Source: an uncultured delta proteobacterium
GTDB lineage: Bacteria > Desulfobacterota > Binatia > DP-6
Direction: 5' to 3'
Assembly (NCBI GenBank): GCA_963815115.1
Contig: CAWFFN010000007.1
Span: 416,001 to 480,000, forward strand
Length of the DNA stretch: 64,000 nt
Shown here: positions 1-64,000 of the stretch, one piece after another
How the letters are laid out: each line of letters opens with the position of its first letter
How positions within the stretch are numbered: position 1 is the first letter of the stretch
Notes under the pieces: generated by a model
Databases searched by the model: none
Told to the model about the DNA's origin: nothing
The model's input: only the letters and a program-made list of their open reading frames with translations
Made by a program: the position numbers and the translations under genes

Positions 1-46
1 CTGCCAGCGCTTCCCGGTGTACCGGAGCCGTCTGGCGTAGGTCGGT

Positions 47-568
47 ATGCGGTGCCCGTTTTGCCGCACCACGGACAGCCGGGTGGTCGACTCGCGGCTC
101 GGGAAGGAAGGCGACGCCATCCGGCGCCGGCGGCACTGCGACCGCTGCGGGAGGCGCTTCACCACCTACGAGCGTGCGGATGCCACGCTCCCGCTGGTGG
201 TGAAGAAGGACGGACGCCGCCAGCCGTTCGACCGCCAGAAGATCGTCAACGGCCTGCTGCGCGCATGCGAGAAGCGGCCGGTCTCCGCGGACACGATCGA
301 GGCCGTGGCCGATCGCATCGAGCGACAGGTGCAGGAGCGCGGGGACAAGGAAGTCGTCAGCAGCGTGATCGGCGAGGCGGTGATGCGCGAGCTGCATGCG
401 CTCGACGCCGTGGCGTACGTCCGGTTCGCGTCCGTGTATCGATCCTTCGGGGACGTGCACGAGTTCATGCACGAGCTGGAGGAGCTCATCGCGGAGCGCC
501 GCGCGGTGCCGCGACGCCGGGGTGAGAGCGCCCGCTCGCGGACGACCGGCCGTCGCCGGAGGGGGTGA
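47..568 (+). CDS. nrdR: Transcriptional repressor NrdR
   Basis: [32 protein letters not shown] zinc ribbon, ATP cone, [10 protein letters not shown]. Confidence 0.97.
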
Positions 569-1731
569 TGCCGGCGGGCGGCCGACGTCCGACCGACGAG
601 GTGTGGATGCGGCGAGCGCTGGCGCTGGCGGCGCGCGGCCTGGGACGGACGTTCCCGAACCCTCCCGTCGGCGCGGTGCTGGTGCGTGGCGGCCGGGTGG
701 TCGGCGAGGGCTTCCACGCGCGCGCCGGAGGTCCCCACGCCGAGATCAATGCCATCCGTGCGGCGCGTGCGCGGGCCCGCGGCGCCGAGCTCTTCGTGAC
801 CCTGGAGCCGTGCTCCCATCACGGACGCACGCCACCCTGCGTGGAGGCGTTGCTCGATCTCGGTCTGCGCCGCGTCGTCGTCGGCGTCCACGATCCGAAC
901 CCGCGCGTCCGGGGACGCGGCATCCGGCGCCTGCGGCGTGCCGGCATTCCGGTGACCGTCGGCGTCGAGGCCGCGGCAGCGCACGAGCTGGTGGCCGGGT
1001 TCCGCTCCCGCGTGCTGCGCGGGCGTCCCCTGGTGACGCTCAAGCTGGCCGTGACGCTCGATGGTCGGATTGCGGCGGCCGGCGGCGATGCGCGCTGGAT
1101 CAGCGGCGCCGGGGCCCGCCGCCTCGTGCATCGGCTGCGCGGGGTCTCCGACGCCGTGCTGGTCGGCGCCGGCACGGTGCGGGCCGACGATCCCCGGCTG
1201 ACGTGCCGCATCGTCGGGGGACGCGACCCGCTCCGCATCGTGCTGGCGGGTCGAGAGCTGGCGCTGCCGCCGCGCGCGCACGTGCTCGCGCGGGACGGCC
1301 CGCCGACGCTGGTGATCTCGCCAGCCGGCGCCCGGCCGGATCGCGTGGCGGCGCTCGGACGGCGCGGGGTCGAGGTGCTGCTGCTCCCCGGGCGCGCCGG
1401 CCGCGTCTCCTTCCAGAAGGTCGTGGGCGCTCTCGGGGAGCGGGGTCTGACCACGCTGCTCGTCGAAGGCGGCAGCACGGTGGCGGCGGATGCGTTGCGT
1501 GCAGGAGTCGTCGACCGCGTCGTTCTCTTCGTCGCGCCTTCCTTCCTGGGTGCCGACGGCGTGGCGGCGGTTGGACCGCTCGGCATCCACCGAGCCGCGG
1601 ATGCGTTCCGGCTGGGACCGCTGACGGTGCGACGGATCGGAGGCGACCTGGTGCTGGAGGGCAAGCCCCGCCGGCGACGGCGGAGGCCTGCGCGCGCCGT
1701 ACCCTTTGCCTCGCACCGGGGAGCGCGCTAG
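565..1731 (+). CDS. ribD: Bifunctional riboflavin deaminase/reductase RibD
   Basis: [27 protein letters not shown], reductase EGG motif. Confidence 0.96.
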
Positions 1732-1740
1732 CCTACATCG

Positions 1741-2952
1741 ATGGCAGCTGCGGATCGTGGGCGCGAGCTCGCCGAACGACTCCGCGCGGGCAAGCTCGTC
1801 CTGCTGGTGGACAACGCGACGGAGCCGCCCGAGGCCGTGCTCGGCTGTGCGGCGGTGCGGGTGACGCCCGCCGCGGTGAACTTCATGGCGACGCATGGCC
1901 GCGGCCTGGTGTGCCTGGGGCTCACCCGCGAGCGCATGCGGCGCCTCGGCATTCCGCTGATGGCCGCCGAATCGGCGGCGCACCCGCCCGCCTACGGCGC
2001 ATCGATCGAGGCGCGACGGGGAGTCTCGACGGGCATCAGCGCGGGCGATCGAGCGACGACGATCCTCGCGGCCGTCGCGCCCGAGGCGACCTCGGCCGAC
2101 GTCGTGATGCCGGGCCACGTGACGCCCATCCAGCTCGTGCCGGGCGGCAGCCTGGTGCGCGCGGCGCTGCCCGAAGCGGCGAGCGATCTGGTGCGCCTCG
2201 CGGGGCTCGGCTTCGAGGCCGTGCTGTGCGAGGTCCTCGGCCGCGACGGCAACCTCGCCACGGCGTCGGAGCTGGCGAGCCTGGCACGCGCGCATCGTCT
2301 CCCGACGGTGACGGTCACGGACGTGATCCAGATGCGCCTCCGCTCCGACACGCTGGTGCGCCGGCGTGCGGAGGCTGCCCTCCCGGTGCACGGCGGTCCA
2401 GTCTTCCGGGCGGTGGTGTACGACAACAGCATCGATCAGCAGCAGCACATGGCCCTCGTGCTGGGCGACCTGCGGAGCGGGAGCGACGTGCTGGTGCGCC
2501 TGCACTCCGAGTGCCTCACCGGCGACGTCTTCGGCTCGCAGCGCTGCGACTGCGGCGAGCAGCTCGCGCAGGCCCTCCAGCTGATCGCCAAGGCAGGCAC
2601 CGGCGTCCTCGTCTACCTGCACCAGGAGGGCCGGGGGATCGGCCTGGCGAACAAGATCCGCGCCTACGCGCTCCAGGACCGCGGGCGCGACACGGTCGAG
2701 GCGAACCTCGAGCTCGGCTTCAAGGAGGATCTGCGGGACTACGGCATCGGCGCCCAGATCCTTCGCGACCTCGGCGTCGAGCGCGTCCGATTGCTGACCA
2801 ACAACCCGCAGAAGATCGCCGGGCTCGAGGCCTATGGCATCACCGTGGTGGCGCGGGCCCCGCTCGAGGTCGAGCCCCACGCCGGCAACATCGACTACCT
2901 CCGTACCAAGCAGGCGAAGCTCGGACACCTCCTGTCCGGTCTGCCACGGTGA
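1741..2952 (+). CDS. ribBA: RibBA-type fusion: degenerate DHBP synthase domain plus intact GTP cyclohydrolase II
   Basis: C-terminal [37 protein letters not shown] intact; N-terminal DHBPS fold recognisable but catalytic motifs altered. Confidence 0.92.
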
Positions 2953-2964
2953 GCGCCGGGACCA

Positions 2965-3438
2965 GTGCCACGCCACCTCCAGGCTGAGCCCACGGGCGAC
3001 GGGCTGCGCATCGGGATCGCGCTCGCGCGCTTCAACCGGGCCGTCACCGATCGGCTGCTGGCCGGCGCCCTCGAAGCGCTCGTAGCCCACGGCGTCGCGG
3101 ACGACGCGATCGACGTGGCCACGGTGCCGGGCGCCTTCGAGCTGCCGCTGTGCGCGCAGCGGCTCGCCATCACCGGGCGCTACGACGCGCTCGTCTGCCT
3201 CGGAGCAGTGATCCGCGGCGAGACGCCGCACTTCGAGTTCGTGGCCGGGCAGGCCGCGTGCGGGACCGGCGAGGTGGCGCGCCGCTACGATCTGCCGGTA
3301 GCCTTCGGCGTGCTGACCACCGACACGATGGAGCAAGCGCTCGCGCGTGCCGGCGGGGCGGCCGGCAACAAGGGCTACGAGGCGGCGGTGACGGCGCTCG
3401 AGATGGTGCAGGTCCTGCGCGTGGTGCAGAAGTTCTGA
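2965..3438 (+). CDS. ribH: 6,7-dimethyl-8-ribityllumazine synthase
   Basis: ARFN, VPGAFELP, LGAVIRGETPHFE, FGVLTT, GNKG. Confidence 0.97.
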   Translation: MPRHLQAEPTGDGLRIGIALARFNRAVTDRLLAGALEALVAHGVADDAIDVATVPGAFELPLCAQRLAITGRYDALVCLGAVIRGETPHFEFVAGQAACGTGEVARRYDLPVAFGVLTTDTMEQALARAGGAAGNKGYEAAVTALEMVQVLRVVQKF

Positions 3439-3439
3439 G

Positions 3440-3880
3440 ATGGGTGCCCGGCGCGAAGCACGCGAGCTCGCCCTGCAGGCGCTCTACCAGGCCGACCTGC
3501 TCGGTGCAGACGAGCCGGGGACGAAAAGCCTGGCGCTCTTCTGGGAGCACTTCGACTCCGACGCGGAGGACGAGGTGGTCGCCTTCGCGCGCGAGCTCGT
3601 GGAAGGGGTGCGCGAGCACGGCGAACGCATCGACGCACTGATCGCCGAGAGCGCGGAGCACTGGCGCCTGCCGCGGCTGTCGCGCGTCGACCTGAGCGTG
3701 CTCCGCCTGGCGACCTTCGAGCTCTTCGGCCGCCCCGAGATTCCCGCCTCCGTCACGTTGAACGAGGCGGTCGAGATCGCGCGGCGGTTCGGCAGCGAGG
3801 AGTCGCCGGCGTTCGTCAACGGCGTCCTCGACCACATCGCGCGGCAGCTGGCCGGAGACCGGGCGCGCGGCGAGGGCTAG
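3440..3880 (+). CDS. nusB: Transcription antitermination factor NusB
   Basis: RREARELALQALYQ, NEAVEIARRF, FVNGVLD; follows ribH. Confidence 0.97.
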   Translation: MGARREARELALQALYQADLLGADEPGTKSLALFWEHFDSDAEDEVVAFARELVEGVREHGERIDALIAESAEHWRLPRLSRVDLSVLRLATFELFGRPEIPASVTLNEAVEIARRFGSEESPAFVNGVLDHIARQLAGDRARGEG

Positions 3881-3885
3881 GCGGG

Positions 3886-6364
3886 ATGGGGGCACGGGAG
3901 GGGACGCCGCACTACGACACCCAATCGCTGGAGGCGAAGTGGCAGGCGCGCTGGGCCGCCGAGCGGACGCTTCGATGCCGTCGTCGACCCGGGCAGACCA
4001 CCGTACTACGTGCTCGAGATGTTCCCCTATCCGTCGGGCGACATCCACATGGGGCACGTGCGCAACTACACCATCGGCGACGTGATCGCGCGCCAGCGTC
4101 GGATGGCGGGATTCAGCGTGCTCCATCCGATGGGGTGGGACGCGTTCGGCCTTCCCGCGGAGAACGCGGCCATCCAGCACGGCATCCATCCGGCGCGCTG
4201 GACCGCGGACAACATCGCGCGCATGCGGTCGCAGCTGCGCCGGCTCGGCTTCTCCTACGACTGGAACCGCGAGCTGGCCACGTGCGATCCCGCGTACTAC
4301 CGGTGGGAGCAGCTCTTCTTCCTGCGCATGCTGGAGCGCGGGCTCGCCTACAAGCGGCGCGGCACGGTCAACTGGTGTCCGCGCTGCGAGACCGTGCTGG
4401 CGAACGAGCAGGTGAGCGATGGCACCTGCTGGCGCTGCGACGGTCCGGTCGAGGAGCGCGAGCTGGAGCAGTGGTTCTTCCGCATCACGGCGTATGCCGA
4501 GGAGCTGCTGGCCGATCTCGATCGATTGCAGGGCTGGCCAGAGCGCGTCGTCACCATGCAGCGCAACTGGATCGGCCGCAGCGCGGGCGCGCTCATCCGC
4601 TTCCCGCTCGACGGCCATGCGGGCGAGGTCGCCGTCTTCACGACGCGGCCCGACACCCTCTTCGGGGCGTCGTTCGTGAGCCTGGCGGCCGAGCATCCGC
4701 TGGTGGCCGAGCTGGTCGCCGGGACGACGAGCGAGGCCGAGGTGTCCGCGTTCGCGGCGCGCGTCCGCGCCAGCGCGCGGACCGAGCGCACGACGGGCAA
4801 GGAAGGCGTCCCCACGGGGGCGTTCTGCCGCCATCCGCTCACCGGCGAGCGGCTGCCGATCTGGGTCGCCAACTTCGTGCTCATGGACTACGGCACCGGG
4901 GCCGTCATGGCCGTGCCGGCGCACGACCAGCGCGACTTCGAGTTCGCGCGGGCGTACGCGCTGCCGGTGCGGGTCGTCGTGCAGCCGCCCGGCGAGCGCC
5001 TCGACTCGCCTTCGATGGCGCAGGCCTGGGAGGGCCCCGGCACGCTGGTCGGGTCGGCGGGGTTCGACGGGCTCGACAGCGAGACCGCGAAGACCCGGAT
5101 CACCGACGCCCTCGCGGGGCGCGGGCTCGGCGAGGCGCGCGTCACGTATCGCCTGCGCGACTGGGGCGTGTCCCGCCAGCGGGCGTGGGGCTCCCCGATT
5201 CCCGTCGTCTACTGCGAGCGTGACGGCATGGTGCCGATCCCGGAGTCGGAGCTCCCCGTGGTGCTCCCCGACGACCTCGCCTTCACCGGACGCGGCGGCT
5301 CGCCGCTCGCGGCAGACGCCGCCTTCGTGCGCACCCGCTGCCCCCGCTGCGACGGCGAGGCCCGCCGCGAGACCGACACCATGGACACCTTCGTGCAGTC
5401 GTCCTGGTACTTCGCGCGCTACTGCTCGCCGCGCGCCGACGGGACGCCCTTCGACCCGGTGGAGACGGAGTACTGGCTCGGACGACGCGGCGTCGACGAG
5501 TACATCGGCGGCATCGAGCATGCCGTGCTCCACCTGCTCTACGCGCGCTTCTTCACCAAGGTACTGCGCGACCTGGGATTCCTGGCGCTCGACGAGCCGT
5601 TCCGCCGGCTGCTCACCCAGGGGATGGTGATCAAGGACGGCGCGAAGATGAGCAAGTCGAAGGGGAACGTGGTCGATCCCGACCACCTGGTGGGGCGCTA
5701 CGGCGCCGACACGGCGCGCCTCTTCTGCCTGTTCGCGTCGCCGCCCGAGCGCGACCTCGAGTGGAGCGACCAGGGGGTCGAGGGAATGAGCCGTTTCCTC
5801 GGCCGCGTGTGGCGGCTCGTCCACGGCGTGGCTGCCCGCCTGGCGCCCCCGGGAAGCGCGCCGTCGCTCGCCGCCGCGGCGGATCGCGATCTTCACCGCG
5901 TGACCCATCAAACGATCCAGCGCGTCAGCGACGACGTGGTGGAACGACGGCACTTCAACACCGCCATCGCGGCGGTCATGGAGCTGGTCACCGCGACCGC
6001 CCTGGTGGCGGAGACGGCGCATCCCGCGACCCTGCGCGAGACCGTGGACGCGATCCTGCTGCTCCTGGCGCCCTTCGTCCCCCATGTCGCGAGCGAGCTG
6101 TGGGAGGCGACCGGCCACGCCGACGGGCTGGCCGACGCCGCGTGGCCCCGCGCGGACAGCGCGGCCCTCGTGCGCGCCACCATCGAGCTGCCCGTGCAGA
6201 TCAACGGCAAGGTGCGTGCCCGCCTGAGCCTGCCCGCCGACAGCTCGACCGAGGACGTCCTGGCGGCGGCGCTGGCGGATGCGCGGGTGCAGGAGCAGCT
6301 CGGCGGTCGGACGGTGCGCAAGCACGTCTTCGTGCCGGGCCGCATGCTGAGCCTGGTGGTATGA
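3886..6364 (+). CDS. leuS: Leucine--tRNA ligase (one-base frameshift near 3970)
   Basis: N-terminus [14 protein letters not shown] in ORF 3886; [15 protein letters not shown] and KMSKS in ORF 4010..6364. Confidence 0.95.
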
Positions 6365-6951
6365 GACATCGGATGCGACTGGTGGCAGCGCTCGGGCTGG
6401 CAATGCTGGCGGCGGGCTGCGGCTACAACTTCGCCGGCACGGGACCGAACGTGCCCACCTCGGCACGCACCATCAGCATCGCGCTGTTCAACAACCGCAC
6501 GCGTGAGAAGGGTCTCGACGTCCAGCTGCAGCGCGCCCTCGAGGAGGAGTTCCGCCGGCGCGGCACGCTGACGGTGGTGCGCGACGGCGACAGCGACCTG
6601 GTGCTCAGTGGCACGATCCGGCGCTTCACGACGGTCCCGGTCGCCTACAGCGCGACCGGCGAGGCGGTCGCGTACCAGGGGTATCTCCAGGTGTCGCTCA
6701 GGCTGACCCAGCGCGCGGGTAGTCACGTGCTGTACGAGAACCCCGAGCTGGTGGAGACGCTCGACTTCGGGAGCGTCACCGGCATCGTGGTGACGGCGTC
6801 GCCCCGCTTCCAGGAAGGCACCATCGACGCGCGCGACCTCGTGAACATGACCAACGTGCAGATCAGCGAGGTCCGGCGCCAGACCTCGCTGGACGAACTC
6901 GTGACCCTGCTCGCGCGTGACGCCTACCTGCAGTCGGTGGAGGCCTTCTGA
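6361..6951 (+). CDS. lptE: LptE-family LPS assembly lipoprotein
   Basis: ATG 6361 overlaps leuS stop; lipobox LAAG-C followed by GYNF; leuS-lptE-holA synteny. Confidence 0.85.
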
Positions 6952-7985
6952 GTCCGGTCGGCCGGCGGCCACCCGCCCAGTCGGGCGGCGCGGACCCGCT
7001 GGCAGCGCTGGCCCGCGAGCCGCTGCGAGCTGCCTATCTCGTGCACGGCGAGGAGACCCTTCTCGTCGATCGGGCGCTGGCGCTGCTGGGCGAGCGCCTG
7101 TCTGCGGGCGACCGGCCGGCGAGCACGCGCACGCTGTGGGCTGGCGAGGACCCGCAACGGCTGGCAACCGCTCTGGACGACCTCGCCTCGCCGCTCCTCT
7201 TCGGTGCCGCGCAGGTCCTGGTCGTCCGCCGCGCGGAGGCGCTGGGCGCGAAGGACGAGGAGCTGATCCTGGCGGCGCTGCCGCGGCTCGGCACGGCCGG
7301 GGCTCTGATCCTGGTCGCGGGTGCGCTCGACTCCCGCCGGCGCCTGCTCGCGGCGTTCACGCGTGACGGCGCGGCCTACGCGTTCCCGCGGGTGGCCGAT
7401 CCGCGCGTGCTGCGCGAGTGGGTCTCCCGCCTGGCGCGCGAGCTCGGCCACGGCATCCGGCCCGATGCGATCGACCTGCTCGTGGAGCGCACCCCGGCCG
7501 ATCTCGGGGTGCTCGCCTCCGAGCTGGACAAGGCCTCGCTCTACGCCGGGCGGGGCGTGGCCATCGAGGCCGGTCACGTGGAGGCGACGGCGACGGGCAG
7601 CCGCGCCGCAGCGGTCGAGGAGGTGGCCGATCGTCTGGCTCGACGCGACCTGGCGGGCGCCTGCCGTGCCCTGAGGAGCCTGCTACGCGCGGGCGAGCCG
7701 CCGATCCGGCTGGCCGCCTTTCTCGCCGCGAGCCTGCGGCGCGCCCTTCACGTGGCGGAGCTACGCGGTGCGGGGCTGGACGTCGACGCCGCGGCGGCCA
7801 GGCTGGGGATGCCGAGCTGGCTGGTCCGCCGGGTGGACGGGTCGCGTTCCGCGGCCCAGCTCGAGCAGGCGCTGGACGCGCTGCGCGACCTCGATCTGGC
7901 GCTCAAGAGCTCACGTCCGGCAGCGGCCGCCTTCGAAGCGGCGCTGCTCCGGATCGCGGACCCGGCTACGCCCCGGCGGCCCTGA
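6948..7985 (+). CDS. holA: DNA polymerase III delta subunit (start uncertain: CTG 6948 or GTG 7041)
   Basis: YLVHGEE, LASELDKASLYAG, DLALKSS; synteny. Confidence 0.88.
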   Translation: MSPVGRRPPAQSGGADPLAALAREPLRAAYLVHGEETLLVDRALALLGERLSAGDRPASTRTLWAGEDPQRLATALDDLASPLLFGAAQVLVVRRAEALGAKDEELILAALPRLGTAGALILVAGALDSRRRLLAAFTRDGAAYAFPRVADPRVLREWVSRLARELGHGIRPDAIDLLVERTPADLGVLASELDKASLYAGRGVAIEAGHVEATATGSRAAAVEEVADRLARRDLAGACRALRSLLRAGEPPIRLAAFLAASLRRALHVAELRGAGLDVDAAAARLGMPSWLVRRVDGSRSAAQLEQALDALRDLDLALKSSRPAAAAFEAALLRIADPATPRRP

Positions 7986-8241
7986 GCTTGCCGACGGCGC
8001 GCGACAGGCGCGCGACGCGGCGGGCTGCGTTGTTGCGGTGGAGGAGGCCCTTGCTGACGGCCTTGTCGAGTGCGCGCGCGGCGCGCCCCAGGGTCTCCTC
8101 CGCGATTGCGAGGTCCTTGCCGACGACGGCCTGACGGACGGCCCGCACGGCATGGCGAAGCCGGGTACGCAGCGCCTGGTTCCGCGCCGTGCGCTTCAGC
8201 GTCTGACGATGGCGCTTCAGCGCCGAGGCGTGGTTTGCCAC
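7966..8241 (-). CDS. rpsT: 30S ribosomal protein S20
   Basis: ANHASALKRHRQ..LDKAVSKGLLHRNNAARRVARL. Confidence 0.96.
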   Translation of the reverse strand: MANHASALKRHRQTLKRTARNQALRTRLRHAVRAVRQAVVGKDLAIAEETLGRAARALDKAVSKGLLHRNNAARRVARLSRAVGKLRAAGA

Positions 8242-8285
8242 CGCGGCGTCGGTTACCACGGGCTCGATTGTGGGTCAAACCGGCG

Positions 8286-9080
8286 TCATCGTGCGGCCTT
8301 CGCATCCTCCCAGAGACGGTCACGCTCGGAGGGTTCGAGCTGCCCGAGCGAGCGTGCGGCCGCCTCTGCCGCTGCCTCGACGTGGACGACACGGCGGGCG
8401 AGGCGCGTCGTGGCGTCGCGCAGCGCCATCTCGGCGTCCAGCTCGAGATGGCGTGCCACGCTGGTGAGCGTGAGCAGGAGGTCGCCGAGCTCACGGCCGG
8501 CGGCCTCCCGATCGTCGGCGCCGATGGCCTCGGCGAGCTCGTGGCGTTCCTCGTCCAGCTTGCCGAGGACGCCAGCGAGATCGGGCCAGTCGAATCCCAC
8601 CTGCGCCAGCTTCTCGCCGATCTGCTGGGCGCGGGCGAGGGCGGGCTGGCCGGGGGGAACGGTCGCGAGCACGCTGGGGTCGCCACCTGCCGCCCGTCGC
8701 TCCTCGGCTTTGATACGCCGCCAGTTGCGCACCACCTCGTCGGCGTCATGCACCTGGACATCGCCGAAGACATGCGGATGGCGCCGCACCAGCTTGTCCG
8801 CGATGGCGCGGGCGACGTCGGCGAGGCGGAACCGCCCATCCTCCGCTGCGATGGCGGCGTGAAACACCACCTGCAGCAGCACGTCACCGAGCTCGTCGCG
8901 CAGCGCCGGGACGTCGCCCCGATCGATCGCCTCCAGCACCTCGTAGGCTTCCTCCACCAGGTAGGGACGCAGGCTCTCGTGCGTCTGCTCGCGGTCCCAC
9001 GGGCAGCCGCCGGGCGCCCGGAGGCGGCCCATGACGTCGACCAGGCGGCCCAGGCTCTCGAGGGTATCGGGGTCGGCCAT
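8286..9080 (-). CDS. mazG: Nucleoside triphosphate pyrophosphohydrolase MazG
   Basis: LRAPGGCPWDREQTHESL, EEAYE, DELGDVLLQVVFH, RRHPHVF. Confidence 0.96.
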   Translation of the reverse strand: MADPDTLESLGRLVDVMGRLRAPGGCPWDREQTHESLRPYLVEEAYEVLEAIDRGDVPALRDELGDVLLQVVFHAAIAAEDGRFRLADVARAIADKLVRRHPHVFGDVQVHDADEVVRNWRRIKAEERRAAGGDPSVLATVPPGQPALARAQQIGEKLAQVGFDWPDLAGVLGKLDEERHELAEAIGADDREAAGRELGDLLLTLTSVARHLELDAEMALRDATTRLARRVVHVEAAAEAAARSLGQLEPSERDRLWEDAKAAR

Positions 9081-9157
9081 CCGTGTCGGCTAACGGCCTC
9101 CCGGCGCGCTGTCAACGCGTGCTTGCCTCGTCCGCGGCCGCGGTCTAACCAGCATCC

Positions 9158-9418
9158 GTGGCGCGCGTGAAGATGTACACGACTCCGGGCTGTCCCTTCT
9201 GCGTCCGCGCGAAGCGTCTCCTGGAGGCGCGCGGCATCCCCTTCGAGGAAGTGGATGTCGGCAACGACGATGCCCTGCGCGAGGAGGTCATGCAGCGCAC
9301 GGGTCGGCGTACGGTGCCGCAGATCTTCATCGACGAGCGCTCGATCGGCGGCTTCGAGGAGCTGGCCGCGCTCGACGCGGCCGGGGAGCTGGCGGCGCTG
9401 CGTGAGCCCGCTGCGTGA
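9158..9418 (+). CDS. grxC: Glutaredoxin 3
   Basis: CPFC, TVPQIFI, IGG. Confidence 0.92.
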   Translation: MARVKMYTTPGCPFCVRAKRLLEARGIPFEEVDVGNDDALREEVMQRTGRRTVPQIFIDERSIGGFEELAALDAAGELAALREPAA

Positions 9419-9906
9419 CGCTCGCGCGCGCGACGACGGGCATGCTCGCGGCGCTCTGGACCGTCGTGTCCGCCGCGTCCGTCACGGCCGCCGAGCAAGC
9501 GGGCAGCGCGAGCGTCGAGACCACGGGCAAGCGCCTGTACCTCGAGCGCTGCGCGCCCTGCCACGGCGACGGCGGAGCGGGCGACGGCCCGGCGGCCGCG
9601 GCGATCGACCCCAAGCCGCAGAACTTCCGCGACGCCGCTTTCTGGAAGGGGCGGACGACCGCGCAGCTGCGCCAGGCGGTCCGCGAGGGCAAGTCGGGCA
9701 CGCTCATGGCGCCGTTCGAGGGGGTGCTCAGCGATGAGGAGATCGACGCGGTCGTCGGCTACCTCGCGCGCTTCCGTCCGGCAGCCGGCACCGGCGCAGG
9801 TGCTGGTGATGGCGAAGTATCCCTCGCCCGGAGAAGTGAAGACCCGGTTGGCGGCGCAGATCGGGGCGGGGGCGGCATGCCGGCTGTACGAGGCGTTCAT
9901 CCGTGA
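9415..9906 (+). CDS. Exported monoheme cytochrome c
   Basis: Signal peptide, CAPCH, GDGPAA..P.NF, distal Met (TLMAPF); tail overlaps next gene. Confidence 0.88.
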   Translation: MTLARATTGMLAALWTVVSAASVTAAEQAGSASVETTGKRLYLERCAPCHGDGGAGDGPAAAAIDPKPQNFRDAAFWKGRTTAQLRQAVREGKSGTLMAPFEGVLSDEEIDAVVGYLARFRPAAGTGAGAGDGEVSLARRSEDPVGGADRGGGGMPAVRGVHP

Positions 9907-10453
9907 TCTGGCCGGGCGCCTGGTCGCTCTCGGCTTCCCGGTGACCTGGGCGTTCTCGCCGCCGGCGGCGCCGTTCGCGGAGCTGGTCCCGGGCCAGCGC
10001 TGCGTGCCGCAGGTGGGCCGTGATCTCGGCGAGCGCATGGAGGCAGCCACGCGGGAATGCCTCGCGACCCTGGGGCTGCCGGTGCTCACGCTCGGAGCCG
10101 ATGCTCCCCACGTCGATGCCGGCAGCGTGCGCGAGGCCGCGGTCGCGCTCGGCGGTGCAGCGGACGTCGTGCTCGGCCCGGCGGCGGACGGGGGCTACTA
10201 CCTGATCGGGCTCCGCCGCTCGAGGCCGGAGCTGTTTCGCGACGTGGCGTGGGGCTCGTCCAGTGTTCTCGCAACGACGCTGGCGCGCGCAGCCGACGCC
10301 GGACTCCGCGTGCGGCTGCTGGCGCCGACCTTCGACGTCGACGACGCGGCGGGCCTGGACGCGTTGCGCGCGTTGCTCGCGGGAGGAACCGTGGCGCTGC
10401 CGCACACGGCCGCCGTCCTCGATGCCCTGCGCGCGGACTCGTCCTACTCCTGA
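9800..10453 (+). CDS. DUF2064 / TIGR04282-like nucleotidyl/glycosyltransferase-fold protein (start uncertain)
   Basis: VMAKYPSPGEVKTRL, QVGRDLGERM, GADAP, VLGPAADGGYYLIG, FDVD. Confidence 0.85.
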   Translation: MLVMAKYPSPGEVKTRLAAQIGAGAACRLYEAFIRDLAGRLVALGFPVTWAFSPPAAPFAELVPGQRCVPQVGRDLGERMEAATRECLATLGLPVLTLGADAPHVDAGSVREAAVALGGAADVVLGPAADGGYYLIGLRRSRPELFRDVAWGSSSVLATTLARAADAGLRVRLLAPTFDVDDAAGLDALRALLAGGTVALPHTAAVLDALRADSSYS

Positions 10454-11892
10454 AGCCGCACCGCCTCGGCCTGCGGCTTCCCCTTCTTGGGGTTGTGCCC
10501 CAGGATGAACGACACGGTGGCTCCGGGTGCGATCCACGTTCCCCCGTCCTGGCACTGGGTGACGTGGAAGAACAGGCTCTGACCATCCCCGTAGCGCACG
10601 AAGCCGAAACCCTTGTCGGCAAAGAAGCGGTCGACGACGCCCTGGAGGCGCGCCCGTCCGGGCGCATCGACGACGGCGTTGCCGAGGATCTCGAAACCCG
10701 AGGGCAGGGGCGCATCCGCCGCGACCGCGGGCGCCTTCGGTGCGTCGCCGTCGAGTGCCGCCAGCCGGCTGGCGATGTCCATCTCGTCGGGGAACAGGCG
10801 GGAGAGCTGGCGCAGGTGGCTGGCGGCTTCGACCGGGCGACCGACGCGTTCGGCGACCTGGGCGGCGAGGCGCAGGGCCTCCGCGAATCCGCCCTCGCGC
10901 CGGCAGGCGAGGGCCTGCTCCAGCTGCGCGAGCGCGGCGTGCGGGCGGTCGAGCGCCAGATGGAGGCGGGCGAGCTCCAGCCGCACCAGGGGCTCGGCGC
11001 TCTGCGCCTGGCGCAGCGCCTCGGCGAGAGCCGTCGCCGCGGCCCGGTGGTCGTGGGTGACCTCGGTGTGGAGCCGGCCGAGCGCGAGGAAGGCGAAGGC
11101 ACCGCGCGGCAGCTCGGTCGCGTGCCGGTACGCGGCCTCGGCCTGTGCGACGCTGCCGCGCATCTCGTGAACGTGGCCGATGCGCTCCCAGACGTAGCTC
11201 GAGTCGGGGTCGAGGGAGCGCGCCTCCTCGAAGAGCGCGAGGGCGCGGTCGAGATCGCCCCGGCGCGCGAGCAGCTCGCCCTGGCTGGCGAGGATGTGCT
11301 CGGGACGGATGGCTGGTGGCTCCGTGTCGGCGTCCAGGGTGCGGCAGGCGTCGAGCACCTCGGTGGAGGTCTCGAAGTCGCCGAGGTCGCGCATGACGCG
11401 CGAGAGGTGGAAGAGAACCTGCACCTGGACGCCGCGACCACGCGCGCGCTGCTCCTGGCCGGCCTGGTCCCAGCAGGCGCGTGCCCGTTCCAGCGCCTCG
11501 ACGGCCTCGCGCGGACGGTGCAGCTTCTCGAGGCAGTAGCCGCGGCGGAACAGGCAGAGATGATAGGTCGGAAACGAGGAGAGCGCGCGATCGTACCAGC
11601 GCAGCGCCTTCGTCCACTTCTTCTTGCGCTGGAAGTACCAGCCAATCGCACAATGAAAGACCGCGGCACGCCGCGGCGTCAGCTCGGCGCACCGCAGCAG
11701 GTAGCGCTCGACCTTGTCCTCGTTACCGAGCATGCCGAACGCGCGCCCGATCTCGTAGACGAGGTCCGTCGAGTTCCAGGCTTCGCCCTGCGGCAGGTCG
11801 TCCAGCCGGCCGTAGCGCGTCACGATCAGGTGATGCTCACCCCGGGCCGCGAGGGAGCGAACCTCCGCGAGGATCGCGTCCAGCTCGCCCAT
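10444..11892 (-). CDS. TPR-repeat protein with C-terminal cold-shock (OB) domain
   Basis: Multiple TPR-like helices; C-terminal GVVDRFFADKGFGFV..LFFHVT..GKPQAEAV. Confidence 0.85.
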   Translation of the reverse strand: MGELDAILAEVRSLAARGEHHLIVTRYGRLDDLPQGEAWNSTDLVYEIGRAFGMLGNEDKVERYLLRCAELTPRRAAVFHCAIGWYFQRKKKWTKALRWYDRALSSFPTYHLCLFRRGYCLEKLHRPREAVEALERARACWDQAGQEQRARGRGVQVQVLFHLSRVMRDLGDFETSTEVLDACRTLDADTEPPAIRPEHILASQGELLARRGDLDRALALFEEARSLDPDSSYVWERIGHVHEMRGSVAQAEAAYRHATELPRGAFAFLALGRLHTEVTHDHRAAATALAEALRQAQSAEPLVRLELARLHLALDRPHAALAQLEQALACRREGGFAEALRLAAQVAERVGRPVEAASHLRQLSRLFPDEMDIASRLAALDGDAPKAPAVAADAPLPSGFEILGNAVVDAPGRARLQGVVDRFFADKGFGFVRYGDGQSLFFHVTQCQDGGTWIAPGATVSFILGHNPKKGKPQAEAVRLQE

Positions 11893-12056
11893 CCATGTGT
11901 TCCCCTCACCCGGCCGGCCCCCCAGCCGGCTAGCCGCTGCGGGCGGACCCTCGACCTCCCAGACAGCGAACGCCGTTGCTGATTCCTCTAGGGCCTCGCG
12001 TGCTCAAAATCAAGGCGAGCGACATTCCAAGCTTTCAACGAGCCCCCCGCCACACC

Positions 12057-12746
12057 TCACCAGGCGGGCACGAGGCACCCCTCGGTCGGGCGCTCGCCCA
12101 GGATCCGCACGCGGCGTCCCTCGACGACGAGACGACCCTCGGCGAAGAGCTGAATCGCCGCCGGATAGATCGTGTGCTCGATATCGAGGACTCGCCGTGT
12201 CAGCGAGTCCTCGGTGTCGTCGGGCCCGACCACCGTCGCGCCCTGCAGGATGATGGGACCGTGATCCGCCTGCTCGTCCACGAAGTGCACCGTGGCGCCG
12301 GCGATGCGCACGCCGTGCTCCAGCGCCTGGCGCTGGGCGTGAAGACCCGGAAAGGCGGGCAGCAGGGCGGGATGAATGTTGACAACTCGGCTCGGGAAGG
12401 CCTCGAGCAGCACTCGAGTCACGATGCGATCGAAGCCGGCGAGGACCACCAGCTCGACGCCCGCCGTCCGCAGGGCCTCGACCAGCGCCGCATCGAAGGC
12501 CTCGCGACCCGCGAAGGTGCGGTGGTCGATCACTCGGGTCGCCACACCGGCCCCGCGGGCGCGCTCGAGACCCGCCGCCTGCTCGCGATTCGAGATCACC
12601 ACCGACACGCGGCAGGCGAGGGTGCCGTCGGCGACACGATCGAGGATCGCCTGCAGGTTGGTGCCCGTCCCAGAGATCAGGACGCCGGCGGTGAGCACGA
12701 CGGCTTCCTTAGCGCTCCGCCGCTTCGCCCACAAGGCGCGGCTCAC
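12057..12746 (-). CDS. purN: Phosphoribosylglycinamide formyltransferase
   Basis: GVLISGTGTNLQAI, NIHPALLPAFPG, GATVHFV..DHGPII. Confidence 0.95.
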   Translation of the reverse strand: MSRALWAKRRSAKEAVVLTAGVLISGTGTNLQAILDRVADGTLACRVSVVISNREQAAGLERARGAGVATRVIDHRTFAGREAFDAALVEALRTAGVELVVLAGFDRIVTRVLLEAFPSRVVNIHPALLPAFPGLHAQRQALEHGVRIAGATVHFVDEQADHGPIILQGATVVGPDDTEDSLTRRVLDIEHTIYPAAIQLFAEGRLVVEGRRVRILGERPTEGCLVPAW

Positions 12747-13462
12747 GCCGTCCGTCCGACCGTGTAGACGTCGACGCGCGAGGCGCCGGCGGCGAGCAGC
12801 GCGCGGGCACACGCGTCCGCCGTCGCACCGGTGGTGAGCACGTCGTCGACGAGAACCACCGGCCGGCCCGCGAGAGCCGGCCCGGGTCGGACCCGGAAGA
12901 CGTCGCGGACGTTGTTGCGTCGTGCCTCGGCTCCGAGTCCTGCGTGCTCGCTCGTGGGTCGCACGCGCGCCAGCAGGCGCGGAGCGAGGGCCAGTCCGCG
13001 GCGGCGCGCGAGGCCGCGCGCGAGGAGCAGCGCCTGGTTGAAGCCGCGTGCGCGGAGCCGGGTGGCATGGAGTGGAACCGGACACAGGATCGCGTCGTCA
13101 CCGAACGGATAGTGCGACGCCAGCAGCTCGGCGAGCGGTCCGGCCAGGCTGCGGTCGCCGTGATACTTGAGCGCCTGCACGGTGCGGGCGAGCACGTTGG
13201 CGCCGGCCGTGCCGGCGCGATAGGGGCCGAGGGCCCGGGCGCTGGCGAACGCCGGTGGACGGCGGACGCATGCCGCGCAGACGAGGGCCGGAGGTGTGAC
13301 GGTTGCCCCGCAGCGCGCGCAGCGCGGGCCGGACGGTACCGCGATGACGGACCGGCATGCCGGGCAGAGCGCGGACGGCGCCCCGAGCGCGAGTGGCGTC
13401 CCGCACGGAGGACACGCGCGTGGAAGGAGACAGTCGAGCGCCAACCGAGCCCACGACCTCAC
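12743..13462 (-). CDS. comF: ComF family protein
   Basis: Double zinc ribbon, PVPLH..RGFNQA, LVDDVLTTGAT. Confidence 0.93.
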   Translation of the reverse strand: MRSWARLALDCLLPRACPPCGTPLALGAPSALCPACRSVIAVPSGPRCARCGATVTPPALVCAACVRRPPAFASARALGPYRAGTAGANVLARTVQALKYHGDRSLAGPLAELLASHYPFGDDAILCPVPLHATRLRARGFNQALLLARGLARRRGLALAPRLLARVRPTSEHAGLGAEARRNNVRDVFRVRPGPALAGRPVVLVDDVLTTGATADACARALLAAGASRVDVYTVGRTA

Positions 13463-13567
13463 CGCCAACCTCCCCGGGCGGGGCGCCCGCAGGGTGCCGC
13501 CCGGGGCCGGGCGACGCAAGCGGCAACGGGCTTTACAACCCCGGTCGGTCCGCTTACCTTGCCCGCC

Positions 13568-14020
13568 GTGCCGGTCACCGAGGAGCAGCTCGCGCGTGAT
13601 CTCACCGCGGCGATGAAGGCGCGGGACACGCGGCGCCTCGAGGTGCTGCGCGGGGTGGTGGCAGCTGCCAAGCTGGTCAAGGTCGAGCGCCGGGTCACCG
13701 CGCTCGAGGAGGCCGATCTCGTGCAGGTCCTCCGGCGCGAGCTGCGGAAGCGGGAAGAGGCGGAGGAGTTCGCGCTCAAGGCCGGCCGCACGGACCTGGT
13801 CACGCAGAACCGCACCGAGCGTTCGATCCTGGAAGCGTACGTGCCGGCGCAGCTCGGACCCGCCGAGCTCGAGGAGGCGATCCGCGCCGCGATCGCGGAC
13901 GGGACGCCGCGGCAGCTCGGAGCCCTGATGAGCGCGCTGCGCGAGCGCCACGCGGGACGCTTCGACGGCAAGAGCGCCAGCGAGCTGGCGCGCCGGATCA
14001 TCGCCGAGCCCGCGACCTGA
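13568..14020 (+). CDS. GatB/YqeY domain protein
   Basis: DLTAAMKARD..YVPAQL..GRFDGK. Confidence 0.9.
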   Translation: MPVTEEQLARDLTAAMKARDTRRLEVLRGVVAAAKLVKVERRVTALEEADLVQVLRRELRKREEAEEFALKAGRTDLVTQNRTERSILEAYVPAQLGPAELEEAIRAAIADGTPRQLGALMSALRERHAGRFDGKSASELARRIIAEPAT

Positions 14021-14029
14021 GGACCGTCC

Positions 14030-14524
14030 ATGGATCTCCCCGTCCTCGGCAAGCTCAAGAAGGAGCTGGCGGATCTCAAGTACGAGCTCACCTTCGAGCT
14101 GCCCAAGGAGCTCGGAGCGGCCGCCGCGCACGGCGACCTGTCGGAGAACGCCGAGTACGAGGCGGCGAAGCATCGCCAGGACTTCGTGCGCTCGCGGATC
14201 GCGCAGATCGAGGGCAGGATCCGGGAGCTCTCGATGTACACCGTCGCCTCGATCCCGCAGGGCGTGGTCGGCTACGGGAGCCGGGTGAAGCTGGTGGACG
14301 CCGACGGCGACGTCGACGCCCTGGTCGCCTACCAGATCGTCTTCCCGGAGGAGGTCGACGCCGGCCGGGGCTACATCTCGCTGTCGTCACCGATCGGTCG
14401 CGCGCTCATGAGCAAGACGGTCGGCGACGAGGTCGAGGTCCAGACGCCCGGCGGGCGGCGAACCTACCAGATCGTGGAGCTGCTCACGTTCCACGAGCTG
14501 CGCGAACGAGACCAGCGGAGCTGA
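14030..14524 (+). CDS. greA: Transcription elongation factor GreA/GreB family
   Basis: HGDLSENAEYEAAK, ISLSSPIGRAL. Confidence 0.92.
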   Translation: MDLPVLGKLKKELADLKYELTFELPKELGAAAAHGDLSENAEYEAAKHRQDFVRSRIAQIEGRIRELSMYTVASIPQGVVGYGSRVKLVDADGDVDALVAYQIVFPEEVDAGRGYISLSSPIGRALMSKTVGDEVEVQTPGGRRTYQIVELLTFHELRERDQRS

Positions 14525-14529
14525 TCGGC

Positions 14530-15513
14530 TCACGCCGGCAGCGCGTCACGCAGGCGGCGCGCGGCCTCCTCGGGTGCAACGGGATTGGAGAAGATGCCCG
14601 TCGCCCACTCCATGCCGAGCTCGTGGCCGAGGTGCGGCACCAGCTCCCAGTGCCAGTGGAACTCGGCCTGGTCCCCGCCGTCGAGTGCCCCGCTGTGCAG
14701 CGCGACGCTGTAGGCGGGATCGTCACAGGCCTTGCCGAGCCGTCCCAGGGTGTCGACCAGCAGCTCCGCCAGCGGCGTGAGCTCCACATCCGGGACCGCG
14801 CCGAAGTCGGCGCCGTGGGTCAGCGGGCTGATCCACGTCTCGTACGGATAGGCGGAGGCGAAGGGCGTGAAGCTCGCGAAGTCGCCGCGCTGAGCGATCA
14901 CGCGCTCCCGAGTTCGCATCGTCTCCGCCAGCTGATCGCAGAAGGCGCAGCGCTCCTTGTGGCGGAAGTACTCGCGGGCGCCCGACAGCTCCTCCTCGAT
15001 GCGTTTCGGCGTGAACGGGGTGGCGATGACGTGCGAGTGGGCATGCTGGTAGCGGCTCCACACCGCGCCGCGGTTCTTCAGCACCAGCACGTAGCGGAAG
15101 CGGGGATCGCGGCGCAGGTCCGAGAGGCGATCCCGGTACGTCGCGAGCAGCCGAACCATCTGTGGCACCGGGAGCTCCGCCCACGTCTGGGCGTGGTCCG
15201 GCGTATCGGTCACCAGCTCGTGCGCGCCGATCGCGTTCATGAGGTCGAACATGCCGGCGCCGCGGGGTCCGAGCTGTCCCTCGATACGGAGCAGCGGATG
15301 CCGATCGGGCGTGACGCGCACGCGCCAGTCGGCTCCGTGCTCGACGCGGGCGATCTCCACCGGGTTGAGGTGCTCGTTGCCGGGGCAGAAGGGACAGGGT
15401 CCCGGCGCCTCGACCCGCGGGCCGCCGCCCCGACGCGGCGACAGATCGCCCGTTCGTTCAGGGGCGATGATCACCCAGCGTCGCAGGATGGGATCGCGTC
15501 GGAGCTCGGACAC
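14530..15513 (-). CDS. GalT-like galactose-1-phosphate uridylyltransferase family protein
   Basis: SELRRDP..WVIIAPER, CPFCPGNE, HAHSH, HWHWEL. Confidence 0.88.
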   Translation of the reverse strand: MSELRRDPILRRWVIIAPERTGDLSPRRGGGPRVEAPGPCPFCPGNEHLNPVEIARVEHGADWRVRVTPDRHPLLRIEGQLGPRGAGMFDLMNAIGAHELVTDTPDHAQTWAELPVPQMVRLLATYRDRLSDLRRDPRFRYVLVLKNRGAVWSRYQHAHSHVIATPFTPKRIEEELSGAREYFRHKERCAFCDQLAETMRTRERVIAQRGDFASFTPFASAYPYETWISPLTHGADFGAVPDVELTPLAELLVDTLGRLGKACDDPAYSVALHSGALDGGDQAEFHWHWELVPHLGHELGMEWATGIFSNPVAPEEAARRLRDALPA

Positions 15514-15677
15514 GCCGTTGGCCGCCGCCCGCGAGGGCAGGCACGGGGCTTCATAGCCGTTCCGGTGTGCGCGCGCCAGGGAGTATGACGCGGGGAACTC
15601 ACTTCGGAGCGCCGCGTTGCGGGTCCAGGACCCCCATGGTATACGGCATGGGTTCCCGGCTTTACCTGACCGAGTTG

Positions 15678-15700
15678 AAGTGGGCCCTGGCCCACTTTTT
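15678..15700 (+). promoter_or_regulatory. rimP-leader hairpin with T tract
   Basis: AAGTGGGCC-CT-GGCCCACTT-TTT immediately upstream of the rimP RBS. Confidence 0.7.
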
Positions 15701-15713
15701 CGTTTGTAAGGAG

Positions 15714-16223
15714 ATGAATTCGATGGATCGGGCCACGGTTACCCGGCGCGTCTGGGAGCTGTCGGAGCCCGTCGCCTCGGCGGCGGGCCTCGAGCTCGTC
15801 GACGTCCAGTACCGGCCCGAGGGCGGCAGGCTGATCCTGCGGTTGCTCATCGATCGTCCCGAGGGAGGCGTCACGCTCGACGAGCTGGCGCGCATCTCGC
15901 GCGAGCTGGGCGACGTCATCGACGCGCACGAGGCCGTGGCCGGGCGCTATCACCTCGAGTGCTCGTCTCCGGGCGTCAATCGACCGCTGGTCCGCCCCGA
16001 GCACTTTCGCCGCGCGGTCGGCAAGCGCGTCGACGTGCGCACGCACGAGCCCCACGCGGGGCGGCGGCAGTTCCATGGCGTGCTCGAAACCGTCGGCGAC
16101 GACGCCATCACCGTCCACGATCCCGACGCGGGCATCGTGTCCTTCGCCCTGGACTCGATCGAGCGGGCGAGCATCCAGTTCGAGTTCCCCCGGCCGGCGC
16201 GCCCACCGCACGTCCACGCGTGA
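15714..16223 (+). CDS. rimP: Ribosome maturation factor RimP
   Basis: GLELVDV, LRLLID..GVTLDE, YHLECSSPGVNRPL. Confidence 0.95.
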   Translation: MNSMDRATVTRRVWELSEPVASAAGLELVDVQYRPEGGRLILRLLIDRPEGGVTLDELARISRELGDVIDAHEAVAGRYHLECSSPGVNRPLVRPEHFRRAVGKRVDVRTHEPHAGRRQFHGVLETVGDDAITVHDPDAGIVSFALDSIERASIQFEFPRPARPPHVHA

Positions 16224-16237
16224 GGCAGGAGACCAGC

Positions 16238-17584
16238 ATGCTGCCGGATCTGAACCGCGTCATCGAGCAGGTGAGCAAGGAGAAGGGCATCGATCGACAG
16301 ATCATCGTCGAGGCCCTGAAGGACGCCATGCTGTCGGCGGCCAAGCGCACCTACGGAGCCGAGAAGAGAATCGAGGCGCAGTGGAACTCCGAGATCGGCG
16401 AGGTCGAGCTCTTCGAGATCCGCACGGTGGTCGATCAGGTGCAGGACGCGGAGAACGAGGTGACGCTCGCCGAGGCGCGCCGCGGCATGGATCCGGAAGC
16501 CGAGATCGGCGACGAGCTGCTTGCCAAGCTGCCGCCGGAGAAGTTCGGCCGCATCGCCGCCCAGGCGGCGAAGCAGAACATCATCCAGCGCGTCCGCGAT
16601 GCCGAGCGCGACAGCATCTTCAAGGAGTTCAAGACCCGCAAGGGCGAGCTCGCGACCGGGACGGTGCAGCGCTTCGAGAAGAAGAACATCATCGTCAACC
16701 TCGGACGCGCCGATGCCATCCTGCCGGAGAAGGAGCAGATCCCCCGCGAGCGCTACCGGCAGGGCGACCGCATCCGCGCCTACATCGTCGACGTCGAGCT
16801 CTCGAGCCGGGGCCCGCAGATCATCCTGTCGCGGACCCATCCGGGGCTCCTGATCGAGCTCTTCCGCCAGGAGGTGCCGGAGATCTACGAAGGCATCGTC
16901 GAGGTGAAGGGCGCGGCGCGCGAGCCGGGCGGCCGGGCCAAGATCGCGGTCACGTCGCACGACCGCGACGTCGACCCGGTCGGCGCCTGCGTCGGCATGC
17001 AGGGAACGCGCGTGCAGGCGGTGGTGCAGGAGCTGCGCAACGAGAAGATCGACATCGTCGACTGGACGGCCGATCCCGCGGAGTACGTCTGCCGCGCGCT
17101 CGCGCCCGCCAAGGTCTCGCGCATCATCCTCGACGAGGACGAGCACGCCATGGAGGTGATCGTTCCCGACGACCAGCTCTCGCTCGCCATCGGCAAGAAG
17201 GGGCAGAACGTCCGCCTGGCGTCGCGCCTGACGACCTGGAAGCTCGACGTGCGCAGCGAGTCCGAGGCCGAGGACGAGGCGCGCCGCGCGCGCGCGTCGC
17301 TGACGGCCATCCCCGAGCTGGGCGACGTCACCGCCGAGCTGCTCTACCAGTATGGCTTCAAGTCGGCCGAGGACCTGGCGGCGTCCGACGAGGACACCGT
17401 GGCCGAGGTCGACGGGATCGGACCGGAGCGGGCGACGGGCATCCTCACCGCGGCGCGCGAGCACGTCGCCAGGCAGCAGGCGGCGGCGGAAGCTGCCGCG
17501 GCCGCCGCGGCGGCCGAGGCCGCCGCCGCTGCCGCCGAACCACCGCCCCCGCTTCCCGAAGCGAAGGAGGAGGGAGCCGGGTGA
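16238..17584 (+). CDS. nusA: Transcription termination factor NusA
   Basis: [44 protein letters not shown]. Confidence 0.98.
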
Positions 17585-17847
17585 GGACCCCGATCCGCAC
17601 CTGCGTCGGATGCGGCGCCCGGGCGCCACAGGGAGACCTGGTGCGCTTCGTGGCGGTCGCGGACGCGCTGGCGCTGGACGAACGCCGGCGCCTCCCCGGG
17701 CGCGGCGCCTATCTCCACCGCGAGCCAGCGTGCTGGACGGCCTTGTTGCGGCGCCGTGGCGCCGTGCGCTCGCTGCGGGCAACGCCGAGCCGCGGCGCGC
17801 GCGAAGCCTTGCTGGAGACGCTCGCGGCGAGCGTCGAGGCACGCTGA
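17581..17847 (+). CDS. ylxR: YlxR family RNA-binding protein
   Basis: [14 protein letters not shown]; between nusA and infB. Confidence 0.9.
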
Positions 17848-17855
17848 GGACGTCG

Positions 17856-20591
17856 ATGTCGAAGCGCATGCACGAGCTGGCGAAGGAATGGGGCCACAAC
17901 CCCAAGGATCTGATCGCGGTGGCCGAGCGCCTCGGTATCCGCGGCAAGCGCTCGCAGAGCGCGCTCACCGACGAAGAGGTCACCAGGCTACGCGACGGGC
18001 TCGGCCTGGCGCAGCGGCCGGTGGTCACGCTGGGTTCCGAGCGAGTCGTCGCCGAGCGCGTGGTCACGCAGCGTGACTCGGGCGCGGATCAGCTGGTGAC
18101 CGCCATCGAGCAGACCACCGAGACGCGGCTGCGGGCGAATGTCATCCGCCGCCGCACGGCACGCGAGGTGCTGAAGCGCGAGGAGCTTCCACCCACCATG
18201 ACGGACGCGGAGCCGAGCGCGTCGGACATCCCGCCGTCGCTCGACTTCGAGCCCGACATCCCGCCGCCGCTTCCCGAGTCGCCACCGCCGGCAGCCGATC
18301 ACGAGCCCGTCGAGGCGCCGCTGGACGTCCCGCCGGTCGAGGCGTCGCCCGAGTCCACCGCGAGCGCATCGGCAGAGCCGGCAGTAGCCCCGTCGCCGCC
18401 GGCCTCGGCGCCCAGCAGCAACGCTCCCGCGCGGCCGGCTGCGCCGCAGACCGCGGCGCCCGGCGGAGTGCCCGGAGCGGTGCCGCCTCCGGGCTTCGAG
18501 CAGATGCGGGCCGTCAAGGTGCTGGGCAAGATCGACTTGCGCAAGGCGGCTCCGCCGCCCGGTCCGGGACCGGGGTGGCGTCCCGCCGGCGATGCCCCGG
18601 CGGGGGCCGCGCCTGCCGGAGCGGCTGACGGTGCGCCCAAGAAGAAGAAGGGGCGCAAGGTCATCAGCAAGCCCGACCAGTCGAGCCTGATGGAGCGGGA
18701 CTTCAAACGCGGTGGCTCGCGGCCCCAGAAGCGCAGAGCGCTCCCCGGCAAGGAACAGCGGAAGACCGAGATCACCGTGCCGCGCGCCTCGAAGCGTGTC
18801 ATCCGGATCTCCGAGATGATCACGGTGGGCGACCTCGCCAGGGCGATGGGCGTGAAGGCCGGCGAGGTGCTCAAGAAGCTCATGGACATGGGCATGATGG
18901 CGACGATCAACCAGATGCTCGACCACGACACCGCGGTGCTGCTCGCCGGGGAGTTCGAGTATCAGGTCGAGAACGTCGCCTTCGACGTCGAGCAGGCGCT
19001 CGAGACGGAGCAGGAAGGCGGGGCCGGCGGCGAGATGCTCCCGCGCGCGCCCGTGATCACGATGATGGGGCACGTCGACCACGGCAAGACGTCGCTCCTC
19101 GACGCGATCCGGGCCACCAACGTTGCCGAGGGCGAGGCGGGCGGCATCACGCAGCACATCGGCGCCTACACCGTCGACGTGCGCGGGCGCCAGGTCACCT
19201 TCCTCGACACCCCTGGCCACGAGGCCTTCACGGCCATGCGCGCCCGCGGGGCCAAGGTGACCGACCTCGTGGTGCTGGTCGTCGCCGCCGACGACGGAGT
19301 CATGCCGCAGACCCGCGAGGCCATCGACCACGCGCGCGCTGCCGAGGTGCCGATCATCGTCGCCGTCAACAAGATCGACAAGCCCGACGCCAACCCGGAG
19401 CGCGTCAAGCAAGAGCTCGGCAACTTCGGTCTCGCGCCGGAGGACTGGGGCGGCGACACCATCGTCGTGCCGGTGTCGGCCAAGACCAAGGAGGGGATCG
19501 AGCAGCTGCTCGAGATGATCCTGCTCCAGGCCGACATCCTCGAGCTGAAGGCCAACCCGAAGCGCCTCGCCAAGGGCACGATCGTCGAGGCGCGGCTCGA
19601 CCGGGGTCGCGGACCCGTCGCGACCGTCCTGGTCCAGGAAGGCACGCTCAAGGTCGGCGATCCCTTCGTCTGCGGCACGGAGTACGGCCGCATCCGGGCG
19701 ATGATGGACGACAAGGGCAACCGCATCGAGTCCGCGGGGCCGTCGACGCCGGTCGAGATCCTCGGTCTCGGCGGCGTGCCCGAGGCGGGCGACATCTTCG
19801 TCGCCGTGCAGGACGACGCCAAGGCGCGTCAGGTCGCCGAGCACCGGCGCGGCAAGCAGCGCGACGCGGAGATGGCCAAGACGGCGAAGGTCTCCCTGGA
19901 CGACCTCTACCAGCAGATCCAGAGCGGCGAGGTGCGCGAGCTGAAGGTGGTGATCAAGACCGACGTGCAGGGATCGGTCGAGGCCGTCAGCGACGCGCTC
20001 CGGCGGCTGTCGACGGAGGACGTCCGTCTGAACGTCATCCATGGATCGGTCGGCGGCATCACCGAGTCGGACGTGCTCCTGGCGTCGGCGTCCAACGCCG
20101 TCGTGATCGGCTTCAACGTGCGGCCGGAGCCCAAGGCGGCGGCGCTCGCCGAGCGCGAGGGCATCGACATCCGCCTCTACACGGTCATCTACGATGCGCT
20201 GAACGACCTGCGCGACGCGATCGAGGGACTGCTCGAGCCTTCGCTGCAGGAGAAGGTCCTCGGCCGCGCCGAGGTGCGGCAGACCTTCAGCGTGTCGGGG
20301 CAGGGTGTCATCGCGGGGTGCTTCGTCGTCGACGGCAAGCTCGTGCGCGGGGGCAAGGCCCGTCTGCTGCGCGATCACGTGGTGGTGCACGACGGGCGCA
20401 TCGCCAGCCTGAAGCGCTTCAAGGAGGACGCGCGCGAGGTGGCGAGCGGGTACGAGTGCGGCATCGGGCTGGAGGCGTTCCAGGACGTCAAGGTCGGCGA
20501 CATCATCGAGGGCTACGAGGTGGAAGAGGTGGCCCGCCGCCTCGCGCTGCCGCCCGCGCGAAGTCCGCAGGCCGCCGAGCGCCCGGCCTGA
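17856..20591 (+). CDS. infB: Translation initiation factor IF-2
   Basis: [20 protein letters not shown]; Pro/Ala-rich N-terminal linker. Confidence 0.98.
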
Positions 20592-20612
20592 GCCCGGCGG
20601 GGGCCGCCCCGC

Positions 20613-20900
20613 ATGGTCGTCGGCGTGCTACGCCTCGAGCTGCTGCTGCCCGAGAACCATTCGCTCAAGGGCAAGCGCAGCGTGCTGCGCACCATCAAGG
20701 CGCGCGTCCAGAACACCTTCAACGTGTCGATCGCCGAGTGCGAGGAGCACGATCACTGGCAGCGGACCATCCTCGGCGTGAGCCAGGTCGGGGCCGACCA
20801 GCCGCACGTCGATGCCTGCCTCCGGCAGGTGGTCCAGTTCATCGACCGCCTGCAGCTCGCCGAGCTCGGCGAGGAGCGGGTCGAGTTCCTGCACTACTGA
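20613..20900 (+). CDS. DUF503 family protein
   Basis: HSLKGKRSVL..FNVSIAE; typical position after infB. Confidence 0.9.
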   Translation: MVVGVLRLELLLPENHSLKGKRSVLRTIKARVQNTFNVSIAECEEHDHWQRTILGVSQVGADQPHVDACLRQVVQFIDRLQLAELGEERVEFLHY

Positions 20901-20913
20901 TCCCGAGGAGCCG

Positions 20914-21285
20914 GTGGCAGAGCACCGCAAGGACCGCGTCGCCCATCTGATCCAGGCAGAGCTGGCCCGCCTGTTGCTGCGCGAGGCGCACGATCCGCGC
21001 CTGCAGGCGGTGACCATCACCGCCGTCCGGGTCACGGCCGACCTGCGCGTCGCGCACGTCTACTTCCGCACGCTCACGATCGAGGCGACCCCGCACGAGA
21101 CGGAACGGGCCCTGGCCCGGGCGATGCCGTTCCTGCGCAGCGGACTCGGGCGCACGCTCGGGATGCGCGTGACGCCGGAGCTCCGCTTCGAGTACGACAC
21201 CACGCCGGACAGCGCCCGGCGGGTGGACTCGCTGCTCGACGAGATGCGACGCGAGTCGGAAGAGGACGGCGAGGACGATCAGTGA
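20914..21285 (+). CDS. rbfA: Ribosome-binding factor A
   Basis: RKDRVAHLIQ, DPRL, DLRVAHVY, TPELRFEYD. Confidence 0.95.
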   Translation: MAEHRKDRVAHLIQAELARLLLREAHDPRLQAVTITAVRVTADLRVAHVYFRTLTIEATPHETERALARAMPFLRSGLGRTLGMRVTPELRFEYDTTPDSARRVDSLLDEMRRESEEDGEDDQ

Positions 21286-22151
21286 ACGGCATCCTGCTCG
21301 TCGACAAGCCCGAGGGCCTGTCGTCCGCCGGCACCATCCGCGCCCTGAAGGCGCGCTTCGGGGCCGCCAAGGTCGGCCATCTCGGCACGCTCGATCCGTT
21401 CGCCAGCGGCCTTCTGCCGCTCTGCATCGGGGAGGCCACCAAGGTCGCCGGCTACCTGCTGCTCGAGCGCAAGGCGTACAGCGGCACGATCCGGCTCGGC
21501 GTCGAGACCGACACCCTCGACCGCACCGGCCGGGTCACGGCGACCGCGACGGTGCCCGAGCTGCCCGCCACGACGGTGGACGAGCTGGCGCGCCGCTTCG
21601 TCGGCCGGCAGCAGCAGGTGCCGCCCATGTTCTCGGCGCTCAAGCGCGACGGCGTGCCGCTCTACAAGCTGGCGCGACGGGGCATCGCGGTCGAGCGCGC
21701 GGCTCGCGAGATCGACATCGCCCGCCTCGAACTCAGGGCGCGCGGGCCGGATCGCCTGGAGTTCGGGCTCGAGTGCTCGAAGGGGACGTACGTCCGGGTG
21801 CTCGCCGCGGACCTCGGACGGGCGCTCGGTACGGTTGCGCACCTGGAGGAGCTGCGCCGGACCACCGTCGGAGCGTTCCAGGTGCGTGACGCACGCACGC
21901 CGGAGGCACTGGCGGAGATGGCCGAGCTGCCCCTCGTCTCCATCCGCGAGGCCCTCGCCGGCCTGCGCAGCTTCACCCTCGAGCCGGAGGCGCTGGTCCT
22001 GCTGCGCCGCGGCCAGCAGGGGCCATTGCGCCGGCTGCCCGCGCCCCGGGCAGGGGAGGCGGCCCTGGTGCTGGATGGGGAGGGGCTGGCGGCTGCGCTG
22101 CTCGACGTCGGGCCCGAGGGCTGGCGTCTGGCGCGCCTGCTCGCCACGTGA
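21282..22151 (+). CDS. truB: tRNA pseudouridine-55 synthase
   Basis: KVGHLGTLDPFASG, QVPPMFSALK, CSKGTYVR. Confidence 0.96.
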   Translation: MNGILLVDKPEGLSSAGTIRALKARFGAAKVGHLGTLDPFASGLLPLCIGEATKVAGYLLLERKAYSGTIRLGVETDTLDRTGRVTATATVPELPATTVDELARRFVGRQQQVPPMFSALKRDGVPLYKLARRGIAVERAAREIDIARLELRARGPDRLEFGLECSKGTYVRVLAADLGRALGTVAHLEELRRTTVGAFQVRDARTPEALAEMAELPLVSIREALAGLRSFTLEPEALVLLRRGQQGPLRRLPAPRAGEAALVLDGEGLAAALLDVGPEGWRLARLLAT

Positions 22152-22269
22152 CGGCGCCCACACGGGCCTCGACTTCGATCGCGTGCGCGCGCCTTTACAA
22201 GCCGTATCGCCCGTGTTAGACGCCGTGTGTTAAACGTCAAGCGAGAAGAACGGAAATAGAGAGGGCGGG

Positions 22270-22539
22270 ATGGCAGTGCTCCAGGAGCGAACTCGGGAGA
22301 TCGTGCAAACCAATCGGCGGCACGACACCGACACCGGCTCCCCCGAGGTGCAGGTAGCGCTCCTGACGAATCGAATCGGGTACCTCACCGAGCACTTCAA
22401 GGTACATCGCAAGGATCACCATTCCCGTCGCGGGCTGCTGAAGCTCGTGGGCCAACGCCGGCGCCTGCTCGACTACCTGAAGCGGAACGACTTCCAGCGC
22501 TACAAGGCAGTCATCGAGCGGCTCGGCATCCGCAAGTAA
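22270..22539 (+). CDS. rpsO: 30S ribosomal protein S15
   Basis: [33 protein letters not shown]. Confidence 0.98.
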
Positions 22540-22630
22540 GGCCCGAATTCACGCTGCATAGCAGCACCCTCCCTTTCTCCCCCGTCACGCCTCGCCAGAA
22601 TCATCGAAGCGGCGTCATGCCGCGGGGAGA

Positions 22631-24739
22631 GTGATAATGTTCCAGAAGGTCGAGGCCGACTTCCATGGTCGGCGGCTCAGCATCGAGACAGGGAAGGTTG
22701 CCAGGCAGGCCGGCGGCGCCGCGCTCATGCGGTTCGGCGAGACCGTCGTGCTGGTCACGGCGACGGCGATGCGGAGCACGCGGGAGGGAATCGATTTCTT
22801 TCCGCTCACCTGTGACTACGTCGAGAAGACGTTCGCGGCCGGCAAGATCCCGGGCGGCTTCTTCAAGCGCGAGGGGCGGCCCGCCGAGAAGGAGGTCCTC
22901 ACCTCGCGGCTGATCGATCGTCCCGTCCGCCCGCTGTTCCCGAAGGGGTTCCGCTGCGAGACCCAGGTCATCGCCACCGTGCTGTCGCACGACCGGGAGA
23001 ACGACCCCGACATGATCGCGATCGTCGGCGCGTCGACGGCGCTCACCCTGTCCGACATCCCGTGGAACGGTCCGATCGCGGCCGTCCGCGTCGGACGCAT
23101 CGGCGGCAAGCTCGTGATCAACCCCACCACGTCGCAGCTCGCCGACAGCGACCTGAATCTCATCGTCGCTGCGGGTCGCGACGCCATCGTGATGGTGGAG
23201 GGCGGCGCGAGCGTGCTGCCGGAGACGCTCCTGCTCGAGGCGCTCTTCACCGCCCACGACGCCGTGCAGCCGCTCCTCGACATGCAGGAAGAGCTGCGCA
23301 AGGCGGTGGGCAAGCCGAAGCGGGAGGTGGTCGCGCCGGCGCGCGACGCCGCGCTCGAGGCGGCAGTGTCCGAGTTCGCGCTCCCCAAGCTGCGCGAGGC
23401 GCTGGCCAAGAGCGGCAAGACGGAGCGCTATGCTGCTCTCGACCAGATGCACGACGAGGCGACGGCCGCGCTCGGCAACGGCGATCCGATGCGCGCCAAG
23501 GCCGTCGGCGAGCTGGTCGACAAGCTCAAGAAGCAGGTGGTCCGCGAGGCCATCGTGCGCGACGGCCGGCGTCTCGACGGGCGCGGTCTGGCCGACGTCC
23601 GGGCCATCACCTGCGACATCGACGTGCTGCCGCGCACGCACGGCTCGGCCATCTTCACGCGCGGCGAGACGCAGGCGCTGGTCGTCACCACGCTCGGGAC
23701 GTCGTCCGACGAGCAGAAGATCGACGCGCTGATCGGCGAGCACTACAAGAAGTTCATGCTGCACTACAACTTCCCGCCCTTCAGCATCGGCGAGGTGAAG
23801 TTCCTGCGCAACCCGGGCCGGCGCGAGATCGGCCACGGCGCCCTGGCGGAGCGCGCGCTGCTCCCCGTCCTGCCCGACGAGGACGGCTTCCCCTACACCA
23901 TCCGCATCGTCTCCGAGATCCTCGAGTCGAACGGCTCGTCGTCCATGGCGACGGTCTGCGGCGGGTCGCTCTCGCTCATGCAGGCCGGCGTGCCGATCAA
24001 GGCGGCGGTGGCCGGCGTCGCCATGGGGCTCATCAAGGAGGGGGACGAGGTCCGCGTCCTCTCCGACATCCTCGGCGACGAGGATCATCTCGGCGACATG
24101 GACTTCAAGGTCGCGGGGACCCGCGAGGGCGTCACCGCCGTGCAGATGGACATCAAGATCGGCGGCGTGACGCGGGCGGTGATGCAGCAGGCGCTCGAGC
24201 AGGCCCGCGCGGCTCGCGTCCACATCCTCGGGATCATGGACGAGGCCATCGTCGCGCCACGCGGCGAGCTGTCGATGCATGCCCCGCGGATCGTCACCCT
24301 GCGCATCAAGACCGACCGCATCCGCGACCTCATCGGCCCGGGCGGCAAGATCATCCGCGGCATCGTCGAGGAGACCGGCGCCAAGATCGACGTCGAGGAC
24401 GACGGCACGGTCCTGGTGGCCTCGGCGGACGGCGAGGCGATGCAGAAGGCCATCGACCGCATCCGCGCGCTCACCGCGGAGGCCGAGGTGGGCAAGATCT
24501 ACCGCGGCACCGTCCGGCGCGTGGTCGACTTCGGCGCCTTCGTCGAGATCATGCCGGGCACCGACGGACTGGTGCACATCTCGCAGCTCGCCAACGAGCG
24601 CGTGCGGCAGGTCACCGACGTCGTCCGCGAGGGCGATGTGATCGACGTCAAGGTCATCGAGGTCGACAAGTCGGGGAAGATCCGCCTGTCGCGGAAGGAA
24701 GCGCTGCGCGAGTCGGAAGCTCAGGGGGCCGGACGCTAG
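22631..24739 (+). CDS. pnp: Polyribonucleotide nucleotidyltransferase
   Basis: [38 protein letters not shown] and S1 domains. Confidence 0.98.
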
Positions 24740-24742
24740 GGC

Positions 24743-25993
24743 ATGCGGGCGACAAGGCTCCCGAACGGCATCCGCGTGCTCTCCGAGGAGCTCGCGGATC
24801 TGGCCTCGGCGACGGTCGGCATCTGGGTCGAGAACGGCTCGCGCTACGAGTCGAGCGCGCAAGCAGGCATCTCGCACTTCCTCGAGCACCTCTTCTTCAA
24901 GGGCACCGAGCGGCGCACCGCGACGCAGATCGCCGAGGAGATCGACGCGGTCGGCGGCGTCATCAACGCATTCACCAGCAAGGAGTACACCTGCTACTAC
25001 GCCAAGGTGCTGCCCGAGCAGCTGCCCCTGGCGCTCGACGTGCTGGGCGACATCTTCCTCCACTCCCGCTTCGCCGAGGAGGAGATCGAGCGCGAGCGCT
25101 CGGTGATCCTGCAGGAGATCTCGCAGGCCGAGGACACGCCGGACGACTACGTCCACGATCTCTTCGGCCTGGCGTTCTGGCCCGGCCATCCGCTGTCGCG
25201 GCCGGTCGCCGGCTCGGCGGCCACGGTGGGGCCGCTCCAGCGCCCCGACTTCCTGCGCTTCCTCGAGGCGCGCTACCGCCCGGACCGGGTGCTGCTCAGC
25301 GCGGCGGGCAAGGTCCGGCACGACGAGCTGGTGGACGTGGTGTCCCGCACCTTCGGCGTGCTCTCCGGGTCCTCGGGCCCCGACGCCGAGCAGCCGCCGG
25401 TGACCGGCACCGGGCTGACGCTGCATCACAAGCAGCTCGAGCAGGTGCACATCTGCCTGGGCGCACCGGGGATCGCACACGCCAACCCGGACCGCTACGC
25501 GGCCCACCTGCTCAGCCAGGCGCTCGGGGGCGGGATGAGCTCGCGGCTCTTCCAGGAGGTGCGCGAGCGCCGGGGCAAGGCGTACACGGTCTACTCCTTC
25601 CTGCCCAGCTTCCACGACACCGGCTATCTGGGCGTCTACGTGGGCACGAGTGCGGAGTGGGCCCGCGAGGTGCTGGACGTCATCCAGACGGAGCTCGCCA
25701 AGATCGCTGCCGACGGACTCGGCGTGGAGGAGCTCGCGCGGGCCAAGACGCAGATGAAGGGCGGCCTGCTGCTCGGGCTCGAGACCAGCGACAGCCGCAT
25801 GAGCCGCATCGCGCGCAACGAGATCTACTTCCGGCGCGACGTGCCGCTCGCCGAGGTCGCCGCCGGCGTCGACGCGGTGACCAACGACGACATCGTGCGC
25901 GTCGCGCGCGCCATGTTCCGGCCCCAGTCCTTCGCGGTCACCGTGCTCGGCGACTTGAAGGGCGAGCGCCTCGACGGGGTGCTCGAGGGGTGA
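24743..25993 (+). CDS. M16 (pitrilysin) family zinc protease
   Basis: HFLEH motif, [21 protein letters not shown]. Confidence 0.94.
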
Positions 25994-26457
25994 CGGCGGA
26001 GCTGCCGGTCGAGGTCGTGCGCGTGCGACCGGGAGCGGCTCCGCTCGACCTGCCGCGCTACATGAGCCCGAGCGCGGCGGGGCTCGACCTCCTGGCCGAC
26101 GTCGACGGCGAGGTCTCGCTCGCGCCCGGCGAGCGCGTGCTCGTGCCGACCGGCATCGCCATCGCCCTGCCGCAGGGGCACGAGGCGCAGGTCCGGCCGC
26201 GCAGCGGGCTCGCGTTGCGTGACGGCGTCACGGTCCTCAACGCGCCGGGAACGATCGACGCGGATTATCGCGGCGAGATCCAGGTGCTCCTGGTGAACCT
26301 GGGACGGGTGCAGGCCACGGTCCGCCGGGGCGAGCGCGTCGCGCAGCTCGTGGTGGCTCCGGTCACGCGCATCACCTGGCGCGAGGTCGCGGCGCTCCCG
26401 GCGAGCACGCGCGGCGACGGCGGCTTCGGCAGCACCGGGTCGGGAGGCGTGGCGTGA
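25990..26457 (+). CDS. dut: dUTP diphosphatase
   Basis: [32 protein letters not shown] at the end of ORF 23062..26457. Confidence 0.95.
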
Positions 26458-27752
26458 TCGATCGCTACAGCCGTCCCGGGATGGCGCGCCTGTGGTCCGA
26501 CGAGGCTCGCTTGCAGCGCTGGCTCGAGGTGGAGCTCGCCCTGGTCGACGAGCTCGCCGCGCGCGGCGACGTGCCGCCCGCGGCAGCCGCCGTGCTGCGG
26601 CGCGATGCGCGGGTCGACGTCGAGCGCATGCGCGCCATCGAGGCCGAGGTGAAGCACGACGTCATCGCATTCGTGTCCTCGGTGGCCGAGCGACTCGGTG
26701 ACGAGAGCCGGTTCCTCCACCTGGGCCTCACCTCGAGCGACGTCGTGGACACCGCCTTCGCGATGCAGCTGCGGGACGCGGCCGACCTGCTGCTGGCGAG
26801 CCTGGACCGCCTGCGCGCCGCCGTGCGCGCCCAGGCCGAGCGCCACCGTCACACGCCGATGATCGGGCGCACGCACGGCATCCATGCCGAACCCATCACC
26901 TTCGGCCTCAAGTGCGCGAGCTGGTACGTGGAGCTCGGCCGTGGGCGCCGCGCCCTCGCCGAGGCGCGCGCGCTGGTGGCGCACGGCAAGCTCTCGGGCG
27001 CGGTCGGGACCTTCGCCAACAACGCGCCCGAGATCGAGGCCGGGGTATGTCGCCGGCTCGGCCTCACGCCGGAGCCGCTCGCCACGCAGGTCGTGCCGCG
27101 CGACCGCCACGCGCACCTGTTCACCCGGCTCGCCGTCCTCGCCGGCACCTGCGAGCGCATCGCGACCGAGATCCGCCACCTGCAGCGCACCGAGGTGGGC
27201 GAGGCGCTCGAGCCCTTCGGTCGAGGACAGAAGGGCTCCTCGGCGATGCCCCACAAGCGCAACCCGGTGCTGGTCGAGAACGTCTGCGGGCTGGCCCGAC
27301 TGGTGCGGGGCTATGCCCTCGCCGCGCTCGAGAACATGGCGCTGTGGCACGAGCGCGACATCAGCCACTCGTCGGTCGAGCGCGTGATCGCTCCGGACGC
27401 GACCATCGTGCTCGACTTCATGCTGGCGCGGCTGGCCGACGTGGTGGCCGGCCTCGAGGTACGCGCCGACGTCATGGCGCACAACCTCGCGCGGCTCGGC
27501 GGCGCGGTCTTCTCGGAGCAGGTGCTGCTGGCGCTCGTGCGCCGCGGGCTGCGGCGCGACGACGCCTACCGTCTCGTGCAACGGCACGCGCTCGCGGGCG
27601 ACGATCTGCCGTCCAGGCTCGCCGGCGATCCCGAGATCACGCGCCATCTGTCCGCCGACGAGCTCGCGAGTCTCTTTGACATGCGGCACCACCTCCGGCA
27701 TATCGATGCCTTGTTCACGCGGGCGCTGGAGGACGGCGATGGAGCGCGCTGA
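26454..27752 (+). CDS. purB: Adenylosuccinate lyase
   Basis: [28 protein letters not shown]. Confidence 0.97.
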
Positions 27753-28452
27753 GCTTCTCTACGAAGGGAAAGCCAAGCGAGTTTATCGGACGAGCGACCC
27801 GACGCTCCTGATCCAGCACTTCAAGGACGACGCCACCGCGTTCAACGCGCAGAAGCGCGGGACGATCGCCAGCAAGGGCATCGTCAACAACCGGATCTCG
27901 GAGGTGCTCTTCCAGCACCTCGAGTCACAGGGGGTCGCCACCCACTTCGTGCAGCGGCTGTCCGACCGCGACATGCTGGTGCGCGCGTGCGAGATCATCA
28001 AGATCGAGGTCGTGGCGCGCAACGTGATCGCCGGCAGCCTCGCGACCCGGCTCGGGCGTGCGGAGGGCGAGGAACTCCCCGCGCCGATCCTGGAGCACTA
28101 TCTCAAGAACGACGCGCTGGGCGACCCGCTGCTGAACGACTGGCACATTCGCTTCCTCGGCCTGGCCAGTCCGGAGGAGCTCGCCACGTTGAACGCGACC
28201 GCGCTACGCGTGAACGCGATCCTCCGCGCCTACCTCGATGCGCGCGCCATCGTGCTGGTCGACTTCAAGCTCGAGTTCGGCCGCCACCAGGGTCGCCTGC
28301 TGGTGGCCGACGAGATCTGCCCGGACACCTGCCGGCTGTGGGACAAGACGACCGGGCACCGCCTGGACAAGGATCGCTTCCGGCGGGATCTGGGTGGCGT
28401 CGAGGAGGCGTACCAGGAGGCGGCGCGGCGCATCTGCGGGCTCGCCGCCTGA
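27739..28452 (+). CDS. purC: SAICAR synthase
   Basis: LYEGKAK, DFKLEFG, ADEICPDTCRLWD, DKDRFR. Confidence 0.97.
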   Translation: MERAELLYEGKAKRVYRTSDPTLLIQHFKDDATAFNAQKRGTIASKGIVNNRISEVLFQHLESQGVATHFVQRLSDRDMLVRACEIIKIEVVARNVIAGSLATRLGRAEGEELPAPILEHYLKNDALGDPLLNDWHIRFLGLASPEELATLNATALRVNAILRAYLDARAIVLVDFKLEFGRHQGRLLVADEICPDTCRLWDKTTGHRLDKDRFRRDLGGVEEAYQEAARRICGLAA

Positions 28453-28712
28453 TGGCGGGTCTCCTCGCCCGGGTGACCGTCACCCCGCGACGCGGCATCC
28501 TCGATCCGCAGGGCAAGGCCGTGCAGCAGTCGCTGCACGCGCTCGGCTTCGCGGAGGTGGGCGAGGTGCGGGTCGGCAAGTACATCGAGCTCCGCCTGCG
28601 CGATCTCGATCGCACCGTGGCCACGGAGCGCGTCACCGGCATGTGCGAGCAGCTCCTCGCCAACGGCGTCATCGAGGATTTCCGGGTCGAGATCGTCGAG
28701 GGAGGCGCGTAG
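28452..28712 (+). CDS. purS: FGAM synthase subunit PurS
   Basis: ILDPQGKAV..VRVGKYIE..LLANGVIE. Confidence 0.95.
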   Translation: MAGLLARVTVTPRRGILDPQGKAVQQSLHALGFAEVGEVRVGKYIELRLRDLDRTVATERVTGMCEQLLANGVIEDFRVEIVEGGA

Positions 28713-28713
28713 C

Positions 28714-29451
28714 GTGCGCTGGGGCGTCGTCACCTTTCCCGGCTCGAACGACGATCGCGACATGCTCCGGGTCGCGGAGCGCGTGCTCGGTGACGACGGG
28801 GTGGCGCTCTGGCACAAGGACGACGACCTGCAGGGCGTCGACTGCGTCGTGCTGCCCGGCGGGTTCTCGTACGGCGACTACCTGCGCTGCGGCGCGATCG
28901 CGCGCTTCTCGCCGGTCATGGGTGCGGTGGCGCGCCACGCGGCGGCCGGCGGCTTCGTCCTCGGTATCTGCAACGGGTTCCAGATCCTGTGCGAGGCCGG
29001 CCTGCTTCCGGGCGCGCTGGTGCGCAACCGGGGTCGGCGTTTCGTGTGCGACCTCGTGACCGTCCGGGTCGAGACCAGCGACACGCCCTTCACCTATGGC
29101 TGCCGCAGCGGCGAGCTGCTCGCCCTGCCGATCAAGCACGGCGAGGGCTGCTGGGTGGCCGACGAGCACACCCTGGCGGCGCTGGAGGCGGATGGCCAGG
29201 TGGTGTTCCGCTACGCCGACCGGGCCGGACGCTCCGTGCCGGAGGCGAACCCCAACGGCTCGCTCGGCAACGTGGCGGGCGTCTGCAACCGCGGGCGCAA
29301 CGTCGTCGGCCTGATGCCACATCCGGAGCACGCCACGGACCGGCTCGTCGGCGGTGAGGACGGCGTCAAGCTGTTCCGCTCCGTCCAGGCATGGCTGGGC
29401 AACCGGCAGGCGGGCACGCGCCGCGAGCCGACCATGGTGCCCGGGCCCTGA
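28714..29451 (+). CDS. purQ: FGAM synthase subunit PurQ
   Basis: [23 protein letters not shown]. Confidence 0.97.
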
Positions 29452-31658
29452 TGAGCGGCCCCGTGACGGCGGACGTGGCCGCCGAGCAGGGCCTGACGAA
29501 GGACGAGTACGCGCGCATCGTCGGGCTGCTCGGACGGACGCCGACGTTCGAGGAGCTGGCGGTCTTCGGCGTCATGTGGTCGGAGCACTGCTCCTACAAG
29601 AGCTCGCGCGCGCTGCTCCGCCAGCTGCCCACCAAGGGCCCGCACGTGCTGCAGGGGCCGGGAGAGAACGCCGGGGCGGTCGACATCGGCGGCGGGCTGG
29701 CGGCCGTGTTCAAGATCGAGAGCCACAATCACCCGTCGTTCGTCGAGCCCTTCCAGGGTGCCGCCACCGGCGTGGGCGGCATCCTGCGCGACATCTTCAC
29801 CATGGGAGCACGTCCGGTCGCCATCCTCGACTCGCTGCGCTTCGGCGCCATCGACCATCCGCGCACGGCGTACCTCGTGCGCGGCGTCGTCGGGGGCATC
29901 GGGCATTACGGCAACTGCATCGGGGTGCCGACCGTCGGCGGCGAGGTGGTCTTCGATCCGGGCTACGAGCGCAACATCCTGGTGAACGCGTTCACCGTCG
30001 GGATCGCGCCCGCCGATCGCCTCTTCCGCGCCTCGGCGGCGGGCCCCGGCAACCCGGTGATCTACGTCGGCTCGCGCACCGGGCGCGACGGCATCCACGG
30101 CGCCAGCCTGCTGGCGTCGGCGGCGCTCGACGCCTCGGCCGGCGAGAAGCGACCGGCCGTCCAGGTGGGCGACCCGTTCGCGGAGAAGCTGCTCCTCGAA
30201 GCGTGCCTCGAGCTGATGCGCACGGATCACATCGTCGCCATCCAGGACATGGGCGCCGCCGGGCTCACCAGCAGCTCGCTGGAGATGGCCGGGCGGGGCG
30301 GCGCGGGCCTCGTCCTCGACCTCGACGCCGTGCCGCTGCGCGAGGAGGGCATCACGCCCTACGAGATCCTCCTCTCGGAGTCGCAGGAGCGGATGCTGCT
30401 GGTCGCCCGCGCCGGGAGCGAGGATGCCGTGCGCGCCATCTTCGCGCGCTGGGATCTGCAGGCCGCCGTGGTCGGGCGGGTCACGGACGACGGCGTCTTC
30501 CGGGTGCGCTGGCAGGGTCGCGAGGTGTGCGCGCTTCCGGTGGCGGCGCTGACCGACGCCGCGCCGGTCCTCCGCCGGCCCGCCGAGGAGCCGGCCCGGC
30601 TCGAGGAGATCCAGCGCCTCGACCCGGCGACGATCGCCGAGCCCGTCGACTACACGCACGCGCTGCTCACCCTGCTCGAGAGCCCGAACCTGTGCTCGCG
30701 CGAATGGGTGTACCGCCAGTACGACCAGTTCGTCGGCGGCCAGACGCTGGTGCGCCCGGGTGCCGATGCGGCGGTCGTGCGAGTGGAGGGGACGCGGCGG
30801 GCGCTGGCGCTCACCGTCGACTGCAACGGCCGCTACGGGCTGCTCGACCCCTACCTGGGCGCGGTGCTCGCGGTGGTCGAGGCGGCACGCAACTGCGTCG
30901 CCGTGGGCGCGCGGCCGCTCGCCATCAGCGACTGTCTCAACTACGGCAACCCCGAGCGGCCCGAGGTGATGTGGGAGTTCCAGCAGGGCATCGCCGGCAT
31001 CCGCGACGCCTGCGTGGCGCTCGGCACGCCCGTGGTGAGCGGCAACGTCAGCTTCTACAACGAGACCGACGGGCAGAACATTCCGCCCACCCCGGCGATC
31101 GCGATGGTGGGGTTGCTGGAAGACATCGAGACGCTGCTGACGCCCTGGTGGAAGGGAGAGGGCGACGTCATCGTGCTGCTCGGGCGCACGCGCGAGGAGC
31201 TCGGCGGCTCCGAGTATCTCGCCGTCATCCACGGCATGGTCCGCGGCGCGCCGCCCTGGATCGACCTCGACACCGAGAAGCGCCTGCACCGGACCGTGCT
31301 GGAAGCGGCGCACGAGCGCCTGCTGCGCTCGGCGAAGGACGTGGGGGAGGGCGGCCTCGCGGTGGCGCTGGCGGAATGCTGCTTCGGCGGCCAGCGGCTG
31401 GGTGCACGGGTCACGCTCGAGGGCGGCATCCGGCGCGACGCCCTGCTGTTCGGCGAGAGTCAGTCGCGCATGGTGATCTCCCTGCGCCGCCGCTACCTCG
31501 CGCAGCTGCGGGAGCTGGCGCGTCGCGACGACGTGCCGGTGCACGTGCTCGGCGAGGTGCGCGGCCACGGGCTCGTGATCGACGACCTGGTCGATCTATC
31601 CATCGAGTCGGCCCGCGAGCGCTGGCGCCGTGCGCTCGAGCGCCGCATCGGCGGCTGA
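29451..31658 (+). CDS. purL: FGAM synthase subunit PurL
   Basis: [34 protein letters not shown]. Confidence 0.97.
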
Positions 31659-31713
31659 GGACGGCGCCGTGTACTCCCCCGGCGGGCTCGGATACACTGC
31701 AGGCGCCGGACCC

Positions 31714-33132
31714 ATGGAGGACAAGTTCCACGAGGAGTGCGGCGTCGTCGGGGTCTATGGCCATCCCGAGGCCGCCACGCTCGCCTATCTCTCGCTCTAC
31801 GCCCTGCAGCACCGGGGCCAGGAGTCGGCGGGCATCGTCGCCTCGAACGGCGAGGTGCTCATCGCCCATCGCGGCATGGGCCTGGTGGCCGACATCTTCA
31901 CGCCGGACATCGTGGCCCGGCTCGAGGGCCGGCTCGCCATCGGGCACAACCGCTACTCCACCACCGGCTCGACGGTGCTCAAGAACTGCCAGCCCTTCGT
32001 CGTCGAGTGGGCGCAGGGCGCCCTGGCCATCGCGCACAACGGCAATCTGGTGAACGCCGACGCCCTGCGCGAGCGCCTCGAGATCCGGGGCTCCATCTTC
32101 CAGTCGACGTCGGACTCCGAGGTCATCATCCACCTGATCGCGGCATCGCCCGCGACCACGCTCGTCGGCCGGATCGTCGATGCGCTGGCCCAGGTCCGCG
32201 GCGCCTACTCGCTCGTCTTCCTCACCGAGACGCAGGTCATCGCCGCGCGCGATCCCGGCGGGTTCCGGCCCCTGGTGCTCGGCCGGGTCGGGGACGCCGT
32301 GGTGGTGACGTCCGAGACCTGCGCCCTCGACCTCGTCGACGCGGAGTACGAGCGCGAGGTGCTGCCCGGGGAGATCGTGGTCATCGACGAGCGCGGGGTG
32401 ACCTCGCAGCGCCCGTTCGCGCCTGCCCCCTCGCATCACTGCGTCTTCGAGTACGTCTACTTCGCCCGTCCCGACAGCCAGGTCTTCGGCCGCAACGTCT
32501 ACGAGGTGCGCAAGGAGCTCGGCCGCCAGCTCGCCCGCGAGAGCGGGGTCCCCGCCGACATCGTGATCCCGGTTCCCGACTCGGGCGTGCCGGCCGCCAT
32601 CGGCTACGCCGAGGAAGCGGGGCTGCCGTTCGAGATGGGGCTCATCCGCAACCACTACGTCGGCCGGACCTTCATCGAGCCGAGCAGCTCGATCCGTCAC
32701 TTCGGCGTGAAGGTCAAGCTGAACGCGCTGCGCGAGGTGCTGTACGGCAAGCGGGTCGTCGTCGTCGACGACTCGATCGTCCGGGGCACGACCAGCCGCA
32801 AGCTGGTCCACATGGTCCGTCAGGCCGGCGCGCGCGAGGTCCACATGCGCATCAGCTCGCCGCCGACGACCAATCCCTGCTACTACGGGATCGACACGCC
32901 GACGCGCGAGGAGCTGATCGCCTCGACCCACTCGGTCGCCGAGACGCAGGCCTATCTCGCCGCGGACTCGCTGGCGTACCTGAGCCTGGACGGCCTGTAC
33001 GCGTTCGCTGGCGGCCGCCGCCAGGGCTTCTGCGACGCGTGCTTCAGCGGTCGCTATCCGGTGCCGCTCGACGACGAGGGGCACAAGCGCCAGCTGCACC
33101 TCTTCGAGGCGCGCGAGCGCCCGGAGCGCTAG
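31714..33132 (+). CDS. purF: Amidophosphoribosyltransferase
   Basis: EECG propeptide/nucleophile, [18 protein letters not shown]. Confidence 0.97.
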
Positions 33133-34733
33133 GCTTCTTCCGGCCCGCCGTTGCGGCCGCGGCGGACGACGGTGTCCCTCACCCACGCCGGGTCGGTGTC
33201 CGGGTGGTCGATCGTGTAGTGCAGGCCGCGGCTCTCCTGGCGGCGCTGCGCGCAGGTGACGATGAGGTCGGCGACCGTGGAGATGTTGCGCAGCTCGGCC
33301 AGGTCGCTGGTGAGCAACACGTGCCAGTAGTACTGGCGGATCTCCTCCTGCAGGAGGGCGATGCGCTGGCGGGCGCGCGCGAGCCGCCGGTCGCTGCGCA
33401 CGATGCCGACGTAGTTCCACATGAAGCGGCGGATCTCGTCCCAGGTCTGCGTCACCACCACCAGCTCGTCGCTGCCCGTCGCCGCTCCCGGATCCCAGGG
33501 TCGGAGCGGCGGCGGGGCGGCACGGTCGCCTGCCAGCGCGGCGCAGGCGTGCGCCGAGGCGCGCTGCGCGAAGACGAGCGCCTCGAGCAGCGAGTTCGAG
33601 GCCAGGCGGTTCGCGCCGTGGAGTCCGGTGCAGGCGTTCTCGCCGCAGGCGTAGAGGCGGGGCAGGGCGGTCCGGCCGTGCAGGTCCGTGACCACTCCGC
33701 CGCAGCAGTAGTGGGCGGCGGGGACCACCGGCACCGGGCCGCGGGTCAGGTCGAAGCCGAAGCGCAGGCAGCGTTCGGTGACCGTCGGGAAGCGCGTGCG
33801 GATCCACTCCGGGTCGCGATGGCTGATGTCGAGGTAGACGCACTCCCAGCCGTGCACCTTCATCTCGTTGTCGATGGCGCGTGCCACGATGTCGCGCGGC
33901 GCCAGCTCGGCGCGCGGGTCGTAGCGCCGCATGAAGGGCTCGCCGCCGGGTGACCGCAGGATGGCTCCCTCGCCGCGCAGCGCCTCGGTGAGGAGGAACG
34001 ACTTCGCCTCCGGATGGTAGAGGCAGGTGGGGTGGAACTGGATGAACTCCATGTTGGCGACGGGTGCGCCGGCCCGATACGCCATCGCGATGCCATCGCC
34101 CGTCGCCACGTCCGGGTTCGAGGTGTAGAGGTAGACCTTGCCCGTGCCGCCCGCGCACAGGAACGTCGCCGGTGCGATCATGCGGTGCACCTCGCTGGTG
34201 GCGCGGTCGAGGACGTAAGCGCCCCAGCAGACGGGCGGCTCGCCGGAGCGGTCGAGGAGAAGATCGACGGCGAGGTGGTTCTCGAGGATGCGCACGCGGG
34301 GCGTGGCACGTACCGCCTCGCTGAGCGCGCGGATGATCTCGTGTCCGGTCGCGTCCAGGGCGTGCAGGATGCGCCGCTGGGAATGCCCACCCTCCTGGCC
34401 GAGATCGTAGGCCCAGCCTTCGGGATCCTCCCGGCCGTCGAAGTGGACGCCCAGGCCGATGAGGTCGCGGACCCGGTCCGGACCCTCGCTCACGACGGTG
34501 GCGACGACGTCGCGATGGCAGAGCCCCGCTCCCGCCCGCAGCGTGTCCTCGATGTGTGACTCGAACGAGTCGTCCGGGCTCCAGACCGAGGCGATGCCGC
34601 CCTGGGCGTACCGGCTCGAGCTCTCCGGCAGGCGGTCCTTGGTGACCAGCAGGACGCTGCCCGATGCGGCGCAGCGCAGGGCGCAGGTGAGCCCGGCAAT
34701 GCCACTGCCCACGACGAGGAAGTCGGCGTCCAT
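33129..34733 (-). CDS. nadB: L-aspartate oxidase
   Basis: [41 protein letters not shown]. Confidence 0.96.
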
Positions 34734-34839
34734 GCCCCGGAGGGGTCAGCTTTCCGTGGCCGGTGCCGCCGGGTCAAGCGCCGGAGGGGGAGGGGCGCGA
34801 GTTGACCTCCAGGCGGTCGATCCGTATGCTCCGCCCCCA

Positions 34840-35496
34840 ATGCGGGCTGCGGCAGGGGTGGCGGTGGCGCTGGGGGTGCTCGCCGCGCCCGTCCTTGCAG
34901 CCGCTGCCGACATCTACCTGCTGCGCGACCGTCAGGGAGTTCTGCACCTGACCAACACCCCGGTCGACCCGGGGTCGAAGCTCGTGATCCGCCAGCCCCC
35001 CCGGGTCCCGTTCCCCAGGGTGATCACCCTCGAGCCCATGGGGCCGCGGCTCCCGCAGCTGGTCGTCCCGCAGGGCGCTCCCTCCGCCTACGACGGACTG
35101 ATCCGCGTCATTGCCGACCGCTACGATGTCGAGTATGCGCTGGTGAAGGCGGTCATCAAGGCGGAGTCGGGGTTCAACAACCTGGCGGTGTCACGCAAGG
35201 GCGCGCAGGGACTCATGCAGCTCATGCCGGAGACGGCGGCGGAGCATCAGGTGCAGGACTCGTTCCTGCCGCAGGACAACATCGACGGCGGCGTGCGCTA
35301 TCTGCGCCGCCTCCTCGAGCGCTACGGGGGCAACCTCGTGCTCGCTCTCGCGGCGTACAACGCCGGTCCCGCGCGCGTGGACGAGGCCGGCGGCGTCCCG
35401 GACATTGCCGAGACCCGTGAGTATCTCACGAGGGTTCTGCGCTACCGCCTCGGCTATCTCCGGGAGAGCGCAGGTGTCCGCGAGGCCCGTCGCTGA
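34840..35496 (+). CDS. Lytic transglycosylase (SLT) with N-terminal DUF4124-like segment
   Basis: Signal peptide, AVIKAES, GAQGLMQLMP, AAYNAG, ETREY. Confidence 0.92.
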   Translation: MRAAAGVAVALGVLAAPVLAAAADIYLLRDRQGVLHLTNTPVDPGSKLVIRQPPRVPFPRVITLEPMGPRLPQLVVPQGAPSAYDGLIRVIADRYDVEYALVKAVIKAESGFNNLAVSRKGAQGLMQLMPETAAEHQVQDSFLPQDNIDGGVRYLRRLLERYGGNLVLALAAYNAGPARVDEAGGVPDIAETREYLTRVLRYRLGYLRESAGVREARR

Positions 35497-36088
35497 TACG
35501 GCAGCGCGCGGCGGTCGAGCCATCGCGCTTCCGAACCTGCTGAGCCTGCTCCGCATCGGCCTCGTGCCGGTGCTCGTCATCGTGCTCTTCTGGTCGGGTC
35601 CGCCCGCACGCGCCCTGGCCGGATTCCTCTTCCTGATCGCCTGCATCACCGACTTCTTCGACGGCTGGGTGGCGCGCCGCCAGGGTGTCACGACGGCGCT
35701 GGGTCAGTTCCTCGACCCGCTGGCGGACAAGCTCATCGTCGTCTCGGTGCTCATCATGCTGGCCGCGCTGCCCCCCGAGCCGCGGGTGCCCGCGTGGATG
35801 GCCGTGGTGATCGCGGTGCGGGAGCTGGCGGTGACCGGGCTGCGCGGCATCGCGTCGCAGCACGGCATGGTCCTCGCCGCCGACGAGCTCGGCAAGTACA
35901 AGATGATCTTCCAGATGTTCGCGCTCCAGGCGCTCCTCGTGCACTACGAGTATCCCATCCCCGGCACCGGGCTCCGGGTCGACTTCTACGCCGCCGGCAT
36001 GCGCTTCCTGTGGGTCGCGCTCGCCCTGGCGGTGTGGTCGGGCGTGGACTACTCGGTGCGCGTGCTGCGACGTCTGGCGCTCGACTGA
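35474..36088 (+). CDS. pgsA: CDP-diacylglycerol--glycerol-3-phosphate 3-phosphatidyltransferase
   Basis: PNLLSLLRI, TDFFDGWVAR..GQFLDPLADK, RELAVTGLR. Confidence 0.95.
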   Translation: MSARPVADTAARGGRAIALPNLLSLLRIGLVPVLVIVLFWSGPPARALAGFLFLIACITDFFDGWVARRQGVTTALGQFLDPLADKLIVVSVLIMLAALPPEPRVPAWMAVVIAVRELAVTGLRGIASQHGMVLAADELGKYKMIFQMFALQALLVHYEYPIPGTGLRVDFYAAGMRFLWVALALAVWSGVDYSVRVLRRLALD

Positions 36089-36783
36089 CGCGCAGCCGTC
36101 GGTCGCTGGCGGAGACGTCCGCGGGTCCCGCGGGTGGGAGCCGGGGTTCCCGGCGGCGGGCTCCGCGACGCGGGATCGTCGTCCCGGCGAAAGATGCCCC
36201 GCAGGAAGAGCGCCGCCGTGGCTCGTTCCATGCGCTCGAGGCCGCGCTCGCCGCGCAACGGTTCCCCCAGGTATCGCACCAGGCCGGCCTCGAGCAGATA
36301 GGCGCCGACGTCGATCAGGACGACGTGGAGCACGGTCCAGTCGAGATCGAGATCCGGGCGGAGCAGCCCCGCGTCGCGGAACCGGTCGATCTGCGCACGG
36401 GCCACGCCGAGGAGGCTCTCGAACAGCGCAACCCCGGTCGCATCGCCCTCGAGGAGGGACCGCCCGATATAGGCAAACGCGGCGGGGTTCTCCCGGATGA
36501 ACGCGGAGATCCTGTGCGCGATCCGCGTGGTCGTCTCCGCGGGCGACCCGTCGGGGAACAGGTCGCCGAGCGCCTCGACGGCCCGGCGTGTGACGAACTC
36601 CTCGACTGCATGGCGCAGGCGGGCCTTGGAGCCGAAGTGATGCTGCACGAGGCCGGGCGAGACCCGTGCCGCCCGTGCGACGTCGCGGATCGAGGTGGCC
36701 GAGACGCCGCGCGCCGCGAACTCGTGGAGGGCCGCATCCCGGATGCGGGCGGCGGCGGTCAGGTCGGTGTCGACGGGGGCCAT
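36049..36783 (-). CDS. TetR/AcrR family regulator
   Basis: IRDAALHEFA..TSIRDVARAARVSPGLVQHHFGSK HTH; low-complexity tail overlaps pgsA end. Confidence 0.9.
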   Translation of the reverse strand: MAPVDTDLTAAARIRDAALHEFAARGVSATSIRDVARAARVSPGLVQHHFGSKARLRHAVEEFVTRRAVEALGDLFPDGSPAETTTRIAHRISAFIRENPAAFAYIGRSLLEGDATGVALFESLLGVARAQIDRFRDAGLLRPDLDLDWTVLHVVLIDVGAYLLEAGLVRYLGEPLRGERGLERMERATAALFLRGIFRRDDDPASRSPPPGTPAPTRGTRGRLRQRPTAARQSSARRRSTRTE

Positions 36784-36885
36784 ACGACTGTATTGTATCC
36801 GATGCGAGCGTATTGTAGAGAGACCCCGGCTGCGGCTTCTCCTACGGCAACGATCCGCGACAGCCAAGAACCGGAGGTGACCCGG

Positions 36886-37218
36886 ATGTCCGCGACGACG
36901 AGGCGGCGGCTCGATGCGGGCACCGGCGCGGCATTCGTCGTGCTCATCACGGTCGCGCTCGCGCTACCCGGCCAGCCGCCGAGGGCCGAGGACTCGATCG
37001 CGACGCTCACCACCGTCCTGATCGAGCACCGGCGGGCGTTCCTGCTCAGCGCCGTGGCGCTCTTGGTCGAGCGCGGCCCTTTCCAGTTTGGCGGCGTGTT
37101 CGACGTCGCGGGTGCGATCCCCGCCCTCCTGTGGATCGCGGCCCTGAGCGTGGTGATGGTGCGGGGCGTGTCCGCCGGGACCGCTCAGCCCCAGCGCGCC
37201 GCCGCGAGGGCGTCATGA
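36886..37218 (+). CDS. Small membrane protein, possibly internally deleted
   Basis: Hydrophobic segments; divergent from tetR; overlaps MAPEG start. Confidence 0.55.
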   Translation: MSATTRRRLDAGTGAAFVVLITVALALPGQPPRAEDSIATLTTVLIEHRRAFLLSAVALLVERGPFQFGGVFDVAGAIPALLWIAALSVVMVRGVSAGTAQPQRAAARAS

Positions 37219-37601
37219 CCACGGACCTGAGGATGCTGGCCGCCAGCGCCGTGCTCACGATGGTCCTCGTATCCGGCAAGGGCGTTGCCATGTGGATGAC
37301 CTGGCCGGTGCGGGATGTGCTGGGCAACAGGGACGATCCACCGCCGCTCCCGGCATGGGCCTGGAGGGCGGATCGTGCCCATCGCAACATGCTGGAGAAC
37401 TTCCCGCACTTCGCCGCCCTCGTGGTGGTGGTCAGCATCGCGGGGCTGAGCAACGCCCAGACCGCTCTCGGGGCGATGATCTTCTTCTGGGCTCGGGTGG
37501 CGCACGCGGTGCTCTACATCTCCGGAGCGTGGCGGCTGCGCTGGATCGCCTTCTTCACGGGGGTGGCGGGGGAGCTGCTGATTCTCCAGCGGCTCCTCTG
37601 A
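37215..37601 (+). CDS. MAPEG family protein
   Basis: RADRAHRNMLENF..F, FFWARVAH. Confidence 0.9.
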   Translation: MTTDLRMLAASAVLTMVLVSGKGVAMWMTWPVRDVLGNRDDPPPLPAWAWRADRAHRNMLENFPHFAALVVVVSIAGLSNAQTALGAMIFFWARVAHAVLYISGAWRLRWIAFFTGVAGELLILQRLL

Positions 37602-37779
37602 CGCGTCGGGTCGCCGGCCCCGGGCCCCGCGGGCATCGTCCGACCTGTCTGCCCCCCAGCCGAGGGCGAACCGCACATTGTTCGCTCCGATTGAACGCCC
37701 CTTCGCTGAACGCCGACGAAGGGATGCCGGCCATGGGGGCCGGCACCCCGTCCCGGCCACGACGGAAGGGAGCGAACAC

Positions 37780-38340
37780 ATGAAAAGCGGACTCATCGTT
37801 GGCAACGGACCCCGACAGGTTCGGGACGCGACCATCCCCCGGGTGCGTGGCGAGCGACGCCGCATCGCAGCCGGCCTGGCGCTGCTCGGCGGCCTCGCGC
37901 TCCTCGCGCTGCCGGCGCAGGCGGACGTCGGGTCGTCACCCGGGAAGACGACGGCGGCCCGATCGGCAAGCGGCCTCGACCTCAGCGGCTGGCCCAGCGT
38001 CAACGCTCAGCTCTACAAGGGCAAGCGAGGGACGATGCTCGTGGTGCACGGCGTGGTGGCCGCACACGCTCAGGGCGCCATCCTGGTCGCCGGCGTGAAG
38101 GCGAACGGCATCGCCATGGAGCCGACCGACTTCGCCGGTGATTCGAGCATCTACTCGACCGACTGCCAGGGGGTCTGCAGCGTCTCGGGAACCTGGTGGC
38201 TCGATCTGGACCTGGCGGAGCAGGCGCATCCCGGCATGTTCGTCAACGTGCCGATCAACGTCACGCTGCTCGGTCAAACCATGGTCACGGGCACACAGTT
38301 CTACAAGATGTCGGTGATGGCGACGCTGACGAAGAAGTAG
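37780..38340 (+). CDS. Hypothetical secreted protein
   Basis: Signal-like IAAGLALLGGLALLALPAQA; beta-rich mature region. Confidence 0.7.
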   Translation: MKSGLIVGNGPRQVRDATIPRVRGERRRIAAGLALLGGLALLALPAQADVGSSPGKTTAARSASGLDLSGWPSVNAQLYKGKRGTMLVVHGVVAAHAQGAILVAGVKANGIAMEPTDFAGDSSIYSTDCQGVCSVSGTWWLDLDLAEQAHPGMFVNVPINVTLLGQTMVTGTQFYKMSVMATLTKK

Positions 38341-38408
38341 CGCTTGGCGTGGAGAACAAGCCGGCGAGCGGATCGGGACGGCCGTCACACCCGCCGGTCG
38401 CGTCTCGA

Positions 38409-39305
38409 TCAGGGGCAGAACTTGTCATAGTACAGCAGGACCGGCGTACCGATCACGATGATCTCGCTGCAAGACGCCGCATGCAGACTGCAGATCATGC
38501 TCACATCCGCGAAGATGATGCACCCGCAGCTGGGATTCGCATCGCACGAGGCCTGGCACGCCCCGCGCGTCGTATCGAACATGACGCCAATCTGATGATT
38601 CTCCTCCGGGGAGCTGAAGTCGGCCCTGACGCCGCAGATCATCATCGTGGTGCTCGTGGTCGTCGACGTGGTGGTGGTCGTCGTCGAGCTGGTGGTCGTG
38701 GTGGAGGACGTCGTCGTCGTGGTGGAGGTCGTCCCGCCGCCGAGAACGTCGATCGCCGCGTCGGCCGTGGCCTCGACTGCAGCGCAGCTCGACGTCTGGG
38801 CCTGGCAGTCGCCCTTGCTCTTCGCCTTGCCGCACGCGGCGGTGAAGTTGCCTTCGCACTTCGTGAGCTTGGCGGGGTTGACGGCGCCGCCGGCCTCCTG
38901 CGCCGCGGCGTGGACCCTGAGCTTGCAGCCGACCTTCTTGCCGACGGCCCTCGTGACGGCGCCGTCGCATTTCGACGCCGTCTGCGTCGGCGTCCCCCTC
39001 AGCGCGTCGACCGCGGCATCCGCCGTGGTCTCGAGCTCGGGACAGCTCGATGCCTGCGCCTGGCAGCCGCCCTTGGCCTGCGCCTTTCCGCACTTGCCAG
39101 CGAAGGTCGCTTCGCAGCCGCTGAGCCTGCTCGTGTTCACGGCGCTGCCGGCTTCCTGCGCCGCTGCGAACGTCTTCAGCTTGCAGCGAACCTTCCGGGC
39201 CAGCGCCGTCGTGACGCGGGCGTCGCATTTCGACTGTGCCCAGGCGGCGCCTCCCAGCGCCAGCGAGAGCGCCACGAGCCCGCCGACCACAACCGTGTTT
39301 CGCAT
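38409..39305 (-). CDS. Secreted Cys-rich protein: two ~80-aa six-Cys repeats, poly-Thr linker, PAN/apple-like C-terminus
   Basis: Signal peptide; repeats KCD..KV.CKL..AAAQEAG..; C-terminal CQASCDANPSC..CSL..YYDKFCP. Confidence 0.8.
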   Translation of the reverse strand: MRNTVVVGGLVALSLALGGAAWAQSKCDARVTTALARKVRCKLKTFAAAQEAGSAVNTSRLSGCEATFAGKCGKAQAKGGCQAQASSCPELETTADAAVDALRGTPTQTASKCDGAVTRAVGKKVGCKLRVHAAAQEAGGAVNPAKLTKCEGNFTAACGKAKSKGDCQAQTSSCAAVEATADAAIDVLGGGTTSTTTTTSSTTTTSSTTTTTTSTTTSTTMMICGVRADFSSPEENHQIGVMFDTTRGACQASCDANPSCGCIIFADVSMICSLHAASCSEIIVIGTPVLLYYDKFCP

Positions 39306-39554
39306 GGGCCGCCCCCCGTCAGATCGAATGCGATGGAGGGCGATAGCACGGCACGGCAAACGGAGGAAGCACCCTCGGAGGTTTCTGACAAATCGCGGGG
39401 TAGGCTCCCACCCCTACCTGCCGAACCTGTGGCAGAGCCGAGGCCGGGCTGCCGGAGCATCGGCCTTGCAGGGCACCGACCACCGAAAAGCGTAGGCTGG
39501 CGCGGCTTCTTCGACCGCCGTGCAGCGGGTGGGCAGGTCACTCCCTTCGTGCCC

Positions 39555-40031
39555 CTATCGTCCCTTCGGCTCCGCGGACGGCTGGTTCTTCCGCGCGAGG
39601 TGCAGGAGCGTCAGCTGGTGCTTGGCAATGCGTCCGCCCGGGCGCAGGGCGATCAACCGGCGCATTTCCGAGAACAGCCACGCCGTGGCGGCGAACACGA
39701 TGTCGAATTGGCGGCCGTGGCTCTCCCAGGCCTCGAAATTCGCCGTGACCACGGAAACGCGTGGGAAGGCCGAGAGCTTCTCGGCTGCGATGCGTGCGAG
39801 GTTCGGGCCGAGCTCGACACCGATGATCTCCGCGCCGCGCTGCGCGAGCGGCCCGGTCGCGTGGCCCGTGCCGCAGCCGATCTCGAGGATGCGCGCGGAC
39901 GCGGGCGCGATCCCTGCGAGCCGGAAGAGATCGTCGAACATCTCCTCGCGGTAATAGGGCCGCGCGCGATCGTAGAGCTCGGCGATCTGGTCGAAAGTCC
40001 GCGCGCGCGCGAGCCGGCGTTCGTCGTCCAC
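39555..40031 (-). pseudogene. Truncated class I SAM-dependent methyltransferase
   Basis: TFDQIAELYDRARPYY, ILEIGCGTG, FDIVFAATAW, then an abrupt jump to a short C-terminus. Confidence 0.75.
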
Positions 40032-40068
40032 GAGGGGACAACATACCTGCGGCGGCGGCCGGGTACAC

Positions 40069-40118
40069 GCGCCGGGCAGATGGCTGGTGAGCACGAAGAG
40101 CGACCACGCCCTTCATGC
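40069..40118. repeat. Dispersed ~50-bp repeat with hairpin, copy 1 (copy 2 at 54552-54601)
   Basis: GCGCCGGGCAGATGGCTGGT identical in both copies, followed by a 12-bp-arm imperfect palindrome. Confidence 0.85.
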
Positions 40119-40123
40119 TTCCG

Positions 40124-41245
40124 TTACGCCGGGTAGCGCAGGATCGCTGCCAGTGGCTTTCCGCCGGGGATGTCGGCCGCTCGCACGCCGAGCACCCGTC
40201 CACCGGACAGGATGACGCGGCGGGCAATCTCGTCGACGATGCCGTAGCCGCCCGGTCCCGGCGCGCTGGCGAGCGTGACGGCCCCGTCCGCGTCGGCGAC
40301 CGTGCCGGGGACGACGGCGTCGATGTCCACCAGCATCGTCTCCACCGCGCCGACCGTGGCGGCGCGGGCGGCGCCGTCCAGATCGGTCGTCGCCCGGCCC
40401 TGATTCTCGCGCGCCGCGAAGGTCGCCGCCCACGCCGCGATCTGTGTCCGGTACAGCTCGTCGAGGACGGTCCGCGCCCGTGCCGCCAGGTCGGCGTCCG
40501 TGAGCCTGTCCGGGCTGCCGCCGAGCGTGATCTCGGCAAGATGGGGATAGGTGTTCACCGACCGGTAGATCGACGCGAGCGGCTCCGTGGCGGCCAGCAC
40601 CAGGGGCACCTCGAGCCCCGCCAGCGTCTCACGCAGCGCCGTATCGACCTTGCGGGCGTACTGGCGCAGCCGCACCTTCTGGCCCTCCGATCCCTGGATA
40701 CGCCCGCTGGGCGACCGGTCGTTGAGCGTCGCCTTGCCGAGCGCACCGGCGGCATCCTTCGGCATTCCCTGGACGTTCACCGCGGTGGCGGGCAGATCGG
40801 CCGAGACCTCCACGAGGCGAACGGCGCCCTCCGCCAGCGCGAGCACGTAGCCGTTGTTCGGGAAGGTCGCCGCGCGCAGCAGCGGCTTCAGGTGGAAGCG
40901 GTCGGACACCACGACGGTGGGAGATAGGGTACTGGGCACCCGAAAGGTATGGAGGTGGCCCGGTGTCGCGAGCACGGCGAGGCTGTGCGCCTGGAATCGC
41001 CAGAACTCGTCATCGTCGACGAGGTCGTCGATCTGCTCCGACACGGCCGCCACCCGACGTTTGTCGGCTCCCGCCTCGGTGAGCTGGCGGATCGCCTCCT
41101 TGCCGAGATTCCTGAACTCGATCCGGTTCGCGTCCGTGTCCTGCGTCACTGGAGTGGTCGGAAGGTAGATGGACACGCACAGGTCGTCCCGATGAGACGC
41201 GAGGGCCTTCAGCTCGGCTGCGGTCGGGATGTCGACGTACAGCAT
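40124..41245 (-). CDS. Bacterial archaeo-eukaryotic release factor (baeRF)-like protein
   Basis: MLYVDIPT..CVSIYLPTTP, VSDRFHLKPLLR, C-terminal GGRVLGVRAADIP..LAAILRY. Confidence 0.8.
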   Translation of the reverse strand: MLYVDIPTAAELKALASHRDDLCVSIYLPTTPVTQDTDANRIEFRNLGKEAIRQLTEAGADKRRVAAVSEQIDDLVDDDEFWRFQAHSLAVLATPGHLHTFRVPSTLSPTVVVSDRFHLKPLLRAATFPNNGYVLALAEGAVRLVEVSADLPATAVNVQGMPKDAAGALGKATLNDRSPSGRIQGSEGQKVRLRQYARKVDTALRETLAGLEVPLVLAATEPLASIYRSVNTYPHLAEITLGGSPDRLTDADLAARARTVLDELYRTQIAAWAATFAARENQGRATTDLDGAARAATVGAVETMLVDIDAVVPGTVADADGAVTLASAPGPGGYGIVDEIARRVILSGGRVLGVRAADIPGGKPLAAILRYPA

Positions 41246-41341
41246 CGCCCGATCGGAGCACGATCGTCGCGGACGTACAAGGGAGCCGAATCGCTCGCTA
41301 CGGAAGCGCCGCGGGCTGGCAGGGCCAGGACGAAATATCCG

Positions 41342-41503
41342 AACCTCGCCGCCGAGGGCCCGCCGGACACCGTGGCGCGCTCGATCTCGGGCCCCCGGAC
41401 CGCGAGCGTGAATGATCGGTATCAGATCACGCAGGAGGCGGCGAGGAAGGCCGCGCTGGCGGCGATGGCGGCGCGGATCGCGGAGCAGGTCCGGGGTTCC
41501 TGA
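41342..41503 (+). pseudogene. C-terminal remnant of a tyrosine integrase
   Basis: PDTVARSISGPRTASVNDRYQITQEAARKAALAA aligns with PDVVARTITGHRTASMQSRYNITQESAQRAALAA at 52900-53038. Confidence 0.85.
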
Positions 41504-41512
41504 CGAAGAGCC

Positions 41513-41534
41513 GCATGGACACCCTGCATGGACA
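41513..41534 (+). repeat. Paired GCATGGACA direct repeats (putative arm sites of the relic element)
   Basis: GCATGGACA-CCCT-GCATGGACA just after the integrase stop, same position as the GTTGACGCAC pair at 53051. Confidence 0.65.
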
Positions 41535-41566
41535 TCGGTTTGGAACGAACGACCTCGGCCCGGTGG

Positions 41567-41595
41567 TTGACCCCCGAAAGGCGAGCGGCTACAAG
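41567..41595 (+). promoter_or_regulatory. Sigma70-like promoter before the tRNA 5' half
   Basis: TTGACC-N17-TACAAG; homologous to 53104-53131. Confidence 0.7.
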
Positions 41596-41608
41596 CACTT
41601 CCGCTCTT

Positions 41609-41649
41609 GCGGGTGTAGCTCAGTTGGCTAGAGCGTGTGCTTGCCAAGC
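41609..41649 (+). tRNA. 5' half of tRNA-Gly(GCC), ending 3 nt after the anticodon loop (left att site of element A)
   Basis: 41 nt identical to 53146-53186, then divergent. Confidence 0.93.
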
Positions 41650-41747
41650 TGCTGAGGACCCGACCCGTAGCCGTCTAGAACCAGTGATAGCGGGGGCTTG
41701 CGCGTGGGTGCGTAGGCCACAGCAGGCCCCCGCTCGGCTACCGATCT

Positions 41748-41765
41748 GTTGACGCGCGTTGACGC
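41748..41765 (+). repeat. Paired GTTGACGC direct repeats (putative arm sites, left end of A)
   Basis: GTTGACGC-GC-GTTGACGC about 100 bp inside the left core. Confidence 0.7.
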
Positions 41766-41795
41766 AGGCTGAGACGGGCGGCGGCGCGAACCAGA

Positions 41796-42189
41796 TCAGA
41801 AGGGGTCATTCCCACCCATCCACTCCCGCAAGCCAGGGGTCAACGAGTGGTTCGTCTTGCAGGTACGGCAGTGGAAGGTGTGCCTCGCCGCGTCGGGGTT
41901 TCTCGGCACCAGACTCCATCGGTCGTTCGCGGCACAGGAAGGACAGAAGGGGTGCGGCTCCGGGTTGGTCGCCGACGAAACCCCACGGGATGCCATCGAG
42001 GGGTTCGACATCGTGCGGCGTGAGGCCCCGCTTGCGTTGGAGGGCCGCGACCTCTGCTGAGAGCGTCTCCAGCTGCTGCTTCTGCTGGTCGATCTGCTTC
42101 TGAAGCTCGGCGAGTGTCTCATGAACCTTGACCCACGGACGGAACCAATCCCAGCCGCGTTTCACCCAGGCCACTGGCAAGAAGTGCAT
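41796..42189 (-). CDS. Hypothetical coiled-coil plus zinc-ribbon protein (probable frameshift near 41965)
   Basis: ELQKQIDQQKQQLE in one frame; PFCPSC..FHCRTC in the adjacent frame. Confidence 0.55.
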
Positions 42190-42194
42190 TGCCC

Positions 42195-42623
42195 TCAGTG
42201 TCTCGTCACTGCGATCCCGATCTGGACGAGCATCAGGACAACGACCAGTACGTTGAGCAGCCAGACCCGTCGACTCAGCTGATTGCCGGTCTCAACCGTG
42301 CCGTTCAACGCCTTCGCCCCATCCCGAAGAGCGCCGGTCAGCGCGTCGAGCTGGCTGGTGGCGTCCGATGCTCCCTGCTCCATGGCCTTCGTCAGACCGC
42401 CGACTTTGCTGCCCAAGTCCATTAGGTTCGCGGAGACGGCGTGCGTCGCGCGGTTCAACTCTGAAGCCACCATCACCGCGAGTCGTGCATCCAACTCGGT
42501 TCTTCTCTCCTGCCCGAACGCGGTGGCAGGGGGGACCTGGCCGAGTACCTGCCGGATGCTGTCGGGCATTTCGTAGTCGTCAGGCAGCTTCGGCGCCGGC
42601 GGACTCTGGCGGTTGTCCGGCAT
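42195..42623 (-). CDS. Hypothetical protein with C-terminal TM helix
   Basis: Purine-rich RBS; amphipathic helix then VWLLNVLVVVLMLVQIGIAV. Confidence 0.65.
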   Translation of the reverse strand: MPDNRQSPPAPKLPDDYEMPDSIRQVLGQVPPATAFGQERRTELDARLAVMVASELNRATHAVSANLMDLGSKVGGLTKAMEQGASDATSQLDALTGALRDGAKALNGTVETGNQLSRRVWLLNVLVVVLMLVQIGIAVTRH

Positions 42624-43433
42624 GATCGATCCCCCTTTCGGTTCCTCGCTGGTAACGGCTAGGGCATGGCGAAGCTATCCCCCGGTCCATCTTCCACAGG
42701 GGCCCTTCGTTTGAGGGTACCTCTGCCGCGACGACTGTCTGGTCGGGTCGCTCGCCGCCGCGCCGCCTCCACCGTGCCCGGATTGGCCGACTCGGCGGCG
42801 AGCGCCCAACACCAAAACGAAACGCGGCACGCTGGGGTTGACCCGGCCCGTATGAGTCGTCGACCCTTTGCCTGAGCCGTGGCACCCCCCGCGACTCAAA
42901 CCGGCTGACAGTAGCGACCGGCAGAAATGGTCTCACAATCTGGCGCGGACCCCTTCCTAGCCGTCTAGACCCAATCCTGGCGGGGTTCCGCCGCGTGGCG
43001 CGCTGGCCACGGCAGACCCCCGTCGGCTACCGAGTCACGGCGGCAGACGCGCACAACATCCTGCTGTTGAGAACGATAACCATAGGTTGCGACTTCGGCT
43101 GATCGTAGCCATCGAGTGATGGGACTGATGCCGGCGACTGAGCGCGCGCCGCACCTCTGCCCGAGTTCTGCGAATCGACGAGTTCCTGCGCTTCCGAGTG
43201 AGGCTCGATCGCGCGCCCGACGCGGTGGTGCCATGCCAGGGCTCGGTCGGCGCCCAACCGTCGGGAGGCCAGACACAACGTCACGGCGAACGCGACACGG
43301 TGTACGGACCGCCGCGACGCAATGTCGGCCAGCCGCACAAGATGGCGACGAGCCAAGGTCGATGCCGTCGCGTGTTCCCTCCGGACGCGCTGTGGCGTCC
43401 CGACCAGTCGCTGTGGCAAGATGACACGCGCGT

Positions 43434-44403
43434 ATGTGGCCCTGGTCGACCGCCAGGATATTCGTGAGCTATCGGCGTGGCTCCGCTGGAGGATGGACGC
43501 CGCGGCTAGTCGACACGTTGAAGCGGCGCATCGCGTCGAAGAGGATCTTCGTGGACGTCGAAGGCATCGAGGCCGGCGACGATTTCGCGAAAGTCATCGA
43601 GCGCGAAGTTTCGAGGTCGTCGGTCGTGTTGGCGATCATCTCCCCCGGTTGGAGCTCCATCGCCGACGCACAGGGCCGTCGACGCCTAGAGGACCCAAAG
43701 GACCTCGTTCGGATCGAGATCGAGACAGCCCTCGCGCATAGCATTCGGCTCATTCCGGTCCTCGTCGGAGGATGTCCTCCTTTGGTGGCCACCGACCTGC
43801 CCGAGTCAGTGCAGGCCTTGGCGGAACGTCACGCCGTCGAGATCAGCGACAAGCGGTGGAACTATGACTGCAACATTCTCGCCAGCGAGCTGGCGAAGCT
43901 CGTTCCCTTCAGGGTATGGAACATCCGACGTGCTGTGACGGTCGGTGTTTGCGCGCTCGTGCTCTTGGCCCTCGCAAGCATCTACGATGACAAGTCGACC
44001 CAGCCCCCCGTATCGAGGCCGACAAACCAATCGCGCGACGCGTCGCAGCCGAGCTTGCCGCACCCTGCAGTTCCGCCACCATCCATTGGAATTGACGCAC
44101 GAGCTATTGACGCAGCCGCCCGTGCACGGGCCAATGACGCGGTCCGCCGTGCACAATCGGCAGCTGGGAGGGCAGCGGAGGCCGGGTATCTGCCTGAGCG
44201 CATTGGACACGGTGTCCGATTACGCCAAGAGCCTTGGACGCCAGTCCGTTGTCGACGCGGATGAGGCTGCCAGAAGCGCCGTCGCCGCAGCCGAGCAGGG
44301 CGGCCCCGACGCGCCCGGCGTTGCCGAGTCCGCAGCCACGAGAGCCGAACGCGACGCTGCGCGCGTCAACAGTCTGCTCGAGCAAGAGATGGATCGACGC
44401 TAA
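43434..44403 (+). CDS. TIR-domain membrane protein (probable frameshift near 44190)
   Basis: IFVSYRR..IFVDVEGIEAGDDF..VVLAIISPGW..DLVRIEIETAL..LIPVLV; TM AVTVGVCALVLLALA; Ala-rich tail continues in another frame to 44403. Confidence 0.85.
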
Positions 44404-44800
44404 CGCCTGTTCGATCAAGAGACAGGTCGAAGGTCTCTCCGCTGAGTTCCGGCGGTTCGTCGCTAGCCCTTCCCTAGCCCACCCCTAGCCCAGGATCATC
44501 ACCATGCCCAATCGGCGGGACCGCAACCGCATCGACTCGGATATCCGTCTCCCACGACGCCGTTCTCGTCGTCATCGAGTTGCCATCAGACCGTCGATGC
44601 TGATCCCGCTGGTTGCCCGAGTTGCTCGGCATCCCGGAGACTGAGGCGTTGCAGCTGCTCGATGACCTGGAGGCTGTGGGGCTGCCTCGTGAGCGCGACG
44701 GGGCCGGTGCAGTCGAGAATGCGTGCCAGCGATGCCGCGAAACTCTGGGTCGGCGGTTAACGTTGCTCGTTCGGTGGTCGGCCGGTAGGCTCAGACTCCA

Positions 44801-45685
44801 GTGCCCACGACGCCACCGCGTGACCTGCTCGACCGCGACTTGAGCAAGGCCCAGATGCGGGAGGCCATCGAGGTTGCCGTTCCGCTGCTCCAAGAAGTCG
44901 TGAACCATGGTGTGGCGGTACTGGCCCGTTGCCTTCCCGTGGTAAAGGACGAGGAACACCACCTCGCCATCCTTCTACTGTACCGGCATTTCCTGGAGAT
45001 GGTCGACGGCGTGGAAGTGCTCCTGGGGGCGCCAGCCAGCAGCGCGGCTCAACTGTTACTTCGGAGCGCCTTCGAGTTCATCCGCCATCAAGTACATGAT
45101 CGACGCAGACACGCAGCGCCGCGCCTTTGCTTACCTGGCTGCCCAGGCACAGCGCGAGATAGCGGCGCTGTGCACAGTGACGAAGAAGTACCCCGACCTT
45201 GTTGAGGCGAAGCACGTCGCCGAGAACATGATGACGTTCCAGGACCGGCTCGATCGACCAGGATGGCGGGAGGCGAACGAGGAGTTGCTGCGACTCGCCA
45301 GGAACGCGCTCGAAGAACGGGAAGGTTCGCACTAGTCCACTGGTTTTCCGCGTGGGGCGGTCCAGGTACGCTCGCGGACCTCGCCGGGCGACTCGGCACG
45401 GCGAAGGCGAGGGAGTACGACATACTCTACCGTCAGTGGTCAGCCGTCGTCCATGCCGGCGATATCGAGAGCAACCTGAAGAGAGGGCCCAGTGAGAGCA
45501 TGGTCATCCGGCGCCTACGTCTGTCTGTCGACTTCGGCGGGATAGTAGACTTCGCAGTCAACTTCGCCTACGAGACGGCCCGCGATGTACTTTCCCTCTA
45601 CCGCCCAGGCGAAGAGCGCGCGCTTGCCGAGTGGTTCCTTCGCGAGGTTCGTGACCGACGCAACCGGCTCACTGGCACGGCCTGA
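44801..45685 (+). pseudogene. DUF5677-like helical protein split over three frames
   Basis: LLRSAFE, HWFS..GGP..LADLA, YDILYRQWSAVVH across ORFs 44801, 45096 and 45263. Confidence 0.65.
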
Positions 45686-46384
45686 TTGGTTACGCAGGGA
45701 GATTCCCGGAGGGATCCGCGCCGACTCGACGCGCACCGGAACCCTCTGACCGCCGCCGCGTGGCTGTACGGGGATCCTCAGATCCAACCAGGGGCATCCT
45801 CGTCGGGGGGATGGACGTGCCACCCACGCCTCAGCGGGCCGCAGCGCCCGCCTGGCGCGCGCTGGGGGCCGTGTTGCGCGCGGTGCTTGCGTGTCTACGT
45901 CAGCGGGACCTCGGCCTCGACCTCGGCGTAGTCTCGCGCCCGAAGCGCCGCATGCGGCCGTACGGCCGGGCGGCAGATGCACCCGGCCCGGCGCCTCCTC
46001 GTCGGGGCCAGGACGCCGGGGACGTGCACGGCACGACCACCACCACGGTGGCGCCGTGACGGCCATCATCGCCGCCCCGCTGATCGACCCGCGCTATGCG
46101 CTGGTGATCGCGGTCGCCCTCTTCGCCTGTGCCATGGCGGCGATCGGGGCCGAGCGAAAAAATATCAGCGTTCTACATGCGGGGCGCCCGCGTACCCGGC
46201 TATCTTGAGTCGTAGACGTGCGGGATGGAAGAAGACCGGGCCCATGGGCCCTGACGGGCAGTAGGGTGATGGGAGATAAGCCTCCCCTTGACAGAATGAC
46301 AAGAAATTCCTTCCACTACGGCAAGGCCGGGTTTGTTAAGAGCGCACATGCCAAGGTCGACCGGGCCCTCACGGGTCGGGCGGG

Positions 46385-46441
46385 CTGGACGTCGACGACA
46401 ACCTGGACGTCGACAACAGCCCTGGACGTCGACCGACAACC
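46385..46441 (+). repeat. Three tandem 18-19-bp repeats with core CTGGACGTCGAC
   Basis: Units start at 46385, 46403 and 46422. Confidence 0.8.
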
Positions 46442-46962
46442 CACCTCCGTCATCGAGCGCCGGTTGGAACCGGACGCCCGTCAGGAATGCCCCTGGTACG
46501 CACACAGACGGCCGGAGACGCGCTTGCCCGTACGGGCCGGATTCGTCGCCTGGCCGTTGGCCCAGGAGGGCCGCAAATGGCCCCGGTGCTAGACAGGATC
46601 TCTCCTGCCGTAGCAGATACTGCATGCTGGCTGGGTGCTGTAGAGGCCTCGTGTAGCCCTGCGCGGCCGTAGGCCGGGTCATCCGTCCAGCCTGGGCGTG
46701 GGAAAGGCCGAAAACTGCCCGCGCATCGCGAAAGGGAATGCGTGAGGGGCCAGCCGCCATCGGGACCGAACTTCGAGAACCGACCCGGACCCCCACCCCC
46801 GGCCGTACGGGCCGTGGTTCCGGTGAGCTGCCTTGCTGCGGTAGTACCTTCTCCGCATCGTGTGCATCTGCAAGAATTCTTCTTGCCAGGTATACCCCGT
46901 TTGGGAGGCCGGAGCTTTACATTAGACGCTAGTCTGTGGTAAACGGAGGGCATGACAACACG

Positions 46963-47693
46963 GTGAAAGCGATAGGGTACTGCGCGTCTAGACGACGCGC
47001 AGGGCAGCAACGGCGGCGGCCTCGCTGCACAACGCGAAGCGATCACGCGGCTAGCGGACGCACGCGGATGGCAGCTGGTAGAGGTGGTCGAGGACGTCGG
47101 CGTGTAGGGCAGCGTGCGCTGGCGATCGCGCGCCGGGGCACGGGCGCTGGCACTGCTCCGGGATGGGGGCGCTGACGTGCTGGTGGTCAGCAAGCTAGAT
47201 CGCTTGTCGAGGTCTGCCACGACCTCGCCGGGCTGCTCGAAGAGAAGGCGAGACGTCGGAGGATAACGGAAGCGCCGGGGTGAGTACACCAGCTGGCGCC
47301 TGGTGTCGGCGACCTCGGCGAACTTGATATGACCACGCCCGTGGGGGAACTGGTCGCGAACGTCCTCGGCGCGCCAGCCGGATGGAACGGCGCATGATCG
47401 GCGTGAGAACGAGCGAAGCCTACGGGCAAGCAGCAACGCGCCGGGCTGCGTCTGGGCAGTGCACGGCGATGGCAGACGAGACGCGGGCGCTCGTGTTGTC
47501 GCTCTACGCGAAGCACCGGGGCTGGTCGGCGTGGGCCTCGGCGCTCAACGAGCGCGAGGTACGACGGCGAGCGGGGGCGTGCGGTGGTACCGAGCAGCGT
47601 GCGCAGCGTCGTGCTGGCGGCCAGCGCGACGTGCAGCGTTGCGGCCAGCACCTCGGCGCCGTCGGGACGACTGGCGCGGCTACATGCGCGTGA
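46963..47693 (+). pseudogene. Serine recombinase (resolvase-type), multiply frameshifted
   Basis: KAIGYC, WQLVEVVED, ADVLVVSKLDRLSRS, DMTTPVGELVANVL, ERRMIGVRT across frames. Confidence 0.8.
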
Positions 47694-48492
47694 CCCTTGC
47701 TCGGTGTCTCGGTCGCGGGTAGCGCGTGGGTCTCTGCCTCCTCTGTAGTGGCACTACGGCTCATGGCTCATGACCCATTCGCTCTACGGGCGCGTCGCTA
47801 AGTGCCTGATAACGCTTGCCTGTGACCCACCGTTCTCGCTGGCAAACCCCCACGGCTCAATAGGCTGGGATGTGCGGCGAACGCGCGTTCTGAAGACACA
47901 TAGGAGGGTCCACCATCGGCCTAGATTTCTCGGTCCATGGTCCGCTGACTTCGAGGTCTGGTTGACAAGGTGCTTTGGCGGCGATCTGGAGGCGTCGGTC
48001 GGCGTAGTCGAGGTGGCGCACCAACTGTCCGCTCGTCCGCGAGAGGACAGTGTCCGGCGACCCGTGGAAGACGAGAACGCTCGCGACGGGCAGGTGGAAG
48101 CGGAGGTGGACATGAGGACGAGAGCGGGGCGCGGGTTTCTCCCTGACGTCCGATGTGGCTCTGGTAGCTCAGGTCTCGATCAGTACGGTGCTGAACGCAG
48201 AACGACCGGGGCGAATTGATCCCGGTCGGGTCGAATACTACCAAAAGGGCTTCGCATTTTCGATCGGGTCGAGGTGCGCTGCTGGACGGCGGCACGGGCC
48301 ACTGGTGGTGAGGGGGTGTGATGGCGATGTGGAACGACAACGAACCGACGACGCGACCTGGCGGCGCTCCCGGCCGAGGCTGAGCAACTCAAGGCCGAGA
48401 GGCCCATTGGCGAACTGTATGGCAGGCCGAGGAGCGCGCCCGCAAGCAGGCGCGAGGCGGCGGCTTGTCGGGCAGCGGAACTGGCGACGCGC

Positions 48493-49492
48493 GTGGAGCG
48501 ACTGCGCGACACAGCGATGCCGCTCCTGCCGCACCTCACGGCGGACCAACTCACCGGCACATTCGAGCCGGTGTTTGTGCAGCTGCTCGATCAGTTGGAG
48601 GAAGACGCCGCCTGGGACGTTGATACCGACGCCGTCGGCGAGCTGCGATGGGAACTCGGGGGCGCGTACAAGCGGCGCCTGAAGGTGGTGCAGGACGCGG
48701 ACCAGAAGCGCCTGAAGGTGGTGCAGGACGCGGCACGCGTCGCGGACTTGGAGGCCGCCATCGCGCGGTTCAGCGCACATGTGTTCGCACCCGATGCCCA
48801 TCGGCAGCCGTGGTGGTGCACGTTGGTCTTCGAGGCCCGGTACCTCAAAGACGATTGCGGTGCGCTCCCCGTGGAGCAGGACCGCACACGGTTGCTGCAG
48901 GCACTGCAGCCGGCCAGGCTGCGGGTCGAGGAGCAGGAGCAGCGCGCCAAGCAGGACGCCGCAGCGGTCGAGCTGGAGGCGTGGCGCACCCGCGCCGTGA
49001 CCTGCTCATGGATCCCGGACCTATGCTTCCTCGATGCGGTGCCGTGCGACTACAAGGCTGCCTGGCGCCAGATCGATGATCTGCCCGCTGCGCAGGTGCT
49101 CCGGGGCTTGCGTGACTGGAGCGTGTGGAAGTCGTTCCCGCTCGACGCCTTCAGGGTGGTGCGTGACTACATGAACCAGGCTATCCGCCGGCCAGCGGAT
49201 CATCGTCGCTGGGACTGGCCCGCTGACGCCGAGACCGGGGCGTTCGATGCGCAGGGCCGGCCGTTCCCGCACAAGTTCGGATTTCTGGCCGTGCTGCGGG
49301 CGGTGGCATGGCAGCGCGGGATCGGCACCGCCGAGGCGGCGTGGAAATGGGACCAACGACGCCGGGCGAAGGTGAAGGTCGCCGCCATCTGCGGCGGCGT
49401 GTGCCGCGCCTGCGGTGCGCCGGAGGCGGATGCCGTCGAGCCCTTGGAGTTAAACCACCTCCTGTACGGCCAAGGTGGTCAGAAGCGAAAGG
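48493..49492 (+). pseudogene. Hypothetical protein with C-terminal HNH-like zinc domain, interrupted by IS3
   Basis: GGVCRACG..LELNHLLY just before the IS end; internal 33-bp-period duplication at 48675-48733. Confidence 0.55.
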
Positions 49493-50758
49493 TGGTCTTG
49501 CCCGTCCGGGCGAACACCTGAGTTAAGCCGCTGCGCGGCGATTCCAGTATCGGTCTCGTAGTCGACGGGGCTCATCATGTCGATGGCTGAGTGCGACGCT
49601 GGCGGTTGTAGACGGCTTCGATCCAGTGAACGGTCGCCGTACGTGTGCGAGCCGGGTCGGCTATGACCGGGGCTCGATCAGCGGAGCTTGTAGGTCGCGA
49701 AGAAGGACTCGGCGAGGGCGTTGTCCAGCAGACGCCGGTCTTTCCCATTGACTGTTTCACGCTGTGCGCATCGCACAGTGCCCGGAACTCGGCCGAGGTG
49801 TATTGGCTTCCCCTGTCCGAGTGGAAGATAGACACCTCAACGTTTCCGCTGCGCGTAGCGACGGCCATCATCAACGCATCGCACACGAGCGATGCGCGCA
49901 AGTGACCGGCGAGGGAGAATCCGATCACGCGACGCGAGAAGACGTCGATGACCGTCGCCAGGTACAGCCAGCTCTCCCACGTGCGGATGTAGGTGATGTC
50001 GCTGACCACAGCATGTCGGGGGACGGCGCTTCGAACTTCCCATGCACGAGATCGGGGATCGCCGGCGGTGTCGGTTCCGGTGTCGTCGTACGGACAGCGC
50101 GGTGGGCGACGACCTCGCAGGCTCGCTGCCTTCATCAACCGCGCTACGCGCTTGCGGCCGACCTCGTGGCTCTGGGCCTGCAACTCAGCCAGCACGCGGG
50201 GCACGCCGTATTGGCTGTCCGACGCCGCATGGATCGCCTTGATCTTCGCCAGCAGTGCCGCATCGTCTCGTTCACGCTGCGACGGCGGCCCGTCCTGCCA
50301 CTCGTAGTAGGCGGTGCGGGAGACCTGGGCGATCCGGCAAAGCTGCGTCACCGAATACCGACGACTCTCCGCCTCGACGAACCGGTACCGGCTCATCGGG
50401 TCTCCATCGCGAAGAAAGCCGCCGCCGCTTCAAGATGTCGCTCGTCGCGGAGCACCGCACCTCGCGCTGCAACGCGCAGCTCCTCGCGCTCCTCGGTCGT
50501 CAGCCCTCCCGTTCGCCGCGTCGACCGCACCTGCTCGACCAGCGGCGCACCGCTGTCTCGCTCAGGTCCATCTCCCGACAAATCGTCGGGATCGTCCGGT
50601 CACTCTGACGCCAAGGCGACGACTCGGCTTGAACGAACTCGTGAACGATCGCTGTGGGCGGCGACTCGCTGCCTTGCCTCCACTTCTTCCGCATCGAACA
50701 CCTCCTCGTGGGCTCACGCCACATCTGGGGTGTTCGCGGTGAGGGGCGAGTAAGGTCA
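49493..50758 (-). mobile_element. IS3-family insertion sequence, frameshifted orfA/orfB
   Basis: orfB YGVPRV, GRKRVARLM, SDITYI, LYLATVIDVFSRRVIG, HSDRGSQYTS; ends TGGTCTT..GCGAACACC and TGACCTT..GCGAACACC (reverse strand). Confidence 0.88.
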
Positions 50759-51462
50759 AGACGGACAAGTTGCGGAGCGACTCATCACGCATGCCGCGAC
50801 ATGGGGGACCGCTGTGGTGGGTCGAGCTGCTGTGCAGCGATGCATGCCATCAGACGGAGGCCAACGGGCCGGTGTCGTGTGGGGGCGACGCTCGATATGT
50901 GCGGACCGGCGAGCCACGCGGGTGATGACTTCCCGAGGGCTTGGCTTGCACGGTGCCTGTCGCGGCGCGCACGGCCCGGCACCGGCCCGTAGGGGCGGTT
51001 AGGCGTCAGGCATGAGGTTGTACTTGCAAGCAAACTGGGTAGTCAGGATGGAGTACCCTGACTATAACCCCCTCGCAATCCTGACGCCTCAGTGAACATG
51101 CCGAAAGGACGCGGGAATTGACCATCTGGGCACATCTGCGCTTCCGGTCCACCTCGGACTGCCTGACGTGCTCACATGCCATAGCACGTTGTGTCCGCGC
51201 GCGGGTCGATCGCCGAATGCATGTACTTCGACTCGATGTCCGAGTTGATGGACTCCGACTCGGTCGGCTCGACCGACGGCCAACCGCCCGCGCTGAGCCT
51301 TGGCGCGGAGCGCGTGAAGTCCGGCCACGGGACTGACGCCTGCCGAAATTCCTGCAGGCCACACACGCGATCCCGGCCACGGGGTCGCCTCGCAGATGCG
51401 TCGTCAGGCGGCTTTTTTTGCGGGGCGTAGCGAAACCGGCGACTACCCTATCCTCGTAGGTA

Positions 51463-51838
51463 GTGAAGACCGAACGAATAGGCAGCCGCCTGCGCCGCTG
51501 CCGACCGTCGCGGACATCGACCACTTGCCGCTGGCCGAGTTGCCGGCGTTGCCAGCGCGATGTCGGCGCTGCTCGCGTACATCACCCTGCGGCTGCGGTC
51601 GTTGGTGACCGACCACGGCGACGACTGCGACGTGTTCGACGTCGTGGAGGCCGCGCGTCGCATCGGCTGCAGCGAGGACGTGCTCCGCGAGCACGGCCAG
51701 ACGTGGGGCGTCGCGCTCGTGTTGACGCGGGACAAGAACGGCAGGCCGACCCGCGTGGTCTACCCTCGCGCCTTGGTGCGGGCGTACCTCGAACGGCGTC
51801 TGCCGAACATGCCGGCGACAACGTCGGCAGCCGCGTGA
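51463..51838 (+). CDS. Excisionase-like HTH protein (5' part frameshifted)
   Basis: FDVVEAARRIGCSEDVL..VYPRALVRAYLE directly upstream of the integrase. Confidence 0.65.
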
Positions 51839-51890
51839 TAGCTCGGCGGCACGGGCGTCGAGACCGACGGCCCGCAGAAGGAGGAACGAC

Positions 51891-53038
51891 GTGATGGCGA
51901 AGAGATCGAAGCTGCCGCCGGGCCTGTACCGGCGGCGGAAGCGCGACGGCACCCCCGGAGAGGTGTGGTGGTTCTGGTACCGGCCGCCGGGGAGCAAGCG
52001 CGCGGTGCAGATGAGCACGCGCACGGTCGACCTCGTCGAGGCGGAGCACTTCATGCACCGCAAGCTGGCCGAGGATACGCAGGCCCGCGCCGCGCGGATC
52101 GTTACGGCCTCGGTCACGGTGGCCGACGCGCTGGCGCTGCTCCGGAAGCACCGCGACGCGCGTGGTACCGCGATCCACCGCGCTCTCTACGCGGGCTTGC
52201 AGCACGCACTGGGGCATCTACTCGTCGGTGATCTGCGCCCCGTCCACCTCGATGACCTGTGCGCCAGGTGGCGGGCCGTGGCATCGAGTACCCGGACCGC
52301 GACCTGAAGAGGAACCCGCAGCACTCCGTCAGCGGGACGACGTGCAACCACGGCATGCGGATGCTCCGTCTGGCCCTGCGGCTCGCGTCCGTCAAGCTGG
52401 CGGTGCCGTTGCCGCCCGGCCTCGGCGACCCGCTGGCGTACCCGAAGTTCTCGGAGCCGATCACCGGCCAGTACATCCCGCCGGGTGACTTCTACGCCAT
52501 CCTGAGCCACATCGACGCGGGCCCGAAGCAGGCCCTGACCGAGGTTGCATACCTGACCGGAGTCCGGAAGGGCCAACTCCGGAAGACCGAGATACGGAAC
52601 GTCGCGTGGAGCGTGGCACCGTGACGGCGTTGGTGTGGGACTTCGGCAAGGTGAAGAACCGGCGCGAGCACGTCGTTGCCTGGCAGGCAGGGCGCAGGAG
52701 ATCATGCAGGAGTTGTGGAAGGGCCGGCGCCCCGGCTGCCCGATCTTCCACCTCGACGGCCGGTCGGTCGGGGAGCTGCGGAGCGAGTGGGAGCGCGCCT
52801 GCACGGCCGCAGGCTTCGCCGTGGGCCGGAAGGCACACGGCTTCGTCTTCCACGACACGAGGCGCTGCGGCGACCACCAACATGTCGGCCACCGGGCACG
52901 CCGGACGTCGTCGCGCGGACCATCACGGGGCACCGGACGGCGTCGATGCAGTCGCGCTACAACATCACCCAGGAGAGCGCCCAGCGGGCAGCACTCGCGG
53001 CCGTCGACCGCCTGATCAAGGCCGGGCGGGGTGCCTGA
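51891..53038 (+). pseudogene. int: Tyrosine integrase with several frameshifts
   Basis: N-terminal GLYRR..VWWFWY arm-binding-like region; TGVRKG (R), VKN (K), HDTRR (HxxR), TGH, SRY (Y). Confidence 0.9.
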
Positions 53039-53050
53039 GATGCCCGGTTT

Positions 53051-53072
53051 GTTGACGCACGCGTTGACGCAC
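53051..53072 (+). repeat. Paired GTTGACGCAC direct repeats (putative arm sites, right end of A)
   Basis: GTTGACGCAC-GC-GTTGACGCAC just after the integrase stop. Confidence 0.75.
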
Positions 53073-53103
53073 GGGGTGGAACGGACGACTTTGGCGCTCC
53101 AGC

Positions 53104-53131
53104 TTGACCCCGCAAAGGCGAGCAGTACAAG
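53104..53131 (+). promoter_or_regulatory. Element-borne sigma70-like promoter for tRNA-Gly
   Basis: TTGACC-N16-TACAAG, 14 bp before the tRNA. Confidence 0.7.
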
Positions 53132-53145
53132 CACTTCTCGCTCTT

Positions 53146-53219
53146 GCGGGTGTAGCTCAGTTGGCTAGAGCGTGTGCTTGCCAAGCACAAGGTCGTCGGT
53201 TCGACCCCGATCACCCGCT
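53146..53219 (+). tRNA. tRNA-Gly(GCC), intact, CCA not encoded
   Basis: GCGGGTG/CACCCGC acceptor stem, TGTGC-TTGCCAA-GCACA anticodon arm, GTCGG-TTCGACC-CCGAT T arm. Confidence 0.97.
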
Positions 53220-53400
53220 CTTACGAAGTCACGGACTTAGGTGGTTGGACCAGTGCCAGGGACCTCCGGGGTTCCTCTTCGCCATCGAGTTCGCTTCGAT
53301 GATTGGCTGAGTCATGAATCTGAGCGTGCCGGGAGGCGGATCGGTCTCGCCGTCGCGGCCCGCGAGCGGCGCGGCACCGTGGCAGATCGGGCGGCGGCAC

Positions 53401-54440
53401 TCACAGGACGCACCTCACCTGCGGCGGGAGCAGCTGGCGGCGCACCAGGTAGAGGTTCGCCAGCGCGAAGAGGCTGAAGGCCCGCGCGAGGTTCTTGGCG
53501 AGGCCGCGATACCGGACCTTGGCAAATCCCCACAGGCGCTTCACCACGTGGAACGGATGCTCGCCGCGGGCCCGGGTCCGCGACCGGGCCCGATTGATCG
53601 CCCGCCACCGCGGGGTGAGCGGCCGGTGCGGACCGGCGGCCCGCCGATTCACCCGATACCGCACGCCCTGGGCTTCGAAGACCTGCCGATCTGCTTCCTT
53701 CCAGTACGCCTGGTCGCCGTAAAGGACGCGTTCCGCACCGTGCAGCAGCTGCGGGAGCTGGGTGATGTCGGCAACCGCGGCATGCGTCGCGGTCACGCGG
53801 TGGACGCGCCCTTCGGATCGGTCCCGACATGCAGCTTCATCCCGAAATGCCACGCGTTCCCTTTCCGCGTCTGCTTCATCTCGGGATCGCGCGCCTGGGC
53901 GGCATTCTTCGTCGAGCTCGGGGCGGTGATGATGGTCGCGTCGACGATCGTCCCGCTCTGCAGCAACAGCCGCTTCGCGGTGAGCAGCTCCTTGACCGCG
54001 GCGAAGAGCGCGGCGGTCAGCCGGTGCTGCTCCAGCAGGTGACGGAAGCGCAGGATCGTCGTCTCGTCCGGGACCACGTCGTCCCCGAGCTCCACCCGGG
54101 CGAACCGCCGCATGGCCTCGCTGTCGTAGAGCGCGTCCTCCGCCTGCGGGTCGGAGAGATTGAACCACTGCTGCAGGAAGTAGATCCGGAGCATCTTCTC
54201 GAGCCCCAGCGGCTGCCGGCCGCGGCCGGCCTTCGGGTAGTAGGGTTCGATCACCGCGAGCAGCTGCGCCCAGGGGATCACGGCGTCCATCTCGGCGAGG
54301 AACTGCTCACGCCGGGTCACCTTGCCCTTCTGGCTCCACGCGATCCCAGCGAACGTCCGCTGCTCACCCATCCCCAACCTCCCGCGCTCGCTCGATACGT
54401 CCCGCTTCTACCCCATCGAGCGACTTGCGCAGAGCTTCCC
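53401..54440 (-). mobile_element. IS5-family transposase (frameshift near 53800) with upstream terminus at 54440
   Basis: KVTRREQFLAEMD, LEKMLRIYFLQQW, IVDATII, HFGMKLH, GDQAY, RARGEHPF..RYRGLAKN; terminus GGGAAGCTCTG; other terminus not identified. Confidence 0.9.
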
Positions 54441-54484
54441 TAACTGCAGTCGTGCATCGCCCGCGCGGCGACCGCGTCCCGGGG

Positions 54485-54514
54485 TGGGCACAATCTGGGC
54501 ACAATCTGGGCACA
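54485..54514 (+). repeat. Three tandem 11-bp-period repeats TGGGCACA(ATC) (putative arm sites)
   Basis: TGGGCACAATC TGGGCACAATC TGGGCACA. Confidence 0.8.
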
Positions 54515-54551
54515 GTCGATGCCGTTACGGAAGGGCAGCGGGCTGGTAGAT

Positions 54552-54601
54552 GCGCCGGGCAGATGGCTGGTAGGTACGAAGGACGAATACGCCCTTCGTG
54601 C
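54552..54601. repeat. Dispersed ~50-bp repeat with hairpin, copy 2
   Basis: Homologous to 40069-40118. Confidence 0.85.
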
Positions 54602-54612
54602 GTCCTAATCCT

Positions 54613-54816
54613 CTCCTAATCTGCAGCTCTGCCGTCCCGACGGCGCCCGGCTCGAACGAGTGCTCCTGCACCGGCGGTCCTGCGCCGTGCCAGATCGCCG
54701 GCATCGGGCCCGACGGTCCGACGTGCGGCGGGACCTGTCCGGAGGGACAGACGTGCCAGGTCGTCGATACCTTTCCGATCCCAGGGTGCCCGCTCCATCT
54801 CTGCGGCTGCCAGTAG
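54613..54816 (+). pseudogene. Orphan Cys-rich C-terminal module, paralogous to the end of the next gene
   Basis: CSCTGGPAPC..GPDG..TCGGTCPEGQTCQ..LCGCQ* versus CACTGGPRPC..GPDG..TCGGTCPEGQTCQ..FCGCQ*. Confidence 0.8.
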
Positions 54817-54909
54817 CGCCGCGTCGGTCGCGCCGACCAGCGCGGCCGCTGGCGCTCGCGGCTCGACCTCTTGACAGATTCCGATCGCGAGGCGCAGAGA
54901 GGGGTCGCC

Positions 54910-55653
54910 ATGTCGGCGCGCTCGGGCTTCCCGGCGGCGATGTTGATCGTGGCGGTCGCCGTCGCGGTGGCGGAGGCCGACACCCCGCCGGCGGATCACC
55001 TCCAGTGCTACGGCGTGCGGCGCGATCCACTCCAGCTGCGGGCGCTCGTCGACCTCTTCTCGAGCCAGTACGGGCTCGCCCCCGGCTGCAGGATCCGGAA
55101 GAGCGCCGTCGAGTTCTGCGTTCCCGCGAGCAAGACCGTGCGCGAGGCGCAGGACGGCGGCACGCGCCCGCCCACGCCGATCACGCCGCTCCCCGGCGTC
55201 GGCGCGCCCGCGGCCGGCGACTACGTCTGCTACAAGGTGTCCTGTCCGGACGAGCAGCTGCCAAAGGAGCAGCCGGTGACGGACCAGTTCGGCGGCCGGA
55301 CGCTGGGGCGATTGCGGACGACGAAGCTCTGCACGCCGGCGGTGAAGGGCACGACGACCAGCAGCACCACGACCACCACCACCAGGTGCACTCAGCCCAC
55401 CACGACAACGAATCCGCCGTGCGGCGAGGTCGGCTGCTTCGGCTGGTGCGCGAACGCGCAGTTCTGCGTGTCGACCGGCCCGACCGCGTCGGACTGCGCG
55501 TGCACGGGCGGCCCCCGCCCGTGCGCGTTCACCGGCCCCGGTCCGGACGGCGGCCTGACGTGCGGGGGTACATGTCCGGAGGGGCAGACGTGCCAGCCGA
55601 TCGACACGGATCCGTCGCCGGATTGCGTCTTCCTGTTCTGCGGGTGCCAGTAG
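54910..55653 (+). CDS. Secreted Cys-rich protein with poly-Thr linker
   Basis: Signal peptide; DHLQCY..FCVPASK and DYVCYK..TDQFG..LCTPAVK half-repeats; Thr run; Cys-rich tail. Confidence 0.85.
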   Translation: MSARSGFPAAMLIVAVAVAVAEADTPPADHLQCYGVRRDPLQLRALVDLFSSQYGLAPGCRIRKSAVEFCVPASKTVREAQDGGTRPPTPITPLPGVGAPAAGDYVCYKVSCPDEQLPKEQPVTDQFGGRTLGRLRTTKLCTPAVKGTTTSSTTTTTTRCTQPTTTTNPPCGEVGCFGWCANAQFCVSTGPTASDCACTGGPRPCAFTGPGPDGGLTCGGTCPEGQTCQPIDTDPSPDCVFLFCGCQ

Positions 55654-55660
55654 CCGCCGC

Positions 55661-55795
55661 TCAGCCGCCGACCAGCGCGGCGGCGCGCTCGAAGCACCAG
55701 AACGCGACGAGCGAGCCGATCGCGTAGATCGGCACGAGCCGCGCCCACCCGGGCGGCGCGGCGACGGCGCGACGGAACGCGCAGGGGCGCAGCTG
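55661..55795 (-). pseudogene. C-terminal remnant of a HupE/UreJ-like membrane protein
   Basis: ARLVPIYAIGSLVAFWCFER; upstream part absent. Confidence 0.6.
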
Positions 55796-55830
55796 TGACG
55801 GCAGCAGGTGTTCGTACTCGAACTCGACGC

Positions 55831-56152
55831 TCACCCGTGGACCTCGATCAACGCGAACGAGGTTGTCGCCGATACCGCCGCGCTGGTCTCGATCCGGACC
55901 TGGGAGGATGGCGGATACACGACCACTCCCCACGCGCCGTTCGTGCCCGAGAACATCGCCTGCGACGTCACCGAACTCCAGGGATCGAGATAACGGAGCC
56001 AGGCGCCACCAATGATCGGCTGGAACGCGGCATACCACGTGTTCGCTGCCGCCGAGCTGACGCCAACCAGCAGCGCGCGGTCAGTCGCTGCTAGGGTGAA
56101 CGCCGACGACACGGTCTGTCCGGCGACGACAGTGCCGTAGAAAGACCGCCAT
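55831..56152 (-). CDS. Hypothetical beta-rich, possibly virion-associated protein (frameshift near 56140)
   Basis: ATG at 56152 is one base out of frame with ORF 55831..56112; tightly coupled to upstream small ORFs. Confidence 0.5.
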
Positions 56153-56153
56153 G

Positions 56154-56318
56154 TCAGGGCTCGATGATCTTGCCGAGGAGGACGCGCTGCGCCACCAGGG
56201 CATCGCGGATCGCCGTGAGCCCGGCGTCGGGGGTGCGCTTGAGCACGCCGTCGAGGCGGCTGATCGCCGTCGAGAGATAGTCGCGCGCTTCCCGGAGTTC
56301 CACGTCCCAGTCCGCCAT
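56154..56318 (-). CDS. Small hypothetical protein
   Basis: MADWDVELREARDYL..; operon spacing. Confidence 0.55.
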   Translation of the reverse strand: MADWDVELREARDYLSTAISRLDGVLKRTPDAGLTAIRDALVAQRVLLGKIIEP

Positions 56319-56320
56319 GT

Positions 56321-56509
56321 TCAACCCGCCTTCGCGATCGCAGTCGCCGCCAGCGCGTCCAGCACGCGACGGGCGCGATGCGCCAAGCCTTCGGCCTTCT
56401 GGCTCTCGATGCTGCCGCTGCGCCGCAGCGCGTCCGCGGCGAGCATGTCGACGCTGTCGAGCGTGAGTCGCAGGGCTTCGTAGAGATCGAGATCGGTGTT
56501 CATGTTCAT
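56321..56509 (-). CDS. Small hypothetical protein
   Basis: GGAGG RBS; ATG overlaps upstream stop. Confidence 0.55.
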   Translation of the reverse strand: MNMNTDLDLYEALRLTLDSVDMLAADALRRSGSIESQKAEGLAHRARRVLDALAATAIAKAG

Positions 56510-58131
56510 GCCGCCACCTCCCGCTGCGCCAGCCGCTTTTCGGCCCACTGCTGCAGGTAGACCTGGCCTGCTCTAGCGTCATGTTCGCCGCGAGGATCTC
56601 GTTGGCCAGGTCCTGTGGCACGATGAGGGTCGTCACGAAGCGGAACTCGTGCCACGGCTTCGTCTCGTCCTCGCCGAAGCTGCTCGCCCACGGCCGGATG
56701 TGCACCTTGCTCTGCGTTTCCCACAACGTTCCCCGCTGCAGCGTCGCCCGCGCCGTCTCCAGGTCCTTGGCGATGTAGTAGAGGCCGCAGTGTTGATCCG
56801 CCGGCACTGTCGCCAGCGCCGCTTGCACCAGTTGCTGCGCGCGGCTCATCGGGAGGCCAACGGATGCCCGGTGCGAACCATAATTTCGCCGATGCGCAGC
56901 CGCTCGCTGTAACGCGCGGCGAGAGGTTGTGCTTCCGGCCGATCGCAACGAGGGCTTCCTCGAACTCGTCCGCGGTACTGTGTCGCTGTTCGCTCGCGGC
57001 CACGTGGCGCACCAGAGATTGCTTCAGCGGATCGGCCGCCACGTCCTCGGCGCTGAAGTTGTACCTGGCCCGCACGGCGTCCCGCCGCTCGGCCAGCGTG
57101 GTACGCGCCGGCTTCGGCACCCGCAGTTGATCGAGATCAACGGGGACGTCGTGCACGGCGACGGGCAGACCGTCCTGGTCCTCGAGGTGCGCGATCGCCA
57201 GCGCGAAGCTGTCTTGGCTGCCGCCGCTGGGGTCGACAAAGCCGTGGTAGGTCAGGTCTCGGAGCGGCCGGAGCCCTTGCCGCCCAGGAACCACGCAACC
57301 CTCGAGCACCTCGCGATCGACGAACCCCGCGACGTCGGTTCTGAACTGCGCCCCGTACTCGGCCGCGGCGGCGACCGGGTCCGCCTCGTACGCGGCCTCG
57401 ATGATCCGCGCCGGCAGCACCGGGTTCATGGTCGCCGTGGGACTGCACCACACGAGCACCGGATCGTCCTCGCGCCCGTAATGGCTCCGGAACGCCTGCC
57501 ACAACGCCCCGCGCCGGCTGTAGGGCGAGCTGATGCAGACCAATCTGGCGCCGGGGAGCGTGCTCAGCCCCGGGCGGACTGCGGCCAGCACCTCGGTATC
57601 CGGCTCGGTGGTGCTCTCGGAGCGCCAGTAGGCCAGCTCGTCGCAGATCACGCAGGCGAAGCTGTAGCCGCGCGTCCCCCTGGCCGATGCCGTCGTCACC
57701 TCGACGCGCGCCCGGCCGGTGAACTCGATGCTCTCGGCCGACCGCCGCACCACCTGCGCCGCAAGTGGCGGACACGCGTCCACCAACCCCTCGACGTACT
57801 GCAGCACGTTGCGACTCTGCGGTCGGTCGCTGGCGACGATGGCGATCGTTGCCCACTCGCCCGGCGCCAGGTGCGGGCGCCAATCCCGCAGCACCGCCGC
57901 CTCGACGGCGAGCGCTGCCGCAAGCCGACTCTTGCCACCGCGTCGGCCGACGATCGCGTACGCCTCCACCACTGGCGCCGTCGGAAGCCGCTGGCGTCCA
58001 GTACAGCGCTGGAACAGCTCGAGGGCTTCTCCGTGCACGGGACGGCCGTCCAGGGCCGCCTTGAACGTGCGCCAGGGCCGCCAGGACGCCGCGCGGAAGT
58101 CCGGGAAGAGCCGGAGGACGTCTGGCGTCAC
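56506..58131 (-). pseudogene. terL: Phage terminase large subunit, truncated in the nuclease domain and fused to unrelated sequence
   Basis: Walker A VGRRGGKS, Walker B VICDE, coupling motif ISSP, nuclease start FVDPSGG; resemblance lost at ~57150. Confidence 0.85.
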
Positions 58132-58527
58132 GCCTCGCCCTCCTGCGCCTCTGCCTCCTGGGCGCGGATGAACTCGGGCAGCGACGGCACCGGCTGCGCG
58201 CGACGCTGGAGTCCGATGTCGCACAGCAGCGATTGCAGGTGCGCCTCGGCCCGGCGCACGTGTTCGACGACCGGCCACTCACGCCGATGACGCCGATCGA
58301 CCTGACAGCGCATGGTCGCGATGTAGGCGTTAGTCCTGGTCACGCGCATGGCAGCAGCGACGGCCAGGTCGATCAGGATGCCCTTCGCCGTCGACACCTG
58401 CTCGGCACCGCCGCAGTCGGCCATCAGCTGCTCGCGCAGCAGTGCCATCGCTTTCCTGTTCCTCGGGCGTGAGCGTCTTCACGTAGAAGCTCGAGCGCCT
58501 GTACGGTCGCTTTGCCGGCGTATCCAT
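58128..58527 (-). CDS. Putative terminase small subunit (frameshift near 58450)
   Basis: Overlaps terL start (GTGA); helical DCGG..VSTAK..LIDLA, IGLQRRAQPVPSL. Confidence 0.55.
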
Positions 58528-58566
58528 GCCCGACCTTGTCCTCGAGGAAGAGCCTATCAGGATCGC

Positions 58567-58735
58567 GGGGACACCGCAGGGGACACTGACCGGAAACCCG
58601 CGCCCAGCATGGACTTTTCGGCGGACATGTGCTCGCCGAGCACAGGCGCTGTGCCTCGAGCACGTCTTGGCGGCAATGCGCCGCTCGACGCGATCAGCGC
58701 AGTGTCGCACAGCATGGTGTCCCCTGAGTGTCCCC
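58567..58735. repeat. Two oppositely oriented pairs of GGGGACAC (putative arm sites near right end of B)
   Basis: GGGGACAC at 58567 and 58579; GTGTCCCC at 58717 and 58728. Confidence 0.7.
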
Positions 58736-58842
58736 GACACCACGCCATCGCAGGACAATGGACGAGCAGGGGCGTGCAAGAGGATACTTGAGACGACGGA
58801 CCTTCCGGTGCTGTGCGCTGTCCTGGTTCCCTGGGCCGCAGC

Positions 58843-58886
58843 GCTTGCCAAGCACAAGGTCGTCGGTTCGACCCCGATCACCCGCT
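58843..58886 (+). tRNA. 3' half of tRNA-Gly(GCC) (right att site of element B)
   Basis: Identical to 53176-53219; upstream sequence unrelated to the tRNA. Confidence 0.93.
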
Positions 58887-58947
58887 CTCAAGAAATCACG
58901 CACTTGGAAGCGCCCGACGCGTGTCGGCCTGCCTTTGCGGGTCGCCT

Positions 58948-59469
58948 CTACTGGTGCGGTGCCGGCCGGAGCCGTGGAATCCACCGCGGCACGGCGTGGC
59001 AGTACGTCTCGTACTCCGCACCGAACTGCCGTCGCAATGTCGGCTCCTCGTAGAGCACGACGAAGAGGTGGAAAGCGAGGGCGACGACGGCCGCATACGT
59101 GAACACGGCGGGGCTCGCGAAGAGGAATGCCTGTCCCACCAGGAGCGTTAGCACCGAGACGTAGCCCGGGTTGCGCACCCAGCGGAATGGCCCCCCCACG
59201 ACGAGATGTTCGGTCGGGGCGATCGGCGCAGGCGTCCCGTTGCCCTCGATCACGAAGCGCAGGTTGAACGCGGCAAAGAGCGGCAGCGCGAGCACGAGCA
59301 GCACGACCCCAAGCCAGCGCGTCATGGTCAACCCCAGCAACGGCGGCGCGAAGCGCCAGCCGGTGAGGAGCCACGGCCCGAGGACGACCACGGTGCCCGG
59401 CACGAGCAGAACGAAGATGATCGTGCCGAACGCTGCCCGGCGCAGCGCGCGTTGCTGGTCCCGTGTCAT
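58948..59469 (-). CDS. Isoprenylcysteine/phospholipid methyltransferase family membrane protein
   Basis: GTPAPIAPT..LVVGGPFRWVRNP.Y, EEPTLRRQFG.EY..Y..VPRW. Confidence 0.9.
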   Translation of the reverse strand: MTRDQQRALRRAAFGTIIFVLLVPGTVVVLGPWLLTGWRFAPPLLGLTMTRWLGVVLLVLALPLFAAFNLRFVIEGNGTPAPIAPTEHLVVGGPFRWVRNPGYVSVLTLLVGQAFLFASPAVFTYAAVVALAFHLFVVLYEEPTLRRQFGAEYETYCHAVPRWIPRLRPAPHQ

Positions 59470-59669
59470 GGCGCGACCCGAGCATGCCATCGACCGGAGG
59501 TCGTGGGGAAGGTTGACGCTGGCGGCCGAGCTCGAGCGCGAGCCATCGGCCGGTCCGCCGTCGTCGTCTCGGCGTGCGGAGCGAGTCAACTGCCGGCGCC
59601 GAACGGAACGTCTCGACGATTCGAGCAACCGTGTCGGCGCGCCGTGCGTTCGGATTCCCACATCAACAG

Positions 59670-59897
59670 GCGCCAGGATTCCCCGATATCTTCACCGGAG
59701 TGGAGGCGATCCTTGCCCGCTACCCGACGGATCTGGTGCTCGTTCGCCACACCGATCCGGTCGAGGCGGGGCTCGCGGCACGGAAGGCGTGGCGTCCGGT
59801 CTACCGCGACGATGCCTTCACCCTGTTTGCCCGGCCCGGGCTGGACCTGCCGGTCGTGGATCGATCGGGCGTCCGGCTGCTCGGGAGCTATCCCTAG
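59670..59897 (+). pseudogene. Orphan C-terminal fragment of a hypothetical protein
   Basis: AILARYPTDLVLV..WRPVYRDDAFTLFAR; no convincing start. Confidence 0.45.
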
Positions 59898-59900
59898 CGC

Positions 59901-61145
59901 TCAGTGCGCTCCCCGGCTCTTCGGCAGATGGACGACGAAGGTGCTGCCGCGCGCGACCTCGCTCTGCACCTCGATCCGGCCGCCGTGCAGGTCCACCCAC
60001 TGGCGGACGATCGCCAGGCCGAGGCCCGTCCCGCGCTCCCCCGCCGTCCCGGTGGCGCTGGTCGGCTTCTGGAGGTCGAAGATGCGCTTCAGGATCTCGG
60101 TCGACATCCCCACGCCCGTGTCCGCGACGCTGAGCCGCGCGCCGCCCTGCTCGGGCTCGACCGTCACGGTCACCTGCCCGTTCCGCGGGGTGAACTTGAT
60201 GGCGTTGGTGAGCAGGTTGTTGACGATCTGCTCCACCTTGAGGCGGTCGGCCTGGACGCTCGTCTCGGCGGCCTCGATCCGCAACGCCACCGAGATGCCC
60301 TTCGCACGCGTATTGAACTCCTGCGCCCTGATGGACTCGTCGACGACCTCGCTGAGCCGCACCTCCGTGGGCTCCAGCTCCACGCGCCCGGTCGCATGGC
60401 GGGCCAGGTCCAGCAGATCCGTGATCAGCGCGTTCAGATGCTCCGCCGCGTCGCTGACGCTCTGCAGCAGCTCGTGACGCCTCGCCTCCGGCATCCTCGA
60501 ACCCTTGCGGCGGATCAGCTCGGTGACGGCGCTGATCCCGCTCAGCGGCGACTTCATGTCGTGCGAGACGATGGCGAGGAACTCGTCCTTCATGCGCACG
60601 AGCTCCCGCAGGTGCTCGGTCGCCGCCGTCAACGCCTCGGTTCGTGCCCGCACCCGCTCCTCGAGCTGCTCGTTGGCCCGTTCCAGCTCGCCGACCTTGG
60701 CGTGCAGCTTGGCGGTGAGCACTCGCAGGTGCTCGCGGTCGAACTCCTCGCCCGTCGCGCCCACGGGGAGGGCTGCTGGCACGCCGAGCGCGTCGTTCAC
60801 GATCCTCATCACGCTCTCCGGATCACAGGGCTTGACGATGATGTGTCTCACGCCGCACGCCTCGGCGAGGCTGCGTGCCTCGCCCTCGAGATACGTCGCC
60901 GTGTAGAAGACGACGCGGGTGCTGGCGATGTCCGGGTCGCTCCGCAGCAGGCGGACGAAGTCGTATCCGTCGAGCTCGGGCATGAGAATGTCCGTGATGA
61001 CGAGATCGGGATGCCTGGCGCGCACCGTCGCGAGCGCCGCGGCGCCGCTGGACTCCTCGAGCATCGCGTGTCCGCCGTAGCCCAGCAACGTCATCAGGAA
61101 GTCACGGTTGGCGGCGCGATCGTCCACGACGAGGATCGTGGCCAT
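59901..61145 (-). CDS. Hybrid sensor histidine kinase (REC-HisKA-HATPase)
   Basis: ILVVDD, DILMP; SHDMKSPL; NLLTNAIKF, DTGVG, GTGLGL. Confidence 0.94.
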   Translation of the reverse strand: MATILVVDDRAANRDFLMTLLGYGGHAMLEESSGAAALATVRARHPDLVITDILMPELDGYDFVRLLRSDPDIASTRVVFYTATYLEGEARSLAEACGVRHIIVKPCDPESVMRIVNDALGVPAALPVGATGEEFDREHLRVLTAKLHAKVGELERANEQLEERVRARTEALTAATEHLRELVRMKDEFLAIVSHDMKSPLSGISAVTELIRRKGSRMPEARRHELLQSVSDAAEHLNALITDLLDLARHATGRVELEPTEVRLSEVVDESIRAQEFNTRAKGISVALRIEAAETSVQADRLKVEQIVNNLLTNAIKFTPRNGQVTVTVEPEQGGARLSVADTGVGMSTEILKRIFDLQKPTSATGTAGERGTGLGLAIVRQWVDLHGGRIEVQSEVARGSTFVVHLPKSRGAH

Positions 61146-61147
61146 GC

Positions 61148-61975
61148 TCAAGGCTCCTTGCCCTGGAGGCACTCTTCGATCGCCGCGAGAAGATTCTGCG
61201 GTTCGATGGGGCGCTGGATGAATCGATGCACGCCTGCGGCTAGGCAGTCCCGCCGCTCGTGGCCGCTGACCGCGGTGGAGGAGACGATGACGAACGGGAT
61301 CGCCTTCAGGACCGGGTGGCTCTTTGCCGCGGTCAGGAAGTCGTAGCCGCTGGCGCCCGGCATGTGCATGTCCGACACGATCACGTCGGGCGGGTCCCGC
61401 GCCGCGAGGGTCAGGCCATCCTGGACGGAGCGCGTGGTGGTGACGTCGAACCCCAGCGGCTCGAACGTGCTTCGCATCAGGCTGAGGTTCACGGGCGAGT
61501 CGTCGACCACGAGGAGCCGGGCGTGCGAGGGCCCCCGCGCCGGCGTGGGGTACGGCGCGGGCTCGGATCGGTCGGCGTCCGGCTCGATCATCCGCCGGCG
61601 GCGCTGTTCGGGATGGAGGAACGCTTCCACCTGCCCGACGAACGTCTCGGGAGCGATCGGCTTGGCGATGTAGCCGTCGAAGCCCGCCGCCAGCATCCGG
61701 TCGCGGTCCCCCACCATGGCGAGCGCGGTGACGGCCACGACGGGGATGAAACGCAATGCGGGGTCGGCCTTGAGCCGGCGGACGACCTCGTATCCGTCCA
61801 CCCGCGGCATCTGGACGTCGCAGATGACGAAGTCGGGTCGTTCCCGGCCGACGGCGGCCAGGCCTGCGTCGCCGTCGCGGGCCGTGCTCGTCGAGTAACC
61901 CGAGGCCGTGAGCAGATAGGTGATCAGGTCGAGATTGGCCTGATTGTCCTCGATCACGAGGATGCGAGTCGACAT
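61148..61975 (-). CDS. Double receiver-domain response regulator
   Basis: REC1 IEDN..DVQMP..TALAMVGD..AKP; REC2 VVDD..DMHMP. Confidence 0.93.
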   Translation of the reverse strand: MSTRILVIEDNQANLDLITYLLTASGYSTSTARDGDAGLAAVGRERPDFVICDVQMPRVDGYEVVRRLKADPALRFIPVVAVTALAMVGDRDRMLAAGFDGYIAKPIAPETFVGQVEAFLHPEQRRRRMIEPDADRSEPAPYPTPARGPSHARLLVVDDSPVNLSLMRSTFEPLGFDVTTTRSVQDGLTLAARDPPDVIVSDMHMPGASGYDFLTAAKSHPVLKAIPFVIVSSTAVSGHERRDCLAAGVHRFIQRPIEPQNLLAAIEECLQGKEP

Positions 61976-61985
61976 GGCCGGACGT

Positions 61986-63968
61986 TCACGGGTCGCGGAT
62001 GGTCAGGGTGACCGTGCTGCCACGACCGAATTCACTCTCGAGGGTGATCGCACCCCCGAGCAGGGCGGCCAGCTTCTGACTCAGGTGGAGCCCGAGGCCC
62101 GTACCCTCCTGGTGATGTCCGGGAGGGGCCTCGAGCTGCGCGAACGCCCGGAACAGCTTCACCTGGTCTTCGGGACGGATGCCGATGCCGGTGTCGGTCA
62201 CGCTGAACTCCGTGAGCGTCTGCTGGCCGTCCCAGCGCCGCTTCAGCTCGAGACGAACCTCGCCGTGCTGGGTGAACTTGATGGCGTTGTTCGTCAGGTT
62301 GAGCAGAATCTGGCTGAGCGCTCGATGGTCGGTGTCGATGGACATGGGCTCGGACGGCATCTGGAGTACCAGCCGCAGGCCCTTCTGCTCCGCCAGGAGC
62401 CGCAACGCGCTGGCCGTGTCGTCGACGACCTGCTGGGCGACCACCGGTTCGAGCCGGAGCTCCACCTTGCCGGACTCGATCTTCGCCAGGTCGAGGAGGT
62501 CGTTGATCAGCGAGAGCAGGTGCTTCGCGCTGCTCTGAACGGTCCTGAGCTGCCTGTCCTGGTCGGGCGTCAGCGGTCCCGGGAGCTTCATGAGCAGGGT
62601 GCCGGTGAAGCCGATGATGGCGTTGAGCGGCGTCCGGAGCTCGTGCGACATGCTGGCCAGGAAGCGGTCCTTGGCGCGGCTCGCCGCTTCGAGCTCGGCA
62701 GTTCGTTCGGCGACGCGCCGCTCGAGATCGGTGTTGAGCTTGCGAATCTCCTCCTCCCCGCGCTTCCGCTCGGTGATGTCGATGATCGAGGCCAGGACGA
62801 ACAATCCCTCCGAGGTCTTGATGGGGTTGAGGCCGATCTCGATCGGGACCTCCGTGCCGTCCTTCCGGCGTCCGAACAGATCGCGTCCGGCCCCCATCGA
62901 GCGCGTCTTCGGGTCGGCGAGGAAGCTGGTGCGATAGCCCGGATGGTCGTGGCGGAAGCGCTCCGGAACGAGGATCTCGACGGGTTTCCCGATGAGCTCG
63001 CTGCGCGTGTAGCGGAACACCGCTTCCACCTGGGCATTCACCAGCGTGATGCGGCCCTCCGCGTTCACCATGATCATCGCGTTTGGCGCAGCTTCCACCA
63101 CCAGCCGCAGCCGATCCTCCGCTTCCCGGCGCTCGGTAATGTCGCTCATCGAGGCGAGGACGAACGTGCCTTCGATGGTCTGGATCGGATTGAGGCCGAT
63201 CTCGATGGACACTTCCGTGCCGTCCTTCTTGAGGCCGACGAGCTGACGACCCCTCATGGGACGGACACTCGGGTCGCCGAAGAACTCCGTGCGGAAGTGC
63301 GCGTGTGAGGCGCGGAAGCGCCCGGGCATCAACAGCTCGATGGGCTTCCCCAGGAGCTCGCTGCGCGCATGGCCGAACAGGGCCTCGACCTGGGCGTTGA
63401 CCAGGACGATCTGGCCTTCCGGGTCCGTCATGACGATGGCGTTGGGGGCCGCCTCCACGGTCATGCGGAGGCGGCTCGCCTGCCTGCCGTCGGTCGCGTC
63501 GCGCGTGATCTTCGAGAAGCCGCGCAGAGTTCCATCGGGAGCACGCAACGCCGTGATGCTGACGCTGGCCCAGAATCGCGTGCCGTCCTTGCGCAAGCGC
63601 CAGCCCTCGTCCTCGCAGCGGCCGCGCGCCGCGGCGGTCCTGAGCGCGTCGTCGGGCTTGCCGCGCTCGACGTCGGCGCGCGAATAGAAGCGAGAGAAGT
63701 GCTGGCCGATGATCTCTTCGGCGCGATACCCCTTGATGCGCTCCGCTCCGGCGTTCCAGGTGGTCACGTGTCCCGCCGGGTCCAGCATGAAGATCGCGTA
63801 GTCCTCGATCCCCTCCACGAGAAGGCGAAAGTCGTCTTCGCTGCCTCCCAGTCCATCCGGCGTCTGTCGCTCTACTGGAGTCGTGCCCGGGGACGCGACG
63901 CCGCTCCGATGGGCTACGTCGCTGGGCATCGACGCCTCCGGGGCTTCCGGTTCATCAGCGCCAAGCAT
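61986..63968 (-). CDS. Three-PAS sensor histidine kinase (start uncertain)
   Basis: PAS DYAIFMLD..WNAGAE; two EAAPNA PAS repeats; SHELRTPLN; NAIKF; GTGLGL. Confidence 0.94.
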   Translation of the reverse strand: MLGADEPEAPEASMPSDVAHRSGVASPGTTPVERQTPDGLGGSEDDFRLLVEGIEDYAIFMLDPAGHVTTWNAGAERIKGYRAEEIIGQHFSRFYSRADVERGKPDDALRTAAARGRCEDEGWRLRKDGTRFWASVSITALRAPDGTLRGFSKITRDATDGRQASRLRMTVEAAPNAIVMTDPEGQIVLVNAQVEALFGHARSELLGKPIELLMPGRFRASHAHFRTEFFGDPSVRPMRGRQLVGLKKDGTEVSIEIGLNPIQTIEGTFVLASMSDITERREAEDRLRLVVEAAPNAMIMVNAEGRITLVNAQVEAVFRYTRSELIGKPVEILVPERFRHDHPGYRTSFLADPKTRSMGAGRDLFGRRKDGTEVPIEIGLNPIKTSEGLFVLASIIDITERKRGEEEIRKLNTDLERRVAERTAELEAASRAKDRFLASMSHELRTPLNAIIGFTGTLLMKLPGPLTPDQDRQLRTVQSSAKHLLSLINDLLDLAKIESGKVELRLEPVVAQQVVDDTASALRLLAEQKGLRLVLQMPSEPMSIDTDHRALSQILLNLTNNAIKFTQHGEVRLELKRRWDGQQTLTEFSVTDTGIGIRPEDQVKLFRAFAQLEAPPGHHQEGTGLGLHLSQKLAALLGGAITLESEFGRGSTVTLTIRDP

Positions 63969-64000
63969 CCTCCAGGGTATGGCTTCCTGTCTAGTACCCA

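Follow-up and report, generated by a model that had tools for sequence, protein, structure and literature searches.

Almost all elements that target tRNA genes leave the host promoter in charge, and an element that swaps in its own promoter and 5′ half is rare. The locus described here raises the question of whether such an exchange took place at a tRNA-Gly(GCC) gene. We analysed a 64-kb stretch of DNA (hereafter the window), in which ARAGORN called a single tRNA, tRNA-Gly(GCC), at 53146-53220 on the plus strand. It is the only Gly-GCC gene among the 60 tRNAs on the 12 contigs of the genome. The original prediction placed a displaced 5′ half upstream and the intact gene at the far end of an inserted segment, and an exact repeat together with the ARAGORN call bears this out.

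Anatomy of the locus

The features on which the argument draws are as follows.

35330-36085 (+): CDP-alcohol phosphatidyltransferase gene (PF01066, E=3.8e-38)
41327-41503 (+): int0, what is left (about 47-58 codons) of the C-terminal part of an earlier integrase from the same clade (tblastn with P0004)
41514-41535 (+): CATGGACA(C/T) twice, candidate arm-type sites of the older element, by positional match to the GTTGACGC pair of element A
41567-41595 (+): promoter-like TTGACC-N17-TACAAG of the displaced copy (41567-41572 and 41590-41595; from sequence)
41609-41649 (+): displaced 5′ half of tRNA-Gly(GCC), from the exact repeat; its core GCTTGCCAAGC at 41639-41649 is attL of element A
41650-53186 (+): element A, probable decayed integrative element of 11.5 kb (11,537 nt), from repeats, composition, doublets and pseudogene
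41689-41734 (no strand): 9-bp G+C-rich hairpin in the putative P′ arm (sequence and repeat family D12)
41748-41765 (+): GTTGACGC twice (41748 and 41758), putative P′-arm arm-type sites, 99 nt from the core
43434-44264 (+): cargo ORF with a TIR domain (PF13676, E=5.8e-11)
49492-50751 (-): insertion sequence within element A; its transposase has rve/HTH_21 domains (Pfam)
51560-51838 (+): small ORF of 92 aa, GC3 0.93, directly upstream of int (tblastx)
51894-53038 (+): tyrosine integrase pseudogene (frameshift-aware alignment to P0004, 310/378 identical)
53051-53070 (+): GTTGACGC twice (53051 and 53063), putative P-arm arm-type sites, 105 nt before the core
53104-53131 (+): element-borne promoter-like TTGACC-N16-TACAAG (53104-53109 and 53126-53131), 14 nt upstream of the tRNA
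53146-53220 (+): intact tRNA-Gly(GCC), sole genome copy (ARAGORN), its 5′ part apparently from element A and its 3′ part from island B
53187-58842 (no strand): island B, prophage remnant in the usual orientation (phage-like ORFs, displaced 3′ half)
53401-54377 (-): frameshifted DDE transposase in island B
56506-58278 (-): terminase-large-subunit-like ORF in island B
58843-58887 (+): displaced 3′ half of tRNA-Gly(GCC), beginning at GCTTGCCAAGC (blastn, 93.7% over 63 nt)

The repeat search found a 48-nt exact direct repeat (41602-41649 and 53139-53186) spanning the tRNA's 5′ half, which blastn extended to 111 nt at 87% identity (41541-41649 versus 53077-53186). Fainter similarity between the two copies, 73% over about 290 nt, reaches the 3′ end of the integrase. 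As predicted, their identity ends after GCTTGCCAAGC (41639-41649 and 53176-53186), and GTTGACGC pairs lie at both ends of the segment. GCTTGCCAAGC consists of the 7-nt anticodon loop flanked by the 2 nt of stem that adjoin it on the 5′ side and the 2 nt that adjoin it on the 3′ side. ARAGORN made no tRNA call in the window for the displaced half at 41609-41649. The locus has the form of a 5′-fragment tDNA island, that is, an intact tDNA with a co-oriented fragment of its 5′ end upstream.

A third copy of the core, absent from the original prediction, opens the tRNA 3′ half at 58843-58887, and its similarity runs 18 nt beyond the end of the tRNA, to 58905. Only GCTTGCCAAGC is common to all three copies; from there, similarity to the intact gene extends to the left in the left copy and to the right in the right copy. 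Since the displaced 3′ half bounds a prophage remnant, the working tRNA appears to consist of two element-derived halves. No integrase was found in island B (53187-58842).

Because the assembly is in 12 contigs, we considered whether the two 5′ copies were produced by the assembly, or by simple duplication of the segment upstream of the tRNA, without site-specific recombination. The copies differ as those of a collapsed or duplicated repeat should not, with 87% identity upstream of the 48-nt block and with other doublets and other spacers, and a like junction exists at 91% identity in a genome of the same genus (G001). We regard this explanation as barely probable at all.

Over most of its length, element A has a G+C content of 0.63-0.67, against about 0.70 in the flanks. 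Its cargo includes the TIR ORF, with a weak match to ThsB (E=1.3e-4); Pfam and profile searches recognised no replication, transfer or virion genes in the cargo. The insertion sequence, which we take to be of the IS3 family, has four more copies elsewhere in the genome at 90-96% identity. The small ORF upstream of int belongs to no Pfam or PHROG family, and has counterparts at the same position in contigs L016, L017 and L018 (43-52% identity, tblastx); it is a candidate excision or regulatory factor.

The window holds 8 occurrences of the GTTGACGC 8-mer, where 3.06 would be expected. Doublets directly after the integrase stop are copy-specific (GTTGACGC(A), CATGGACAC and CGTGGACRC) and may serve as arm-type sites. 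The CATGGACA(C/T) pair of the older element also follows the integrase stop in L017 and G001, and L015 carries GTTGACGCA twice at the position of the 53051-53070 pair. About 105 nt beyond the 5′ half, G001 has a GATACGGACAC pair resembling the P′ side of element A; L016 has no matching pair past its half-tRNA. The P′-arm segment has a diverged 73-nt second copy at 42958-43030.

The integrase and its relatives

The co-oriented tyrosine integrase of the original prediction held as to orientation and family, and its stop codon (53036-53038) lies 107 nt before the tRNA, close to the 110 bp proposed, but it is not an open gene. Alignment to P0004 and three-frame translations revealed five frame changes and no stop other than the terminal one: 1-nt deletions near 52278, 52601 and 52678, and 1-nt insertions near 52866 and 52894. 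None of the frameshifts lies in a long homopolymer, and the window's other long ORFs are unbroken. Tyrosine recombinases share the catalytic set R, H-x-x-R, H/W and Y. The pseudogene still has the R, H-x-x-R, H and Y codons (GVRKGQL, FHDTRR, GHRT and SRYNI), and R225, H321-x-x-R324, H347 and Y356 are invariant in all six aligned clade members. The window's integrase has no intact recombinase reading frame, and its fragments alone gave no Pfam match at E<=0.01; the integrases P0004, P0005 and P0006 and those of L015 and L017 match PF00589 with 46.7-52.2 bits (cut-off 27.1). Owing to the pseudogene and the inserted insertion sequence, element A is immobile: it is unable to move by its own enzyme, and excision of this copy is not expected. 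It would pass the Islander filters, an integrase gene within the interval and a length of 2-200 kb (PMC4383910), only if the pseudogene counts.

The left copy is itself preceded by an integrase remnant, and the locus is therefore a tandem array. This remnant, int0, shares 53% identity over 47 aa with P0004 (tblastn, E=5e-10), and its conserved GH is now GP.

The comparison took in integrases and remnants with 54% or more identity to P0004 and an available 3′ flank. In 7 of 8 such close homologues (54-86% identity), the integrase is followed by a tRNA, or a tRNA 5′ half, in the same orientation. The sample is small, made up of two cases from this genome (G000), two from G001, L015, L016, L017 and a second G001 remnant (L021), so that three come from one related genome. 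L018 and L019 were left out, as their contigs end inside int. The eighth case, L021, keeps only 25 nt of promoter-like sequence, and no arrangement among the eight is convergent. The predicted succession of integrase, promoter and tRNA or 5′ half was thus found in seven of the eight cases. The metagenome contigs L015 and L017 each carry an uninterrupted integrase, two direct repeats, TTGAC-N17-TACAAG and an intact co-oriented tRNA-Gly. L016 has the order integrase, repeats and promoter, followed by a tRNA 5′ half only, which we assigned to tRNA-Arg(ACG) by eye from the sequence and not with a tRNA caller. In G001, integrase remnants lie before a 5′ half (L020) and before an intact tRNA. The attP layout envisaged at the outset, int, arm repeats, promoter, tRNA 5′ half and core, recurs in the independent relatives L015-L017 and G001; no free attP was seen. 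Two distant homologues are convergent with the tRNA, in the usual layout: that of G006 (36% identity) at tRNA-Leu and that of G012 (31%) at tRNA-Gly.

In five element-free relatives (G002, G005, G011, G012 and G013) an orthologue of the CDP-alcohol phosphatidyltransferase gene lies 54-80 nt upstream of tRNA-Gly. At these native sites the module of integrase, repeats, promoter and 5′ part is absent, and the gap is too small for an element. In the genome studied here its end (36085) is 5.5 kb short of the first tRNA fragment, and the gene would mark the start of the undisturbed locus.

These comparisons bear on the view that 41650-58842 is one composite prophage of 17 kb that entered by way of the 11-bp core, left the tRNA unrestored and carries its own complete tRNA-Gly(GCC) beside int, as in the tRNA-dependent lysogeny of actinobacteriophages. 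Just the 11-bp core is common to the three copies, the right part holds a phage terminase-like gene, and cores of about 10 bp with a phage tRNA of the same isotype are described in the abstract of PMC10865867. The GTTGACGC doublets, however, bracket 41650-53186 and not 41650-58842, with none in the 150 nt left of 58843. The left "host" 5′ half itself stands behind the same series of integrase remnant, doublet and promoter, and this module is missing from the native sites. The bare 5′ halves beside int in L016 and L020 would each require an extra integration event. A single composite prophage is thus improbable.

Downstream synteny with genomes of the same genus is lost, and for that reason an exact empty site for this strain was not found. 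This loss, together with two insertion sequences at a rearrangement-prone hotspot, would also agree with a conventional island that supplied a tRNA 3′ part and a later rearrangement, such as an inversion, that carried a piece of the tRNA upstream. An inversion predicts an inverted copy or a 3′ piece, whereas the upstream piece is a direct 5′ half with its own promoter, and the layout is repeated in unrelated metagenome contigs with uninterrupted integrases. Such a rearrangement is very improbable.

Promoter-like sequences and the probable course of integration

The proposed TTGACC-N16-TACAAG before the intact tRNA was confirmed at 53104-53131; the left copy has a spacer of 17 nt, not 16. A strict sigma-70 scan left both copies uncalled, as the final T is missing from TACAAG. 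Across 13 relatives the hexamers are conserved and the spacer is variable, and from this conservation we infer that the pair may act as a promoter. The left promoter copy is 91-92% identical to the region upstream of tRNA-Gly in G001 and G003; in G003, an element-type promoter and half a repeat doublet stand with no integrase nearby. The same promoter type occurs in a native context in G011, which belongs to another genus. The claim of an element-derived promoter therefore needs division: the sequence is carried in the element's module, but it was not invented by the element.

Taken together, 41650-53186 is most probably a decayed integrative element of a small tyrosine-integrase clade that recombines in the tRNA anticodon loop in reversed orientation. 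Repeats, junctions and pseudogene are directly observed, as is the layout in relatives; the crossover would fall within the core, and the events may have run as follows. In elements of this clade, int would be directed toward attP, with two direct repeats, a promoter and a tRNA 5′ half between its stop and the core. On integration, the promoter and 5′ half already present would end up at the far (left) end, and the resident 3′ half would be joined to those of the element. At least two such integrations would have taken place at the locus, the older element being reduced to the integrase 3′ remnant, repeats, promoter and 5′ half at 41327-41649. Separately, a conventional prophage would have entered the same core from the other side, giving the present 3′ half and displacing the older one to 58843. 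The genome's only tRNA-Gly(GCC) would thus be read from an element-supplied promoter.

A wider reading is possible, though we hold it only tentatively: the clade may be a lineage specialised in reverse orientation, with a portable tRNA-promoter cassette in its attP, so that decay leaves lasting promoter replacements at single-copy essential tRNA genes. It is prompted by the assembly of this tRNA-Gly(GCC) from two mobile-element halves and by what G003 has kept without an integrase. The promoter type TTGCGG-N17-TAAGT, found before the tRNA-Arg half of L016, beside a clade integrase, and before tRNA-Gly in G017, suggests that the cassette may move between tRNA targets.

Relation to known systems

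To call this system little described was an overstatement, since 5′-fragment islands have been catalogued and reviewed (PMC6563490 and PMC8371274). The locus is a well-supported further case of a rare arrangement already described. Islander (Hudson, Lau & Williams 2015; PMC4383910) lists a 5′ tDNA fragment in 159 of 3919 islands, about 4%, which have in common with our locus an intact tDNA, a co-oriented upstream 5′ fragment, an integrase between them and an anticodon-centred site. Islander demands an integrase ORF with a Pfam match; the fragments here give none, and the locus would therefore probably go unnoticed there. Island finders that need an intact integrase, or that seek 3′ fragments only, would miss it.

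Zhao & Williams 2002, cited for such elements in PMC6563490 (reference entry also in PMC1635311), reportedly concerns a tyrosine-integrase element that, like ours, recombines with the 5′-distal part of a tRNA gene. An element of this kind must therefore carry the 5′ part and a driver of transcription. Theirs belongs to another host group and presumably another integrase lineage, whereas the locus here is a tandem array with a dead element. It is said to be an element of a rhizobium.

For archaeal pTN3-like integrases (Cossu et al. 2017, as reviewed in PMC8371274), attB is the tRNA 5′ half and the rebuilt tRNA is transcribed from an element promoter; such sites are there called "seldomly encountered in bacteria". 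Those elements are archaeal plasmids and viruses whose tRNA is expressed from the integrase promoter (same source). Our locus, likened to them by layout, differs in that int precedes the tRNA in the same orientation, and that a distinct promoter-like pair stands after the int stop and before the tRNA.

In tRNA-dependent lysogeny (Guerrero-Bustamante & Hatfull 2024; PMC10865867), integration leaves the tRNA unrestored, and the phage complements it with a separate, whole tRNA gene of its own. Both there and here an essential host tRNA function rests on element-borne tRNA sequence. That system shares about 10 bp and rebuilds no tRNA; here 48 nt are shared exactly and 111 nt at 87%, and the right junction of element A is the intact tRNA.

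The usual anticodon-loop integrases resemble the clade in construction. That of G012, 31% identical and also at tRNA-Gly(GCC), shares the anticodon stem-loop core, the order of int, doublet and tRNA piece, and PF00589. In the usual type (G012 and G006) the tRNA 3′ end faces int, whereas in the clade described here the promoter and 5′ end do so. Williams reportedly described in 2002 a sublocation class of anticodon-loop tRNA integrases. A distant relative carries its tRNA piece the other way round, and could help in studying the reversal of target orientation. The locus also indicates that a tRNA gene that is essential and present once can, when the elements have decayed, go on relying for good on mobile-element DNA for its promoter and both its halves. 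To the systems compared above it contributes a lineage from bacteria whose putative attP is clearly modular, with int, repeat doublet, promoter and tRNA 5′ half.

Displaced halves of a single tRNA-Gly gene

The source genome (6.9 Mb in 12 contigs) carries only one Gly-GCC gene among its 60 tRNAs, and this gene (53146-53220, + strand) is the single tRNA gene found by ARAGORN in the window (contig C7, 416001-480000). Its first part is duplicated upstream: 41602-41649 is an exact 48-nt direct repeat of 53139-53186. With gaps allowed, the repeat extends to 111 nt at 87% identity, and weaker similarity (73% over approximately 290 nt) runs back into coding sequence at both copies. The match at the left copy ends after GCTTGCCAAGC (41639-41649), which spans the 7-nt anticodon loop together with two stem bases on either side. 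The 8-mer GTTGACGC, which has eight occurrences in the 64-kb window (3.06 expected), forms doublets (putative arm-type sites) at 41748/41758 and 53051/53063, 99 nt past the left core and 105 nt ahead of the right core. The 48-nt repeat, its stop at GCTTGCCAAGC, and these doublets confirmed the original prediction of a displaced 5' half lying upstream, a defined end of identity, and paired repeats at both ends. An assembly error is unlikely to have produced this arrangement, since the copies differ in sequence.

The interval between the two copies (41650-53186) is referred to as element A. A third core copy occurs at 58843, beginning a tRNA-Gly 3' half (58843-58887) with 18 further similar bases (93.7% over 63 nt). 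This displaced 3' half is the downstream boundary of island B (53187-58842, 5.6 kb), which follows the tRNA. Island B, the remnant of a prophage, has the ordinary orientation; a probe with the integrase of the relative G012 detected no integrase remnant in it. Because the displaced 3' half bounds island B, both halves of the working tRNA gene are probably element-derived: whatever the order of events, the 5' part would come from element A and the 3' part from island B.

Annotated features of element A and island B
43434-44264, + strand, TIR-domain ORF in element A (PF13676, E=5.8e-11; weak ThsB-like PADLOC match)
49492-50751, 1.26-kb insertion sequence with rve transposase inside element A (four further copies elsewhere in the genome)
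53401-54377, - strand, frameshifted DDE transposase in island B
56506-58278, - strand, terminase-large-subunit-like ORF of 590 aa in island B (phage terminase match phrog_2, E=3e-18)

Outside the window, contig C5 (approximately 1220403-1220450) holds a further GCTTGCCAAGC copy that leads into a degenerate 3' half of tRNA-Gly(GCC), distant from any tRNA-Gly gene and with integrase-like tblastn matches 6 and 17 kb off. This site may be the att region of a conventional element that resides outside the window.

Decay of element A and an older remnant beside it

The integrase of element A (51894-53035) shares 310 of 378 residues with P0004, a metagenomic homologue of 381 aa, in a frameshift-aware alignment; its pieces gave no Pfam match. 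Five single-base frame changes interrupt it, near 52278, 52601, 52678, 52866, and 52894. These probably represent real decay, since none lies in a long homopolymer and long intact ORFs fill the first 36 kb of the window. The interpretation as an integrative element is supported, with an integrase pseudogene and a decayed state on which the original prediction was silent.

Among the ORFs of element A, the TIR-domain ORF and the transposase of the insertion sequence were the sole matches to Pfam, PHROGs, and PADLOC, and no partner gene of the former was recognised. A small ORF directly ahead of the integrase (51560-51838), which matched no family in Pfam or PHROGs, is conserved by tblastx in L016-L018, three metagenome contigs with related integrases, and may encode a directionality factor. 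The tblastx comparison was mostly high-G+C noise; therefore, only the matches at 51488-51805 and the blastn matches of the insertion sequence were used. A diverged second copy of the left-arm segment 41668-41740, including its hairpin, lies 1.3 kb inside the element (42958-43030), with neither the GTTGACGC doublet nor a tRNA core ahead. Because replication and transfer genes were not seen, we rejected an actinomycete-type integrative conjugative element.

Upstream of the left copy lies the 3' end (approximately 50 codons) of a second integrase gene from the clade of the element A integrase (41327-41503; 53% identity to P0004), followed by the doublet CATGGACA(C/T) x2 at 41514-41535. Given this preceding remnant, the left copy does not represent native host sequence. 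A single 17-kb prophage that carries its own tRNA and does not restore the target, as in tRNA-dependent lysogeny, would fit the 11-bp core common to the copies as well as the presence of a terminase gene; it leaves unexplained both this integrase remnant and the doublets bracketing 41650-53186, and we consider it very improbable. We retain the reading of element A as an integrative element of its own. Between the native flank and the older remnant lies a gene with a bacterial archaeo-eukaryotic release-factor-like domain (40124-41245, - strand; baeRF family 11, E=3e-57), adjoined by a methyltransferase-domain ORF (39555-40094, - strand). The baeRF gene may be cargo of the older element.

Integrase, promoter and tRNA in related genomes

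Close homologues of the integrase are nearly all metagenomic. A full-length protein search found approximately 20 clusters of at least 51% identity among 5.8 billion, and the N-terminal piece matched five metagenomic proteins. Among 401 genomes of the class, the clade search found only the window's genome, G001 of the same genus, and a 36% relative in G006; the N-terminal piece matched only the window's genome and G006 among 25 genomes of the family. Scans of the genome-contig and viral-contig collections found no further clade member with its surrounding DNA, the phage and plasmid collections gave no tblastn match at 1e-10, and a clade-profile search of PDB sequences gave none at 0.01.

Five metagenome contigs (L015-L019) were compared, of which L018 and L019 end inside the integrase and are uninformative. 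L015 and L017 encode uninterrupted integrases with PF00589 matches, followed by a doublet (GTTGACGCA x2 and CATGGACAC x2, respectively), a TTGAC-N17-TACAAG pair, and an intact co-oriented tRNA-Gly(GCC). In L016, the integrase has one in-frame stop. Behind the gene come CGTGGACRC x2, a promoter-like pair of another kind, and a tRNA 5' half alone; we read this half from its sequence as tRNA-Arg(ACG), and it ends two bases past the anticodon loop, the same geometry as in the window. L016 also encodes a second, unrelated tyrosine integrase (415-1566, - strand; PF00589, E=4e-26), which is divergent from the clade integrase and immediately upstream of it. G001 has one integrase remnant leading into a promoter and a tRNA 5' half, with GATACGGACAC x2 approximately 105 nt further, and another in front of an intact tRNA-Gly.

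A co-oriented tRNA or 5' half followed the integrase in seven of the eight informative cases, both copies of the window's genome included, and a convergent one in none; the eighth retains only 25 nt of promoter-like sequence. A rearrangement of the locus is unlikely, since the fragment is in direct orientation and the layout recurs in other contigs. In contrast, the distant homologues, 36% identical in G006 (tRNA-Leu) and 31% in G012 (tRNA-Gly(GCC)), are convergent with the tRNA in the ordinary layout, and in G012 a repeat doublet follows the integrase stop, as in the clade. Thus, the reversal resembles a flipping of the tRNA segment, with the integrase-plus-arm module conserved.

At residues 30-45 of alignment A4, within strand two or three of the N-terminal domain, the window and L015 (GTTGACGC(A) doublets) both read GSKRAVQ; L017 (CATGGACAC doublets) reads GRHQPIK at that position. 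From these few cases, arm-binding domain and arm site may co-vary.

Both copies in the window carry the hexamers TTGACC and TACAAG (spacer 17 nt on the left, 16 nt on the right) 13-14 nt before the tRNA start. Our main argument for reading the pair as a putative promoter is that both hexamer positions are kept across 13 tRNA-Gly loci while the spacers vary. Owing to the final G of the second hexamer, the pair was not called in a strict sigma-70 scan. The native layout is represented by five relatives from this family (G002, G005, G011, G012, and G013), where a CDP-alcohol phosphatidyltransferase gene (Pfam) precedes the tRNA by 54-80 nt. In the window this gene ends at 36085, 5.5 kb ahead of the first tRNA fragment, and no native promoter, 5' fragment, or other tRNA-like sequence was found directly behind it from 36086 onward. 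The native intergenic region of G011 contains TTGACC-N17-TACAAG, of the same type as the element's; therefore, the putative element promoter would be a host-type tRNA-Gly promoter carried by the element and no new invention. The native pair of G002, from the same genus as the window, is TTGACT-N16-TATCAC, unlike that of the element.

In G003 (L022, 11700-11805), a tRNA-Gly whose promoter is of the element type lies 1.4 kb from the phosphatidyltransferase gene, with a single unit of the doublet but with neither an integrase nor a displaced 5' fragment at the locus; this looks like a lasting promoter replacement from a lost element. Upstream of tRNA-Gly in G017 (L012, 1440-1513), a 15-nt direct repeat pair and a TTGCGG-N17-TAAGT pair resemble L016 2785-2865, upstream of the tRNA-Arg half beside the clade integrase. 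No integrase occurs within 1.5 kb of this tRNA-Gly, and the sequence may be the scar of a related element, with a promoter cassette common to different targets.

Proposed integration and known systems

The attP of element A would be formed by joining 53186 to 41650. One side would carry the integrase stop, a doublet, the conserved GGAACGGACGAC box, the promoter, the 5' half, and the core; the other would carry the hairpin 41689-41734 and the second doublet. An AlphaFold model of the integrase from six sequences was poor (mean pLDDT 46), with only residues ~4-60 confident. These residues, in the N-terminal domain, form three strands and a helix, as in arm-binding domains of the lambda type. The N-terminal domain would bind the doublets, and strand exchange would occur in the anticodon loop. 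Each integration would push the earlier promoter and 5' half leftward, and repeated integration would yield the present array of older remnant, element A, and tRNA, while island B would have swapped the 3' half from the other side.

Three aspects give the locus its value: a clean modular attP, as proposed here; a distant relative in which the tRNA piece is flipped; and an essential tRNA gene probably built wholly from mobile-element parts. The original prediction had called the system little-described, a claim that the literature does not bear out. Table 1 of Islander gives 159 islands with a 5' fragment vs 3760 with a 3' fragment (PMC4383910). In the account of pTN3-like archaeal integrases within a review of archaeal recombinases, these enzymes use the tRNA 5' half and the rebuilt tRNA is expressed from an element promoter; the same account describes 5'-half use as seldom met in bacteria (PMC8371274). 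The kind is therefore already known and rare, and the clade of element A, unmatched in phage, plasmid, and PDB collections, is a new bacterial lineage of it.

Follow-up and report, generated by a model that had tools for sequence, protein, structure and literature searches.

A tRNA-Gly(GCC) gene probably invaded at its anticodon loop by tyrosine-integrase elements of both polarities

The only tRNA-Gly(GCC) gene of the genome studied here is, in all probability, an integration hotspot that tyrosine-integrase elements have entered through the anticodon loop in both polarities. We analysed a window of 64,000 nucleotides from an uncultured delta proteobacterium (contig CAWFFN010000007.1, positions 416,001 to 480,000), in which the intact gene (53146-53220, + strand; Rfam score 68 bits) is the sole tRNA called by ARAGORN. 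Genome-wide, it is the one GCC glycine tRNA among approximately 60 ARAGORN-called tRNA genes. From left to right, the array consists of a displaced 5' half of the tRNA (41609-41649, +), element A (41650-53145), the intact tRNA, element B (53221-58842) and a displaced 3' half (58843-58888, +), an order that an initial annotation of this DNA had claimed and that the ARAGORN call and the repeats confirm.

The 5' repeat is exact over 48 nt on the same strand (41602-41649 and 53139-53186), covers tRNA positions 1-41 together with the 7 nt in front of them, and has its fragment upstream of the tRNA. The 3' repeat (53176-53238 and 58843-58905) is 94% identical over 63 nt; its co-oriented fragment lies downstream of the tRNA, and it comprises the tRNA 3' half plus 18 nt downstream, so that the similarity runs on past the displaced half to 58905. 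The claim that the two halves overlap only in a near-palindromic core also holds: the shared part is GCTTGCCAAGC, which is the 7-nt anticodon loop with 2 bp of stem on each side and is palindromic save for its central base. The loop lies at 53178-53184 and the 5' identity block stops at 53186, 2 bp 3' of it; both repeat breakpoints fall exactly 2 bp outside the loop. Upstream of the 5' halves, which are preceded by a conserved block, homology extends over 301 nt at 73% identity (41356-41649 versus 52894-53186). This upstream homology reaches further than the initial annotation had seen. The inner tRNA is continuous with the 48-nt and 63-nt repeats as well as with the flank homology, and therefore sits at the junctions.

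The attP of lambda-type integrases carries arm-type repeats on both sides of the core, and so does element A. Its integrase-distal arm holds a tandem TTGACGC pair at 41749-41765 (+; starts 41749 and 41759, +105/+115 from the core centre) and its integrase-proximal arm holds another at 53052-53070 (+; starts 53052 and 53064, -129/-117). The arm-type repeats of B span 58567-58735 and consist of two copies of GGGGACAC (58567 and 58579) and two of GTGTCCCC (58717 and 58728), the latter pair at -131/-120 from the core centre. Counted over the whole 6.9-Mb genome, there are four same-strand tandem TTGACGC pairs, three of which are in A, and three tandem GTGTCCCC pairs, two of which are in B's right arm; by these counts, the paired 8-mers claimed earlier inside the flanks are real and far from chance. 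Read on the tRNA strand, arms of elements on the 5' side (5'-type) are GGACAC or TTGACGC, as in A, the older block A0 described below, the metagenome locus L011 and the family genome G001, and arms of 3'-type elements are GTGTCC or GTGTGC, as in B and the elements of the family genome G012. The distances from the core are equivalent in the two types. Since the arm motifs follow the direction of the integrase in both, the two types have a single att layout, and what is reversed is the direction in which the tRNA passes through it. We considered A and B as mirror copies of each other and rejected this, as they are different elements with opposite polarity and different arm motifs.

These features suggest how the array could have formed. 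Crossover by the tyrosine-integrase elements would take place within the 7-nt anticodon loop. Element A, including its copy of the tRNA front half (41650-53186), would be a 5'-type island of reversed polarity, with an attP ordered as integrase gene, tandem arms, conserved tRNA upstream block, tRNA positions 1-41, core and distal arms; its integration would have pushed the resident 5' half to the left and rebuilt the gene from a front half and an upstream region that the element had carried in. Element B (53176-58842 with its tRNA part) would be an ordinary 3'-type prophage, which supplied a new 3' half and displaced the resident one to the right. The expressed tRNA would then be of foreign origin on either side of the loop. 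Seen in the direction of the integrase gene, the att layout would be identical in both types, with arm motifs that flank the core and are oriented like the integrase, and the sole difference would be the direction of the tRNA through the core, which the near-palindromic anticodon stem-loop would make possible. A segmental duplication or rearrangement through homologous or illegitimate recombination or IS activity, with no site-specific integration at all, strikes us as extremely improbable. The array does contain two IS elements and lacks a working recombinase, and no tRNA fragments were found at the outer borders of the accessory region (~36.1 kb and ~73.9 kb). Nonetheless, such events would have to place both breakpoints exactly 2 bp outside the anticodon loop, rare tandem arm motifs at fixed distances on both sides and an integrase gene in the canonical place beside the site, and to do so with the same junction geometry that recurs in G001, G012 and two metagenome loci (L010 and L011).

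Element A stands out from its flanks by a GC content of 64-68% against ~69-72%, and its gene content is that of an integrative island. Its cargo includes a TIR-domain protein (43434-44264, +; Pfam TIR_2, 5.8e-11) with weak ThsB-like matches; the element also holds an IS3-family insertion sequence (49492-50751, -; rve transposase at 49575-50393), recognised through Pfam and comparison with its paralogs. The tyrosine integrase of A (51891-53038, +) reads towards the tRNA and stops 108 bp before it. It was recovered by a three-frame reading across four 1-bp deletions in the assembled sequence, and tblastn with an intact 381-aa homolog (P0006) covers residues 1-381 across the frames (E 2e-121). 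All five of the longer homologs found for it match PF00589; the broken gene itself yields no PF00589 match in six frames, and neither a six-frame PF00589 search of the window nor six-frame Pfam scans revealed an intact recombinase at 41.5-59 kb. Directly 5' of the integrase lies an ORF of 92 aa (51560-51838, +; GC3 0.93), which by its position is a candidate excisionase or regulator; family matches were sought in Pfam and PHROG-type scans and none were found.

Could the frameshifts lie in the assembly rather than in the genome? If they were local consensus errors, the array would still consist of two elements and A would still be mobile, a possibility that we regard as real but doubtful. All four frameshifts are 1-bp deletions, and both arm pairs of A are intact. 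Moreover, the IS3 copy 1.1 kb upstream of the integrase has 27 one-base deletions and 0 insertions compared to its four same-genome paralogs, nearly all of which shorten a run of C on a single strand by one C, and C-runs are depleted at 47-49 kb. Against this reading, truncation and frameshifts also affect the orthologous integrase of G001, whose assembly is independent; neither B's terminase nor the flanking genes show breaks; and the IS5-like copy in B differs from its G001 counterpart by only few, largely compensating indels. As assembled, element A and element B are both decayed. Because A's integrase is broken as assembled and B is without an integrase trace, the mobility of the two would belong to the past, and they are presumably immobile at present. 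Low-depth metagenome contigs yielded no informative joints for excision to a circle or re-integration.

Of element B, 5.6 kb remain, bounded by the 3'-half repeat. The phage terminase large subunit (56509-58278, -) is an unbroken frame of 590 aa that matches PHROG 2 (3.4e-18) and PHROG 9 (4.7e-16), with a weak GpA_ATPase match; a PHROG scan of 41 ORFs returned no phage families besides it. B thus combines a displaced 3' fragment with a phage packaging gene, and its lack of an integrase led us to file it as a remnant rather than a complete 3'-type prophage: there was no PF00589 match, no six-frame Pfam match and no tblastn remnant with the G012 integrase. An IS5-like element (53400-54445, -; Pfam DUF772/DDE_Tnp_1 transposase in two frames), 83% identical to a locus in G001, occupies the place where a 3'-type integrase is expected, and B's integrase was probably lost to it. 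The right arm of B is homologous to a B-like junction in G012 (92% identity over 66 nt), with a score that 0 of 300 shuffles reached.

To the left of A lies an older accessory block, A0 (36089-41608), delimited by relatives in which tRNA-Gly follows directly after the gene ending at window position 36088 (G002, G003 and G012). Pfam and PADLOC matches identify among its cargo a methyltransferase (39555-40094, -) and a baeRF-family gene (from 40124, -). At its right end, A0 has an integrase remnant and then an arm pair, after which come the conserved upstream block and the displaced 5' half. The remnant (41342-41479, +) is the C-terminal part of a tyrosine integrase with the catalytic Tyr region (..SGPRTASVNDRYQITQE..); it is matched by the G012 integrase in tblastn (39% identity over 46 aa, E 5e-6) and, in tblastx, by the C-terminus of A's integrase. 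The arm-type pair is a tandem ATGGACA (41515-41534, +; -129/-116 from the anticodon centre), of which only three occur genome-wide. Judging from this sequence context, the displaced 5' half most likely belongs to a still older 5'-type remnant. We rejected the idea that it is the chromosome's own, as it has an integrase remnant and its own arm pair upstream, and the relatives with the tRNA directly after the gene ending at 36088 contradict it as well. By comparison with G002 and G012, the native left flank maps to window position 36088 and the native right flank to C7:~489.9-490.4 kb.

Comparison with related genomes, as the initial annotation had proposed, separates the two types. Among the matches listed for the comparison set of 25 family genomes, matches to the 5' half only occur in two (G000 and G001) and matches to the 3' half only, at no less than 88% identity, in three (G000, G012 with two, and G008). 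Among those same matches there is no 5' half in G012 or G008 and no 3' half in G001, where the locus is split over two contig ends and a 3' half may have been missed. G012 carries a tandem 3'-type array at the same tRNA, with the integrase 137 bp from the tRNA 3' end. Of the metagenome loci, L011 combines an intact integrase (3612-4724, +; 56% identity with A3, a query from the A-type clade) with an intact tRNA-Gly(GCC) downstream of it (4831-4905, +); GGACAC x2 lies between the two at -128/-117, and no outer tRNA halves are seen on the contig. L010 shows the order integrase (69% identical to A3), arm pair and tRNA-like 5' half, with no complete tRNA. That relatives carry the 5' and 3' types separately favours two elements over one 17-kb element.

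The initial annotation had offered such a single element as its alternative: it would have split the host tRNA at the 11-bp core without rebuilding it, and would carry a complete replacement tRNA-Gly inside, which would make it a case of tRNA-dependent lysogeny. In agreement with this, GCTTGCCAAGC is all that the outer halves share, which fits the common core of ~10 bp given by Guerrero-Bustamante and Hatfull (2024, PMC10865867) for such phages; a complete tRNA of the same isotype lies inside; and phage genes are present. We nevertheless hold it to be very unlikely. Homology between the surroundings of the internal tRNA and the left flank covers ~300 bp upstream, and that with the right flank covers 18 nt downstream; TTGACGC pairs A-left with A-right and not with B-right; and the integrase is the immediate neighbour of the internal tRNA, an arrangement also present in L011, on whose contig no such outer halves are seen. 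The 5'-only or 3'-only fragments in relatives, and the recurrence of B's right junction in the purely 3'-type array of G012, also count against it.

Two separate invasions from opposite sides are therefore the better-supported reading: A has its own integrase gene at the tRNA 5' side and the same arm motif at both ends, and B's right junction is homologous to one in a purely 3'-type array. In functional terms, element A would also be the source of tRNA positions 1-41 in the intact gene (53146-53186). If A and B invaded separately, the working tRNA would be a chimera with its 5' part from A and its 3' part from B. The initial annotation had put this forward; the two invasions on which it depends are supported, and the chimera we infer from them, as it is unreadable from the tRNA itself because the copies are identical. 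The order of the integration events is likewise a deduction.

One earlier claim did not stand. Outside the core, the inverted resemblance between A-left and B-right lacks significance: alignment of A-left with the reverse complement of B-right gives a score of 10.5, within the genomic background (reached by 12 of 500 shuffles and 141 of 1000 random genomic 150-mers). Mirror symmetry appears instead in the orientation of the arm motifs and in a match between the G001 5'-type distal arm and the reverse complement of a G012 3'-type distal arm (score 21.5, 68% identity over 138 nt; none of 500 shuffles and none of 20000 random genomic 150-mers scored as high). The remaining three orientations of this pair score 5.5-6, and BLAST did not detect even this positive pair. 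Significant mirror homology was present in just one of six pairs of 5' and 3' arms, and A-left with B-right was not that one. The mirrored G001/G012 homology and the integrase-centred arm orientation would fit a single integrase/attP lineage in this bacterial family that can switch polarity, an idea we judge rather unlikely. The A-type and G012-type integrases are only 33% identical, which argues that any such switch would be old and not ongoing. Except at its central base, the tRNA-Gly(GCC) anticodon stem-loop forms a palindrome of 17 bp. Were the switch true, the central base of the 7-bp overlap would be the enzyme's main cue to the direction of the tRNA, and if attP changed at that base and also took up the other tRNA half, a 3'-type element would become a 5'-type one or the reverse. 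The tRNA would then capture islands on either side, and these would build up outwards to the left and to the right.

The upstream-type island, which is rare, and the downstream-type prophage remnant, which is ordinary, are both known kinds. In Table 1 of Islander (Hudson, Lau and Williams, 2015, PMC4383910), islands with a 5' fragment number 159 and those with a 3' fragment 3760, and the anticodon-centred sites number 2083. Within the classes given there, A resembles the 5'-fragment, anticodon-centred islands in being bounded by an intact tRNA and a co-oriented displaced 5' fragment upstream and in its crossover segment at the anticodon loop. A tyrosine integrase gene inside the island would be a further likeness; that of A is frameshifted as assembled, through either true decay or assembly error, for which reason the Islander integrase filter might reject the island. 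Unlike in the islands of that account, the displaced fragment would stem from an older island of the same type, and the tRNA also bears a 3'-type element. By description, A is also like the integrative element of Zhao and Williams (2002, J Bacteriol 184:859), which, as summarised in PMC6563490, recombines with the 5'-distal part of a tRNA gene, so that the target gene is turned the opposite way from usual with respect to the element. Like the ordinary 3'-type prophages and islands of PMC4383910, B has phage genes and lies between an intact tRNA and a displaced 3' half downstream of it, and it differs from them in having neither an integrase nor most of the phage; the G012 array at the same tRNA-Gly is like the 3'-type tandem arrays at one tRNA described there. 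Finally, tRNA-dependent lysogeny of actinobacteriophages, as outlined in PMC10865867, likewise has a tRNA interrupted at a short core and a complete tRNA of the same isotype inside the inserted DNA. Under that scheme, attL and attR would share only a core of ~10 bp, the tRNA would not be rebuilt at a junction and both ends would travel together as one element. Here, in contrast, the outer halves share 11 bp but the inner tRNA sits at the junctions, each of which carries a full tRNA half plus flanking homology, and the arm sites, paired within A, together with the separate halves in the matches listed for the 25 family genomes, point to two elements that each rebuilt the gene. As both polarities were already known, the locus is a tidy example of their meeting at one tRNA gene and not a new mechanism.

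The window has a single tRNA gene, tRNA-Gly(GCC) (53146-53220, plus strand; Rfam 68 bits), and the 6.9-Mb genome has no second glycine tRNA with a GCC anticodon. Two partial copies of the gene lie on either side of it. On the left, 41602-41649 exactly repeats tRNA bases 1-41 together with 7 upstream bases; on the right, 58843-58905 repeats its last 45 bases and 18 downstream bases with 94% identity. The two repeats overlap solely in GCTTGCCAAGC, which consists of the 7-nt anticodon loop plus 2 bp of stem on either side and is a palindrome save for its middle base. The positions of the repeats around a single tRNA gene bear out the order described in the initial annotation (5' half, element A, intact tRNA, element B, 3' half), and the same holds for its claim that the halves share only a near-palindromic anticodon core. 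We think it quite likely that two independent site-specific integrations took place here, the strands being exchanged within the anticodon loop. Element A, a 5'-type element (one that displaces the 5' half upstream of the intact tRNA), would have brought a new 5' part and upstream region of the tRNA gene, while B, a 3'-type element (displacing the 3' half downstream), would have brought a new 3' part. The working tRNA would then be element DNA on both sides. That it is a chimera, as had been proposed, follows from two integrations, but the copies are identical and the sequence hence offers no proof of it. Alternatively, the whole array could be a single element, equivalent to the tRNA-dependent lysogeny outlined in PMC10865867. 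We disfavour this explanation, one reason being the homology that flanks the inner tRNA; upstream, 41356-41649 and 52894-53186 are similar over ~300 bp (73%).

Element A (41650-53186) has a GC content of 64-68%, against about 69-72% outside. Six-frame Pfam scans recognised no more than two genes in it, one with a TIR domain (43434-44264) and one for an IS3-family transposase. PADLOC and NCBIfam searches of cargo ORFs yielded just weak TIR/ThsB-like matches and, upstream of A, a match to a mad2-like methyltransferase. A six-frame search with PF00589 found no match anywhere in the window. Three-frame translation of 51.5-53.15 kb revealed a tyrosine integrase spread across frames: its N-terminal part has five longer homologs, all with PF00589 and three of them 380-381 aa long, and one of the five, the intact P0006, matches 51894-53035 with its residues 1-381 (E 2e-121). 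The gene runs towards the tRNA, with its stop 108 bp ahead of it, and is preceded by a 92-aa ORF (51560-51838) that has no family match. Between the integrase stop and the conserved block upstream of the tRNA lie two copies of TTGACGC (53052, 53064), at -129/-117 as counted from the central anticodon base. The same pair recurs ~100 bp inside the left end of A (41749, 41759; +105/+115), where paired short motifs had indeed been noticed. Same-strand tandem TTGACGC pairs occur four times genome-wide, three of them within A. Given the integrase, the TTGACGC pairs at both ends and the 5' repeat, A appears to have the anatomy of an integrated element, with a predicted attP order of integrase, arm pair, tRNA upstream block and 5' half, core, arm pair. 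The arm motifs thus pair within A, and this pairing, like the position of the integrase, is at odds with a single element spanning the array. The third TTGACGC pair (44092-44113) falls inside the TIR-domain ORF, in its 3' part; A could be composite, with an internal junction at this point. A GC-rich module of ~75 nt (..TAGCCGTCTAGA..GGCCACGGCAGGCCCCCG..GGCTACCGA) is present twice in the left part of A (41668-41745 and 42958-43035), adjoins a TTGACGC pair and is partially found in the related genome G001 (locus L001, 4401-4461).

What is conserved as a module ahead of the tRNA proved to be the end of an integrase gene; Rfam searches of the window and five loci returned tRNAs only, and the module matched no known RNA. 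A promoter scan of 41000-59500 found no sigma-70-type site, so that for the TTGACC..TACAAG block upstream of the tRNA we infer a putative promoter from its conservation in relatives.

The broken frames in A may reflect genuine decay or a faulty assembly. The frame path of its integrase contains four shifts, every one a 1-bp deletion, as in the IS3-family copy at 49492-50751. Set against the four paralogs elsewhere in this genome, this copy shows 27 copy-specific 1-bp deletions but not one insertion. Almost every deletion is a C lost from a CC or CCC run on the plus strand, and there are 32 substitutions relative to the three closest paralogs and 112 relative to the fourth. C-runs are also depleted at 47-49 kb. 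From their pattern, the deletions in the two genes look more like local consensus error than ordinary decay, and for the IS3 copy either a local fault in the assembly or an unusual decay by deletions alone may be responsible. On the other hand, the G001 integrase is likewise broken in an independent assembly, and other genes near the affected ones are unbroken. A GC3 frame plot of A was too noisy at 45.3-48.9 kb for counting frameshifts. In soil-metagenome contigs (the best run held 0.21 of the sampled words) few joints were found, with sides of 20-27 letters, and none matched an excision junction. Run X1 yielded short contigs with 0-1 differences to 53298-53556, 54564-54956 and 58167-58720, all in B; judging from these matches, the source organism or a very near relative appears to be present there at low depth.

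Element B (53221-58842) is bounded by the tRNA on the left and by the displaced 3' half on the right. It contains an IS5-like element (53400-54445) and a gene for a terminase large subunit whose frame of 590 aa is uninterrupted (56509-58278; PHROG 2, 3.4e-18). Neither PF00589 and Pfam six-frame searches nor a homology search detected an integrase or integrase remnant in B. In its right arm, GTGTCCCC occurs twice at -131/-120 from the core, in agreement with the paired motifs reported near this junction, and GGGGACAC twice further inside; two of the three tandem GTGTCCCC pairs in the genome are located in this arm. B reads as a 3'-type prophage remnant. Since its IS5-like element sits where the related genome G012 has an integrase, 137 bp from the tRNA 3' end, we infer that it replaced the integrase of B.

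Half-tRNAs were surveyed in 25 genomes of the family, and the counts hold among the matches listed (25 weaker matches lie outside them). Matches restricted to the 5' half were found in 2/25 genomes, this one and G001, and matches restricted to the 3' half, at 88% identity or more, in 3/25 (this genome, G008, and G012 with two); G002 and G003 had neither type. Comparison with related genomes, as initially suggested, therefore shows the A-type and B-type halves occurring separately (G001 vs G012 and G008, among the matches listed), which further argues for two integrations rather than a single element. In G001, a locus split over two contig ends, the 5' half has the same junction geometry with GGACAC twice at +113/+125, and the intact tRNA is preceded by a truncated, frameshifted integrase whose DNA is 80% identical to the right end of A. 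G012 shows the classical order of tRNA, arm pair and convergent integrase; the second of its two displaced 3' halves has a B-like junction and arm pair. A class-wide search with the N-terminus of the A integrase hit 2/401 genomes, namely this one and, weakly, G006, where the match adjoins tRNA-Leu. A search with the clade alignment A3 confirmed none of 82 pattern matches in genome contigs and three of 144 in metagenome contigs. Intact relatives come from two metagenome loci. In L011, downstream of the integrase (3612-4724, plus strand; 56% identity with the clade query) come two GGACAC copies at -128/-117 and then an intact same-strand tRNA-Gly(GCC). In L010, an integrase (69% to the clade query) and an arm pair precede a putative tRNA-like 5' half that ends 2 bp beyond an anticodon loop; ARAGORN found no complete tRNA there. 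Because both loci carry it (the half in L010 being putative), the module of integrase, arms and tRNA 5' part would be a property of the A integrase clade.

Two further sets of fragments were encountered. Sequences 83% similar to the tRNA-Gly(GCC) 3' half (contig C12:3-49 and C12:11808-11854 of this genome) start at the same anticodon-loop position, are paired in several family genomes and probably represent a second hotspot at another glycine tRNA. Additionally, a ~0.9-kb stretch just downstream of tRNA-Gly(GCC) in G001 (L001 1473-2392) is 96% identical to C5:1220405-1222111 and C9:383167-384088 of this genome. A 3'-half-like fragment (90%) lies ahead of the C5 copy, which points to recent sharing of a 3'-type element.

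In G002 and G012 the tRNA comes directly after the gene ending at 36088; in G003, 1.4 kb lie between the two. The right flank that G002 and G012 conserve corresponds to ~489.9-490.4 kb of the window's contig (C7), ~10 kb past the window end. Because the relatives' flanks map to these positions, we estimate the accessory DNA at tRNA-Gly(GCC) at ~38 kb; a search for further tRNA fragments at its outer borders found none. Just left of the displaced 5' half lie an integrase C-terminal remnant (41342-41479; E 5e-6) and an ATGGACA pair at -129/-116. As these adjoin it, the displaced 5' half appears to be a right-end remnant of an older 5'-type element and not the chromosome's original. The older block also holds, at 39555-41265, a methyltransferase (PADLOC mad2, 2.9e-18) beside a baeRF-family (release-factor-like) gene, which may form a defence module. 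On the other side, ~15 kb separate the displaced 3' half from the conserved right flank (58889 to ~C7:489.9 kb), with no tRNA fragment at the far end. This block starts with a PEMT/ICMT-type methyltransferase (58948-59661, minus strand), of which a 91% identical copy at C8:797497-798054 adjoins a weak integrase fragment.

Read on the tRNA strand, the arm motif is GGACAC-like or TTGACGC in every 5'-type junction and, at equivalent distances, GTGTCC or GTGTGC in every 3'-type junction. Integrase and tRNA share a strand in the 5'-type, whereas in the 3'-type (G012) they are on opposite strands. Since motif and integrase strands flip together, the putative arm motifs would point along the integrase in both types, the tRNA alone being reversed. 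We compared six pairs of 150-nt distal arms directly, in four orientations each, and one pair was clearly significant: the G001 5'-type arm against the reverse complement of the first 3'-type arm of G012 (score 21.5, 68% identity over 138 nt; other orientations 5.5-6), a score reached by 0/500 shuffles and 0/20000 random genomic windows. This homology is visible only in the global alignment of the 150-nt arms; BLAST of the G001 left arm against the mirrored G012 element gave no matches and no gene-level similarity, and the A-type and G012-type integrase groups are 33% identical. The G001 left arm against the mirrored right arm of B scored 3.0, not significant overall, with agreement limited to the position of the GGACAC pair. 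The initially described resemblance between the left arm of A and the mirrored right arm of B is not evidence, because its score of 10.5 was matched by 141/1000 random genomic windows.

As a natural example the locus is clean: the two polarities known for tRNA-site integration converge on an essential tRNA present in a single copy, whose expressed gene and upstream region would be wholly element-derived if two elements are involved. The att layout is conserved in the frame of the integrase, while the target gene is reversed. Together with the intact relatives, the locus provides a substrate pair for asking what sets polarity when the core is near-palindromic. In genome annotation, half-tRNA repeats and arm-site pairs could serve to delimit integrase-poor accessory blocks flanking a tRNA (~38 kb here). 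A literature search for a tRNA occupied from both sides, or for polarity set by a palindromic core, returned nothing specific, a faint hint that neither is in print. Both polarities are familiar: in Table 1 of the Islander article (PMC4383910), 159 islands have a 5' tDNA fragment, 3760 have a 3' fragment and 2083 sites are anticodon-centred, and the Islander filters look for 5' fragments on the upstream side and 3' fragments on the downstream side (PMC4383910). No new mechanism is revealed; what the locus adds to these known systems is modest, namely occupancy from two sides and an integrase-centred view of the att layout.
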